Below, one piece after another: positions 1 to 63,285 of a DNA stretch of 63,285 nucleotides; position 1 is the first letter of the stretch, and each line of letters opens with the position of its first letter. The stretch comes from Perkinsus chesapeaki ATCC PRA-425 (Eukaryota > Protista > Perkinsozoa): positions 1 through 63,285 of the forward strand of contig JAAPAO010000144.1 in NCBI GenBank assembly GCA_013115145.1. Direction: 5' to 3'. The position numbers were made by a program, and so were the translations under genes. The notes beneath the pieces were generated by a model. The model searched no databases, had not been told where the DNA came from, and saw only the letters and a program-made list of their open reading frames with translations.

Positions 1-2149
1 GATAGAGCTCGAAGTCAGACGACGTAACTCCGGAACCTCTGGAATCGGGGATGCATTCAGCGACACATGACACACACTGTGTGAAGGAATTTCCGTGTGA
101 CGGCTGATATCCTCGACATAAGCTTACAGTATCCTGCTGAACTGTTTTTCCACCTTCGAGATGGGATCGGAATGTGTAACTGACAAGAGTTCTCTGCAGC
201 TGATGATCATTATAAACTTTATAATATGAAGCATTACTTGCAACGGTCACCAGACATGACAATTGTTCAATGTGATATTCCAGAGCAGACAGTGAGTATA
301 AGTTCTCCCTGCGTGCCGTATGCGGGCGTATTCCAGTCGAGGTTACAGGCAAGGTATCCTCGGAATTGCGATGTCGAAAGCATAGACCACGTTTGTCTCT
401 AGCCGCCGAATGGCAGTCCGGATACGCGCAAGGTCTTCCTCCACCATGAGAGATACACAATCTGCGAATTATAGAATAAACCGCATTTGCTCTGCACGAG
501 TAATATCTACTTAGCAACCTCATCAGACTCTCTTTTGCGCGCAAGTTTCGAGCACCCCGGCTCTACGCAGACTGTATGCTTGGCCATGGAAAATGAATAA
601 ATTTGTCTCACGAGGAATAATCCGAGCAACAGGATGTAAGTCCAGGCTCGACGTACAGCAGTTCGTCAAAGATCTTGCTAAGCAAGACTTGCTTTCTTGG
701 TATCTTGCCCAATTCTCGGCATCGCGAATTGTGGCTGCGCATAGAACAATTGTGGCTCCTTAGAACATTTGTGGCCACGGAGAGAAATTTTGTGGCCCGC
801 GCAAAGATTTTTCCTCTGCGGTCGGGCAATCCCTGTTCTGTAAAGCCCACGGCGGTGGGCGTCGTTGTCTCTGGCCTGGCTGTGATAAGGCAGCCAGGCC
901 AGGCCAGCCTCAAAGGTGTATCAAACATGGTGGAGGCAAGGGGAATTTTGTCCCCACCATAGCAAGGTTACCAGCGCGGTTGCACCCCGAAGCGGGGAGG
1001 GCTCAGCAGAAGCTATCCTGGAGGCAGCTCCAGCTGCCTCCAGCTTCTTTGCGGATCTGTTCCCGCCTGCTCTACTCGGGTTTCGAGCCGTAGTACCGGG
1101 TGGGTCAGCATTTTCGATGTCCATGATGGAGACCGAGTCATGGAAACTTCACCTGCATCCCAGGTGGAGCAAAGTGTTTCGGAAACTCCGTTCGTTGGAA
1201 TCGATATTGTTGATCCGCCGGGAATGGTGATTCTCGATCTAGGAGTGGACTTGCACGCCGAGCCTCTCAACCATGTTTGATGCATGTGAGGTTTAATTAG
1301 GGCTATTTGCATGTCGTTCGAAATTTTCATTTTTGTTTTGAGTTTTGGTTTTGGTTTATATATAAGATTTTAGTGCATATGTATACTATATATAGGTCTT
1401 TGTGAAAATTTTAAGATTTTTTTGTTTTTTTATTTAATGCTCCTCGACGACTTTCATCTCGGGGCAGTTATCGAAGCTGAAGAGTGATGAACTAGCGGAG
1501 GATTGTAAAATTTGGTGGATCACATGTAACAAATATGTATATACGATTTGTTGAGTTATTAGTAAACCATATGGAATGCGTATGAGTAGTGACTACTAGG
1601 CCGAATCACTTAGCCTTTGGCATTTGGCCCATATGCGTGGCCTCCTGTGGACGGTCCTTAGTGGACTGGCTCCAGCGTTTGGACGATTCACACTCCACTT
1701 GAGTGACTCCAGTGTGTAATATAATCGATTAGTCGGGCGAAATGAAAATATCGTTCTCGCGCATTTCCCCAAATTCGGTCGTAGATAATAATAATTCTAC
1801 GTTGCGCATATCCCTACCGCTTTGCCTTTGTCGAAGGCTCGACTAGCAGTGTGTGGGGAGTAGTTTGAGCTAGGGGATGTTAACTTAACAGTGTTGAGTT
1901 CGGTATACCAGCGTTGAAGATCGCGCAATCGATTCTGTAATGAAACCTATAATATCATTGTTGAGCTTCGGGTACATTGAATATCGGTATCGCACTGCTC
2001 TCGACCGATTTTGGTTAATCGATATCTGGATTTGACAAATGAGATTCTCCGGGAGGTTCGTAGGAGTTTGCTTAATATTCTTGCGCAAGATTTATCCGAT
2101 AGGTTTATATGCGGTACATCAGCCTATTATATCCTGCTATCCGAACCCG

Positions 2150-3330
2150 TTCTGTCAGCCTCTTTTACATTATGAATATTATTCTGACACTTCTAGCTAT
2201 CATCTTATCAGCTTACAGTCATCGCCTTCACGAGTTATCATTTGTGGAGCTCTCCGATAACCCTTTTGCAAGCAAGGAGCGAGATGCCAAGGAAGTCGCT
2301 GATACTTTGGAAAGTATTAATTTCAATGATGACAAAGGTGATGAGTATAGTCTCGGTGAGCCTAGTGAGGGAGACTCGGTGCATTATTACATATAAAGAC
2401 CAATGAGGGCCATAGAAGGCCATGGTAAACAACTGTTGTTGTAATCATGCAGACTTGTTAATGTGTCTGTGATATATTGCGTTTAAGTCTCCAACTCACT
2501 CGTCGCCCTTTTGAACATAGCATATGTATCCGATTCATTCATACCGCTCTCGTCTGTAATTGCCATTGATACTTGCACCCCTTCAAATGCAGAGAGCACT
2601 CGAGTGCTTTCGAAGTTGATTGTCTTTATGTCCGGAACCCCTCCGCCAGCACCAGCGGTCAATCATCATCAACAGCAACATGGAAAGGCATGGCAGCATC
2701 CATTGGAGACTGGACCGTTAACGGTTTGTGGTACTATAGGGCTCGGAACAGCTTAAAGGTCTTTGGAATCCGGAAGCGTCAGATGTACGGGCACCGTAGA
2801 CAGTCTGTGAGGAAAATATCAATACGGTGTTTTGATCAATACGAGTACGGCCACCTTACTGATTGATGCATCGACACTCGAGGGGACACGGGAGAGTGTA
2901 ACGGCTGTGACAGAGGCAAGTTCTACTATCTGTCTAGTATAATAAGAAGAGAAATAGGTAGTTGAAATCATCACCACTCAAGAGCTCACTCTCGTATGTG
3001 TAATTCACCGCAACAATCAGCCGTACGAAAAGAACGCAGTTGTTGAACACCATGTACAACACCATTATGAGTTACTTTATAATGCTGAAGTACCTGGTAT
3101 GTGGGGGGATGGATAGTACAGAGACTATAATGCTTCAACTGGTGGAATATCTTAATCCTTCGTAACGCAAATTAGCCGTAAAAAGTAAAGACGCTGTTGC
3201 CGGGTAGGGATAAAGACTCTAGAGTCACCAGGATAGTAAAAACCCTGCGAAAGGCCTAACAGTCCCATAAAGGCGTGACAGAGCGAGAATGTACGCTAAT
3301 TCTTGGATAATGAAATCGACGCTTGAATAG
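2150..3330 (+). pseudogene. Possible degenerate papain-family (cathepsin L-like) remnant
   Basis: Signal-peptide-like MNIILTLLAIILSAYS and prodomain-like ESINFNDDKGDEYSLG. Later fragments LTD*C...CNGCDRG (~2855-2915) and WIMKS (~3305) resemble LVDC..GCxGG and YWIxKNSW. Stops and frameshifts throughout. Confidence 0.3.
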
Positions 3331-5549
3331 GACAGGACGCTGATTGCCGGCTGAACCCATTGAGAGAGTCCAAGAGCATTGGTGTTAATGTTAGGCACTC
3401 GACCGCCTTTATTGGAACCGCTAGTTGATGCTATTTGTAAAGCAATTAATGAGGCACTCCAAACCGATGAGGACTTGGCTGAATTAGAGGTACCGAGAGT
3501 TCGGCGTCACGCGCCGCGAAATGTATCGCTGTTACTTAGATAGAAGCGCGGCTAGGGTTTTTAGCGCCTCATCGAGATTCGTATCAAAGAGTGTTGCTGC
3601 CGATTACGTCTCCGTGTATATTACAGGAGTCGGATCACAGCAGAAATTGGCGGTAAGGGAGGGTTGGTGGTGACATGGCGGTGACGGGGTGGTGACAGGT
3701 ATGAATTTCAAGCCTCTGTTATGAGGGAGCAGTTTTATGCTATTCAAAAGCATCTGGAAAAGTTGGCAGCTGGAGTGCCCGGACAGGCGCAAGGGCAGGT
3801 ATTAGGGAAAAAGGGGAGTGTTTAATGGAGCGGTTAAATAGATGAATTGGATAGGTTGGCGGTTTACAGACCCTTCCGCTCGGGTTCGATTCTTTGGGGG
3901 GGTCTATTAGGTATTTCGTATCAAAGAAGTACGGCGGCAAGTGACCACAACAGATGAGTTCTTCGAATCGCCTAAGGAGGGTCGAGTAGGATAGCTTGGT
4001 AGGATTCTGAAAGATACAAACGAGCTCAGATACGTGCCAGCTACGACAGTGATCGATACAGTCTAGGAGACCGCACTCGGCCAATTGAAATCATCCGGAA
4101 GGACAGACTTAAAACGCTTAATATGTACTAGAGGGAAAGTGGAGAGGATTTTACCGTGGGGCTGGGTGTGGGGGGAGGTCATTATTAACCCCAGGAAGGG
4201 AATTGTAACGGCTTGGCTGGCGCCGTTTCGGAGACAAGTTCCTCGTGTGATCGTAGTTCTCAGTGGTACCCTAGGCTGGTGTCCATCTCAGAAGGGGTTA
4301 GTCTTGGATAAAACAGCTCAACTTTCTTGAAAATTAAGTGAGATGTAGAAACAATGTCAGTGGGCTTCATTTTCGATGGTAGGAAGTGAGACGGTTGTTG
4401 TTGTTGTTGTGGTATCAGATTCAGTGGACACTACGATCCAACCTATTGTGATGAGGAGAAGTATCCATTGGACATAAGGATATCGGTTAATAGGGAGAAT
4501 AAATGTAGTACAGCTGAAGGGGAGGTTGTCAGCATGTGAGGGAAGTTTGGTGACCGCGTTAATGAAATCTTGAAGAACCCAAGTTGCCTTTAAGCAACTT
4601 GTTTAAGCACCTTCTACTTGCCTCGTTCTTCTCGCTATTTCAGAGCGAGATTCCTTTATGGGTGAGAAATTAAAGTGGAGCTGCTGTGGTTTGACTGGAA
4701 ATAATTCACACTCCTTGTAGTTGAGAGTTCAATGCAGCTGTATTCCACAGACGTTTGTGTTGGATGACGCCACGTATCGAGATTCGACACAGGCGCTCGT
4801 CGATTGTATGTCTGAAACGCTTCTTGACCTTAACTTTATTGCGCGTTCTTTATCATCATATTTCGGAGACTTCTGCTATGTGTATGAGATTAGCTGTGTG
4901 TTTGGTGGATCGGGGGGGGTTAGGTGATGAATTGAATTGTATCATATAATTGATATAACGTTGCTGTCAGATGGTTGTGTGCCGTCGGATGTGTCTAAGT
5001 GCACTGGAAAGCGTAATAAGACTCGACATTCATATCTATTCAAGGCATGGGAGATTGATTTAACAGAGGTTATTGCCCAGGGGAGACAGGGAGAATGGTG
5101 AGTGGTGGTGGCTGCTGGTATTTGTCGAATATTCAGCAGCTTTGAGGTCTTATACCTGCGAAGGGCCCCTTTCACAGATATAATCTCTCGGAGATTTTTG
5201 TTTATTTTCTGATATTCCTTCGTATTCGTACTACCCCTTCGGAAGGGGAGTGGCGAATAGTGATCAAACAAGAAACGTATTCGACATTCATCACCATCCT
5301 TTCAGTGGTAACATATTTTTGATATATTACGGTGTTACGCGTATATTGCCAAATTGGTAAAACTAATGGATCATCCTAGTTAGTCTCCAACGTTCAGCGG
5401 TTCATGTGTTGAGGGTGTCTGGCGGACAGTGCAGCGCGAGCGGGAATATTTTATTATGAATTCATTCTTTTTATATATTTGTGAATTTATGATATTGTAT
5501 TTCACAAAGTCGCAATTGTTTCCATCAACCTCATACGGTTTCGTTTAGG

Positions 5550-7500
5550 TCGAGCTACGAGGTAGAAGTTGAGTTGAAGAAGGAGTTGATTGCGGAGCAG
5601 CTGAAGAGGCAAAGGCTGGGCAAGAACCACGCAGTGTATGAAATCCTAACAGGTCCTCGATTTTACGGCGCGCGGGAAAATCTGATAATTGGTGTTTAGA
5701 TTTCGTATACTGTGTACGTGATTTGGCTTGGATGTTCGGGGATGCCTACACGGCGGCAGGCGGTCAGCAGTGGAGAAACAACAACAGGAACAGCAACAAC
5801 AATCAGCGAAAAAGGTGCTTGTGTGCATGCGTGCAGATTAGTTCGTACCGACTTTTCCTCAATTTCAGAGGCAGAGGTGGCCCTAATTCCAATGATATTG
5901 ATTTTACGATGTGGATAGAGCCGGATGAGGTGAGACTTATTCTCATGGAGATATGCAGATGGGTTGCCTCCAGTCTCACTAAAATGCATTCTCGATTCCG
6001 TGGTGGACGAAGAGTATCAGGGTAAATCTCATTGGGATAATTTGCAGTGTTACTAGTAGCATCGCAACTCGCGTAGCAGTAACTGTTTTGATGATAGCAA
6101 GTTTTAATAGTAAATTGCTAATTAATATTACTATTAGTAGTAATAATAGGTAATATGCACGAAATGCAATCGGCGAAGGAATATGCTTATAGTTGGGGCC
6201 TCCCACTGGGGGATAGTTCTATTGCTTCAATGGCTAGGCAACTTTTTTGAAGTGTAAAACCTCGCTTTATCTTCACAGATACAGCAGCGGTACTTAAAGC
6301 GAGTGGCACCGGTTTTCCCTATCATTGGTGATTACTGTTTTACAATTGCCGATGAGATATTAACACCGAAGTCGAGTGAGGAGGAGGAAGACGGAGGCGT
6401 CTCCGAGCCAACCGGGAGTAGTGGACGATCTGGCTCCGTTTGTCGCGCACAATATGAGGCAGATACCGATGGTGATGTGAATATGGCGTCGACGGAAGAG
6501 ACTGCAGTGACGGAAGAGCCAAAGGAGAAGGTCGATGCTGGTAGTCTGCTGCTTTCTGACACCTCTAGCTCACCATCGTTGGGTTTGCTGTTGTAGGCAT
6601 TACATACAACAAAAGTGACTCTGGTGGTGATGTAGGGCTATTCTTTACTCGATCTGCCGATTGGATCCTCCTCCGAACTCATTTTCTTCAGGTCCCCACG
6701 AGCCACAACCCGCAGACGTTGGAATGACCACGGCCGGTATCGAGAGCCATGAGGAGGAGGAGGAGCCCCTAGCGATGCCTGAAGACTTGGAAGGGGCACT
6801 GGCGCTGGATATGTTGGAGGGACATGATGAAGATGAAATATATCATCCAGACACACCTGGTGAGGACTCGGTGGCTGGGTATTCTTCCAATCTTAATCAG
6901 GGTCTCCGCCTGAAAATATAGCATCGCCTGAAGCAGCAGCATCATCGCCACCGCCGCAACCGCCAGCTGAAAACGAAACTGTCAATATTACCAACTCCGG
7001 TAGGCTATCTGAGATGTCTCTACGGCGTGAACTGCAGGATTGATTTGAACGCTGAGCGGCTGGGTAACGCTGCGCTAATTTGAGTGGGAACCTTTCGCCG
7101 CAGAGGAAGTTTCCGGGAGGGTCTTTCCCAATATCTCTTGGAGCTGCTTCTTTACTGTGTGGATATTCAGTCCCACCCTCATTGATGAACGGCGTCGCAG
7201 CTGAACCAAAAGCAGAAGTATCATTGTCAACTCTTGTGGGCCCACAGAAGAAGACAGAGACGGCCGAAGAAAATGATGGTGAAATATGGTTCTGCCAGGG
7301 ATTGAACCTGGATCTTGTGCCCATCAGATAACGACGATGCTTCCTCAACGTCATCTTCATCCTCCTCTAGTGGGTCAGAGTCTTCGGGCAGCTCGTCTGA
7401 TTCGGATTCCGACTCGGGATCCTCAAACGGCTCTGATTCCAGTAGCAGCAGCGACAACGAAGACGAGGGCGGCGGGGGCGCTAACGATACCACTACGTGA
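5550..7500 (+). CDS. Multi-exon hypothetical protein, acidic/Ser-rich low-complexity C-terminus (5' end uncertain)
   Basis: Successive + strand exons (EVELKKELIAEQLKRQRLG; RGRGGPNSNDIDFTMWIEPDE; IQQRYLKRVAPVFPIIGDY; SSSSDSDSDSGSS...TTT*) bounded by GT..AG. Junction 7278/7328 restores the frame. Confidence 0.5.
7279..7327 (+). other. 49-nt GT-AG intron that is an antisense tRNA 3' half
   Basis: Reverse complement reads CT GAT GG GCACA AGAT CCAGG TTCAATC CCTGG CAGAACC A (perfect T-stem). Splicing gives ENDD|NDDASS; the unspliced frame stops at 7331. Confidence 0.7.
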
Positions 7501-7601
7501 CGACATTTCTCTCCACTGACCTTTACTGTACCATAATCGTATCCTGACCTCTCTTGTGCGTTTTGTTAGACTTCCTGATGCTAGGCAGAGCGTTTATTGA
7601 A

Positions 7602-8387
7602 ATGGCCAGGGTCTTCTTATTTGTGGGGCTGCTAGTGTGTGCCGGCTGTGGATTACCTCCGGTGTATATAGTCCGACATGCGGAGAAGCCGCAAGACTCG
7701 CCGTCTTTGGATCTTTCGCTCAGGTAACTACTACACAGTGTTATTGTTGATGACGTATCAAATGTCTAAACCTTCATCTAGAATCACGCTCCAGAACCGC
7801 CCGTTGTTTTTTGCATTCCGAGTGTGTTTTCAGAGGCGAAATCCGTGCTGCAGCATTATCGGCAGTTTTCTTCCCGAAATGGAGCCCCTCCAAGTTCGGC
7901 TCGATAGGTGAGTAGGCTTAGCCCTCTAGGCTACGCCGACTTGGAGTCTAGCTCTTGGGCAGATTGCCTTTTGTCGTGCAGATGTCGTCATCACTCAGCA
8001 ACCCTCTGATGACTTTCCTATCAAGCGCGAGCTACAAACGGCTGAAGCTATCATCGCTAACACGTCCACTCCATTGAGACTTTTCCGGTCCGTCGATGAC
8101 AGAGCGGCAACTTCGCAACCTGCTGTGTCAGGCACGCAGACGAGATAGACCTGTTGGACTACCTCGAGCGGGTAACATCTGGTGGACAAACGCCTTTGCT
8201 CGTTTGGGAACATTATAGAATTCCAGCAGTGGCCGTCGGACTTCTTCTCCGTTTCAACGACTCTTACGCGGATGCTCGGTACCCTGTATGGGCAGATGAC
8301 CGGTATGACATGCTTTGGGAACTCAATCTTGAAAGTGGCAGGATAGATCAGCATTGCTTGGTAGGTGCTAGAGCCCGTATAACGTAA
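7602..8387 (+). CDS. Secreted histidine phosphatase superfamily protein (RHAEKP type), 4 exons
   Basis: MARVFLFVGLLVCAGCG signal peptide; VYIVRHAEKP catalytic motif; GEIRAAALSAVF; LLVWEH; DDRYDMLW. Introns ~7724-7794, 7909-7981 and 8088-8131 keep the frame open. Confidence 0.7.
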
Positions 8388-8658
8388 GGTTTATATTGAG
8401 AATCAATAATTTCGTTATGGCATATCTATTCGTTGTCCTCTGAGCCCTTGATAAGGGCCCTTATGAAGGGTCTCACCTTCGCCTCGCATCAGTGCTCACA
8501 AATCCTACCCATCTGATAGTATTTGTAGAGCTTTCGGATCTCATATGCACAGGGAAGCCATCACTTTGCTGGTGTTACACCAGTGGTGTAATCCATAATT
8601 TCCGAGTCACGTTGGGCTCACATTGTACGCCTCACAAACTTCGAGACGATCCTTCAAA

Positions 8659-8951
8659 AGTTGACAGTGTCAACTGGGTGTCAACTTGACACCCAAATTT
8701 TGCAGAATCTTTGCGACAAAGTTTTTGCTTCCGGTGGTCCGGAAGTTCGAGGTCGATTTAATCGACCTGAAGATGGTTGCGGATGGTCATGATAGAATCG
8801 ACCTCGAGCTACCGGATAACTCTATGAGTCATAGAGTTATCCGGTCATGAGTCATAGACTATGACGGGGCTTCTATCCCGGTGCCCGCCTCGGGAAGCCC
8901 GGTTCGGGTCGCCGACCCGGGGTCGGTGGCTCCACAGTGAAGCCTTCACTG
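8659..8951. repeat. Cluster of perfect odd-length palindromes (1-nt centre)
   Basis: 8659-8675 (8-bp arms), 8676-8694 (9), 8750-8768 (9), 8811-8845 (17), 8912-8926 (7), 8935-8951 (8). Confidence 0.85.
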
Positions 8952-11303
8952 CGCCTACCCGCACAGTGTGCTTTACTCTGTGTTGCTGATGATGTCATGC
9001 TAAGATTAATCTCCATACGCTCCGCTGAGTGAGGGTCGCTCCGCGGTATATCGAGCTTTGAGCTTCACCTGACGACTATCAGTCGCCAAGCCTGTTCAAA
9101 ATGAGAGACGTTCTGCATATGAAGTTCACTGCCGTCATGTGGTACATTCTCAAGACTCACTCAGCGTAATATCACGCAGTGTGTACGCTGCACGCGTCGA
9201 GTGTAATCCTACGTCACGAATCATATTTGGATCATGAAGCAACAGTGAGTATCGCCTTGATTGTCTTGAATACTCGCAGAGCTACTCCCGCTTTAAATAT
9301 AGTATATTAGTCGGAGGCTTGGCATCAAGCACCAATGACTCGATTGCGATCATGTTCGCGAGCAACGGCTGTTTCACGACTGTGGGTGCAGTGACTATCT
9401 TTGATAGTGGGCGGGCCGCTGTCAGTGGCCCGTCTAATCATTGGTTCCAGTATATTGTAACGGAGTGATATACTGTTCACGATGTACTCGAGCCGAGCAG
9501 CTCTTGTTAAAACGGGTGCGTGCCTCAGTCTGAAGCACTCTGAGGCCCTCAGAGCCCATATATGTATGATTCCAAGTACATCAAGCGGGTGGCGTCCTCA
9601 TGCACTCTGGAAGAGGTTTACACCGCGGTCTAAGTTTGTCGGTGGTGTGCAACAAATCAGCCAAGAGCCCATATACGTATTGAATACATTGTATTAACTC
9701 ACCCACTAGTTTGAATCATGAGGTACTAGGGTAGTATTACCAGTACTATATAGCCGAGCAACCCACAGGGTTGTATTATAGGCTACTTGTAACTAGTACT
9801 TGTATTACTAGGCCCCCAGGGTGTATTTCGCTTGATTCTCATGTTGCGTTGCACTAGGCATGACTGTTTGCGAAGTCCCAGAGGCTTAGTCTACATACAA
9901 GCTTGTATTACAAGCTACGTGCTACGGCTTCGGGATTCTCTCAAAAAGCTGGGGAAATACGCGGGACGGGCGAACTCTGTCATTGCTACTTTGCCTCAGG
10001 AGCTTCTTTTTGGAGACCTCAGCTGCCGTCCCTTCACAGTGTTCCCGCCCAGCGAGTACTTGAGAACCGCGAAGCTTCCAATGATCGATCGTATATGATT
10101 CATGATTTCTCGAGTATTTTGCTTGTAGTGTTCTTTTGCATTGGTTACATTATTGTTATTAAAGGACTCTCATGCTGATTATTTGACCAGCATTAAGAAA
10201 ACCCTAGTATGCGAGTCCGACTAGAAACGACATCGACCATTTTCCCGGCTTACTTTCACAGGTTATGTGGCATTGCTAGTGATGCTCACAACGACGTTGT
10301 TCCTGCTGTTACACTGTAACAGTTACAGCAGTGCTGAACGACTTGTGCAAGATGTATGAGATACTAGCACTCGTTGCCGTATGTGTTCATATGGCTTGAC
10401 TATTTCATTGTTATATTTTCATTATCATATTTTCACTATTTTCCGTATTTTTGCTGTTGTACGAGTCTCCACTTTGATTCTCGCTTTGCAGTTTATTCCC
10501 AGTAGACAGGTACCTGGCTGTCATGACTATGTTTCATATTGATTTGCGAATGCTGCGTTCCTCAATTAACAACGGGTACACCTTTCGGATTGTATGGCTA
10601 ATGCGGAGAGCTCAGCCCAGGAGTATCGGCCTGTGCATGGCGGTTACCCAGCGCCGATGGGATCGACCAGCTTACGCTATGGCGGGCAAGTTGAGAGAGC
10701 ATCAAATCGAGGCGGTGATGCCGAAGTGAACAGTCGAAGCGATGTTCACATGCGTGGCGACAAAGTAGTCCATGATGCTCTTGAAGAGCAGCTCTTCTGC
10801 TGGAACCAATATCAGCTGAATAATATGCACCTTCCCTTGAGCTTGTCACTGGATAGGTACTCACTGTGGCTAGGACGGCGAAACGAACTCTGGAAGAAGT
10901 GTTAACCATCTCATCGAAGGTATCAGTACTTCTCAATACTTGCTGAGCTGTGATTTAGGCTTCGACCGGATCGGAACCGAAGTGCGCCAAGACCCGAGGA
11001 AATGATGTACAATTCTATTCGATGGATATCGACCACCAACAACTGTCTCTATGATGATTGTCTTATAATCAAACAGCTCATATCACATTGAACACGTCAT
11101 TGTTGAGTTCCGCATTAAACTTCTTAACACAATGCAACTTGAACATTGAGCAAAAAGGTCGATACAACACACAGAAAGTTAGAGCAGAGGGCACCGCTGT
11201 GCCACAGCGGCACCAGCGGTGAGCAAACACATATCTAAACAGGGTAGAAGAAGTTCATGAACCTCTAACTACAGGCGGAGCCTTTTAGAATAAGGCAAAA
11301 TAT

Positions 11304-12062
11304 TTACAAAGAGCAAACCTCCTTCAAGGCAATACGCTTAGCGACGTTGATGCCGGTCTTGATCATACGATCTTTGCCTTCGGCAACCGTGTTTCCATGG
11401 GGATCGTAATCACCTTCATCCCACTTGAGCGGGGAACCATCAACAGTACACACAGCGGCAGCTCGAATTCCTCGAATAGCAGCCACGATAAATAACGCGG
11501 AGTTCTCCATCTCGACACCAATAGCGCCAGCAGCAGCATTTGTTGCTAGGGTTTGCTCGACGGCCGGGCTCGGATAGAATATCGCACTAGCCAAAGTGAT
11601 ACCAAAGTGAACTCTATCATAACCAAGAGACTTTGCGGTGTCACGAAGAGCGAGGCAGATCTCCGGATCAGCTACAGCAGGGAAGCCCTTTGGAGCGAGA
11701 TACTGAGTAACACCGTCTTCCGCACCAGAACCAGTCGTGATGATTAAGTCGCCTTGCTTGATTGAATCGGGCCTCAGAGATCCGCATGTTCCCATACGAA
11801 TGATAAACTTGGCACCACATTTGATAAGCTCCTCGAAACATATAGCAGCACCGGGACCACCAACACCATGAGAAGCAACAGTGAAGTCGGCACCTCCAAA
11901 AGTAACATTGAAGGTCCTGTACTCCCTGTTGTAAGCGAGCTCCTCGCATGAATCACAATACTTAGTAGCGATAAGCTCTGCACGGCCGGGATCGCCAACC
12001 ACGCAGCAAACAGGTCGGATAGAACCTTCGGTGATAGCAAGATGAGGAGCTTGATACACCAT
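11304..12062 (-). CDS. PNP: Purine nucleoside phosphorylase, Plasmodium PNP-like (PNP/UDP family), intronless, 252 aa
   Basis: VGDPGRA, SHGVGGPGAAICFEEL, RMGTCGSL, EMENSALF, DGSPLKWDEGDYD. Confidence 0.95.
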   Translation of the reverse strand: MVYQAPHLAITEGSIRPVCCVVGDPGRAELIATKYCDSCEELAYNREYRTFNVTFGGADFTVASHGVGGPGAAICFEELIKCGAKFIIRMGTCGSLRPDSIKQGDLIITTGSGAEDGVTQYLAPKGFPAVADPEICLALRDTAKSLGYDRVHFGITLASAIFYPSPAVEQTLATNAAAGAIGVEMENSALFIVAAIRGIRAAAVCTVDGSPLKWDEGDYDPHGNTVAEGKDRMIKTGINVAKRIALKEVCSL

Positions 12063-12833
12063 GAGGAGAAATATAAAATCGTGACTTGATAGTGGTTAGG
12101 AGAAGCTCACAAGAAGCGTCCTAGCGGTATCTTAGCGCAGCTTCCACAGACTGGAATATCATACGATCACACAAAGTTGTCGTCATCCTTTGTCGAAGCG
12201 GCACGCGTTCTTCTTCAAGGTGTACCGGCAGGACAAGCAGTATGACCCATACGAATAGGAGAATGAAACCTCCAGGGCATTGCGAAATTACTAAATCGTT
12301 TAATACTGAATGGGATATCTCTGCTGTATAGAGTGCTTCAGTAATACTACGTAGGATATAATATAGAATTATCTACTGGATATTGTATAGGATATATAGA
12401 TGTTCTAGTGTAACCAGGAACCTTGCATGCGAGCAGCGTGTTAGATGAAAGAACTGGTACAAACTTGCATAATAGTTCTGCCGATTGAACCAGCCGGGAT
12501 CACATCGGACAACTCATGAGATACTGTGTATATTAGCAGAATACTCGATGTATTTTACTAGCACTTAAACCTCTATTCTGAATGCTTTAGAGCCTCTAAA
12601 GCCTCTAAATTAGAGGGAATGCCAACTCTATCCCCGAAATACTCATACTGCTTACTCACTACTGCTAACACAACAAACCAAATATTCTGAAATCGCCGCC
12701 AAAGGGACTAGGCAGTAGATAGGCTCTGGAGAGCCATGAATTGGAACAGAAAGTTGGGGAGAGCAGGAACAGAAATTAATACTCAGTAACATTTTAATGA
12801 GATACTCGCAGTGTCCACAGAAAACCTCTTCAT

Positions 12834-13583
12834 CTAAAGGTTCTCGAGAACAATACGCTTGGCAACAGTGATACCAGTCTTGATCATATGATCTTTGCCT
12901 TGGGCGACCTTAGTGCCGTGCGGATCATAGTCACCCTCATCCCACTTCAATGGGCAACCATCTACTGTGCAAATGGCAGCTGCCCTGATGCCTCTGATGG
13001 AAGCAACATTGAACAAAGCAGAATTCTCCATCTCGGCACCAATAGCACCAGCAGCAGCATAAGAAGCTAAGCTGTTCTCTCTGGCAGGACTGGGATAGAA
13101 GACAGACTGTGCAACAGTAACACCGAAGAAGACCCTATCATATCCGAGGGACTTGGCAGTATCACGCATAGCGATGCAGAGGGTGGGATCGGCCACAGCG
13201 GGGAAGCCCTTGGGAACGAGGTACTCGGACACACCATCTTCAGCACCAGAACCAGTGGTGACGATAAGATCGCCCTGGTCAATGGTCTCCGGCTTCAATG
13301 AACCACAAGTTCCGAGCCTCAAGATAACCTTGGCGCCGCACTTGATGAGCTCCTCGAAGCAGATAGCTGCACCGGGACCACCAACACCGTGGGAAACAAC
13401 ACTGAACTCAGCACCCTGGTACTCCACGTTAAAGGTACGGTACTCGCGATTGTAAGCAAGCTCCTTGTAAGAGTCGCAGTACTTGGTGGCAATCAAATTG
13501 GCACGACCGGGATCACCAACAGCACAGACAACAGGCTTGATGTCACCTTCCTTGATCTTAAGATGGGGAGCTTCGTAGACCAT
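12834..13583 (-). CDS. PNP: Purine nucleoside phosphorylase, second tandem copy, intronless, 249 aa
   Basis: Same motifs as 11304-12062, with DGCPLKWDEGDYD. Confidence 0.95.
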   Translation of the reverse strand: MVYEAPHLKIKEGDIKPVVCAVGDPGRANLIATKYCDSYKELAYNREYRTFNVEYQGAEFSVVSHGVGGPGAAICFEELIKCGAKVILRLGTCGSLKPETIDQGDLIVTTGSGAEDGVSEYLVPKGFPAVADPTLCIAMRDTAKSLGYDRVFFGVTVAQSVFYPSPARENSLASYAAAGAIGAEMENSALFNVASIRGIRAAAICTVDGCPLKWDEGDYDPHGTKVAQGKDHMIKTGITVAKRIVLENL

Positions 13584-14299
13584 AGTTTTCTAAAATATAA
13601 TAAGTTTATTGCAAATACAAACAATGTATTTGTTTGGTGGTGGAGTGCTACCGGATGGGGCGGCTGGGCTAGCTAAGCTTAGCCACCACACAATGCACGA
13701 AGATGTCCCCATATTCCTGAATGTTGCCTATCATTCCGACAGTGGAGCCACCTAGACTCATCGCTTGGTTGTCCAACTATACATGAATCACCTGAATCTC
13801 GAGGATAGCTTGTATCGACGTTGCGCGAGTCGCTCCTCCTCCAAAGCTTCTGAGGATGCGACATAACTAGCTATCATACGCAGTCTTAAACTTTTCAGGT
13901 GTTTTTGAGATCGCAAAAGGGAATGCTTCACTCGCCGTTGATGCGTTATCTCGTTATCCGTGGATTGGGTTCTTCTTACTTCGTACCGATCAGTTAGTTC
14001 TGGAACTGCTTTCTCTCGCTTCGTGTGTTACACTACTCTTTGTGCCCACTGTCCCCTTCCATTCTTACACTCAAAGCACATGAAGTAAACGGCATCCAAG
14101 CCAACAGGATGCTTAGCAGCGGTGACTCGACTCGGCTCAGGAAACGGTCGAGTAATCTGCTTGTGGTATTAGCTAGAATGATTGAAAATCACTATGGAGC
14201 TACGTAAATAAAAGCAACACGGAGCATGAACAGGCAGGAGTTCGAACCCCGGTGACGGCGTTTTCTAGAGTTTTGCCCTACCTGGAACGGATGTATTTG

Positions 14300-14520
14300 T
14301 GGCACGCGCAGCCTTATAGTCCTCAAATTCGGAGTCCGAATCAGCTAACTCCCAGCGGAAGCGTAGCCTCTTCTCTCAAGACCGCAGTGCCCTCTACCCA
14401 AGACAGGAGGCGACTAAGCAATAGACTCTTCAAAGAGCTGGGAGAGGCCGAAGATGGCAGACTCTTTGGCATCGGCTGGCTGCCTTGAATGGCAGTTTTC
14501 GTCTAACTGTGGTTGGTTAG
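14300..14520 (-). pseudogene. Frameshifted fragment paralogous to an exon of the 19005-21781 gene
   Basis: TVRRKLPFKAA..KESAIFGLSQLFEE aligns to TVGRKLSLKAA..EESAVFDPPQLFDE at ~19680-19830; contains stops and a frameshift. Confidence 0.45.
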
Positions 14521-14865
14521 CAGTCTGCGCCCATGTGCACGGAACCTCTTTGATAGTCCGGTTGAACCTCATGAACCCTAATATCCTCAAAATAAGAACT
14601 CAGGTTGTTCCTCTCCTCGAACGCATGTTCGTCACTGTAACAACGCAAGCGTGAATCATAGGTAGAGAATATAGCAAAGTAGACGACGGATACCATTCAC
14701 GCCAATGTGGGAAGGGTAAAGAGCAGGTTATCGCTCTACAGCACGCATTAACAAGGGGCGTGCGTGTCTACTTGCCTATTTGTGGGGGGTGGGACCAACT
14801 GAGCGATTGTGTTCGGGAAACTATATCAGGACAATATCGGGTAATCTATCCGATTTCCGAGCGTA

Positions 14866-15693
14866 TTATGCTGGACAACGTGAGAAGAAAACGGTCTCGT
14901 TCAGCTCAATGGCGACTTCGTCCATTTCAACAAGGTAATATATCAAATCGTTACCTAACCAGTAATCATAAGTACGCACAGTAGGATCAAGACCAAGAGC
15001 TGGGGAGGCCAAGAACATCGAGAGATCTGTACCAGTGGTCTTGATTAGGGATAGAATGGCTGAATTTTCTTTAAAAGAGTCATGGAACCCATACCCAACT
15101 GAACCTAGCCATTCAAACACACCGCTTGCTTCTTGAAGGAAGTCGAGCCTACCAATGAATGGCGAACACAGATTTGGAACAAACTCTAGGCGGATCCCTT
15201 GAAGGAGAGGATAATCGCCCGTGTTGCAATAGAAAGTAGAATTTCCTGCAAGTGCCTGAGCACAGTTGCTGGATGTCAGCGAGGTGCTGACTCCTTCATC
15301 AATTGGTATCACCAGGGAATCCTCGGGACCGGAAGGCGTGTAAAGTAGACCATTATCCCAGATAGTCAGCGAGAGCCCCAACCTCTTCAAGAAAGCTTCA
15401 AGCCTGTCCCGAGGCTGGAAGATAAGCTTCAGACCATCAGCAGTAGCATTGATTGTGTAATCAGAATAGAATATCCTGAGGATATCCCCTCTACTGTGAT
15501 CTATCACGCCCATATAACCACCTTGACAGCCTGAGCAGCCTCTAAGATATTCATTAGCTCGTAAAGTGAACCTAAGGTTCGTTCTCTCATCCGACGCGCG
15601 ATCCGTACAGTAAGTGCCATGGGGAAGGGGAGAAGAGATGGCGATAAAAGATGGGAGTAGTAAGATAGTATCCAGCATGATGTTGTAGATCAT
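14866..15693 (-). CDS. Secreted Cys-rich hypothetical protein, family member A (275 aa, intronless)
   Basis: Signal peptide; shared motifs YC-x-D-x-AS-x-E, WD[DN]GL..P.GP..EDSL..P, C[ST]P[FL].G.L.F.Q..SG and a terminal Cys with four paralogues. Confidence 0.85.
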   Translation of the reverse strand: MIYNIMLDTILLLPSFIAISSPLPHGTYCTDRASDERTNLRFTLRANEYLRGCSGCQGGYMGVIDHSRGDILRIFYSDYTINATADGLKLIFQPRDRLEAFLKRLGLSLTIWDNGLLYTPSGPEDSLVIPIDEGVSTSLTSSNCAQALAGNSTFYCNTGDYPLLQGIRLEFVPNLCSPFIGRLDFLQEASGVFEWLGSVGYGFHDSFKENSAILSLIKTTGTDLSMFLASPALGLDPTVRTYDYWLGNDLIYYLVEMDEVAIELNETVFFSRCPA

Positions 15694-15814
15694 TCTTCAC
15701 ACGGTTTCAGCCTTTCAGAGGATATGAGGTTGAAGTACACAAGATATTTATAACGCAGCTTGTCAAACGCCGTCAACGATGCACGGTGTAGATGCGGGGA
15801 ATGCGCCATGTTCG

Positions 15815-15826
15815 GGCGGAGCCATG
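15815..15826 (-). promoter_or_regulatory. Conserved upstream motif GG(C/A)GGAGCC(A/G)TG (+ strand reading) of the secreted family
   Basis: Related copies at 17343, 26360, 28815 and 31841, each 100-190 nt upstream of a family start codon. Function is inferred only. Confidence 0.4.
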
Positions 15827-16404
15827 CTCCCCCGCTCAAAATGAGTCTTCCCAATTTCGTTACGAGAACTTAGTTTAGTAGACATGGACATGCGGACCAA
15901 GAGCTGACGACAGCAATTCGAACCTTTGGCTCAGCTGTAAAAGATTCAATACTCCTATTTTTTAGTGACTTAGAGTAGAAGAAGTCTCCAGAAAATTTAT
16001 ACGAAGACATAGGGCGCAACTGGAGGCGTGTCGCGTGACGAGCGTCGTGAGAGAAATTATCATCGAATCGAGGACGGTCCTTGGAGGACCGCCGATGGGC
16101 AATATTAACCGATGTACGACTTGGGCGAAGTGGAGTTAACGACGAAATAGAGAATATAGCTATATTCTCAACTTGAGAATATAGCAAAGTAGACGACGGA
16201 TACCACTAACACTAATGTGGCAAGTGCAAAGAGCAGGTAATTACTCTTGGACACGCATGAACAAGGGGCGTGTGTACAGAGCTGCCTACTTGTGGGGGTT
16301 AGGACCACCAAGACGATTGTGTTCAGGAAAATATATCAGGACAACAGACACTCGAAGGTAACAGAGCCGATGTGGGTCAACACTGCACACTATTTCGGAG
16401 AATA

Positions 16405-17241
16405 TCAACATTGCTCGAACTCAGCGACACCACCCATATCAATGAGGACCTTTTCGTAGAGAAAATCGTACTCTATCCGATCAGAACCCAACCAATACTC
16501 GTAGGTACGTACATCAGAGTCGTTACCGAGTGATTTCAAAGCTAGAAAACTGGATAGGTCTGTTCCAGGGGTCTTAATCAGAGATATGGTAGAACTAGCT
16601 CTAGAATTGCTGAACAGATATCCAACTGAACCAACCGTTTCTAACACTGGTGAGCCACTCGTTTCTTGAATGAAATCAAGCCTGCCGAGGAACGGCGAGC
16701 AAACATCTGGAACAAACTGAAGGCGGATGCCCTTAAGGAGAGGCGAAGTAGGGAGCCTGCAGTAAAATGACTTCATTCTAGTAAGGCCCTGAGCACAGTT
16801 GCTGTATGTTAATGTGGCGCTGACATCTTCATCAACTGGCATCTCCAGGGAGTCCTCGCTGTAAGGACCGAGAGGCGCATAAGGTAGACCATTATCCCAG
16901 ATAGTTGTTGGGAGATTGAATCTCTTCAAGAGGGCCTTCGCCCTCTTCATATACTTGCCAGGCTGGATAATAAGCTTGAGACCATCAGCAGTGGTATTGA
17001 CTGTGTACCAAACAGCAATCCTGTCATTAATAGACTTTCTGGCAGTGCGGTTATACATCTTCAACACATCTATGAATCCCTTTCGACAGTCCGCGCACCC
17101 CCTCGGTACCCCAACATCTTGAAAAAATAACCTCAAATTGGTTCTCTTCTCGGATGCATAATCGACACAGTAACTGCCATCGGGAGTGGGAGAGGAGATG
17201 ACGATAAAAGGTGCAAGTAGAAAAATAATAACATTAAGCAT
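16405..17241 (-). CDS. Secreted Cys-rich hypothetical protein, family member B (278 aa)
   Basis: Signal peptide MLNVIIFLLAPFIVISS; family motifs; flanks homologous to member A (identical 31-mer at 14665 and 16175). Confidence 0.88.
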   Translation of the reverse strand: MLNVIIFLLAPFIVISSPTPDGSYCVDYASEKRTNLRLFFQDVGVPRGCADCRKGFIDVLKMYNRTARKSINDRIAVWYTVNTTADGLKLIIQPGKYMKRAKALLKRFNLPTTIWDNGLPYAPLGPYSEDSLEMPVDEDVSATLTYSNCAQGLTRMKSFYCRLPTSPLLKGIRLQFVPDVCSPFLGRLDFIQETSGSPVLETVGSVGYLFSNSRASSTISLIKTPGTDLSSFLALKSLGNDSDVRTYEYWLGSDRIEYDFLYEKVLIDMGGVAEFEQC

Positions 17242-19004
17242 GTCGTTGCAGTTGAAGCTCTTCAGAGCAGTTGAGGTGCAATGTAGTTATAACGCCGTCA
17301 ATGATAACGCACGGTGTAACCGCGGCGAATGCGCCATGTCCGGGAGGAGCCATGCGCCACCCGCTCCAATTGAGCGCTCCATTTCCGCTGATGAGATCTT
17401 TGGTTTAGTGAGAAAGAGCGGACAGACGGCAGTGAGTTGCATGCGCTTCTCAGTTAGGTTTTGATGGTGTTCCAATAATACGTGGAAAACAAGCCGTCAG
17501 AATGCATACGGAACTTCGAGGCACTAACGTCGCTTCCAGCTCATGATTGTTGCACGATGTCGAATTCGTCGATAATAATTACACGATAGTTCCTAACGAG
17601 TTAATGAACCGCGAGAGGTCGCTATCTTCATCAATGTTAAAACCAACTTATATGTTTATCTTTGCCTTGTCAAACGTTGCGTACCACATAGAGCCTGGCA
17701 CGGTGAGTCACAGTGCGATTGTCGCACTAAGCGCCCTATGAAAAAAGTTACCATCCAATCGAGAACGGTCCTCGGAGGAGCCTGATGGATAATGTGCTCC
17801 GATATATGACTTGCGCAAGCTGAATCTAAGGACAATCTCTATATATGCAATGTTCAATGGCAGCATCGGTACCTCCGAAGATCTGCGCCAATTCCACATG
17901 TTTTCAGTGAGTGTCGTAATTGGGTTATATGGAGCATCCATCACATTGGAAGCGATGCGTGAGAGTTTAGTAGTAGATCACCAAACAGCATGAAGCTCAA
18001 TGTCGGAATCATAGTTCCTTCCCATCCCAAAGCCTAGGGTTTTCGAGAAACGGTACGGGCGTAACGAAACTTCTGTTATTTCCGGATCGCCCGTTTCCGC
18101 GGCATGGCAATTGTCTACTTTCGCTTTTCCATGTCACATGGGCCATGTGAAATAGTAGACTCCCGGCCTTGCGATTCTCAGCATGACCTCCACCAAAGCT
18201 GCTGCATCAAATGTATGCTTTACTGGTACTATCGAGTAGAACTCTGAGCGTGATCAGCCGCACCAGCTTGTATCATGGTCGCTTGGATTCACAGTTTAAT
18301 GGAGCCCGAATTTGAGCCGCCGTAGACTTAGATCTCCTTACGTATAAGGCCATCTTCCACTAACAATTAGCCTGGTTGTTAGTGGATCCAACAATCCTGG
18401 ATGCTGGTTGAAACAGGATCCTATAATGTGGCAGTTACTACTATCTGCGATACCAATGCCCGTCAGGTCTACCCTCTAGGCGACCTAGTTCGACCAAAAT
18501 CCTGATGACGGTTATCAGATGACCCGTAGCATGCCTCTTGATGCACTTCGGCTAGCGGACAGACCAGACTGCATGGTCAGAGCCGACGGTGCCTGCCTTG
18601 CAGCAGCTATCACGGGCTCTGTAGATACTCTACTTTTTTTTGCTCATCTTCGCAGGCACGCCTTAGGAATACTTTGATGTGAGATACGGGTGCTCAGATT
18701 AAGAAAGACCATATAACTCCTATGATAGGAGGCTCATGACCATGTGGTACGCAATGTCTTTAAATTGGTACAAGTCTACCGCGCACATTTTAGAATCTAT
18801 GTGCACTCCACGGTCTTCGGGGGGGGGGCTCTGGAATTAATTTTCTGTGTCGACTGTCTTCCTTCGTTGTAGAGCTCAAATCGAATAAATAGAATGATAA
18901 GCAACCTCACAGCATGCCGAGTTGGTCAAATGGTGCCATGGGGAAAGTAATCTCATGGTCATCGGGCTGGCCGCAGCCATGGCGCGGTATTGTGGCGAAC
19001 GGCG

Positions 19005-21781
19005 TCAGCCACCCCCAGCGGGGCCGGTATTTAGTAAATCGTGTCTCGCGTGGGAAGTTGGTCGATGAGAAAGAGGTTTGTGCCTCAAGGTGAAGTACCT
19101 GAATATACCGGCATAAAGGGAAGTTAGTGACGATAGCATCAATGGAGTTTTGCCCAGTATGACGAGGGGTAGCTCAACCCCCCGAGAAAACGTCACTCTG
19201 TCTTACACGTAGAGTAGTGTCCCTGTGGCGAATACTAAGCCAACTATCATTCTAAAGTAGTTCCACATAGCTTGCTCGGACTCTAGCCTTGTGTCATACT
19301 CCAGAGGAAGGACGACCTCGAAAACTCTAACCCTGGTACTGCTCCAAACGGCAACCTGACAATTGGACTGAGAGTCGATAGAATAACCCACAGTCACGGC
19401 GGATTTGAGCGCAGCGTAGCTGGGACAAATGGAGCAGTTGTGTCTTGGTAGTTGTACACAGGCCCTCAGTTGCGTAAGTGAATTCTGCTAGGAGGAGTAG
19501 CATATCTTGGCACCGGTTACATCCTTCTGGGTGAACCACACAGTGGCAAAATCAGTACAGGTATTAGACTCTCCCGATAGTTGCACGTAGCTTGGATAGT
19601 CCAACTAAGCCATCTTTGGCGTTGGAATCACACACACAGCGTAGCTGAAAGAAGCAGCACTCAGCTTACGAGCGGATGTGTAACCTCCTTCCTCCATGCT
19701 GCGATGCCCGCCACCCACGGCAGCCCACTAGGCAATCTATGTGTCTCATCAAAGAGCTGGGGAGGGTCGAAGACGGCCGACTCTTCCGATTGACCTCGCC
19801 TGGCTGCTTTGAGTGACAACTTTCGCCCGACTGTGATGTCGTATATAGACATGAATTGCCCGCAAGAGACGGCAAGAATTTGTGGACGGAGGCTCAGAAC
19901 GGAGGGGCTGCCAGCCTCGCAGCTCGGTAAGGCGAAGAGACCTGAAAGAGAGATCCATCCTATCTTTTAACCGAAACTAACCTTTGACTGTGTCCGACGA
20001 ATTATAGTTTTCTCCATCAGAATGCCTGCGGTTCTTTACTAAAGCCATGACTAGGAGGCTGCCATCCTCCAGAGTTGCGTAGAAGATCGGCAATGGACCG
20101 ACCGGATGACCACTGCTGATGGTGGCGATGTAGCGGCCTCCCTGATTCACAGCTCATCCATTTGAAATGGAGTACCAAAGGTGATCGTTAATTAACTTGC
20201 ACAGCGCGAGAGGCGACCTACCAGCAAGCGCTCGACACCTTCCACAGTTTTGGCATCGGAATCATCTCTGATCGCTAGAGTGCGGATCCAAGATTTTCCT
20301 AGAGGGGATCTTTCTAATTGATGAAGCTTAAAGCTTACCATAGACGAGAACAGAGTGAGAAGCACCTTGACGATTTATTGGGACGACGCCGATCACATCG
20401 TCAGAAGAGACGTTAGCTCCAGATAGCTTGTTTAGGATGTCGCCATCACTGCTCAAAATCCAAACTCCGCCGCCGCGAGTAACTAACATCACGAGATACA
20501 GAGCCCAATTTAGAGTCAATCTACCAGTGACAATTCTAACGTTATTGGATTCTCCAGCGCTGGCTCTTCCGGATGGCTGAACCAGCAGGCCGATGACATC
20601 CTGCTTGCCGACGTCCACTACGCGGTGAGACCAGACGGTGACGTTTGGAGGGCGATTCAAGAACGCTGATTTCACCCCGCGGCGATGAATACGGTCTTCT
20701 ACAGTCATTGCAGGGCTCTTGATCTCAATCTCTATTATTGAGATTTTGTTCCCAATGGCGGCGGCTACTAGGCCGCCTGCGTATGTGAGTGCTCCGGTGG
20801 AAAGCTCGACGGCAGCGCCCGAACGGCCAGCGAGGAGAGTTGTGTAGATTTCGCCATAGCCCGACTCGAAGTCGAAAATACTCAAGCGTCTTGTTGTTGC
20901 TGATAACCGCACTAAATAGCCTTGAGGTGAGAAGTTGGGCGCTGAGAATGAAATAAAATTAACGCAAACTACTGCAGGGGTCACCTACGAGAAACCAGCC
21001 GCTTGTGTTTAGTCGAACGAGTCTGTAGAAACTCGCAGGCGTCAGTAGAATCATTGAAGTCTTTATCCATCTTCAATGCCAGAGCATTCATTCCGGTCCA
21101 ATGGCCATCACTATTGTTAGTGTCATGAAGCAGTTTGACCTGGAAGCCGTGATAAGACCAAGTTTTAATCGCAATTTCTGCTTTAGTATGCAATTTCTCG
21201 CGAATGTTTCTGTGAGAGAAGCATCTGATGCAAACAGTCCTCATTGTAAAGGACATTTTGGGAACCATTACGAGCGAATTTCATTGTATCCACTGGATAC
21301 AGTATCAGGCCTCACCAGGCGAAAGTAGGTAATCCCGAGCGATCCGTCCCTGAGATTGCAACGGGAGCCCGCACCTGCTTAAATGTACTTTTCCGATTTA
21401 GAAAAGTGCGTTGAAATCAGACGGTTGGGAGACGTCTATAGGAAGTAAACAGGCCACTCGGAATTGCACACTCAGTGCCGCAGCAACTTTCCAACGTCCT
21501 TCTCCTTCTACGGAGAGCCTCACTATTTCTCTCTGCTATTGTACTAGTTTTATATGTGAAGACACTCTGCAGAAGATATAGAATAGGCACACGCTAGTTC
21601 TCACAATAGAGATGTATTGCTCGGACCACTTGGAGTAGTCTGGCTCTTCCCCATTGAGCAAAGCAATTTGGTGATCTTTCGAGTCACTGATCGCTCGCCT
21701 TATAGTGGCCAGGGTGTCCTCTGTTGATGCGCTGGTGGAATGCATAACTAGCAAGGTACGAGTGAAGTAGCGTAGTAGCAT
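19005..21781 (-). CDS. Multi-exon probable type I membrane protein with beta-strand-rich (beta-propeller-like) ectodomain; 3' end uncertain
   Basis: Long exon 20328-20984 plus exons near 21550-21781, 19980-20150, 19680-19945 and 19205-19490. C-terminal TM-like MWNYFRMIVGLVFATGTLLY. Confidence 0.55.
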
Positions 21782-22333
21782 TGTAAAGCTAGTAACAGAA
21801 AGATGACCGAGAATGGCAGAACAAACAACAAGCTGCGCGGAATACCAATAATGTTGTGTCGTGTGAAGGCTCGAATCGAGTCACTCAAACGCAAAGCCGA
21901 GGCGAAGGCGTGGATGGGGAGCTGTAGTGCACGTGGAAGTAATTTTATCGACTAGAGTTGTAGAAACGCAGTTCCCCACGTGACGTGACATAAACACCAC
22001 TTGGCGATGATAAGTCTTTCTTAAATAAGGAAACCTGGGAGATGACTCTTATATGCCTGGGAGTGCCGAAAAAAGCTGTTAAGCTCACAATTAAACACGA
22101 TCATAAGTTCATCACGTATCGGTGCTATTTTTGAATCGCCAATACTGCTAGTATGATAGGTGGCACAACAAACTGTCTCCGTAGTTGCACGCATTCACGG
22201 TTGTCTATTTTCGGGAATTCAAGTGCTTACGGATCAGCGACTACACGGCCGGCTAGTGGATCTTAAGTCCTTCGATGGGCTGTCAGCGGCTGCTTGTCAT
22301 ACTAAGGTTATCCAAACGTGTTCAAAATCATTA

Positions 22334-23931
22334 ATGAGGCTTTCAGCGCTGCTGGCGGCGGCAGTTGGCGGCAACTTACTTGTACCAGTGGTTCCGGATT
22401 CTGACCGGCTCTGGAGGCATGATCCGGATTTCGACTCCTTTATTCGCAAGTGAGCCTGATGGCCCAATCTGGCAGCAGCACCTGTCAATTGTGGTGATCA
22501 TCTTATTTTGATTTTCAGGTATAATAAGCAGTACAAGAGTGATGCCGAGCACGAGATGCGCTATTATATGTTCAATAAGACAAGAGAGAATATAATGAAC
22601 GCCATGAAAAAGCCTTCAGGTAGCCCAGCTACCTGATTACGAGTAGTTCATACAGTGTAAGACGTCTCACTGAGACGCAGTCGAAGTGGCAACTGTGGTG
22701 GTTGTGATATATCGCTACTCAGGTTTCAACTATACGGCAGGTGTGAATGCGTTCGCAGACATGTCCACTGAGGAGTTCAACTCTTGTATGTTATGTAGAC
22801 CATCATCTAACAAAGATAGAACGAGCTTCCAGCATGGGCTCGGTAAAAGAGTATCCCAGAACTGATGCGTGCCGTATCATTCTATATACGCATTCCTTGC
22901 CTCAGATTCGACCAATATACAACACTCGTATGGGAATCCACCAGTATCGGTTGATTGGCAGGCCGCTGGAGCTATGGGTCCAGTGAGAGACCAGGGCAAA
23001 TGCGATGCGTGCTATGCAGTCCATACTGCAAGTAACCCGACGATGTGCGAGGCCGTTGGGCCTTTGTGCTTCGCTCAGTCTTGGCGGAGAGTCGTTTCAA
23101 GATCCAGACTCGTATGAACCAAGTTGTCCCATTGTCAGCTCAACAGCTCATCGATTGCAGTACTGACCAAGGCAACACGTATGTAGCACAAGAATTCATA
23201 GTACAGCTAGCAGTCAAGTCATAGGGGCTGTAAAGGAGGCACCGTTACTGACTCTTGGATATACATTTCTCTACATGGTCTGGTCAAAGAGAAAGCGTAT
23301 CCTTACATCGGCAAGGACGGGCAATGCAAGAAGGATATTGTAGAGTCCAAGACTGCTGGGTGTATCGCGGTAAGAAGAGCTTTGTGAGCGTTTTACTGTC
23401 TGTCAGCCTGCTGATATCAAAGGCTGGCTTGGAGTCCCTCCGCTAGATGAGCTCGCCCTGCGTACCGCGGTCTCGGAGGGGCCCATTGCTGCTGCCGTCC
23501 ATGCTTCCAGTGCAGGGTTCAAGAATTACAAATCGGGAATCCTAACCAGTAATATTTTCTGTATATTGATACTTATAGAGGACAAGTGTCCCCAGCGCGT
23601 AAATGTAGCGAAGGAAATCTGAATCACATGGTTACAATCGTCGGATACGGAAGCACTCCCACAGGCGTTCAGTAAGTATTATCCTACCTAGTAGTGGAGA
23701 ACGTTCCTTCAAAGGTATTGGAAGATTTTGAATAGTTGGGGTAAGAGCTGGGGAGACAACGGTTACGGCTATATACAGCGGAATGCTCCGAAGAATCCTG
23801 CAGGTAGTCACGAGCCATGGATGGCATCCTTGATACCAGGTTAATTTTCAGGACCCTGTGGAATCATGAGGGACCCTGACTTGTACCCAGTATTCCGAGA
23901 TGGCCTTACAGCTAACGCCTGTCTTTCATAG
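22334..23931 (+). CDS. Cathepsin L-like papain-family (C1A) cysteine protease, about 10 exons
   Basis: Signal peptide; I29 prodomain (YNKQYKS, GVNAFADMSTEEF); VDWQ..VRDQGKCDACYA; LSAQQLIDCS; GCKGG; NHMVTIVGYG; YWKILNSWGKSWGDNGY; GPCGI. Confidence 0.93.
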
Positions 23932-25319
23932 TTGCATGACAGGCAAGGGGTCTGTTAATAGCAGTTTATCGTAAATCATGGAACTGATCAGACTAACCCG
24001 ATGAAGTCAACTATGAGACAATTTAATTGTTAGGCCATTACTGAATGATGATCATTCAGGCTTTGGGAGGAAGTACTTTATCTCTTTTTAGCAGTAACTA
24101 ACACTTGCTCTATATCTTATGAACTTATCGTCGTCACGACGACGCCTTGACGTCAGTCACGTTATTAACAGCTTTTGTCCGAATTCGCGCACGTTGTTGT
24201 CAATCAGTAGTACCCGCAGTGTGCTTCTCACGAGAGACACTCATGTACGCATATACGCACTGATCGAGTCTCTCTAGGTTTATGCCGCGTAAAACCAGCG
24301 AAAATAGATGCTCCAGAGGGACAAACTCCACGGTCCATGCTTCGTGGTTCATTTCGGATCGATGCCTCAGATTGCTATCAAGCAGCACCATTATAGAACT
24401 TGTGAGCAAAGAAATCAGCTAGGCACTACCAGGTTACCTCGAGTGGTGCACTTGTAACTGAGTTTCAGAGGGTTAGTCGAAGCTCGGAACTTCGTGGGCA
24501 GCTTCTTTGAGAGGTCTTGAATAGTCATCAGGCTCTCTACGAGCTTTCAATATATATTAGATTATGCATTAGTTTTGTGCGTTTTGAGGGTATGGGAGAC
24601 TCAAAATCTGATTCTAGATGAATACCTCACCTGGTTCCCTCATCAGCCGCATGTATCCTACTATACCATTTCCCCGGTAAACTTGAAGTCTTTTGGATCA
24701 ATTTGAAGAGACAGAGATCCTCCATCTTCTTCCTGTTGGGGGAAACAGATCATATTTCCGAATTCTCTGTCAAATTTGAGAAGCTCGGGCCGTGGGAATG
24801 GAATATCTTTCTCCATGCAACTTTCACATCCACATTAAGAAAGCGAACGCCTGCGAAAGCCCTCATGTTCGTCATCGATTGGATATGAATATGTATTTCA
24901 AATCCACCCATATCCCGCAGCGAGTGTTTTAAATCAAGCCCGACTTTTAAATTCGAAGTAAGTGACAAAACGATTTCGATTTGGCATTTTTTGAGATAAT
25001 GATTGTCATTAATAATGATACCCAAAATGGGTATCATTGAGACCCAACGAGATATTTGAATTGCGGAAAAATCCATTTAGGCTGATTAAAAGAAGAGTGA
25101 GTTTGACCGGGGAATGCTGTAAGCCGACTCTGACCACGTGAGATACGCGTGGAGGATGATTGAGTTGTTGTAGTTAACGCAACACAATCACTATCTAGCG
25201 AGAGATTATATGATTCTTCGGCCAACCGTAAAAGGGTTCCCAGAAAAGGTCATACAACGACCTAGGATAAATGGATGAACCATTGGTCTGAAGCTAGCGC
25301 GCTCTATTCCTAGGGCATA

Positions 25320-26183
25320 TCACTTTGGACATGGTGAGAATTCTACTGTCTTACTTGAATTAACGAAGACTTTATCGAACTGAAAATCGTACCATATTGA
25401 CGCAGAATTCAACCAATAACTGTAAGTACGCACAACAGAATCATTACCCAGGGATTCGATGCTTAAAAACTTGGACAAATCGGTACCATATGCCTTGAAT
25501 AAAGTTATCTTGGAATGGCTCTCTGTTCCGTGGAACTGCCATCCAATGGTCCCGATTGTTTCTAAGGCTGATGAGCCACTCATTTCTTGAAGAAAGTCTA
25601 GTCTTCCAATGAACGGTGAACAATCATTGGCAGCAAATTGTAGGCGAATGTCGCTGAGGAGAGGCGAAGTCGGAAGGTTGCAGTAACCGGTATGCGCCTG
25701 ATTCCTTGTGAGGCCCCGAGCGCAATTGCTATAGGTCAAAGTGGCGTTGACATCCTTGGTAACTGGAATTATCAGGGAATCCTCGCCGAAAGGGCTGCCA
25801 GGCATAAAGGGTAGGCCATCATCCCAAATAGTCGAAGAAAGGTTCAATCTGCCCAAAAGACGCTTAATTCTTTTAATATATCTACCAGGTTGAATAACGA
25901 CCTTAAATCCACTGACTGTATTAGTAAGTGTGTACCAAATCATAGCATAGTCACCGTAAGACTTGTTGGTAGTATGATTGTATACCAATACATCTATATA
26001 TGCTTTTCGACATCCTTCGCAACCCTTATGCACCCCGATATCTTCAAAGGAGAACCTAATATTGGTCCTCTCCTCGGACGCATAGTCGCCACAGTAATAG
26101 CTTTCCGAAACGGAAGGGGCAGCTGAAATAGGTGCGAGTAGTGCGATTATACCGATTATTTGGCAGATCAGCGTCCTTTCCAT
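25320..26183 (-). CDS. Secreted Cys-rich hypothetical protein, family member C (likely start MERTLICQ)
   Basis: Family motifs; the signal peptide follows the Met at 26183. Confidence 0.88.
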   Translation of the reverse strand: MERTLICQIIGIIALLAPISAAPSVSESYYCGDYASEERTNIRFSFEDIGVHKGCEGCRKAYIDVLVYNHTTNKSYGDYAMIWYTLTNTVSGFKVVIQPGRYIKRIKRLLGRLNLSSTIWDDGLPFMPGSPFGEDSLIIPVTKDVNATLTYSNCARGLTRNQAHTGYCNLPTSPLLSDIRLQFAANDCSPFIGRLDFLQEMSGSSALETIGTIGWQFHGTESHSKITLFKAYGTDLSKFLSIESLGNDSVVRTYSYWLNSASIWYDFQFDKVFVNSSKTVEFSPCPK

Positions 26184-26806
26184 TGTGTCAATGATATAGA
26201 GAAGTTGGTCTACGGATATAGGGGTTTTACGACAACAAGCTTGCGTTAGTGAGGAGGGTGATAACACAGCGTCTTCAGCACTATCAATGCTGTATAGCGT
26301 TATTGTTCAGACCTCTCAAAGGAGATCGCCCTCTATGTGACAGGCTCTGGAGGGCTCCTCCTGGATGAGCCGTCGGCTCCTTGGAGCGATAGCTTTTACG
26401 AATGAAACTCATAAGCTATACACTTTACGTTGTCGTTTACGCGTGCTCAGCGATGGTAAACCTGCTAGAGAATATACCACAGGAATGCTGGTGACTTTCT
26501 TGGATTGTCTAGTTGTGGTGGTACTAACCAAGTTATTGAATCACTGTGATTCGATCCACGACACTCCGGGCGACGTGGAACTAAGCAAGTGACATCGATG
26601 GTGCGAATGTTATACATGGAGGATACTATCTTAGCATCTTGCCAGTAGCTGGCAACCAGTTAAACACTAGACCATGAATATTAACCTGGAGCATTCTTTC
26701 ATAGCCTCGGCGGCGACATCTGTGTCACTATCTTAGGACTTTAAGGGGCTATCAGAACTCGAGGACGGGACACTATTAGGAGGCAGGCGTGACGCGCATT
26801 CTGGGC

Positions 26807-27065
26807 GAGTCACGGTGACTCAGCCAGGGTGACTGTCACCCGGTGACAAGGTCCCTGAACCGAGGATCTCAGTCAGGGAGGAGGTTGCGAAGTCAAAAGC
26901 GATCGACACTGACCTCAGGTATCTTCTACATCTTTCAAAAATTGCTCGCTGCGAAGGGCCTCAGCCTTGGCTGCGAGGTTGAGGTGCACATGCGCGGGCG
27001 TCTCCCGGCGTGCATCGAATACTAATCTTATATTTTTTATCACATTGTGCCCCTTTCAAAGGGGC
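26807..27065. repeat. Second cluster of odd-length palindromes
   Basis: 26807-26821, 26827-26841 and 26834-26848 (7-bp arms); 27049-27065 (8-bp arms). Confidence 0.7.
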
Positions 27066-27757
27066 CCTTCATGGGAGGGTGCCCCCGGGGAGAGTGATCG
27101 CACCCCAGAGTGATCGTGAAGGCATGAGGACTTCGTGAAAACCTGAAAAGCGAAGCGTACTCTTTCGGAATGAGTGGTAGTCAACCGACTAGTACCTGGA
27201 CTAGCTGGCCAGAAAGTGCACTACTTCTATGCTTGCCACCGATGGCCTCGATGGCTTTTGAGAGATGCTATCCTCAGGATAGTATCCTGCATAATCATAT
27301 CGTCATTAGCTCGGATTCAATCCGACCTTCTCGAATCTTCCGTTTAAGTTATTGAGTCTGACTGGCTCTTCGAGTTCGGAATTGAGTTTCGCCCTGTGCC
27401 GGAGCATTACTTTGAAGTTGCAGGATCTCTACCCGAGCCCCATGTCCCGAGTTCCACCCCTAAATCCCTAGTCAAAATTGGCTGGCACTGACGGCGCCCT
27501 TGTCAACACATTGAAGGGGTCCTTGAGAGTTGGATTTCAGCTCCGGCTTTTACAAGTGCCGCTTCGTAGAATTAGTGGCCAACGCAACAATATCTCACAG
27601 AGGGAATCGACTATAGCCTAAACGACCTCCTAATGCCTTGAAAATTTGCCAAGTTACACGTTCCTTATACAAACCGTGACCAGAATATACTTCTATTACG
27701 ACGTACTTCCGATTTCTTTTATGAACAGACCGATGTTTTCCGGCTAGCAAATATCGG

Positions 27758-28624
27758 CTAACATGGAAAGAGCTCCACGATCCTGTCTAGATATACTAAT
27801 ACCATATCAAACTGAAAGTCGTACCAGATCGGTTCTCCATTGAACCAATAGTCGTAAGAACGCAGAGCAGTATTACTGCCTAGGGAGTCGAGGCTTAAGA
27901 ACTCGACCAAATCTGTACCATATGTTTTGAATAAAGTTATTCTAGATAGACCTTCTATGCCACTTAATTGCCATCCGACCGAGCCGATTCGCTCCAAGCG
28001 AGCGCCGCCGGATTTCTTTTGAACGAAATCAAGTCTACCCACTAACGGTGTGCAATCACTTGAGGAAAATTGCAAACGGACGTCGTAGAGGTACTTCGAA
28101 GTAGGAGCGCTGCAGTAACCCAAATGCGCCTTTCTCGTGAGGCCCCGACCACAGTTGGTGTAAGTCAAAGTAGCGTTAACTTCCTTGGTAACTGGAATTA
28201 TCAGGGAATCCTCGTCAAAAGGGCCGCCAGGCATAAAGGGTAGGCCATCATCCCAAATAGTTGATGAAAGATTTAATCTGCTCAACAGACGCTTCACCCT
28301 TTCGAGATCCTCGCCGGCAAGAATATTAGCCTTGAAGACATCGTCTGTATAATTGAGTGTATACCAGAAGTCGACGTAGTCACCTTTGGACGTACGAGCC
28401 GTACGATTGTGTTTTAATACGTGTATAGCCCCACTGCGGCAGTCTTGGCAATCACTAGGCACCCCGAAGTCTTCGAAGGCGAACCTAATATTGCTCTCCT
28501 CTTCCGATGCCTGATCGGCACAGTAATAGCCATACGGCAAACGAACAGCGCCGGAGATGACAAGAGTAGGTGTTATTAGTAAGATAATCCCAATCATATA
28601 GCTGGGCAATTTCATATACGGCAT
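27758..28624 (-). CDS. Secreted Cys-rich hypothetical protein, family member D (288 aa)
   Basis: Signal peptide and family motifs. Confidence 0.88.
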   Translation of the reverse strand: MPYMKLPSYMIGIILLITPTLVISGAVRLPYGYYCADQASEEESNIRFAFEDFGVPSDCQDCRSGAIHVLKHNRTARTSKGDYVDFWYTLNYTDDVFKANILAGEDLERVKRLLSRLNLSSTIWDDGLPFMPGGPFDEDSLIIPVTKEVNATLTYTNCGRGLTRKAHLGYCSAPTSKYLYDVRLQFSSSDCTPLVGRLDFVQKKSGGARLERIGSVGWQLSGIEGLSRITLFKTYGTDLVEFLSLDSLGSNTALRSYDYWFNGEPIWYDFQFDMVLVYLDRIVELFPC

Positions 28625-29820
28625 TTGAGTCTGATAGAGGAATTGGTTTACAATTACACAGGCACTGAGGGATAACCATGGAAAGGTTGGGCAAGTGGGA
28701 ATAGGTTTCAGAGGTCCTTTATCAGTGGTGAATCACCACTGCGAATGATCAAAGACCATTGCGCCACAACATCGAGTGCGACTTTGAAGGGACAATGTGA
28801 CCTATGCGAGAGGTCCTGGCGGAGCCATGGAGCCTCTTCGTTACCCTGTCTCTGAGTCCAGCAGACCAGTTGATTTATTGAGTGATTTAATGTATTCTGA
28901 GAGCAGACCGAAAGTACCCATCGTAATTCAGTCATGTTGCCTACCTCGCTCTTAACACCCCTACAAATCTCCCATTTTTCGGACGATGCGAGTTCAATGT
29001 GCACATCGCATGGGGCCCAGCAGGCGGCTCCGCCAGACGAGTGTCTCATGGAAGTTCGAGTATATATATTGGTTCCCTATTAGTTTCAACGCCAGGCTCT
29101 GGCGTTCAACATGCTCCGAGCATGAATATTGAACATTCAATATTCGACCTATCTATATATCTGTCTATCATTGCAGACGGCACCCTTGTGCCAGGCTCTT
29201 CCGGTTACGAGACATCAGTCAAACATAGATGCGGGACACCAATGTCGTTTCGGGGACGCGCCGTCTAAAACTGGTTATCAAAAAAATGAAATGTTTATCG
29301 GGCCGATAATTGCTCAACTTCAATTCGGAATATTGGCCAGTCTTGATAGATTTGTGCAGGTTTATTGATGAACGAAACACCAAGAACCCTGATATTCTAA
29401 ACGTTAATGTATTACAATATTGAATGAACAAGCAAGACTAGCGCTTGAAAAGACAGAACACAGTTCACAAGATATGGTCTCCGTCACACAAGTAATCATC
29501 ATCTTGGACACTTGTAATTCTTTAGCCTCAATGCCGGAACCGGCACAGATTGGCTCTTCGTTGAACGTTGCCGAGGCAGTCAACGTTGCCTACTCTACTA
29601 GTACCCTACTAGTAGGATCGGGTTTCATGCATGAACAACTGAGTTGAGAGATATTGCAAGGGTTGAATAATGGATTCGATTGACATAGCTGGCTCTTGAT
29701 GTCACTGAGTCCAGTGCTCTATAGTTGTTGAGAGGCTTGCATTATACAAGTCACGTAACCGTCTTGTCGAAGTTGTTTAGTCCAAACGAGTTTCGAATCG
29801 GAATTTTCGATCCTGGAGTT

Positions 29821-30365
29821 CAAAGACCTTCACGGTGAAGGTCTTTGTGAAGGCTCCACCAGAGGTCTAACTATGCTTTGGTTATCTCAATTAGGATATA
29901 CCATCGTTTAACTCAGTCTTCAGTAAAGACAGAGTTGAACCGTTCAACGTGAACGACTGAATTTCAGTGAAGACTCTTTTATGAGTCCCTCAACACGGTC
30001 ACCGTGAGTGAGGTCGCAAATCGGAGACCGTGTCACGGTAGGAACTCCGTGACCTCACTGAAAATAACGGAGACCTTATCGAGCTATAAATTATAGCACA
30101 TCAGCACAAACCAATAATTGTAAGTGCGCACACCAGAATTGAGGAGTGCTACGGTGGCACTGCCGCCGTCTCACGAGAAAGGATAGCTGGGTAGAAATTT
30201 ATAGCCTCTGAGTCAGAGGCTCTGACCAGTTAAACGCTGGGGCCTCAAATGCAAGGGGAGTCCACATCCTTTGCCATTGAATTCTAGTAGAATTTCTGTT
30301 GGAGTGGTCCAATTCTCGAACGCTACGCGAACAGATTGATTGAGTTGTACTAGCGACTCGCTAGT
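29821..30365. repeat. Third cluster of odd-length palindromes
   Basis: 29821-29847 (13-bp arms), 29934-29948 (7), 29956-29968, 29994-30006 and 30027-30039 (6), 30203-30221 (9), 30349-30365 (8). Confidence 0.8.
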
Positions 30366-30807
30366 AGCGAGTGCAACTCCTCTAGATAACAGGACGTTAT
30401 TATCATTGTTATTATCTACTAGAAGACCTTTTAGGACTCGATATCGCGACGCTTTATACGATTCTACTGACCTTGGCAGCTTACAAGCGTGTCACTGATA
30501 AACTAGTATATCTTTCTACGACTCGTAGACTACGGCGGCGCTGACTTGCGGGTGCAAAAAGTACCATTATGGTAAAAATGCAGGATTGAACTGCAAACGC
30601 AATAATTTCCTGAATTGAAACCCGAGATCGAATCGATTCAATCGATTATGATGTAGACTATCTTTTGAGACTTCGACAATGTGGCCCATCAGATGCTTCT
30701 TGTACTGACTGTGACCAATACCCCCTTCGAAGCCGAGCTAAATGCGAATCACATCCGACGAGGAGTAGGACGTTCTCCGACTAGCAATGTATATTACGCA
30801 TTCTCGT

Positions 30808-31668
30808 CTAGCATGGTGAGAACTCGACGATCTCACTCAAATTCACGAAAACCTTATCAAACTGAAAGTCATACCAAATCCGATCGGCATCCAACCAATA
30901 GTTGTAAGTACGCACAGCCGAACTATTGCCTAGTGATTCGATGCCCAGGAACTGGGACAAATCTGCACCATTTGTCTTGAACAAAGTTATCCTGGAGAAA
31001 CCTCCTGTGCCACTGAATTGCCATCCAACTAAACCGATTCGCTCCAAGGGGGCTCCCCCGGACTTCTCTTGGATGAAACCGAGCCAACCCATAAACGGTG
31101 AGCAATCACTTGGAAAGAATTGCAAGTGGATGTCGTAGAGTAAGTTCGAATTATGAAGGCTGCAGTAACCGGTATGCGCCTGGTTTCGTGTGAGACCTCG
31201 AGGGCAGTTGCTATAGGTCAATGTAGCGTTGACATCCTCGGTAATTGGGATTATCAAGGAATCCTCGCCGAAAGGGCCGCCAGGCAGGAAGGGTAGGCCA
31301 TCATCCCACATAGTCGTTGAGAGATTCAATCTGCCCAGCAGACGTTTGATCTCATTGAGATACGTGTCTGGCGGGAAAAAAATCCTCAAGCCATTGGCTG
31401 TATTATTAAGTGTATAATAAAATATGACAAAGTCGCTCTCAGACATATTAGCTCTACGATCATGCATCATAACGTCTATAATCCCTCCTCGACATTCTTG
31501 GCAGTCTACAGGCACCCCCGAATCCAAGAAACCAAACCTGATATCAGTCTTCTCCTCGGAAGCCTGATCGGAACAGAAATAGCCCTGTGGAACAGGGGGG
31601 ATACCAGTATAGGCTACAGTTAGTAGAGTAATTGCAACCATGTAGCTGACCAGTGTACTAGTCGGCAT
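30808..31668 (-). CDS. Secreted Cys-rich hypothetical protein, family member E (286 aa)
   Basis: Signal peptide and family motifs; upstream flank homologous to member D. Confidence 0.88.
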   Translation of the reverse strand: MPTSTLVSYMVAITLLTVAYTGIPPVPQGYFCSDQASEEKTDIRFGFLDSGVPVDCQECRGGIIDVMMHDRRANMSESDFVIFYYTLNNTANGLRIFFPPDTYLNEIKRLLGRLNLSTTMWDDGLPFLPGGPFGEDSLIIPITEDVNATLTYSNCPRGLTRNQAHTGYCSLHNSNLLYDIHLQFFPSDCSPFMGWLGFIQEKSGGAPLERIGLVGWQFSGTGGFSRITLFKTNGADLSQFLGIESLGNSSAVRTYNYWLDADRIWYDFQFDKVFVNLSEIVEFSPC

Positions 31669-32627
31669 TTATCTTTTTTGGAGGAATTACAGAGTCCCTG
31701 AAAGATAACGACCGGAAGCTTGTGCAAGTGAGAATAGCTATTCAACACTGCCAATGATGCACAGTGTCAGCAGTGGCACTACTCCTACGGTAGTACCGTA
31801 GTGCGAACCTCGAGGGGACACTGTGACCTATACGAAGGATCCTGGCGGAGCCGTGGAGCCTATCCGTGGGCCTTTCTTACAGTTCGGCAGACCAGCGAGT
31901 TTCTTGAGCAAGTGCAGTACACTTTATGTCAACTGAGAGCTTATTTCTCATGCCATGCGCTCAGCTAATCAAAAACTTCATGTGAGACCCAATTCGTGGT
32001 ATGATGCGAGCGCAGTGGCTCATCCTAGGTTATTATACAGGGGACAAGGGTTTCAATATGTAGTCGAAAATACAGCTACACCTTTTACATCTACGTTCCT
32101 AGTTTACGCAAGATGGCGAATGTTTCACCGAAGACCGTACTGCTACGATAGTTAGTAGCACTGGAGAAGTGCTGAAGATAGCGTATTCACATTGTTCTTG
32201 TCCACGAATCTGAGCGTCACGTGGAGCCTACCAGGCGGTGTCGCATTATGAGCGTCCCGTGAATTCCTGACCAATATATAAGCTGAACAAGCTCTGAGCA
32301 CTTGAACACCAGAGCCTGAATATTTGACCTCTGATATCCGTTTGCCCTTTGAGATGAGCCACTGTGCCAGCCTTCTACGGTCACGTGATGGTATCCGAAC
32401 AAAGGTTCGGGGCACCTCTACGGGCTCACGTGACGCGCCTCTTGCGGGGAATACCATACATTGTTTGCTAACGCAAATGAGTACCTTGCTAAGTATAAGT
32501 TAGTGAACACGCTCTTGCAAACTTCAACGCTTCAACGGTTACTGTTCAATGAATCAGGCGCTCGCTTAACTTCAACGGTTCACGATGGCATCTGATGGGT
32601 CTAGTTCTCACGTGGTACCTTTATCAC

Positions 32628-33470
32628 ATGAAATCCCATCTCTGCCCTCTCATCGCCTCGATTATCGTGGCTTCCGCGTGCTCAGTAGACTGCTACCGCG
32701 AGTATCGGGACAGCGATAGGTTTGACCCTTCAATTGAGGATGGGAAGCAGAAGTGCAGGGACAAGATCGGCCTTCCTTGCTACGTGGAGTTCCGCAGCAA
32801 AGTTGAGGTCAGTATCTACCATTATGTCTATGCACCGGACAGCGGCTGTCCGACAGCCTCCTGGGCCGCCACGAGAATCATTATTGTTTCTCCCTTAGTC
32901 GGTTGTCGCATATGTTTCGGTATATCTGAATTACTCTTTGGAACCACAAGTGGAACGGGCTATCAAAGCGAGGACGTAATTAAGAGGTTCATACCTGACC
33001 GTGCCATCTTTACTTTCGCTCAGTAAGGATCCCACTAGACCGGCAACCTTCGATTACATAGATGGAGTAAGGCACTTCAGTTTGCAGCAGTCAACACGCC
33101 TTTTTGGACCGGCCATTTATCTCATCTGTTCTCAGTTAGAAGTAGCTCGAGGTTACAACTTTGATGGCGAGGCAAGAGTCCTGGTGATTCACGCTATTTT
33201 CAAGGTAAGTTATTCGGCTTCTTTTGGACTCTGGTGTCCTGTCCCGAAGCGCGTGTCAGCCGCTCCAACTTGTGACGCCGCAACGGCGCCTGGCTTCAGA
33301 CTCTGTAACGTTTCAGAGTCAGAAAGCCTACTAATATTGCGCATCTTGTTCAGGGCTTAACCACTGGTAATGCACTTGCTCTAGTAGTTTGTGTTAATCA
33401 CAGTGACGAAGCTGCAATAAGCCTGTACACTCGGGCGAGGTTCCAGAAGATTGAGGGTGAGACGAGGTCA
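32628..33470 (+). CDS. Signal-peptide GNAT-like acetyltransferase, multi-exon (3' end uncertain)
   Basis: Exon 1 MKSHLCPLIASIIVASACS..DPSIEDGKQKCRDKIGLPCYVEF is paralogous to 41916 exon 1. Later LVVCVNHSDEAAISLYTRARF resembles GNAT motif B. Confidence 0.5.
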
Positions 33471-34524
33471 GTGAGGCGAATTCGAGTACAGCACTATTGT
33501 CAGAGGAAAAGGATATGCTTTACCTCGCCCATTACTATTATAGGAGTTAAGCCAATTCGGGTGGTACAAAGGATGAACTCGATGGTGGCAGTTCTCCTAC
33601 ATACAGGTGAAGGTTTATGATTCTTGAACTATGTGTCTTTGATACCGTCTTATCATCCCAACAAAATGTCGATTAATACAATAGATCTCGTTGGCGTCCC
33701 AGACGCCTTAGACACTCTCGAGACTTCTCACCTTTTGTTGTGCCTAGCGTTATAATTTACAATGCCAACTGCACAAATGCCGGCAGGATATTTTAAACGA
33801 CCTTTGGAGATGCCTAATTGTCACCGCGTCTACTTTCAGTAGAGATGGACAAAAGCGGCTTTTAACCATGTCTACTGAAATAACCGTCCTGAAGACGGTG
33901 TCCTCTGTGATAGAGAGTCTGTATCGTACCGAAACCAGCCGGCACAGAGACTCCACGGTACGACAGTGTGCCGACGGCAAAGTCTGCTACCAGATTGGAC
34001 ATCTGCGAGAATCCCTCACGTGTGGCAGAATGGAAGGAACTTCGTTTAGCGATGCGATCAGACTATTCCAATCACTTCGTTTTCCAGACGCGTTTGTGCA
34101 GCGTTGCTGGGAATGGCGGTGAGATCGAATATCGTAGGTGTATGTAGCAAAGCTTACGCAAAAGTTTCGCTCGGAACGTTCAGAAGTCTAGTGTGAAGGA
34201 CTGTGACAGTGTGATACTTTGCACGGGTTCCCTCGCCCATTTAAGCTGAGCTATTATATCGATCAGCCTGAGTAATGCTGTCTGGTCAACTGAGTGAGAT
34301 CGGCCTGATCTCGCTTACTCTCTTCTTGACCAAGTTAGATGTTTGTTTCCAAATTATTTCGCCTAGCCATTGGACAAGAAAAATCGATGGGTATAAGCGT
34401 TCTTATGGCGAAGCGGTTTCTCAGAAACCCCTCCTCTATGAACAACAACGCTCATACATTCCAACACTTCTCTAAATTAACAACAAAAGAGAAGTACAAA
34501 TGGTAGCAATTCTCACTTATGGTC

Positions 34525-36544
34525 TCAATACGTATCAGATGAAAAACGACGCTTCCACATCTGATGAGTCCTGGCCACGAGCTCAACAGCCTTTCGACGG
34601 TTTAAAGGATGACCACCATGCATGAATGAGTTAATGACGCCACTGAAAGATACGAATATAAGCAACAATTGGAGCGCCGTTTCAGCTCACTGTGTCGGGT
34701 ATTTATACCAGCGGAACCACTCTCTTATCCCTGATATCGTATCGGGGTAAACTCCTTCCAACTGAGCAACAACGACTCCAATTCGGCTGTTAGACGTCTC
34801 TTCTGGAGCTTACGTCGCTAATATCGTTTATTTGGTGAAAATGCGGATCTTCTGTCGAAATGACGATGATCTTCCAGTCGGCCTCTCCACCGTCAATCAG
34901 ACCCATCGCCCCCAGTATCTGAGGCATCCAAGAAGCTTGCAGTAATTTCAAGGCCTCTGATAAAAGGGAATATGTTCTATCAATCACACTACCCCCATTC
35001 CCACACTCGCGAGAACCATCTTGAGGGTTATCCTATCTCTTGTAGAGGCTCACAAGGGGTGATGGACTCAATGCATTTTTTGAAGGTGCAGCATCTCATC
35101 ACCGTCATATGGCGCTCATTTCTCGGCAAGCCAGAGTCAGCACGGCCTTCAATTGCCTTACTTTCACATTTATGATTTGACCGGTGTAATAGCGAACTGC
35201 CGGCCTGCCAACTTCTATCAAATCCAAAGGATCTCCATCACCAGACAAGCCCGGTTCTTCCTCCACGTTAGGATCCTGAAAAGGAGTTGTCGACCCGCGA
35301 ATTGTATCCTTCGTTGGGCGACTCGTATATGGGGGGGAATAGGAGTAGAGTTATTTCGAAGGTGCGCTTCCGCAATACTGCGGAAACTGTCTCTGACATA
35401 TTCTCGTATCTTTCTTGTGTTTCTGTTCTTATGGCGTGAACAACACCGCGTAATACGATCAGCCATCAGCTATTAAGTGAAGATCGTCCTAATCATTCTT
35501 ACAATCAGAGTCTAATAGCGATGCAGTGCAGCATACCACAAAGCTATATTACCACTGTACAAGAACTTCTATTGCTGAGCTTGTAAGCCACTTGGTTCTT
35601 GAAGCTTTAATAGTGTTAGCAATAACTCAATAAAGAGAGCAAAAAATTTTTTCTCTTCGAAAAAATATCCTCACCTCAAAAGTCTGTGGGGCCGCACCGT
35701 AGTTCCAATAAATCACTCCGGGGTACTCCCGTAAAGAGCCATCTGAAGGAGCGATGATAACCGTGAAATTATGCGGTCAAGCTACCTTTAAAAATATCTT
35801 GCCGTATTGGATTCATGGCAGGATACTTGTAGCTCTCTCGATTGATCTCCATCTTGGCCTTCGTGAACCTCGGTATTTCAACCACCATTCTCACCAGACT
35901 ATCATCTTTGCTATCAACGTACAACGGTACCTAACGCTGTCCATGGTGAGAGCCAACGTGTGAGCGGCGAACTCCGCAGGCAATGAAAGAAAGCCTAGAA
36001 AAACCCATCGGCATGTAACACGCCGCATGTTTGTATTGCAACATGAAGCACCGTAATAGACTAAGAAATTCAACCGGACTTTCACTAGGGCAACGTATCG
36101 GGCTTACTGTGAGAGTACTATACTATGAATAATACGACGCTGATATTAACCATTTTTCAGCAACAATGAGTTTTGAACGGAAATTTCAGCCAAGTTTTCC
36201 AAACATAGGTTTTTAGCTGAGACGGCCTCGTCGAGATTGATATGGCTTACGTCATGCCAGAAAGATATAGGCTGGCACCCTGAAGCACCGCCTTGCGCAC
36301 GCGTGCAACACTCAAGCTCATACCGTGCCGTCCCTGGTTCACCAACGGTAATAACTCCGAACCCGTCGGAGGATCCAGAGGCCGACCAAACGCTATCTAA
36401 GGCTTTTCGAGGGGCGGAGCGAAGCCACTGTAGAAGGGATAGAGAGGAGTAACACAAAAGGGCGAGGAGAGATAAGGCAAGTATGGTTGGATGCCGAGAA
36501 CGGGACTTCGGTGAGGAAGTGCTAGTAGATTGAGGAGAAGACAT
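34525..36544 (-). CDS. ppa: Family I soluble inorganic pyrophosphatase with N-terminal hydrophobic segment, multi-exon
   Basis: ISFWHDV; MVVEIPRFTKAKMEIN; YWNYGAAPQT; GDGDPLDLIEVG; ILGAMGLIDGGEADWKII; IREWFRWYK. Confidence 0.9.
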
Positions 36545-36908
36545 GGTACCAATCCAAGCCTGACGAGACGCAAAGCGACCTATTCCGAACCTTACACGCT
36601 CGACCTCAAGATACCATCGAATCGGGAAACGCTTTACTCATTAGGTAACTTGTAACTCAATCACTCTAAGGGATCAAGCTGTTTACTAGAAGTTATAACG
36701 TCTCATTGGACGGTTTAGAGAAGGAAAGGCAAATGTAGATGAGAAGCAATTTTATCAATTAATAGGACGGTTACTAACATCGACCATATACAACTGTGGC
36801 AGTAGGAATAATCAACTTAAATTAAGTAATGCAACTTGGGAGGGGATTAGCGGAAGGCCGAGGAACGAGAATCCTGAAACAGGGAAATAACAAAGTGAAC
36901 TTCCTGGC

Positions 36909-39900
36909 CTAAGTTTGCTGATTCATTCCTCTTACTCCTTGGTTAAAGACGCCTCCGCCATCCATCCGGATAGAATTCTCTCTGGTGAAGCCCTCAATAG
37001 TGGCATCGTCCGACATATAAGTGAAGTCTCCCGGTAGAGGCCCGAGTTCCTGGTCGAGTTTCGCCTCCTTGGGCGGAAGTGAATCCGATGTCGCATCGGG
37101 AACTTCATGGACGGTTTGGGTGGCTGTCAGCTCCATACCAACACCGCGCATATCAATTAGAGAACAGACGGCATCAGTAAGAGTCTCCTCTTCCTTCCGC
37201 CTAAAATAGGTTCCAAATCCAGAGGTCGCGGGTTCGAACCCCACGACTTACCTTTCTTTAACTCGTCCAACAGCCTCTGCCGTGATAATTTCTAAGTCCT
37301 TCACTTCTGGCTTGGTGAGAATGTGATCCTCGTCCATAAGTGTGCTGACATTCACAGCGGAAACACCGTGCCGCGGGCTCGAAACCAGAACCTAGTTGAG
37401 GAAGCTGAGGCCCCAAGGAGCAACGCTGGCTACCATATCTTGTAGGAAGTCTGTGGACGGTTCAATCTTATACCCGCAATGGCTGCTGCCATCTGAAAAT
37501 GGAAAACAATCATCAAAATTACAGCGGAGCGAAGCGCCCTCACTTGTCGGTACCACTATCTGTGTGGCAACTCTAAAGAGATCTCTGATAAATATGAACG
37601 GCGCCACTATAACGAATACAAGGAATTCGAAGACGCCAACAACAACACCTGAGCAAGGCAGATTTGAAAACTCAAGTTGGAGAAAGAACTTGCCAATGAA
37701 GAACCCGCCGACTCCTCCTTCCTGACCTCCCTGGATCATTCTCCGGAACAGCTTGATGAAGGACTTGAACCAGCGAACCTGTAAAAATGGCGTACCGATA
37801 AAACTGTGCTGCACAAATAGACAGCCAAAAAGATCGTTATATTGGACTCTTATATAGATTCTATCTAATATAGTTTAGTCTTGTGTTTAGTCTTCTATAC
37901 TGCAGAAGACTAAACCCGTGTGGGTTCTATTAAAAACAACTAGGCGGATCGAATACGGGCTTCCGAAGCTTACAAAGTGAACATATAGGATTCCTCCTCT
38001 AGTCCTCGCCCAGTCCGCTGTTCTGAGGGGTTCTAGACGGATACTTTCTCCACCGTACTGCATCGCCAAGGCGCATACAGGACCTAGAAATGCAACATGC
38101 CGGAATCGAGCTTGCGACCAAGAAGTGTAAATTCGTATCTTGCTAATAGCAATTCGCTAGTATCGTGGTATTAAAGTTAGTTAAACTATTAAAACGGCTC
38201 TGTTGGAGAGAAGAGGAGCGCCTTGGTGAGACATATAAAATTATGAGACATATACAATATAAAATTCGGGAATCTCAGTGTGTCTCCTTTGTGAGACCTC
38301 CGTGACACTCGTACTGTAAATAGATACACTTGCGTCAAATTGTTATCAACTAGCGCCTTTCGAGAGTTAGGGAACAACCAAGGTATGCTAATCAATGAGT
38401 ACATCTTACATCTGACATGTACATATATCATGAAGCTGAACTCCACCTGGTGAGAAGTGAATTTATATCTATTGCATAGCGAGAGCAATTGAATCCGAGG
38501 CTCTCCTGCGTATTACGTTTCTGATAAATGTGCTACGTTAGATAATCAACAACTAAGTACCGCAAAAAAACATCACGACACACCCGTGGTCGCGGGGAAC
38601 GTGCTGGGCAATGTGTTCACGTACAGATCTTCGTAAAGTGAGTAACGTTATGTATACATACTCGTGATGATCAATCCCTCCCTATTCGAGGAACGATCGT
38701 CGATCAAATGTGGTATCTATTTCAAGTAATCAGCAGGGGGCTCTATCTTAAGTACTGTATGATTTTACTAGTCAATATAATGACCGCCTATGACTTAAGA
38801 TGAAAGCATATCTGTCGTGAACACTACGTGGGAGAATTGGGGACGCCGAACAAACATTCCATCACTGCGAAACCCACATGCCAAAATCCGGCAAAAAGGA
38901 GTAAGCCGGGATCGAACCCACGACCTTACATATTCTAAGGTTATTATTAACCTCAGTAAACTCTGCAGCTCGAGGCCTCCTATCCTCCTTTGCGAGCTCA
39001 TCACAGTTACGCATGGAACATACTTCACACGTGACCAACTCCAATGGCAATTGATGCTCGAATGCACCCGCTCCTGCCTCGGCACCTTGGCCGGCTGCAC
39101 GTTCGTCCTGATGAAGGTCGAAATGACATAAATGTTTGAGCAACAACTCCTGCGCTTCCGCCCCCTTACAGCCAGCCCCTTCTTCAGTTTCATAGCAGCT
39201 TTCTTAGCATCGGGACTAAGACAGTACTCCATTGCCTCGGTGATCTTATCATTGGACACATGACGGGCCAATACCATCTTACCACCACCTTGGACTTCAA
39301 CAAGGCCACCTACCACGCAACACTATTAATATTCTCTAACGATCTTTTATTTGCCTTGACAATGTTGTTTGCGGGCAGCTACATTCACAGCTTGTGCGTG
39401 CTATGTCCCCTACGAGAAAGACCACCAGGCAGAGCCCAAAGATAGATCCCTTACGTCAGAAGCGTGCAACCACTCTCTATACACAAAGGAAGATTAAGCG
39501 TCAAAGGGGGCGCGCTCTAGGGGACGCGTAATCATTAGGTAATCTACGACTCACTAATTAACATGTCGCCGGTGTCGATCTTTGAAAAATGTTAAACTTG
39601 AATTTTAAACGAATACGTTAGATGCCTGTTTTTTCCTTCCGACCACGCTTCCGCCATCTGCTCACCCCACAGAGGTTGGTCTCCAAAGAATGCCACCACA
39701 GCAGTTGGCAGTCCGCAATCAAGGCCCATGGCAGTTGTACCAGCACCACCATGATGCATGCAAGCACAGCATCGAGGGAATAACCAATCATGGGGAATAC
39801 CTAACGAGGACTCTACTTCACTGCGCCACGAAATTACCCTACCTGGTAGAAGTGCTACGTGATCGTCGCCGAGAACTTGTATCATTTGATACTCCCAAGT

Positions 39901-42900
39901 GTCGGCCGCAGCTGTGATGTCGCTGGTAAGAGCGCAGTCTTCACAGAAGAGACTAAGGGGCCTAAGACCAGAGAGCTGGGTCAAAGCGCTAGCGGAGTGG
40001 TGCATTATAGTCTTAGATGCAGGAAAATAAAATTATCATTCTCGTATCTTGCAAAAATATACCTTCGCTTTGCTACTGTAGATGCTGGAAATACCACTAT
40101 ACCGTAATACGGTAAAATATATAATTGTGAAGAAATACGGAAATTTGAGAAAGCCGCTTTCCAGAAGATTGCCGAAGGAGGGAGCGGAAACGGCGAACGC
40201 GGAAATGTGTTCTGTGGCATACGCTCGCCGTCAGGAATACTTTTGTGACTGTATCGGAGTTAATAACGTGAAAGATATGACTAATACATTAAATATATTA
40301 TATCTCAGCGAAGCAAACCGCTCAGCCGCAATGGTGGAGTACGATAATACGTAGAATAACGAACTAGTCTCACTTTGATCCCTTCTCCTTACAAACCGGG
40401 CACTTCTCCGGCGGTGGCGCCAAGAGGAATACACGGTCCCGTATATCTGATAAACGCCGTGGGCATGCGTGCTAATTAATAATGCGGACCTTCCGTGAAA
40501 TCGGCTTTGGTCAGACCGGACAAATCACACCAGCCTTTGTGAAGAATAACTCTCATTCCTGGTATCGCCTTAACCGCAGCAAGAACAGCTCGATAACTAA
40601 TATAAAATGACACATGCAGAGTTCGAACCTGCGGCCTTCTCACATTGGGCTCAAATCACCGCTGATGCTACCGAATCCAACGTAAAAAGGGGGACTGCCA
40701 GCTTCTAGGAATGCAGCCAGTTGTGGTGGCGGCACGTACGTAGTGTTCTCTCCACCTAAATTGAAGGATCTGCCAGCTAGAATTCGACAGTATGCCTGCA
40801 GCTCAGACTCTGCACTAGTAACGTTACACAGTGTAACTTACACTGCCAGACTGCTAATTTTTAGCAGTGCTACACGACTGTCCCGACATAGCGACTAATG
40901 CCAAACAAGGCCCGGACAGTCCGGACTCCGGCGCATGCGGCACAATTTGTGAATATACTACGAATTCAACTAGGATCATGGTAGTTGAATTCATTCAGAG
41001 AGCAGTGATTGCTCTGAACGTGCGCCGGCTGATTATCAGTCGGCGCGCACGGGACAATCGCGTTTTGGGTGCGTTTGCAAGTAACCCTGATAAAATTCTC
41101 TGCCGTTTCATCGTGAGGCCCTCACGGTGAGGGCGAGCGAGAAAGAACATGACCGTATTCAGCGTACGTTTTTATTGGGCAACCTTTACTTATCACGCCA
41201 CTATGGTCCGCGGCAAGCTTCTGGCCGAATCTGAGCAGGCCGGAACCGTCAGGGGCCTTCCAAGCAGCACATCCTTTACCGAAATTGCCAAGGAACTTGG
41301 CAGATACACTCGCAGGGTAAAGAAGTATGCCGCTCTGAGCGACTCGCTCAGCTAGAAAAGAAGTACCAAAGGGGCCTTACAAGACGTCCGAAAACACTGT
41401 TGAAGCGAGCTATAGTCAAGAACCCTTTGAGAACTAGTAAGGGCTTGTACCGTTTGTAGATGCGTGCCTGCTATATTGTATGACAATCGATTGTGTTCGG
41501 CCACATGTGGTGGGCAGCCCGCTCGGCTGATTCACAGTGGGCACGCGTACGGTATGAATAGGAATCTTTTATCGGAGCCCTTATGGATTGAGCTGTGCTG
41601 TCACGCTATTTGTGGACGTCGTAGGTAGTATGCGTGGAAGTTGGTGTGATAAGAACGCAAGCTTGACCTTTTAATATGATTCAATTCTTTGAGTACAACA
41701 CAGTTCAATGGAGACAGTGAAGACTAGCTCGCACAATAATTTAGCACGCATGCGCAATACTGTCTCTCCACTGTCTCTTACATTAAAGTCACTGTAATTT
41801 ACAGTGAAAAAAATAATATCATCACATTGGTCCGCAAGCAGGCTCGAGGCCACTTGGCTTTAGACCAACTGAGCTATATCTTCAAGTTTCCCTACTCGTG
41901 TATTGTTTAATACACATGAACCCCTTTCTCTATCCCTTCCTCGCCAGCATTCTCATATTCGCTGCAAGCGGGAAGATCGTCTATCGCAACTATGAGGGCG
42001 AGAAGATTGACCCCTCCATCGGAGGACAGATATGTGAAGATAAGAGGCAAGGCGTGCCCTGTTATATAGCATTCGACGACACTGCCAAGGTGAGGGATGT
42101 GATGCGGCTTCGTTCTACTATACAACGCCTCGGTTACTACTTCAGCTCGTCGTCGGATTCATTGTGATGGATATGCCCTACAGGTTACAGCCAAACGTCC
42201 AAAGAGAGTCAAGGCAAAGAGGTACATTCAACGACCTCCACTGAGTTAAGTCCTTACACTCGGCTCCTGCGATCAGGCCCGGTCCCCCAAGATCAGGCAT
42301 ATATGGCTTGATACACAACGTAGGCAAATGCTGAACTTGCACTCATCAAACGTCATGTTCAGCGAAGATCTTCGTCTTAAGACGAATGCGCTCAACATCT
42401 TTCGCTTAACGCCAGTGTATTTTGGGTCCATGTTAGGTCACATTGCGATATTTCACGTCTGTGACATGATGCTAATGCATCCAATCATTGGGTTCCGATG
42501 GAGTGTATGTCATATATCTTTAGGTTAAGGTTGCAGGCAAATATCGTCGACAAGGCATTGCAACCAAACTTATGAATCACTGTCTTGTCATTGTAAGCGG
42601 ATTCAGTCGACTTGTTGCTAACCTTCGTTTATCGCCACGTGCACGAAGTTCAAGGGATCGCAATCGCGCTCCGCAATATATGAGGTGGTGATTTCATGGA
42701 TTCAGGGAAGAAGTGACCCTCGCGCCCTTGCCATGGTTCTGTATGTTAACCAAGATAATATTGCCGCAATAAAGCTGTACCGAGCACTCAAGTTCGTCCA
42801 AGTTTTCAGTAGGATTGGCCTCCTTCGCAAGCTTACAAGTGCCACTTTTTAGAGGACGACGACCTACTCTACTTTTCATATTACTACTAACACCTGGGTC

Positions 42901-44935
42901 TTTACAACAGGCCGTCATATGTTATTAAGCCGTCAAGTCAATTATATGTTGTAAGTTCGTCGATTCAGAGATTTCACTCGCTAAATGGAAAGTATTTGCG
43001 ACTGTGTAACCTACGTTCTACATTGGAGGACGTCGTCAGTCTAATACTCCTTTTTCAGCTTAGAGTTGTTTCATTATTGCGTTCGAAATCGAGGCTGACC
43101 CTCTTCAGACCCTCAAAGCGAGGATGAAAGTGACATGGGTTAACGTTTGCAAAGACAGACGTGTGGACCTGTCGCGCCTGTTCTCCACTTCTAGGTGTAC
43201 AAAATCCACGATGCGCAACTCATCGGTAAGTAAATACTCCGCTAGATGAATGTTATTCAGTGTCCACTTTACTTTGAAGCGTTCATTTGAACGAAAAGCC
43301 GTGCCAAACAGATTACAGAGAAAGTATTTGCCCACGAGGGCCAAGTATGGGGCATGCGCGCCGTGCGCGCACCCTTGCCCCTTAAGAGGAGCGCCACCCC
43401 AACAGGACTTACATCCACCAAAGCAAAAGCCAGTAATGTCGATGTTCGGGCCCCAGTCAGCTGGCTTAGGCAACAGTGTCTCAGCAAAGCAATATGCAAA
43501 CGGAACCTGGACGGGAATAATCCTAGGTGGAGCGATGCAGCATTTTCTTACACCCCATTTGTCGATCAGAGATCCTGCACCGTGCCACATTCCAATACTC
43601 GGGAGATGCAACACTTGACGTCGGAAAGTGTTCACTGCTGATGCCACACCACGCCACTGTATCTGAATAGCGATGAGAAATCGTAAGATTGCAAGATATG
43701 CAAGAAATCCACTCGCCTGTTCCATCCATCGATAACTCATCTTTTTCCAATAAGGGTTGGTGTCAGGTTCGTTAACGCAGAGGGGATGTCCGACTGCTTC
43801 AGTCTTGGTCCACGGCATGGTGAAGAACCTGAGAGAATCGTATATGTATTTATATACATTTACATTCATATATTATTTTTATGCCACCTCTTTACGTCTG
43901 TTTTACATTTCACTTCGCATTATATTTCTACTTCGCTACTACTCAGGTTCGCATTACTTACATTTGTAGCGGCACACCCAAACGCTCCGCCAGATGGACA
44001 TGCGTATATGATGGAGGATTAGCTATAATAGCATGGGTTACCCATCGCATAGAACTCACACCTGAACGGGACACTGCACACAAAAAAACTGCACGCATGC
44101 ACACGTTACTCTGCACAGCCGCCCAACTGCCGACGGTATTGTTCTCCCATCCCGGAGGAAGGTATATCTCTCGCAGTGTAGTCTGCATCTCGGGACCATG
44201 AAACATAAAGTGGTAAAGATCTCGTGGACTGAGCAGCAGGTCGGGGCCCATTCCAGGATTCTCCTCTGCGTATCTAACATCGATTATGAGCAAACATTCC
44301 GTCCGCGAAAGCACTGCTCTTCCCCAATCACAAGCGAAGTAGGATTCCCATCGAATTTAATCACCATAAATTTGAGCTAGGCCAACTGCAAGTTCGAGTA
44401 TAGCTAAACAAGTAACAAGCATCACCGAGTTCGACGATCCACTTTCGCAGAAAGTAAAGAAAATCTTCTTAGGAAGGAAATAATACCGTCAGTAGTACGA
44501 ATGATTTAATTATCTTGTTCCCTTCGATTGAATAATGAGTTTTACTTCATTAAAGTCTCCGGCTGCCAATGGCCTTTCTCAGCCAGGGCGAGCGGAAAGA
44601 ATTCGATTCCTTGTTTGGTGACGAAGTCTCGGAACTTGTCGTGGGTACATATCCTCGAACGATGCCCGTGGGCGTTCAGGGCCTACGAAAACAAATGGAA
44701 CAATAGGGCTGGGCCGAGGATCGAACTCGGGACCTCTCGCACCCAAAGCGAGAATCATACTACTAGACCACACAGCCGATGAGAAACAAGAACTAATCTA
44801 GGGCGCTGCCCATTCCCAGCAGGCCATACTTACCTTTGCAAGTGCCATGAACGGCTGCACATCTCCTCTACTACCCACCGTTATCAACGTTATATTCATA
44901 CGTGGCACATTATCTCCTTCGGCTCGGGGGAATAG
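36909..44935 (-). CDS. Sterol 3-beta-glucosyltransferase (GT1, UGT80/Atg26-like) with C-terminal extension; 5' end lies further upstream and is uncertain
   Basis: [19 protein letters not shown]; [17 protein letters not shown]; [23 protein letters not shown]; FFTMPW; [17 protein letters not shown]; [10 protein letters not shown]; ILHKGW; [22 protein letters not shown]; FFGDQPLWG. Quoted junctions were checked for phase. Confidence 0.88.
37201..37251 (-). other. 51-nt intron containing a tRNA-Trp-like 3' half (antisense)
   Basis: + strand reads TT CCA AA TCCAG AGGTC GCGGG TTCGAAC CCCAC. Splicing gives VKER|RKEEE. Confidence 0.7.
40597..40643 (-). other. 47-nt intron that is a sense tRNA 3' portion plus T-run
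   Basis: GTGAGA AGGCC GCAGG TTCGAAC TCTGC ATGTGTC A TTTT ATATTAG. Splicing gives GDLSPI|YRAVLAAV in the conserved GT1 domain. Confidence 0.8.
41916..42852 (+). CDS. Signal-peptide GNAT acetyltransferase nested antisense in a glucosyltransferase intron
   Basis: [19 protein letters not shown] signal peptide; LVVGFIV; [18 protein letters not shown] (motif A); [19 protein letters not shown] (motif B). Internal micro-exons are not fully resolved. Confidence 0.65.
44706..44777 (-). tRNA. trnP-UGG: tRNA-Pro(TGG), 72 nt, intronic
   Basis: GGCTGTG TG GTCTAGTAGTATGAT T CTCGC TTTGGGT GCGAG AGGTC CCGAG TTCGATC CTCGG CCCAGCC C. Perfect anticodon and T stems; one acceptor mismatch; the D-loop has AG in place of the usual GG. 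Confidence 0.85.
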
Positions 44936-45967
44936 TACCGGTATCTGACGAACGCTAAGTAAATACTAAGTTACGCGCAACGCGCCGAGTGCATCCAAGT
45001 CTACAACTTCCACTCAGGTGTGTTGCTCAAAATCACTTCGATCCAATTATAAATAAACGCCAACGGAACAACTCAAGAAACACGGGAGCGGCAAAGCTCC
45101 ACTATTCCAGAGCTCCACCACCTTCCGACATGAGACATCTACAAAGATTAACGGAGGTGCGCCTCGGCATGAAAAAATGGGAGGAAACTTCATGGCCTAG
45201 AGATTAATTTAGCCTCGGGCAAATGTTTTCAAGTATCTTAAGTCATTCCAAATGCGTAGATATGATATAAATTGTCTTAGGAAACATATAGAGCAAAAGC
45301 AATACTCTCCAATGGAGCTCCAAAGGAGCGTCTGACAGTATTGAGCGGCAGGTTCCTCGGCTCTCTGCAAAGCTTACCGAGGGACCTTCCAGGTATGCAA
45401 AAAGAAACGGAGAAAGCTCAATCCCGAATACGTCATTCTAGCCTCGTAGAAACGTGTTCCTCGATTGTCAAAAGTCGGTCCTAATGCAGAGACATGATAT
45501 GGATTAGACCCAGCGGAGAATGCATTCCATCTGCGCTCGACATTTGGTGGCCCCCCGATCCCGGCTATCTTTTCCTAGAGACTTTAGCAAATCAAAGTGA
45601 AGCTCACCAGCTGTGCATTGGTAGCCACCACACCGTTAAGAACGGTTTCAAGCCTCCTAGCCCTTGTATGGCCAACACCACCACTCAGATCATCCAGACA
45701 ATCAAGGCTCGTGTCGACATACCTAAAGACACATGCATTCTCAATGCTGACGCGAAACCTCAATCGCCGCGTCTATAGGCGAGGAAATACAGCTGGGAGC
45801 AATTTCACACATCACCAAGCAAGAGAGTTTATCAAGATAAAGAATTAGCATCCCGTAGTAACGAAATATGAGATTCATATATCATTAAGACTCACTAGTA
45901 AAAACCTACCAGGAATATCTCGAATAAACAGGCAAGATTTCAAGACAGTAGAAGATCATCCCCCGAC

Positions 45968-48900
45968 TTACTGCGTCCACTCGTCATCCCCACAGGGATC
46001 TCCATGGAGGCTATCCTGTATACCGACGAGTCTGCTTCTCAATTCGGCCGCCGATACCAACACTTTATACGCCTTTTCTGAGAGGAGAAATGCAGAAAAA
46101 ATGCTCCCGCTGGGATTCGTACTCGTGCTCTCTTTCACTGTGATGTAATACATGGTTCTTTCGCTGTATTCTGTCGACCATCCTTCAATCACAATTTTCT
46201 CGCACGGATTCGTCGGCACAGGATCTCTGGTGAGGGCGAAAAGTAGCCGCCAATGACTGTCAATAGCTAGAGTGTACAGGAACCCTGAGGCAATCCAAAG
46301 GTCCCGGGTTCGATCCCTAGCAAGAGCATTTCATACCCATTATCATCATCAGGAGGAAGTTCACCAAACCCGCCACAACCAGCTGTGCCGAGGAGGTATC
46401 CAGCCACAGTAGGGCGCTGAAATAAGGGCAAGCAACAAGCGTGCTCCATAAAATCCACCAAGTCACGCGAGATGAGAATGGTAACATGATCGAAGTTTTC
46501 ACCAAGTTGCGAAAGCATTAATTTTGATATAATCGATAGTGAGATCAAAACCCTTCAAGAAACCCGAAACCCGAAACCCGGATCGAAATCTCACCTGAAT
46601 GTAACTGCCAGTGTAACCACACAATCCGAGAATAATAGGAATAAATATCCCATATGTGACATTGTTATATGAGTTGCTATTATAGTAAAAAGGCCCTGAA
46701 AAAGACAACTGGTGATGGTGCTATGGACCACAGCCTAGGGTGATCAGAACAGGATACAAGTTAAACAACGTGAGAGAAGAAGATTAGAAATGATTATAGT
46801 AAATAATCGAATGTTTAAATTTGACATATCACCAAAGGGCCAATCACGCGTGGAGTAAATTATCAACGAAAGAGGATATTTCCGAAATACTGCCGAGCGA
46901 GACACTCTTCTCGTCTCGACAAATCGCAAAACGAGCAAGTATCCGAAATGTGCCCAACTTTACCGATACTAGCAAATTTGTATTAATTGAGGAATTTCCG
47001 CAAACTTTCAAGAGATGCGTGACATTGAGCAAATTAAAGATTTTTTGTTCTCGGTCACAGTTATTACCGGATCTGTATCCCATACAGTATGATAGAACAC
47101 CGTGCTTCCCTCGAACTCTATCGACTGAAAAAGATGACCATAAGTCAACCTTTCTCGTATCCTGCACGCTTCAAGCTAAGATATTTCTTACCTTCCTAGC
47201 AGATCGATCAAAGTTATAAACATATACACAAGAGAATAGACAACACGCCAATAGGAACATCATAGCCGACAGCATCAGCCTCCGCCGACGGCCATAGGCG
47301 AACATTGCAATGAATCCAGCCACCAGTAGCATTACCGCTGATAATACTTGAACCTGCTGATAAAGGGAGTGAACCATACATTCTATATTATCTAAGCTGG
47401 TCTACTACTATAAAATGTAGGGAGGCAGATGGAAAGGGGGAAATTCACATTAGTAAGCGGATTGTCACCAGATCCCAATGTGTCATAGAAGAACATAAGA
47501 TACTCAGGGAACAGTTAGGAGGCCATTTCACGGTACTTTTCCACCAGAAGACAAACATATTTCCTATTATATCTCCTCCTCCGTATCACTAGTAACATAT
47601 TTCCTATCAAACTCCTTTCTATTATATCTCCTCCTCCGTATCACTAGTAACATATTTCCTATCAAACTCCTTTCTATTATATCTCCTCCTCCGTATCACT
47701 AGTAACATATTTCCTATTATATCTCCTCCTCCGTATCACTAGTAACATATTTCCCACTACAATTCCTATGACCCGTTGACCCTATAAACACGTTTTTGCC
47801 AGGCTAGATGAACAACCACGTTAACCGAAGATCCACGAGAATCTTCATTAATTTCGCACCCGAAAGATTCTCTCCAAATCACCCTCAGTATTACCGCTAT
47901 CCCGGCATACACTGCGAAATCCGGTTCGCCATTCGGACCTCTAAAAGGCTCCACTGCCGCGAATATCATAGCCACTAGTAACCTATAAAACAGCACTTCT
48001 CCCAAGTACGCTCACAAACAGCAGCGTCATTATTACAATATAAAACCGATGACTGCCCATCTTGAGTGGTGAGTGATCCAATAAGTATGCCGAGATGAAT
48101 ACCAAACCCTATACCTGGAAATGAGACACTTACAGAAAAACTAACGACAACAGGATTCCCACTGCTGTCTCACAAATGGGGTTGAGAACGAAACGTTCGT
48201 AGAAGGAACCTCTTCTTCAACTTGTTCTTTCCATTTTCTACTTCATCGACTCTCTTCTATTTTCCTTGGGCCCGATTAATCAAGGCTATTTCATAGATCA
48301 TCGCATATTCTCAAACTTGGGCCCGACTAATTCCATTCATGTTGAATATTCATAAGCGTTGCCATTCCCAGATGAGACACTCGTATTTTTGGCTGCATGC
48401 TTCCCAAATTTGCGCGTGAAAAAGTGTCCAACGAAAATTCGTGGCACATTTCCCCCTGAAAACGCTCTTTCACACTCGTGAAACGTTTCCGAGAGGCTAG
48501 GCCCCACCACTGATTGGTGTGCTATCAATATATAATTGATAGAACGGAGATATGACACTTTGTAATAGCTAATATACCCTAATAGCCTTTACACAATATT
48601 CTATAATAAAAATATAATAATTCCTAATAGGAATTTCCTATAAGAATTTAATGTTAATAATACCAGCTGCCGCAACCATGAAGACTTCCTCCGAGGAAAG
48701 ATGCTCGCTTCCTCCTATAGTGATATCGCCCACCTCACAGTATAAGCCTCGTGCCACACTCACGTTGCAAAACGAGGAAATTTTCCCGAAACTTCCGGGA
48801 ATTTTTGAAAAATTTCCCGAGATTTTAGGAAATTTTCCGCTTCCCGTTATCACGTTTGTTCATCCACTGTCCGCGGGAACCTTCTGAAGAAGAATACATT

Positions 48901-50677
48901 ATAGCTCTTCTTGAAGTACTCAATCATTTGATGACTAACACCCTAAAAATGTAAAACAAAAATCACTTCGCTCCGCTGTAGCTGCCAATATTACATGTAA
49001 CGCCAATTCGTATGATCCATTTTCCTTTTTACGGAACACCAAACGATCGTTCAGCGCCGAGAACAAATCCGATTGTGCTCGGAGGATATTAGTACCACCG
49101 ACCAGACAGAGACCGAAGATCTAAACACAGCTAGAGGTGTCAGAAAGAATAGGAATCATAATAATAAGAACGAAAAACCACATTTTTCGTAGGTACGAAT
49201 AGGAAGGAATGGTACGCATTTTTTGCAAATGCAAGTAGTATGTTATAAAGATCAATCAAGTCTCCCATATTTTGTGAACTACAACACGTAAACCCCACGG
49301 GGAAAGCATCCAAGTTGACCTAATAAATATCCTGGCGCGCAAGAATCCTTCCCCTTTTATTACAAACCAATGACATGCAATACCCGCCCACAATTGCAGC
49401 AAATAAGATGCCACAGCATCGCTCTGTGCTGTGTAGGCAATCACCGACAAACTTGTACCTAAAACCAATCATGACTGATGTATACACAGATGAAACGGTT
49501 GATCGATTTGCAAATATGACTGTCACGTACCTATTAGTAATACAAAATTAGTTAGTGTCGCAACACTCGGTATGAGTCTCGCTGTCAGTCCAACAGCAAC
49601 CAGCATCAATGGCACCGGTAAGGCATACACTGTAGTCTCATTATATCCTTCCGCGGCAAGAATCACAAACTCAGAGATGACAACAAGAATAGTCGTCACT
49701 GCAACAACCGTGTGAGCGTGCTTTGTCGTGCGCCAAATAATTAATACCATTCCTCCGAGGAACCAAATCCCCTAAGGCCGGAAATTACACGGAAAATTAC
49801 ACTTTTTGATTCTTACCGGAGAAATGACAAAGTAAAAGGTTCCCGCCCAGGAGGAGAACGGAGCTTCTACAGAGAACTCCTCTTGTTTGAAGAGATCCTT
49901 CAGAAGATAATGCACCACCAGATGTTGTGTAAGATGTCCCAGAAATGATAGGAAAAGGAACATGACCCAATACCGAAAGTTCCAAGTGTTGAAGGTCGAC
50001 CAGAACTGCACTGATAGATTTCCTAACAAAAAATACATTGGAAAAAAGCATCCACAAATTTGCGAATTTTCCAAAACAGATTTCCAGAAATTTCTGCCAA
50101 CTTTTCCTTCTAAGTTCTTGTTGTCTGGTAAATTCCATTTTGGAGATAGAGTTCAAATTGGGCAAATATCGTAGGACACTCCAAAGAGATCAAAAGCAGA
50201 GAATACCAAATTATCATTTGTTTTGCCCTTTTATATCAATTCTGCGAGATAATATCAAAAACAGCACTGCTGGAAGATACGCAAAAAGTTGCATTAGCAT
50301 TTCACGGTAACCAATTCCCGATAGAGAATCCAAAGGTTGACTACGCGAGGCTAGTAATTAGTAAAACTACAGGGAAAAACTTATAATTTATATTCCAGAA
50401 AATTGTAAATAAGACTAAAAAATGACTAAATATGTAAAATAGGACTTCTATATTATATAGCAATATCATGGATTATATTTTCCCTCGAATCCCTCCCTTC
50501 CCTTATATTACTCATGAATAGGAAGTCGCCTGCACCAAGATATCTATTCTCGTAGTCATGGTACAACGCAGCTAGGCTGAGCCTCTGCGATGCTCCCAGA
50601 CGAGCTGTCTTTTGCGTCCGGAACGTCGAACGTATCCTGTTGGCTCTGCTCTCGATTGGTGGAGCCGATGATACCAC
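45968..50677 (-). CDS. Polytopic membrane protein exons (one or more genes)
   Basis: Many hydrophobic exons (VAVTTILVVISEFVILAA; AVMLLVAGFIAMFAY; GIFIPIILGLCGY; VVAGLVNFLLMMIMG|FLYTLAI) flanked by GT/AG. Full model not resolved. Confidence 0.5.
46285..46336 (-). other. 52-nt intron that is an antisense tRNA 3' half
   Basis: + strand CTGAGGCAATCCAAAGGTC CCGGG TTCGATC CCTAG CAAGAGC A TTT. Splicing joins LLMMIMG|FLYTLAID into the 45968 ORF. Confidence 0.7.
47556..47756. repeat. Minisatellite, 40/55-bp units (40-55-55-40)
   Basis: CATATTTCCTAT(CAAACTCCTTTCTAT)TATATCTCCTCCTCCGTATCACTAGTAA repeated. Confidence 0.95.
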
Positions 50678-51506
50678 TGAGAGACCTGAGAGGATACGGT
50701 ATAATGATGAATAGTAAATCTAACGAGTGCGCTATTATGAATCATTACAATATAGAAAACAATAACAATGATGATCGATTAACATATCATCTTCAGAGCC
50801 CCCGAGGGCAATGAAGAAGTCAACTGAGGGTACATGTGGAGAAGTAACAGCGATATTGATATTATCAATTTAATAAGTAATGAAAAGTGAGTTATTCATC
50901 ATTTACACTAGTAAGTATCCTAGTGGCGGTCTAGGGGGCTCAGTCAGCCGTAAATGATGCGCTTGTTCGCATTAAAGGTTTTTATGGGCGAGTGGGATGT
51001 AGTTTTATCGGAAAAGGGAATTTTCTGAGGAATTGTAGTTCATTCAAGAGTATCTTTTATAGGTTGAAAAATCGGATGTGATAGATACGAGTTGGAGGGG
51101 GGATAGTAGAAGGGCTGATAAGTGATGACGAATAATACAATTCCTATTTGATCATTATTTTACGGTTTTTCCATCAGAACTATTGCCCAAGCTTTTGTGT
51201 TGAGTAACACTCATCGTATATTACTTGAAGTGCTATGCGGCAAGCTTGGCCTCGTTGTGATCACTTCACTAGGTCGAAGCATGCTTTGGACATTACAAAA
51301 AGATACTGCCAACCAATCAGAAAAGAGCTCCATTGAGAACAGCAACACAAGATTGACCCTTCATTCAATAAATCAACTCCGAAACTAGCCTTGACAGCCG
51401 TTGGATTTCCTAGAAATACGCCGAAATAATTTCGTGGCGCGTGACTTTTCGCCTCAGCCATTCAGCCGAACCGTCCGCATGATCTTCTTGAGTATATAGT
51501 ATCTTA

Positions 51507-54196
51507 ATGTCAAACATGCAAGATACGAACGAGGTTGACTATGAGCCATTCGATCCATCGGAATTGGTTCAAGCTGCTCAGCCCGATGCCGCTGATGTAA
51601 AAGCCAACAGCAATATTCCCCGTGCGAAGTTTATTGTAATACGGGAGGGATGACAGAGCGTATCTTTTGAAATCTGGGGTCAAATGCCACAAGATCCATC
51701 CGAGGTTAAATATGATTAAACTCTTCTGAGATCAAATGTGATAAGATCTCTATAAGGTCAAAAAGATAAGATTCCTCTGAGGTCAAAAAGTATAAGATTC
51801 TCCTGAGGTCAAAGGCGACAGGATTCCTCTCAGGTCAGAAGTGATGAGACGTTTCTCACTTCCTTTGTAACAAACTAAAACTTAGCCAATTGCCTCTGGT
51901 CTATTTTCACGTACTTGAAATAATACTTGTTTTTCTCTTGTACATTTTCACTTTGTCGTATTCAGGAGAACGTCGAGACATTCACCGGCAAGAGGGATCC
52001 CATGGCGATTCTGGGAGGCCTTAGGGAACTATTGAGCAAGTAGTGGTGGCATATGGGACAGACATATCGTATACAGTCTAAGATAGGAAATACACACGTA
52101 TATAGGGAAAGGGGCTGCCTCAGTGAGTATATGGTAATTGCAGCTTGTTGAGGTGTTAATGTCAATACAACTGATAAAAGCACTTGTACATTTCGGATGA
52201 GTAGGCAAGCAATGGAGTAACTATGAATGTGTAAAGGATTAGTTGATTGGCAATATTTTGCAAATTTATTTATCATTATGCGTCACGAATGACTAATAAT
52301 AATAAGTCGTATTGGTATGTATTAGTCCGTTATCAAAAACGTTCATTTGTATTCAGTATTTATATACATATGAGTAGATACCAGTACATGAACGAGCAGC
52401 TCATGTCACAACGCCGGTCGATTAAAAGGAAACTCCCTGATATTCAACAAGCTAAGGAGACGGTAACATATTTGAAGAAGCAAAAGGAGGGAGGAGTCGG
52501 AGAGTAGGAGGAAATACGGTATGAATAACTTGTATTGGATGTATTTAGGTATCGATGTCGATTTCCATTGACAGATAATGCTCATGCTAGTGCTAAGATA
52601 AACCCACAGGTGATAGAGGGGTAAAGGAATTATTGGGTGTTTACGGAGAGAGCGGTATGAAACATCGATAGGAGGAACGTAATTGATTACTATGTGGATT
52701 ACGACAAAAAGTGTGTGCGAAGATTCAACCATCACGTCGGCTATCGCTTAGCTTCCGGTTGCTTGGCAAACAGTGAGGTGTATGTATCTATCTGAGATAC
52801 ATACTTTAGATTGTGGTGATGCCCAATGGGGGCCTTTCGGGTACTTACACCTTGTTGTAAAATATGAATGGTGTTCGCCGGTCATTAAAGAGTTTGAATA
52901 TTGGAATCACTTAAAATCTGTCTACAAGGACTAGTGGAGAGGGTCGGCGATTAAGTCCCGATATTACTATTAATACTAATATAAGCTTGTTATTTATGCC
53001 TGATTAGTTATATATTATGATAGTATTTCCCTATTCTTCAATATCGTATTTATATCATAAATTTTATAAAGCAATTTACGTTCCCTGCATTGTTGGTAAA
53101 TCCATGAGTAAAGGGTCCTATTCACTATGGGAGTGATTCGTCTCTTTTCAGGAAGTGGATTCGGTGTGTTTATGGTTAGGAGCTAACATATTGTTGGAAT
53201 ACAAGTTGGACGAAGCAAGTACTAATAGGCTCAGTTGGTCTAGTGGATTGATTCTAGTTTTGTAATCATTTCACTCGGGTTCTATCCCGAGGAGAGGCAA
53301 GTTGAGCGTATATGTATAGTTGCAAAGTCGTGTTCGTGTACTACTTCTGTTGAAAACCAGAAACCACTTTCTGGTTTCTTCTTCGCCATGCTCTTCAACC
53401 ATTCGCTGTGGGGAATTGTCGTCAGTTCCAAAGGCAGTATATTATGCTGTAACTTTACGGGATTATTCGTCTCCAGAAAAATGTGTAATGCCGACATCGC
53501 GCTGCTTTCCAAAATGTGCATGATTTCTTCTTTAGCCGATTTATTGAATGAAAATGATGGGAGTGCTCGAAAGAGTCTATCCGATTTGGAACAGGGAATT
53601 GCGGTGATAAGAGATCAAATAACTACAACGGAGGTACTACTATTAGAGAGCCTGTGCTACTATATTTTCCGGGTTTACTCTGGATGCATTCTACTGAACT
53701 ACACGGTAGCCTTTTGTAGTACTATGCCACTCAATTTCAGGATGCTACGCTCAATAGCAGACGATAAATCATTGAAAAAAAGGAAATATTCTATCTCATT
53801 CGGGGTGCTCCATTGGAGGCATTACAGGGTATTTTTTGTCTCCCTTTAGAATGTGCTATCCAGAGCAACCCGTTGTCGAATGTATATCCGAAACTTTCGA
53901 AACTGCAAATCATTCACTAGCAAATTCGCAAGAACCGCATCTTGAATCGCCCCTTTCATATTTGATACTGATGGTAGATGATTCTTCAGAATTTCTAGGA
54001 GATCGATAAACGGATTAAATACGCATCACGCGTAATAGTGCGATTATTTCTCATGGAAGCTGCGTGCTGCTGCTCTCATTGGAGGCTTGGAAATGGTATC
54101 TTTAAGGTTAACATAGCGCGAGTTCACAATTACAATGTGAAACTTCGCAACGATCAACGTCAAGCTGCTGCGAATAAGACAGAGAACGCCTCGTAG
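51507..54196 (+). CDS. PFDN3: Prefoldin subunit 3, multi-exon
   Basis: SNIPRAKFI|ENVETF; YQYMNEQLMSQRRSIKRKLPDI; FPLTDNAHASAKI; VCLWLGANILLEYKLDEA; IRDQITTTE|VNIARVHNYNV. Confidence 0.88.
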
Positions 54197-56491
54197 AGGT
54201 GAGTTGAGGAAATGCAAGACGGGCTAAGATTGGCAAGATTTTCAGGCGGTAGTGGAAGAGATGAGCGTTTCTTCCTTCGTGTGGTTAGTAATATGTTGAG
54301 TTCTATAAGATGAGGCATTCTTTCGGACGGCCGATTTGGAAATGGCCCTTCGCTTGTTGTTGCATTCCTGGTCTTCCTCTCATGCACGTTGTTATCCTAA
54401 CTACGCTGGCGAATAGTCGGGGACGGTGTGGGTGCGCCCGCCGGTTGGTGATATTCTTCTGCCTGATTGGATGCGATCATAGTTGGGATACATAGGGGAG
54501 GAATATCTCACTTCAGTAATATGAATAGTGCAACAAATCGGTTAAGAATATCGCTGAAGATCTGGCTAAGGTTTGAGGTGATACGAAACGCTAGGCTGAA
54601 GCACTGAATCAGCGGCGCTGATTGGATACGGATTTTTTCCGAGTGAAATTGAATTCATTAAAAGGAAGCTGATTCGCGTAATAGTGTGAATGGCGGTATT
54701 GTAATATTCCTATACATCTCCCTTTACCACGAAATGTGTGGTCCTACTGCATTGTAGGTGTAACCTGTGTCTCAATCAGCTTTGTTGTAATGTCGAGTAA
54801 TGTATCAAATAATGGTATGTCAAGATGTGCTTGGGTGGGGAGGTATGTTGGTGCGGGGAGAGAGGAGTATATGGAGTAGTACAAGGGGATGGGTGGACGT
54901 ATGGGAGAGACGGTGGAGGATGCGGATATGGTATAGTCGTATAAATTATATGATGTTCTTTCCGAAGAGCGTTTCGGAAACCCTCGCAACAACGACTAGC
55001 AAAAAAGCCGAGAAATCGCGTTCATCGCGCGTTTTCGCTAGTCGACGATATCCTGCACTTTCGTAACTTCATATCAACCTCTACCTTCTCATAAGGGGAA
55101 CTCAAGAAAAGGAACCTGCACGAGAAGTATCCTCTATGCTTTACAATGTAAATCATGGAGGACACGACATGGATAAGTAATGTAAAGTTTACATTACTGC
55201 TAACCTTTTACTTTAACAATCATAGTCTCATTCCTATAAGCGGGCTCACGGTAGATATTTCCAAAACTGATAACTGGACGATCTGTCATGTGTTGTAGAT
55301 ATCACGATGAAGAGTGGGGAGTTCCAGTTGTATCGGATGACAGGCTTATGTTTGAAATGATATCACTGGAAGGGGCACAGGCGGGGTTGAGCTGGGCTAC
55401 AGTATTGGCTAAACGAAGGGGATATGAAGAGTAGTATGAGGAATAGAGGGCTAGTACGTTAAGTAGAAAATTGTTCATCGATTTTTCTCTACACTGACAT
55501 GTATGGAACTGATTTTCGGCCTACTGCCGCGTTGACTAGTCTGATGCTAGTAGGACGGGTAGACCTATTTTAGTAGGACATAGGAGGGAGAAGGAGACTA
55601 GTAGTCTCCTAATGCATTTGCAATAAAGTAGCATCCCTCTGACACAATTCCAGAAACTGTTCATTGAACGATCCATGTATTTTATCTGCTCAGAGCATTC
55701 GATGATTTCCAGATTGATGTATTGGTGCGGCGATTGAACGAGGCTTCGTCGACTGAAGAACTCATTGATGAGGTGATGAAAGGGAACTATGATATTGTGC
55801 GCAGCCGAAGGAAAATTGGGAGTATATTCGGTAATGCGGCGGCAGCTAAAAAGATTCAAGAGGAGTAATAAGGAGCTACTGTTTTCATCTGGCACAGTGT
55901 TAAATTGAATCCCAATTCATATTGAAGTTCAATAATGGCATTCCGTTAAGTATGACTCCCACTGCATGGAGGGTTTTAGTGCGTTAGAAATATCTGACCC
56001 TTCATAAGTCTTTACTGAGGTTACCTCGGCGAGGTAGAATGAGACTGTGGATGGCCGTGACACCAAGCGGGATATCACCGATAGCCAACTTGGAAATCCC
56101 GATTTGGGGTGGATTATCCACCGTGGATAGCCATTTCTCTCGTGGTTCTTGATTGCCCGTGACTATGAGTGGCAGGCCCAGGTGGATAGTGGCGCGCCCT
56201 TGTCGCACGCGGTGGCACAACACCCCTCATCTAGATTCCGCCGCCTGTATGTCCAGTGCCTATGCAAGCGTCCCTCTCTCTTGACATCCCTAAGCAGCGG
56301 GGACTTCCTCCTCCCCGCTCGGGAATTTACCCAGCCTTCTAGCAGGAGTTTACTGCAACGATGGCTGCAGACAACTTTGGTTAGTCCCTCGATGGGTTAT
56401 CAGTGTGAATATCAATAAAATGGCAGCCTCAAGCGCTATGCGTTCACTTGGGATGGTGCATGGATGTTGAGGACTACTCAATGAGGGGTTT

Positions 56492-58387
56492 ATGAGAAAA
56501 CCTCAACATCGTTGCTCCTGGCCTTCGCTTGTCGGCTCAACCGATTCGGTTGAAGCTTTTATCTGGCTCCTGACCTTGAGTGTCACCGACGTGGCCTATG
56601 CTGCTGGTAGCACCCTTCTCGGTCAGTCAACTGGCTCCTCCTTGACTCGGAAACGGCAAAAGAAGCTAGTTCACGCGCCACGGGGCTTTGTACTTGACAC
56701 GAGACTGGTACACTGCCGAACTCGGCTCGATGTACCGTGCCCCTGCCCGGAATTGTCGCTCAATCACATTCAGGGCTGCGCTTCGTCACCGTCATGCTGC
56801 TACTCCTGGTCCAGGAGTCCTGGAGTGGCACTCCGTGATCTGGCGAACATCTGACATTGAAATTTACCTAGTGAGCCAGCTCTTGTTGGCTGACATAGGA
56901 ATTCATTTACAGCCAGGTGGCTAATATTGGAATTCATCCAGAGGAACAGATATCACGTGGCGTTAAGTTCACCGTGGTCTGACTACGTACCGCGAAAAGT
57001 TTCACTTGTCGGTCAAGGAAGAGGTATCACACACCACGACCTGTTCGTAAAAAACCGAATAGCCCGAATACTTCCAGCATCCTCTAAAGTCTCGCCGCCT
57101 ACAACAACGACTTGGTGGTCCTTGTGACATCGGTCACGCCTGACCCTCACCCTTATAACCGCTTTGCGGCATCAGGGTGGGGGGGCAGCTGGCCGGCCTC
57201 GCCGCTACGCGACATTTCCTTCGGCCACCTTGCCTCACAGCTTTCGATGAAACTCGATTGGTAGGCTACAGTAGACAGGTCGCACATTGTCGCTACGACC
57301 AGATATGTTACTCACCGAAGAGACTACTTGTCAAAAACGTTTTAGTACTGAGGGATACTACTATATATACTTATATAGTCCCTCAGGCATAGTTGTCAAA
57401 ACATATGTCAATATCATTGCCAGCACAGATTCAGAATTTATCTACGAGCGGAAAACTTCTTTTTCAACTTGAAAAAAGTCTTTGTATCAGATACGGCAGT
57501 TTGTGTGATTATCTGTGGCATTTCACCAATAACACTCAGGTAGTAGGTTCGTGAGACATAATACAAGCTTTGTAAAATCGCTTACACTGAAGGGTATGAT
57601 GGCCTGGCTGTGGAAAGTGTTCTTTCTGGGGAACATTTCTGTGTAATTTCTATATTTCTGAACATTTCTGCGTAATTTCTATATTTCTGAACATTTCTGT
57701 GGAACTCTATTTTTCTGAACATTTCTGTGGAACTCTATATTTCTGAACATTTCTGTGGAACTCTATATTTCTGAACATTTCTGTGGAATTCTATATTTCG
57801 GATCATTTCTGTTGGATTTCTATATTTCTGAGCATTTCTGGTATTTCCGTGGGAAATCTGCTGCAGTTAATGGTTGATTTATAGTACATCTGGTGTCAGA
57901 TATTAAACAAATGGGAGGCTATTGATGATATCCCATCCAATACAGATCTCTCAACGAACATAGCAAAAGATATGAAGCAGAGAGGGTTCAAGTAAGACAA
58001 GAGAGAACCTCTGCGCATGTCTGCAATACGAGCAATGAGGGAGATACTCCATTCCTTCCGACTCGGAAGGCTACTCACTATTCGGAAGTTTCGAGTAGCT
58101 CTGAGTTATTTCGGTTAGGATGCTTTCGGAGCTGAAATGGTTTGGATTATACCAGGTCTCATGTATTACATTCCGCTGTGACAGCTCCAGAATTAGTCTA
58201 ACTCTAAGTTCCTATTCGAGTAACCTTTACCTTCAGAATGGTCGGGCCCACGACGGTCTACTCGTTACTACAGGCAGTTGGTGTGGTGAACGATCATTTA
58301 GTGAGTTGTTTTCGGTATGGGGCATGCGTTAGGGAAATGCAAGATCGCAAGATTCCTCCTATGAAGAAACGAAAGAAAAGGGTTTAA
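56492..58387 (+). CDS. tag: DNA-3-methyladenine glycosylase I (Tag family); C-terminal exons clear, N-terminal exons tentative
   Basis: HRCSW near the start; GSLCDYLWHF; IPSNTDLSTNIAKDMKQRGFK|MVGPTTVYSLLQAVGVVNDHLVSCFR. Confidence 0.72.
57631..57846. repeat. Intronic minisatellite, 28-29-bp unit, about 7.5 copies
   Basis: GAACATTTCTGTG(G/T)AA(C/T)T(T)CTATATTTCT tandem array. Confidence 0.95.
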
Positions 58388-59221
58388 TTCAGCTCAACGT
58401 GTCTTGAGTTGGCGGACGCATAAGGCGGATGTGTGCAGTCGGATCTTCGACGTACTTAGGTTAATTTTTGATATGTCCGATTTGTGAAGGGGGTGTAGCA
58501 GTTTTAAAATGCTGTATGATCATCACCATCATCATGTAGGAGGGGAAGCTGATAGGTATGTTTAGGGGGATGTGGGTGGTATCGTTACGCATTATAAAGA
58601 TGTTGGTCTCAGTCGTTGTTAGATATCGGACATCGTTACGCACTGTAAAGATTTTGGTTTCAGCAGTACTACTTTTTAAGGCACTTCAAGCTCCACTCTT
58701 TCAAGCATCATGCGCCCAGACGGAAATGGAGACATCAGCGGTGAGGGAGTATCTTAGGTTGCAGAATGCAAGATACGAAATAACTCGGGCATCAGGACAT
58801 TTGGTACCACTTCCCGTGTAGAGTTGGCAGGGATGGCGGAGAGGATGGCGCGCTACGCCCAACTAGCAGAAGCAGAGGTAAGAAGATACCTCGCGCTACC
58901 TATTTTTTTCCGAAACTAAGACCTGTGTTAAGCGTAGCCGAACGCGCCATGTGCGCCCAGTAGGAACTATAAACGGGTTACAACTATGAATGTGAGAAGT
59001 GTTTCATTTTCATCTTGCCACATATCTTTGCTATCAAGCTTTGATATGAATTTGACCATAAATGGCTACCTTCTGGAGCATTTGAGAGTTCTCAACTTCT
59101 GAGTTGATTTATTTCCTGATCAAAGCGTTGAGCGATCGGCTCGGCCTTTATAGATTGTTATTTTGCTCTAGGACTTCTCGGAGTTCCGTGGCGCGTGGAA
59201 ATAGTTTATGATACTTCTCAG

Positions 59222-59560
59222 GCAGCAAAGAGAGCTATGTTGCTGGGCTTTCCGGGTGGAGGATGGTAATTTCGTGGCGCAGTGACGGTCTTATTTGGCT
59301 TCAAGGTACCCCAATCCCATCACTGGTCCAAGTTCACCATTTGACGATCCCAGCATATTGCGAGCGTTGCCTGGTGGGAGTCCGGTATACCCGTATGGTG
59401 GACCGAAGGTGAGATTAATAATGCGCCCCCTGGGAATCGAACCTGCGGTCTATCGCTTACTAGACTGGTAAACTGAGTATCATGTACAATTGGTATCATA
59501 ACAAATTCGTTGCTCATTTTCCGATATCTTTCAGCTTCATCCCGAGTACGACTTCGCCGT
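59222..59560 (+). CDS. Partial multi-exon hypothetical gene
   Basis: AAKRAMLLGFPGGGW|YPNPITGPSSPFDDPSILRALPGGSPVYPYGGPK|TGKLSIMYNWYH. Both introns remove in-frame stops. Confidence 0.5.
59409..59463 (+). other. 55-nt intron that is an antisense tRNA-Thr(AGT)-like 3' half
   Basis: Reverse complement CT AGT AA GCGAT AGACC GCAGG TTCGATT CCCAG GGGGCGC A; the intron AG is the antisense of C32-T33. Confidence 0.75.
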
Positions 59561-59858
59561 TGGTATGCCGCCAGTGTTGCCGCCGTTATGGGCATCTAGT
59601 ATAGGTGATGCTGCCCTCTTGGCTATCAGTTCCAGCATGGCGAAAATGCGATGCAGAGGAAATTGTGGGCATGCGAGGGCGTTCATATAGATAGAAAGTG
59701 TTGTATAAGCTGTGTCACGCGCCACGAAATTACCATGAAATATTTGTCTCCTGTGTGGTGTTGGTGCGGATTGAGTTGCACGCGTGCGCATCGATTTGTT
59801 TGAGTTAGCGTCGATGCAGTGGTCATAAGGAGCATCAAATAGGGCTAGTCTGTCTTGA

Positions 59859-60185
59859 ATGCTTTTACTACCACCAACTACTTCACAGCCGTCCCGGCGC
59901 CGATGCCAGAGGCGTCACGGCGTCACAGAGCTGATGCGAAGGGCGGAGACGATATCTATGCGGTGGGAGACAGAAAGCAGTTTTAGAAGAATAGAAAGGC
60001 AATTGGATGTTATCGAAGGACTCGTGGAAGAGAGAGCGAAAAACGTCACGCGCAACGAAATTGAAGAGAGGGAGCTGGAGAGCAGTAGTTTGTTCTTGAG
60101 GCCGTGGATGAACGTTAAGAAACCGCAAGAGAGAGCAAGACTGCAAGATTTGCCATTGAGAACCCGACCTAGATACCGCGGATGA
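59859..60185 (+). CDS. Hypothetical charged/coiled-coil protein
   Basis: 108-aa ORF with heptad-like RIERQLDVIEGLVEERAK; no family recognised. Confidence 0.3.
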   Translation: MLLLPPTTSQPSRRRCQRRHGVTELMRRAETISMRWETESSFRRIERQLDVIEGLVEERAKNVTRNEIEERELESSSLFLRPWMNVKKPQERARLQDLPLRTRPRYRG

Positions 60186-60359
60186 TGATTCAGCAGCTGG
60201 TGTGAGATTCACATGATTGTCGGCTGTACACGAGCTTTGCTCAGCGCCACAAAATTGTTGGGTTAAGTGAAAACCTGGTACCATTTAACCGGGTTTCGGG
60301 TTTCCGGGGAAGGGTCCAATAATCTTTTGACAGCTTATTTGCTCGGCGTTGTGCTGTTG

Positions 60360-62130
60360 ATGAATCCTAGTGGTTTCCATCCGATTGGCTTCGCTGCACA
60401 ATCGGGGGGACAGGATGAAAACAATAGGACTAGTTCGCAGCAACAGCCTGCTGCTGCTCCACAATGGCAATATTTTCCCGCGCGCCATCAAAATCATCCG
60501 GGGAACGTAAGCCGCGGGGGAGGCCACTATCACCAATACCAGCTTGGTCAGCCGAGCCACCTCTTTTTTGGGTGCTGGAAAAAATATCGAGAATTTTTTC
60601 TTGCACATGTAAATGATCACGTGGATACACTTCAGCACCTATGATGATATTTCTTAACTTCATGAAATCGAGAAACTTGAAATTTTTTGGTGGAAACTTG
60701 CTAGCAGTGTGGGAATATCTGTTCGGCTTCCTCAACCGATGGGTATGACTTGTGAGCTGGATTTCCTTACCGTTATACCGTTATACGGGACTTATGGTCA
60801 AAAAGCGTGTTTTCGGCTGTTCGGTATTTTCCATATTTTCCTAAAATTTTTCTCAAGCTCGACTACAGATGTAGCCAGCCACGTGCGCATTTTCCCATAC
60901 TGCTTGCTAAACTGTGGTATCTTCAAATAAGATGAAGATTTGCTCGACTCATTGGAAAGTTGGATTCGGAGTTCACCGTGATAACTGTCGGCTTTTCTTC
61001 GTCGCGGAATGGCTCTCGAGATTCCTCCCGATTGGCTTACGAAACTCCGATCTGATTCCAGTCTATCTGGATTTAACATTCTCCCTCAAGACATGAGCTT
61101 CACCAGGCTGCTGCACTATTTTCATTTCGTTTAGGTCCAGGCCCCACCGCAGGTAACTTACGTACGATCTACTACCTCTTGCACACAGTACGGGGAGGAG
61201 GGAGGGGTTCATGTGCGTCGCTCCGCTAAGATTTTGTGGATTTTTAGATACTCTAGTGCGCCGATAGGACACCATAATCCTACCGAGGAACAGAAACAGA
61301 ATATGTTCCGAGGGCAGAATTTGGGGGCGATGATGCCTCCTACTAATCCAGCTCTAGGAGGGGGATCAGTCTCTCAGCCATTACAGCCTCAGTATCACCA
61401 AGGTGGATATAGTGCATATGGACAAGGGGTAAGACTTGCCATCCAAAGGTCGTTGGTTCGATCCAGCGGTAGCATAGAGGCACTGGGGAGGTCTCTTATT
61501 CGGTTTCCCGTCTCTATTAAGTCTTCCCAGGCTGGCTCGAACGAAATAAGCTTGGTAGAACTGGTAACTGACTTCTGGGAACTCCGCAAAGCTTTCTGAA
61601 GGAACGATAGATGTTCGGAAATCGTTTCCGATTTGCCATTTTTCCACGCAGCTTGAACTGCGGGTTTCTGATCGTCTAACTAAGCTCATCGAAAGTGTTC
61701 GTATGAAATCAATGCTGAGAGGCCCGCCGGAATTTCGTAAATTTTTTTTAATTTTCTTCTCTACCGTGGTAAAGATAACCCCATATATTTTGCCACGGTT
61801 CTCTGCGTTTCTTAGGCGCCCGTCGAGCGTGTTGTAGTGCCGCAGAGATTCTATACCGGCAGCGGCGGTGGCGTCCGTACAGATATGAATTACACTTCTG
61901 GACAACATTATCCGACGCCAAGAGGAGGGGTGCGCATCCTCCTTCATACCGCTCCTTCCTCTAATCCTTATCAGGTTGCATCCCGTGTTCGACGATATCC
62001 TAGTGAAAGCGTGGCGTCTTCGTCATCTTCAGTAGCGGTGTCAGCCACTGGCACTGTACGATCGCACGAGCCAGTTTCGGCCGTGTACGGAGCGTATCGG
62101 CAGTACGATGCAAGCAGGTGGGATTCCTGA
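60360..62130 (+). CDS. Multi-exon Q/P/G/Y-rich low-complexity protein
   Basis: Exons MNPSGFHPIG..QQQP.., QPQYHQGGYSAYGQG and ..YGAYRQYDASRWDS* separated by A/T-run introns. Confidence 0.45.
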
Positions 62131-62274
62131 GATGGAGAATGTTACTCTTCGAGTTGGAATTTTTTGACGAGAACTTGTTCCAGCGCGGCTGGACCAGCTG
62201 GGGTGGGGAAACTATTTTGGGTTCGAGAATCTGTGATAAGACTTCATAGGTTCAAGCTACGTGCGCGTTAGTTC

Positions 62275-62500
62275 GGGTGAAGCTAAGATACTTATGCGTA
62301 TGTTTTGCACGGGTGAAGCTAAGATCCTTATGCGTATGTTTTGCACGGGTGAAGCTAAGATACTTATGCGTATGTTTTGCACGGGTCAAGCTAAGATCCT
62401 CATGCGTATGTTTTGCACGGGTGAAGCTAAGATCCTTATGCGTATGTTTTGCACGGGTGAAGCTAAGATCCTCATGCGTTAGTTTTGCATGGGTGAAGTG
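62275..62500. repeat. 36-bp tandem repeat, about 6 copies
   Basis: GGTGAAGCTAAGAT(A/C)CT(T/C)ATGCGTATGTTTTGCACG units starting near 62277, 62313, 62349, 62385, 62421 and 62457. Confidence 0.95.
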
Positions 62501-62584
62501 AAGCTAGTTAGGCCCCGATTCTACAAGCAAAACGACTTCATTTTTTTCTGTTTTAGCGGTAACTCATTCACTTACGGCAATCAG

Positions 62585-62960
62585 GCTACGACGACATTCA
62601 AAGCTACTACAGGGTCGATGCGTAAGCTGGAGGTCGTGGGTTCGATCCCGGCACATGTCATTTAATGTCAGGAAGCAGCGCTGTTATATTACTGATGGGA
62701 GCGTACAGTGAAGAGCTTTGCATCAGCGCGAAGCAGGCCATTCTCATGGTTCCAGGAGTCCTGGCTGTGACGACTCAGCAGGTGCGTTGAGGAAATGCAA
62801 GATTGCAAGATTGCAAGATTTGTCATCACTTTGATTGATAGGTTACGTGGGCGCGGAAACAGAAAGCTTATGCGACGGTATCGTTGGTAAGGGGGCTTAA
62901 TTCAGCAATGCAAAGCGCATTGTTGCGGTCGTTGGAGGAAGCGGGGATACAGGTGAGGTG
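62585..62960 (+). CDS. Partial multi-exon hypothetical gene
   Basis: ATTTFKATTGSMR|SSAVILLMGAYSEELCISAKQAILMVPGVLAVTTQQ|VTWARKQKAYATVSL; phases are consistent. Confidence 0.45.
62622..62671 (+). other. 50-nt intron that is a sense tRNA-Thr(CGT)-like 3' half
   Basis: C|GT AA GCTGG AGGTC GTGGG TTCGATC CCGGC ACATGTC A TTT AATGTCAG; the donor GTAAG is anticodon-loop sequence. Confidence 0.7.
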
Positions 62961-62987
62961 GAATTGTTTCGCAGAATGGTTACTTTT

Positions 62988-63285
62988 TATATCTCCTCCT
63001 CCTCCATATCACTAGTAACATATTCCCTATCAAACTCCTTTCTATTATATCTCCTCCTCCATATCGCTAGTAACATATTCCCTATCAAACTCCTTTCTAT
63101 TATATCTCCTCCTCCATATCACTAGTAACATATTCCCTATCAAACTCCTTTCTATTATATCTCCTCCTCCATATCGCTAGTAACATATTCCCTATCAAAC
63201 TCCTTTCTATTATATCTCCTCCTCCATATCGCTAGTAACATATTCCCTATCAAACTCCTTTCTATTATATCTCCTCCTCCATATC
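62988..63285. repeat. 55-bp minisatellite running off the window end
   Basis: Units start at 63019, 63074, 63129, 63184 and 63239; same family as 47556-47756. Confidence 0.95.

What the first reader, a model, noticed from the sequence alone, without database searches (positions are those of the whole stretch)
7279..62671. Candidate family of tRNA-derived spliceosomal introns across unrelated genes
Seen: introns at 7279-7327, 37201-37251, 38084-38929 (both ends), 40597-40643, 46285-46336, 59409-59463 and 62622-62671, and possibly 14204-14268, are mostly tRNA 3'-portion sequence, most with canonical spacing (variable loop, 5-bp T-stem, TTC(G/A)A loop, 7-nt acceptor strand, discriminator A). They lie in at least five unrelated genes and in both orientations, and splicing restores reading frames, including conserved GT1 motifs. 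Established: introners create introns by transposition, tRNA-derived SINEs exist, and tRNA halves arise by anticodon-loop cleavage. Inference: either tRNA-half cDNA or a tRNA-derived mini-element inserts into exons and is spliced out, or intronic tRNA genes are eroded down to minimal intron size. I know of no description of this as an intron source.
Basis: partly seen in the sequence, partly recalled or inferred. Interest (0 to 1): 0.9.

Follow-up and report, generated by a model that had tools for sequence, protein, structure and literature searches.

The report
Old tRNA-gene tails inside Perkinsus introns
In this shellfish parasite, about a dozen introns carry the worn-down tail of an old tRNA gene. 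These introns existed before the tRNA pieces arrived, and the 11-base docking site for the factor TFIIIC has been kept while the rest decayed, so this is a kept DNA signal and not a new way of making introns.

Summary
The window is a whole contig of Perkinsus chesapeaki (JAAPAO010000144.1). All copies share one register: variable loop, T arm, 7 nt, discriminator, T-run, no CCA. A model built from them finds three more.

Two corrections. Four of the eight reported sites lie in one 13-kb sterol-glucosyltransferase-like (GT1) gene, so there are three or four host genes, not five. And 14204-14268 is not shown to be an intron.

New here:
- An intact tRNA-Pro gene sits in another intron of that GT1 gene, and also in P. 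olseni.
- All 25 mapped introns of the P. olseni orthologue of that GT1 gene, tail-bearing ones included, share position and phase with introns of an old paralogue that has no tails. The tails therefore did not create these introns.
- Between P. chesapeaki and P. olseni, the strict B-box positions differ at 8%. The rest of the tail differs at 41% and synonymous sites at 51%.

Best reading: relics of tRNA genes that settled in existing introns, with the B box kept by selection. TFIIIC docking is the likely reason but is untested. The scan already reported this on other contigs of this genome.

The parts
37100..50035 (-). Host gene: sterol 3-beta-glucosyltransferase-like (GT1) gene with about 35 introns. 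It holds five tail-bearing introns, one weak candidate and the tRNA-Pro intron.
   Evidence: tblastn of paralogue P0122 (1452 aa) covers its residues 84-1423 in order. P. olseni orthologue exons map one by one.
44683..44833 (-). 151-nt GT-AG intron containing an intact tRNA-Pro(TGG) gene (44706-44777) in the sense orientation. The tRNA 3' end lies 23 nt from the 3' splice site.
   Evidence: ARAGORN. Rfam tRNA 48.4 bits. Splicing joins [14 protein letters not shown] to ALNAHGH. The same tRNA is in the same intron in P. olseni, L006 2216-2287.
46285..46336 (-). 52-nt intron. The tail is antisense to the gene (tRNA sense is the plus strand, 46292-46332).
   Evidence: R1 model 42.3 bits. Homology-defined intron. 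The P. olseni orthologous intron keeps the tail: GGTTCGATCCC versus GGTTCAATCCC.
46078..46122 (-). 45-nt intron with a weak sense-strand tail-like match (46098-46138) that overlaps the 5' splice site. A possible member only.
   Evidence: R1 23.5 bits, E = 8e-5. Intron bounds come from homology. No counterpart in P. olseni.
40597..40643 (-). 47-nt intron made almost entirely of a sense tail: GTGAG, AGGCC, GCAGG TTCGAAC TCTGC, ATGTGTC, A, TTTTATATTAG.
   Evidence: R1 35.8 bits. The GT1 motif [14 protein letters not shown]|IYRAVL is restored. The tail is kept in both P. olseni assemblies.
38084..38929 (-). 846-nt intron with a sense tail at each end (38893-38933 and 38087-38127). In P. olseni the same intron is 122-133 nt and consists of the two tails in tandem, 70-81 nt apart by assembly. 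P. chesapeaki has about 750 nt of unique DNA between them.
   Evidence: R1 38.8 and 28.9 bits. Orthologous introns in L003, L005 and L006. The insert has no other copy in 89 kb.
37201..37251 (-). 51-nt intron. The tail is antisense (tRNA sense is the plus strand, 37216-37256), and the acceptor complement doubles as the 5' splice site GTAAGTC.
   Evidence: R1 39.3 bits. Intron from homology. The P. olseni intron is 119 nt with two antisense tails 80 nt apart.
3799..3910 (+). 112-nt intron of the mRNA-triphosphatase gene. A sense tail (3868-3908) sits at its 3' end: TCGGG TTCGATT CTTTG GGGGGGT C TATTAG.
   Evidence: R1 25 bits. The joint 3796->3909 (cut +2, GT..AG) is seen in cDNA-like contigs of runs X1 and X2; two X2 contigs carry it, and a contig identical to the window lies on the exon just after it. 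Gene range.
7279..7327 (+). 49-nt putative intron of the same gene. The tail is antisense (7283-7323 on the minus strand) with a perfect T stem, CCAGG/CCTGG.
   Evidence: R1 31.8 bits. The frame stays open. No RNA or homology support was obtained (one search has no coverage there).
14224..14264 (+). Tail in non-coding DNA about 640 nt upstream of the PNP gene 12837-13583 (minus strand). Not shown to be a plus-strand intron.
   Evidence: R1 29.5 bits. An orthologous B box is kept upstream of the PNP gene in P. olseni (L005 15884) and P. marinus (L007 13109), with scrambled flanks.
59409..59463 (+). 55-nt putative intron. The tail is antisense (59418-59458 on the minus strand) and its T stem has decayed to 2 of 5 pairs.
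   Evidence: R1 32.2 bits. The frame stays open. No RNA coverage.
61429..61815 (+). 387-nt intron with a sense tail (61440-61478) directly after the 5' splice site. The T loop has a 1-nt deletion.
   Evidence: R1 15.4 bits, E = 0.04. Joint 61428->61817 in a cDNA-like contig. The 3' AG is at 61814-61815.
62622..62671 (+). 50-nt intron made of a sense tail: GTAAGCTGG, AGGTC, GTGGG TTCGATC CCGGC, ACATGTC, A, TTTAATGTCAG.
   Evidence: R1 38.6 bits. A contig of run X1 skips it (joint 62622->62674 with one mismatched letter).
53228..53300 (+). Possible decayed full-length tRNA gene: an exact A-box match TGGTCTAGTGG, with a T arm CTCGGG-TTCTAT-CCCGAG 43 nt downstream. The B box is mutated.
   Evidence: (16.6 bits). 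Not recognised by ARAGORN or the Rfam tRNA model, so it is read by eye only.

Best explanation
These are relics of RNA-polymerase-III tRNA genes that came to lie inside introns that already existed.

In the full state, still seen at 44683-44833, a working tRNA-Pro gene sits in a 151-nt intron. Its 3' end and T-rich trailer lie next to the 3' splice site. When such a nested gene is no longer needed as a tRNA, substitutions and deletions shrink the intron back towards the usual 45-55 nt. What survives is the last third of the gene.

Within that remnant, only the B box (tRNA positions 52-62, GGTTCRANNCC) and the adjacent variable-loop bases are held constant. The T stem, acceptor strand and flanks drift at the neutral rate.

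The kept part is the internal promoter element that the tauB module of TFIIIC recognises. It is kept in either orientation relative to the host gene, at any distance from the splice sites, and also outside verified introns. I therefore infer that it works at the DNA level as a TFIIIC docking site without Pol III transcription, like ETC sites.

Shown: the tRNA-gene origin, the greater age of the introns, the age of the tails, and the excess conservation of the B box.
Inferred: TFIIIC binding, and whatever it does to chromatin or to Pol II.
For: Origin from tRNA genes:
- Fixed tRNA register, T-rich trailer and no CCA.
- 33-fold excess of the motif.
- An intact tRNA-Pro nested in the same gene, conserved in P. 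olseni.
- Tandem relics 80-81 nt apart.

Introns came first:
- 25 of 25 intron positions and phases are shared with paralogue P0122.
- The paralogue's 35 introns have no R1 hit and at best 7 of 9 B-box matches. Its P. olseni orthologue is tail-free too.

Age and selection:
- All six strong window tails that have orthologous coverage are present in P. olseni. One is also present in P. marinus.
- Differences per site: B-box strict positions 4/48 (0.08); positions 57/59/60 0.33; variable loop 0.17; outer T stem 0.50; acceptor 0.43; upstream 0.50. Synonymous third positions 366/717 (0.51).
- Fisher test, strict positions against the rest of the tail: p = 1.1e-5.

DNA level rather than RNA level:
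- T-stem pairing is not maintained.
- Both orientations keep the tRNA-strand asymmetry: positions 59-60 are never AA.
- Conserved copies lie at the 5' end of long introns and upstream of the PNP gene.
- A-box motifs are not enriched: 7 against 3.8 expected.

ETC sites are defined as B-box sites bound by TFIIIC without TFIIIB or Pol III (PMC12409998).
Against: - TFIIIC binding was not and cannot be tested here. I did not check that Perkinsus encodes a B-box-binding subunit.
- The sample is small: six orthologous pairs. The three P. olseni assemblies are not independent.
- Tail-free short introns of the same gene are not fully scrambled either (45/169 = 0.27 at aligned sites). The contrast with them is weaker (p = 0.006).
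- Orthologous tails were located with a model that rewards the B box.
- There is turnover. About 4 of 10 P. olseni relics have no counterpart in the window; for example the window's 19100-19206 has decayed.
- The relics are strongly clustered. There are none in the 26-kb L004 or the 20.7-kb L002. Neither neutral decay nor a general function explains this.
- For the two other host genes, the age of the introns was not tested.
Confidence: 0.6

Rival explanations
1. Intron gain. Reverse-transcribed tRNA halves, or a tRNA-derived mini-element, insert into exons. They bring or create splice sites, so each tail marks a newly made intron.
For: Several 47-55-nt introns are almost nothing but the tail. 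In these, the T-run supplies the pyrimidine tract before AG, or the acceptor complement supplies GTAAGT. The introns in the mRNA-triphosphatase gene and in the 59-63 kb gene were not tested for age.
Against: All tail-bearing GT1 introns occupy positions and phases shared with a tail-free paralogue that split off before P. chesapeaki and P. olseni diverged. The tails are shared with P. olseni although synonymous sites differ at 51%. There is no CCA and no near-identical family, and by eye no flanking direct repeat (not tested systematically). One long intron was screened with the repeat finder without result.
Confidence: 0.04
2. Insertion of 5'-truncated retrocopies. Pre-tRNA transcripts ending in the U-run are reverse-transcribed from the 3' end and land, already truncated, in existing introns. 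The 3'-only anatomy then reflects the insertion mechanism, not selective retention.
For: Every copy has the complete 3' end (acceptor, discriminator, T-run, no CCA), and the 5' end varies. 5' halves and A boxes are not enriched.
Against: An intact nested tRNA gene has the same layout. Tandem copies 80-81 nt apart leave room for a full-length second unit. No A-tail is present and no flanking direct repeat was seen by eye. This model does not explain why the B box alone stays constant afterwards.
Confidence: 0.12
3. An RNA-level role in splicing. The T-arm hairpin, or the TTCGA core, acts in the pre-mRNA as a structural element, branch site or intronic enhancer for very short introns.
For: In 47-52-nt introns the core lies about 24-26 nt upstream of the 3' splice site in either orientation, a normal branch-site distance. 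The core GGTTCGAACC is nearly palindromic. Intron 46285-46336 is conserved over almost its whole length.
Against: Stem pairing is not maintained: 2-5 of 5 pairs, with no compensatory pattern. The conserved block is 11 nt and keeps the tRNA-strand asymmetry in both orientations. Conserved copies sit next to the 5' splice site of 133-846-nt introns and outside verified introns. The paralogue splices 35 equally short introns without any such motif.
Confidence: 0.1
4. Neutral junk. The tails are decaying tRNA pseudogenes with no function. The B box looks conserved because of how copies were found, low local mutation, or short-tract gene conversion from the many real tRNA genes.
For: Tail-free introns are also partly conserved (0.27 divergence). 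There is turnover between species and patchy distribution. Perkinsus has hundreds of tRNA gene copies that could act as conversion donors (PMC3706591).
Against: Tails chosen in the window alone still show 44 of 48 strict positions unchanged in the other species, while adjacent tail positions differ at 41%. The changes that do occur fall on the positions that are free in the B-box consensus. The core contains a CpG, which I would expect to decay faster, not slower (my own knowledge). Conversion from tRNA genes should also restore the T stems and acceptor ends, which drift.
Confidence: 0.12

Closest known systems
ETC (extra TFIIIC) sites of yeasts, C. elegans and mammals, and COC sites of S. pombe
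   Same: Isolated B-box motifs without an A box or a tRNA body, conserved between species. They are thought to bind TFIIIC without Pol III and to act on chromatin (definition from PMC12409998; the COC sites are from my own knowledge).
   Different: The Perkinsus copies are clearly tRNA-gene remnants that still carry the variable loop, the spacing of the acceptor strand and the T-run. They sit mostly inside tiny spliceosomal introns of protein-coding genes, at up to one intron in four to six in some genes. TFIIIC occupancy is untested.
tRNA genes nested in introns of protein-coding genes (common in C. elegans and other animals; my own knowledge)
   Same: The tRNA-Pro at 44706-44777 is exactly this: a conserved, intact Pol III gene inside a Pol II intron.
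   Different: The other dozen copies are not genes. They do not fold as tRNA and lack the 5' two-thirds.
Introners and introner-like elements (Micromonas, Aureococcus, fungi, Amoebophrya; PMC7789003)
   Same: A recurring sequence type that fills many introns of unrelated genes, in both orientations.
   Different: Introners are near-identical multi-copy families that create new introns, often with direct or inverted repeats at the boundaries. Here the copies share only the tRNA consensus, the introns are older than the tails, and no boundary repeats were seen.
tRNA-derived SINEs
   Same: Derived from Pol III tRNA genes and carrying a B box.
   Different: SINEs keep the A-box head, add a tRNA-unrelated body and a 3' tail, and show target-site duplications (my own knowledge). 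None of this is present: A-box motifs 7 against 3.8 expected, and total length about 35-40 nt.
Dada DNA transposons of P. marinus that insert into tRNA genes (Kojima and Jurka 2013, PMC3706591)
   Same: The same genus. They show that Perkinsus has unusually many tRNA gene copies, and mobile DNA tied to them.
   Different: Dada elements are 4.7-11 kb transposase-bearing elements that insert in the D-arm region. The long inserts in the window's introns are unique sequence without terminal repeats.

Membership tests
Introner / introner-like element | Multi-copy family of near-identical sequence | tested here: not met
   The 11 aligned copies share only the tRNA-consensus columns. The acceptor and upstream parts all differ; mean column identity is 62%.
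Introner / introner-like element | Creates introns at new positions (presence/absence between relatives) | tested here: not met
   25 of 25 intron positions and phases are shared with the tail-free paralogue. The tails are shared with P. olseni.
Introner / introner-like element | Target-site duplication or terminal repeats at intron boundaries | tested here: inconclusive
   None seen by eye at the eight boundaries. The repeat finder was run on one intron only. Old elements could have lost such repeats.
tRNA-derived SINE | tRNA-related head with both A and B boxes, followed by an unrelated body and a 3' tail | tested here: not met
   No A-box enrichment. The copies are 35-40 nt and end at the tRNA gene's own T-run.
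cDNA of mature tRNA halves (tRF/tiRNA) | 3' CCA after the discriminator | tested here: not met
   The discriminator is followed by a T-rich stretch (TTT in most), never by CCA, in all 11 copies.
Functional tRNA gene nested in an intron (applies to 44706-44777 only) | Cloverleaf above the curated threshold, conserved in a relative, inside a verified intron | tested here: met
   ARAGORN tRNA-Pro(TGG) and Rfam 48.4 bits against a threshold of 29. The same gene is in the orthologous intron of P. olseni. The intron is defined by homology.
ETC-type TFIIIC site | B-box consensus present without an A box or tRNA body | tested here: met
   9/9 or 8/9 consensus positions in the strong copies. No tRNA-model hit. 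A box not enriched.
ETC-type TFIIIC site | Motif conserved between species above background | tested here: met
   0.08 against 0.41 (rest of the tail), 0.27 (control introns) and 0.51 (synonymous sites). n = 6 pairs.
ETC-type TFIIIC site | TFIIIC bound in vivo without TFIIIB or Pol III | not testable with these tools
   Needs ChIP-seq or CUT&RUN in Perkinsus.

The most novel reading that the evidence does not exclude
Perkinsus keeps a genome-wide set of hundreds to thousands of TFIIIC docking sites, recycled from dead tRNA genes and parked inside tiny introns of particular genes. Bound TFIIIC would act there on Pol II transcription, co-transcriptional splicing or chromosome folding. That would be an intragenic ETC system of a density not known in any other eukaryote.
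Probability: 0.3. Interest if true: 0.8.

Novelty: new variant of a known kind. Interest (0 to 1): 0.6.

Why it matters
If the reading holds, it removes a tempting but wrong claim: that this is a new route of intron gain. It replaces that claim with a testable one. In an alveolate parasite, dead tRNA genes inside introns are pared down to their TFIIIC-binding element, and that element is then kept for tens of millions of years.

This would give a natural, dense, easily recognised set of B-box-only sites within genes. ETC-type sites are few in yeast and hard to interpret in mammals, so such a set could help show what TFIIIC does away from Pol III genes.

It also bears on annotation. In Perkinsus, a B-box tail is a good marker of a real intron, and tRNA scans with partial hits should not be read as tRNA pseudogene noise.

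Tried and rejected
- Three attempts at an ab initio exon-chaining gene model timed out, over-predicted or under-predicted. I dropped them in favour of homology.
- A protein search with the ORF 43108-43872 found nothing. That ORF turned out to mix GT1 exons with intron sequence.
- RNA-seq confirmation was mostly unavailable. Only two small runs with a species label were listed, and they share no words with 36.5-41.5 kb. They still gave joints for three tail-bearing introns but not for 7279 or 59409.
- I could not reach the P. marinus GT1 orthologue. The P. marinus PPase/PNP locus (L007) has no GT1 upstream, and the P. marinus PNP locus L002 is not syntenic.
- I considered the idea that the long intron inserts are Dada-type or other repeats seeded at tRNA genes. 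It found no support: the inserts have no second copy in 89 kb and no terminal repeats.
- The Rfam tRNA model gave nothing on the relic at 3799-3910 or on the possible pseudo-tRNA at 53228-53300, even in a tiny search space. My by-eye reading of a D-loop remnant (TAGATGAATTGG) upstream of the 3880 tail is therefore unsupported.

Full report
WHAT THE WINDOW IS. A protein search with the single-exon nucleoside-phosphorylase (PNP) ORF returned the window's own product. It also returned Perkinsus marinus, P. olseni and P. chesapeaki relatives. The look-up of that product identified the window as the complete contig JAAPAO010000144.1 of assembly GCA_013115145.1, whose other contigs' proteins are named Perkinsus chesapeaki. 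Earlier notes of this scan name the same genome and report the same phenomenon on at least ten other contigs. I treated those notes as leads and re-tested the claims here.

THE OBSERVATION.
- A regular expression for a T arm with at least 4 of 5 stem pairs gives 12 hits against 2.5 +/- 1.5.
- Aligned in tRNA sense, the copies share one ungapped register: an AGGTC-like variable loop, 5 nt, TTCRANY, 5 nt, 7 nt, a discriminator (A in 8 of 11), and a T-rich trailer. CCA is never present.
- A covariance model built from them (R1) re-finds all of them. It adds 46098-46138 (minus strand), 53263-53303 and 61440-61478.
- They are not tRNAs. ARAGORN and the Rfam tRNA model see only one gene in the window, tRNA-Pro(TGG) at 44706-44777. 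T stems retain only 2-5 of 5 pairs.

ARE THEY INTRONS?
- Removing each interval leaves an open frame.
- tblastn with a 1452-aa P. chesapeaki paralogue (P0122) lays out one sterol-glucosyltransferase-like (GT1) gene on the minus strand from about 50035 to 37100.
- Exact splice maps of the annotated P. olseni orthologues, transferred exon by exon to the window, give 25 introns.
- Two small runs carrying the species label hold cDNA-like contigs. These skip 62622-62671. They also skip 61429-61815, which has a tail right after its 5' splice site.
- The same runs skip 3799-3910, which has a tail at its 3' end. Two contigs of run X2 carry that joint, and a contig identical to the window lies on the exon just after it.
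- 7279-7327 and 59409-59463 have no support beyond the reading frame.
- 14204-14268 lies upstream of a minus-strand PNP gene, within that gene's annotated range. It is not shown to be a plus-strand intron.

CORRECTION OF THE GENE COUNT. The hosts are that gene, the mRNA-triphosphatase gene at 2628-8850, one or two plus-strand genes at 59-63 kb, and the PNP upstream region.

AN INTACT PROGENITOR. The tRNA-Pro gene lies in the sense orientation inside a 151-nt GT-AG intron (44683-44833). Removing that intron joins ...[14 protein letters not shown] to ALNAHGH..., the classical N-terminal GT1 motif. Its 3' end is followed by TATTGTTCCATTTGTTTTCGTAG, the same layout as the sense tails (3' end, T-run, AG). 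P. olseni has the same tRNA in the same intron (L006 2216-2287).

THE INTRONS ARE OLDER THAN THE TAILS.
- The GT1 gene has an old paralogue pair on another P. chesapeaki contig (L004). P. olseni has its own orthologue of that paralogue (P0272), so the duplication predates the split of the two species.
- In a protein alignment, all 25 introns of the P. olseni orthologue, apart from one terminal annotation artefact, share alignment position (within one column) and phase with an intron of paralogue P0122. This includes every tail-bearing intron and the tRNA-Pro intron.
- The paralogue's 35 introns have a median length of 48 nt. They give no R1 hit at E <= 0.1, and their best B-box match is 4-7 of 9.
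- Its P. olseni orthologue is also tail-free inside the gene.
- So, at least in this gene, the tRNA pieces did not create the introns. They entered existing introns in one paralogue lineage, or were lost from the other.

THE TAILS ARE OLD, AND THE B BOX IS HELD.
- Each of the six strong window tails with orthologous coverage has a counterpart at the same place in P. olseni. The PNP-upstream tail also has one in P. marinus.
- In P. olseni the 846-nt intron is only 122-133 nt and consists of the two tails in tandem. P. chesapeaki has about 750 nt of unique DNA inserted between them.
- In the ungapped tail register, P. chesapeaki and P. olseni differ as follows:
  - strict B-box positions (52-56, 58, 61, 62): 4/48 = 0.08
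  - free positions 57, 59, 60: 0.33
  - variable loop: 0.17
  - outer T stem: 0.50
  - acceptor strand: 0.43
  - upstream flank: 0.50
  - synonymous third positions of the same gene: 366/717 = 0.51
- Fisher test, strict positions against the rest of the tail: p = 1.1e-5.
- The tails were chosen in the window. Under neutrality their state in the other species is then unbiased, and keeping 44 of 48 positions at roughly 45-50% neutral divergence is not expected.

CAVEATS.
- Tail-free short introns of the gene differ at only 0.27 of aligned sites, so against them p is 0.006.
- There are only six pairs, and the P. olseni assemblies are not independent.
- Roughly 4 of 10 P. olseni relics have no partner in the window; for example 19100-19206 has decayed.

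ORIGIN.
- The absence of CCA and the T-rich trailer point to gene or pre-tRNA sequence, not mature tRNA halves.
- A-box motifs are not enriched: 7 against 3.8 expected, and 7 of 100 shuffles reach that count. Only the 3' third survives.
- In both double-tail introns of P. olseni (assembly L006) the copies are 80-81 nt apart, one tRNA gene plus a short spacer. This suggests tandem full-length genes whose 5' parts have decayed in place.
- Where a tail abuts the 5' splice site (38929, 61429), the 5' part must have been deleted, because the exon boundary is ancient.
- 5'-truncated retrocopies landing in existing introns remain possible. That model does not explain the later constancy of the B box.

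HOW IT LIKELY WORKS.
- The conserved block is the element that the tauB module of TFIIIC recognises in tRNA genes.
- It is kept irrespective of orientation to the host gene. It also keeps the asymmetry of the tRNA strand: TT at positions 54-55, variable 59-60, never the palindromic AA.
- It is kept at any distance from the splice sites, and also upstream of the PNP gene in three species.
- Stem pairing is not kept.
- This favours recognition of DNA, as at ETC sites. Those are B-box sites bound by TFIIIC without TFIIIB or Pol III, with proposed barrier or insulator roles (PMC12409998).
- A pre-mRNA role (hairpin, branch site, enhancer) cannot be excluded for the 47-52-nt introns, where the core lies about 25 nt from the 3' splice site. 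It does not fit the copies in long introns, and the paralogue's equally short introns do without it.

UNEXPLAINED. The relics are patchy. There are about 13 in this 63-kb contig and at least 9 in the P. olseni orthologous GT1 locus. There are none in the 26-kb L004 of the same genome, nor in a 20.7-kb P. marinus locus.

LITERATURE. Searches for Perkinsus with intron and tRNA, for tRNA-derived intron gain, and for B box or TFIIIC with introns found no description of this. The nearest items are:
- Dada transposons that target the many tRNA genes of P. marinus (PMC3706591).
- Introner elements of Amoebophrya, which have boundary repeats and no tRNA link (PMC7789003).

VERDICT.
The gene count was overstated, and one site is not a demonstrated intron.
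- The intron-gain reading is rejected for the one gene where it could be tested.
- The eroded-intronic-tRNA-gene reading is supported. It is extended by evidence that the B box is under constraint.
- TFIIIC docking is the most economical mechanism, but it is inferred, not shown.

Noticed in passing
window 40756-43412, 38084-38929, 44945-45607, 39962-40373: Introns of this GT1 gene are greatly expanded compared with the same introns in the paralogue, which are 40-99 nt. One is 2657 nt here, against 259 nt in P. olseni and 47 nt in the paralogue. The extra DNA has no second copy in the window or in L004.
   Followed up: partly
window 43663-43716 and 37649-37693 (minus strand): Two homology-defined introns of the GT1 gene begin with GC (GCGAGT, GCAAGT) instead of GT. 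Their P. olseni counterparts begin with GT.
   Followed up: no
window 44714-44730: The working tRNA-Pro has a B box (AGTTCGATCCT, 7 of 9 consensus positions) that is further from the consensus than most of the dead relics (8-9 of 9).
   Followed up: partly
window 62274-62498 and 62996-63285: Two tandem arrays: 36 nt x 6.2 copies (94% matches; it would encode GEAKILMRMFCT repeats) and 55 nt x 5.3 copies (98% matches) running to the contig end.
   Followed up: partly
window 14884-31662 (minus strand): A series of long ORFs (218-322 aa) with strong coding-like codon usage and no Pfam match. Part of this region (16405-21781) is orthologous to a 555-aa gene that lies next to PPase in P. olseni. P. 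chesapeaki has roughly 17 kb more DNA between PPase and PNP than P. olseni.
   Followed up: partly
L005 166-8060 (P. olseni JABANN010000554.1): The deposited gene model P0274 fuses the GT1 gene with the downstream inorganic pyrophosphatase gene through a 1302-nt 'intron'. Several 260-690-nt 'introns' in the P. olseni models may hide missed exons.
   Followed up: no
L008 11802-11842 and 13837-13877; L006 835-875 and 12408-12447: More tail relics in other P. olseni genes (a gene with DNA polymerase epsilon subunit B and DAD domains, a KH/TPR gene, and the gene downstream of GT1). The feature is therefore not special to this locus.
   Followed up: no
window 60332-61853 and 3409-5098: Most contigs of runs X1 and X2 are only about 88-93% identical to the window, while one is 100% identical. 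Either a second haplotype, strain or paralogue is expressed, or the runs come from a mixed or related isolate.
   Followed up: no
window 11304-12062 and 12837-13583 (minus strand): Two tandem intron-less PNP/uridine-phosphorylase genes, 77.5% identical to each other. The second is 93% identical to a P. marinus protein. Bacterial relatives score almost as well as alveolate ones in the protein search.
   Followed up: no
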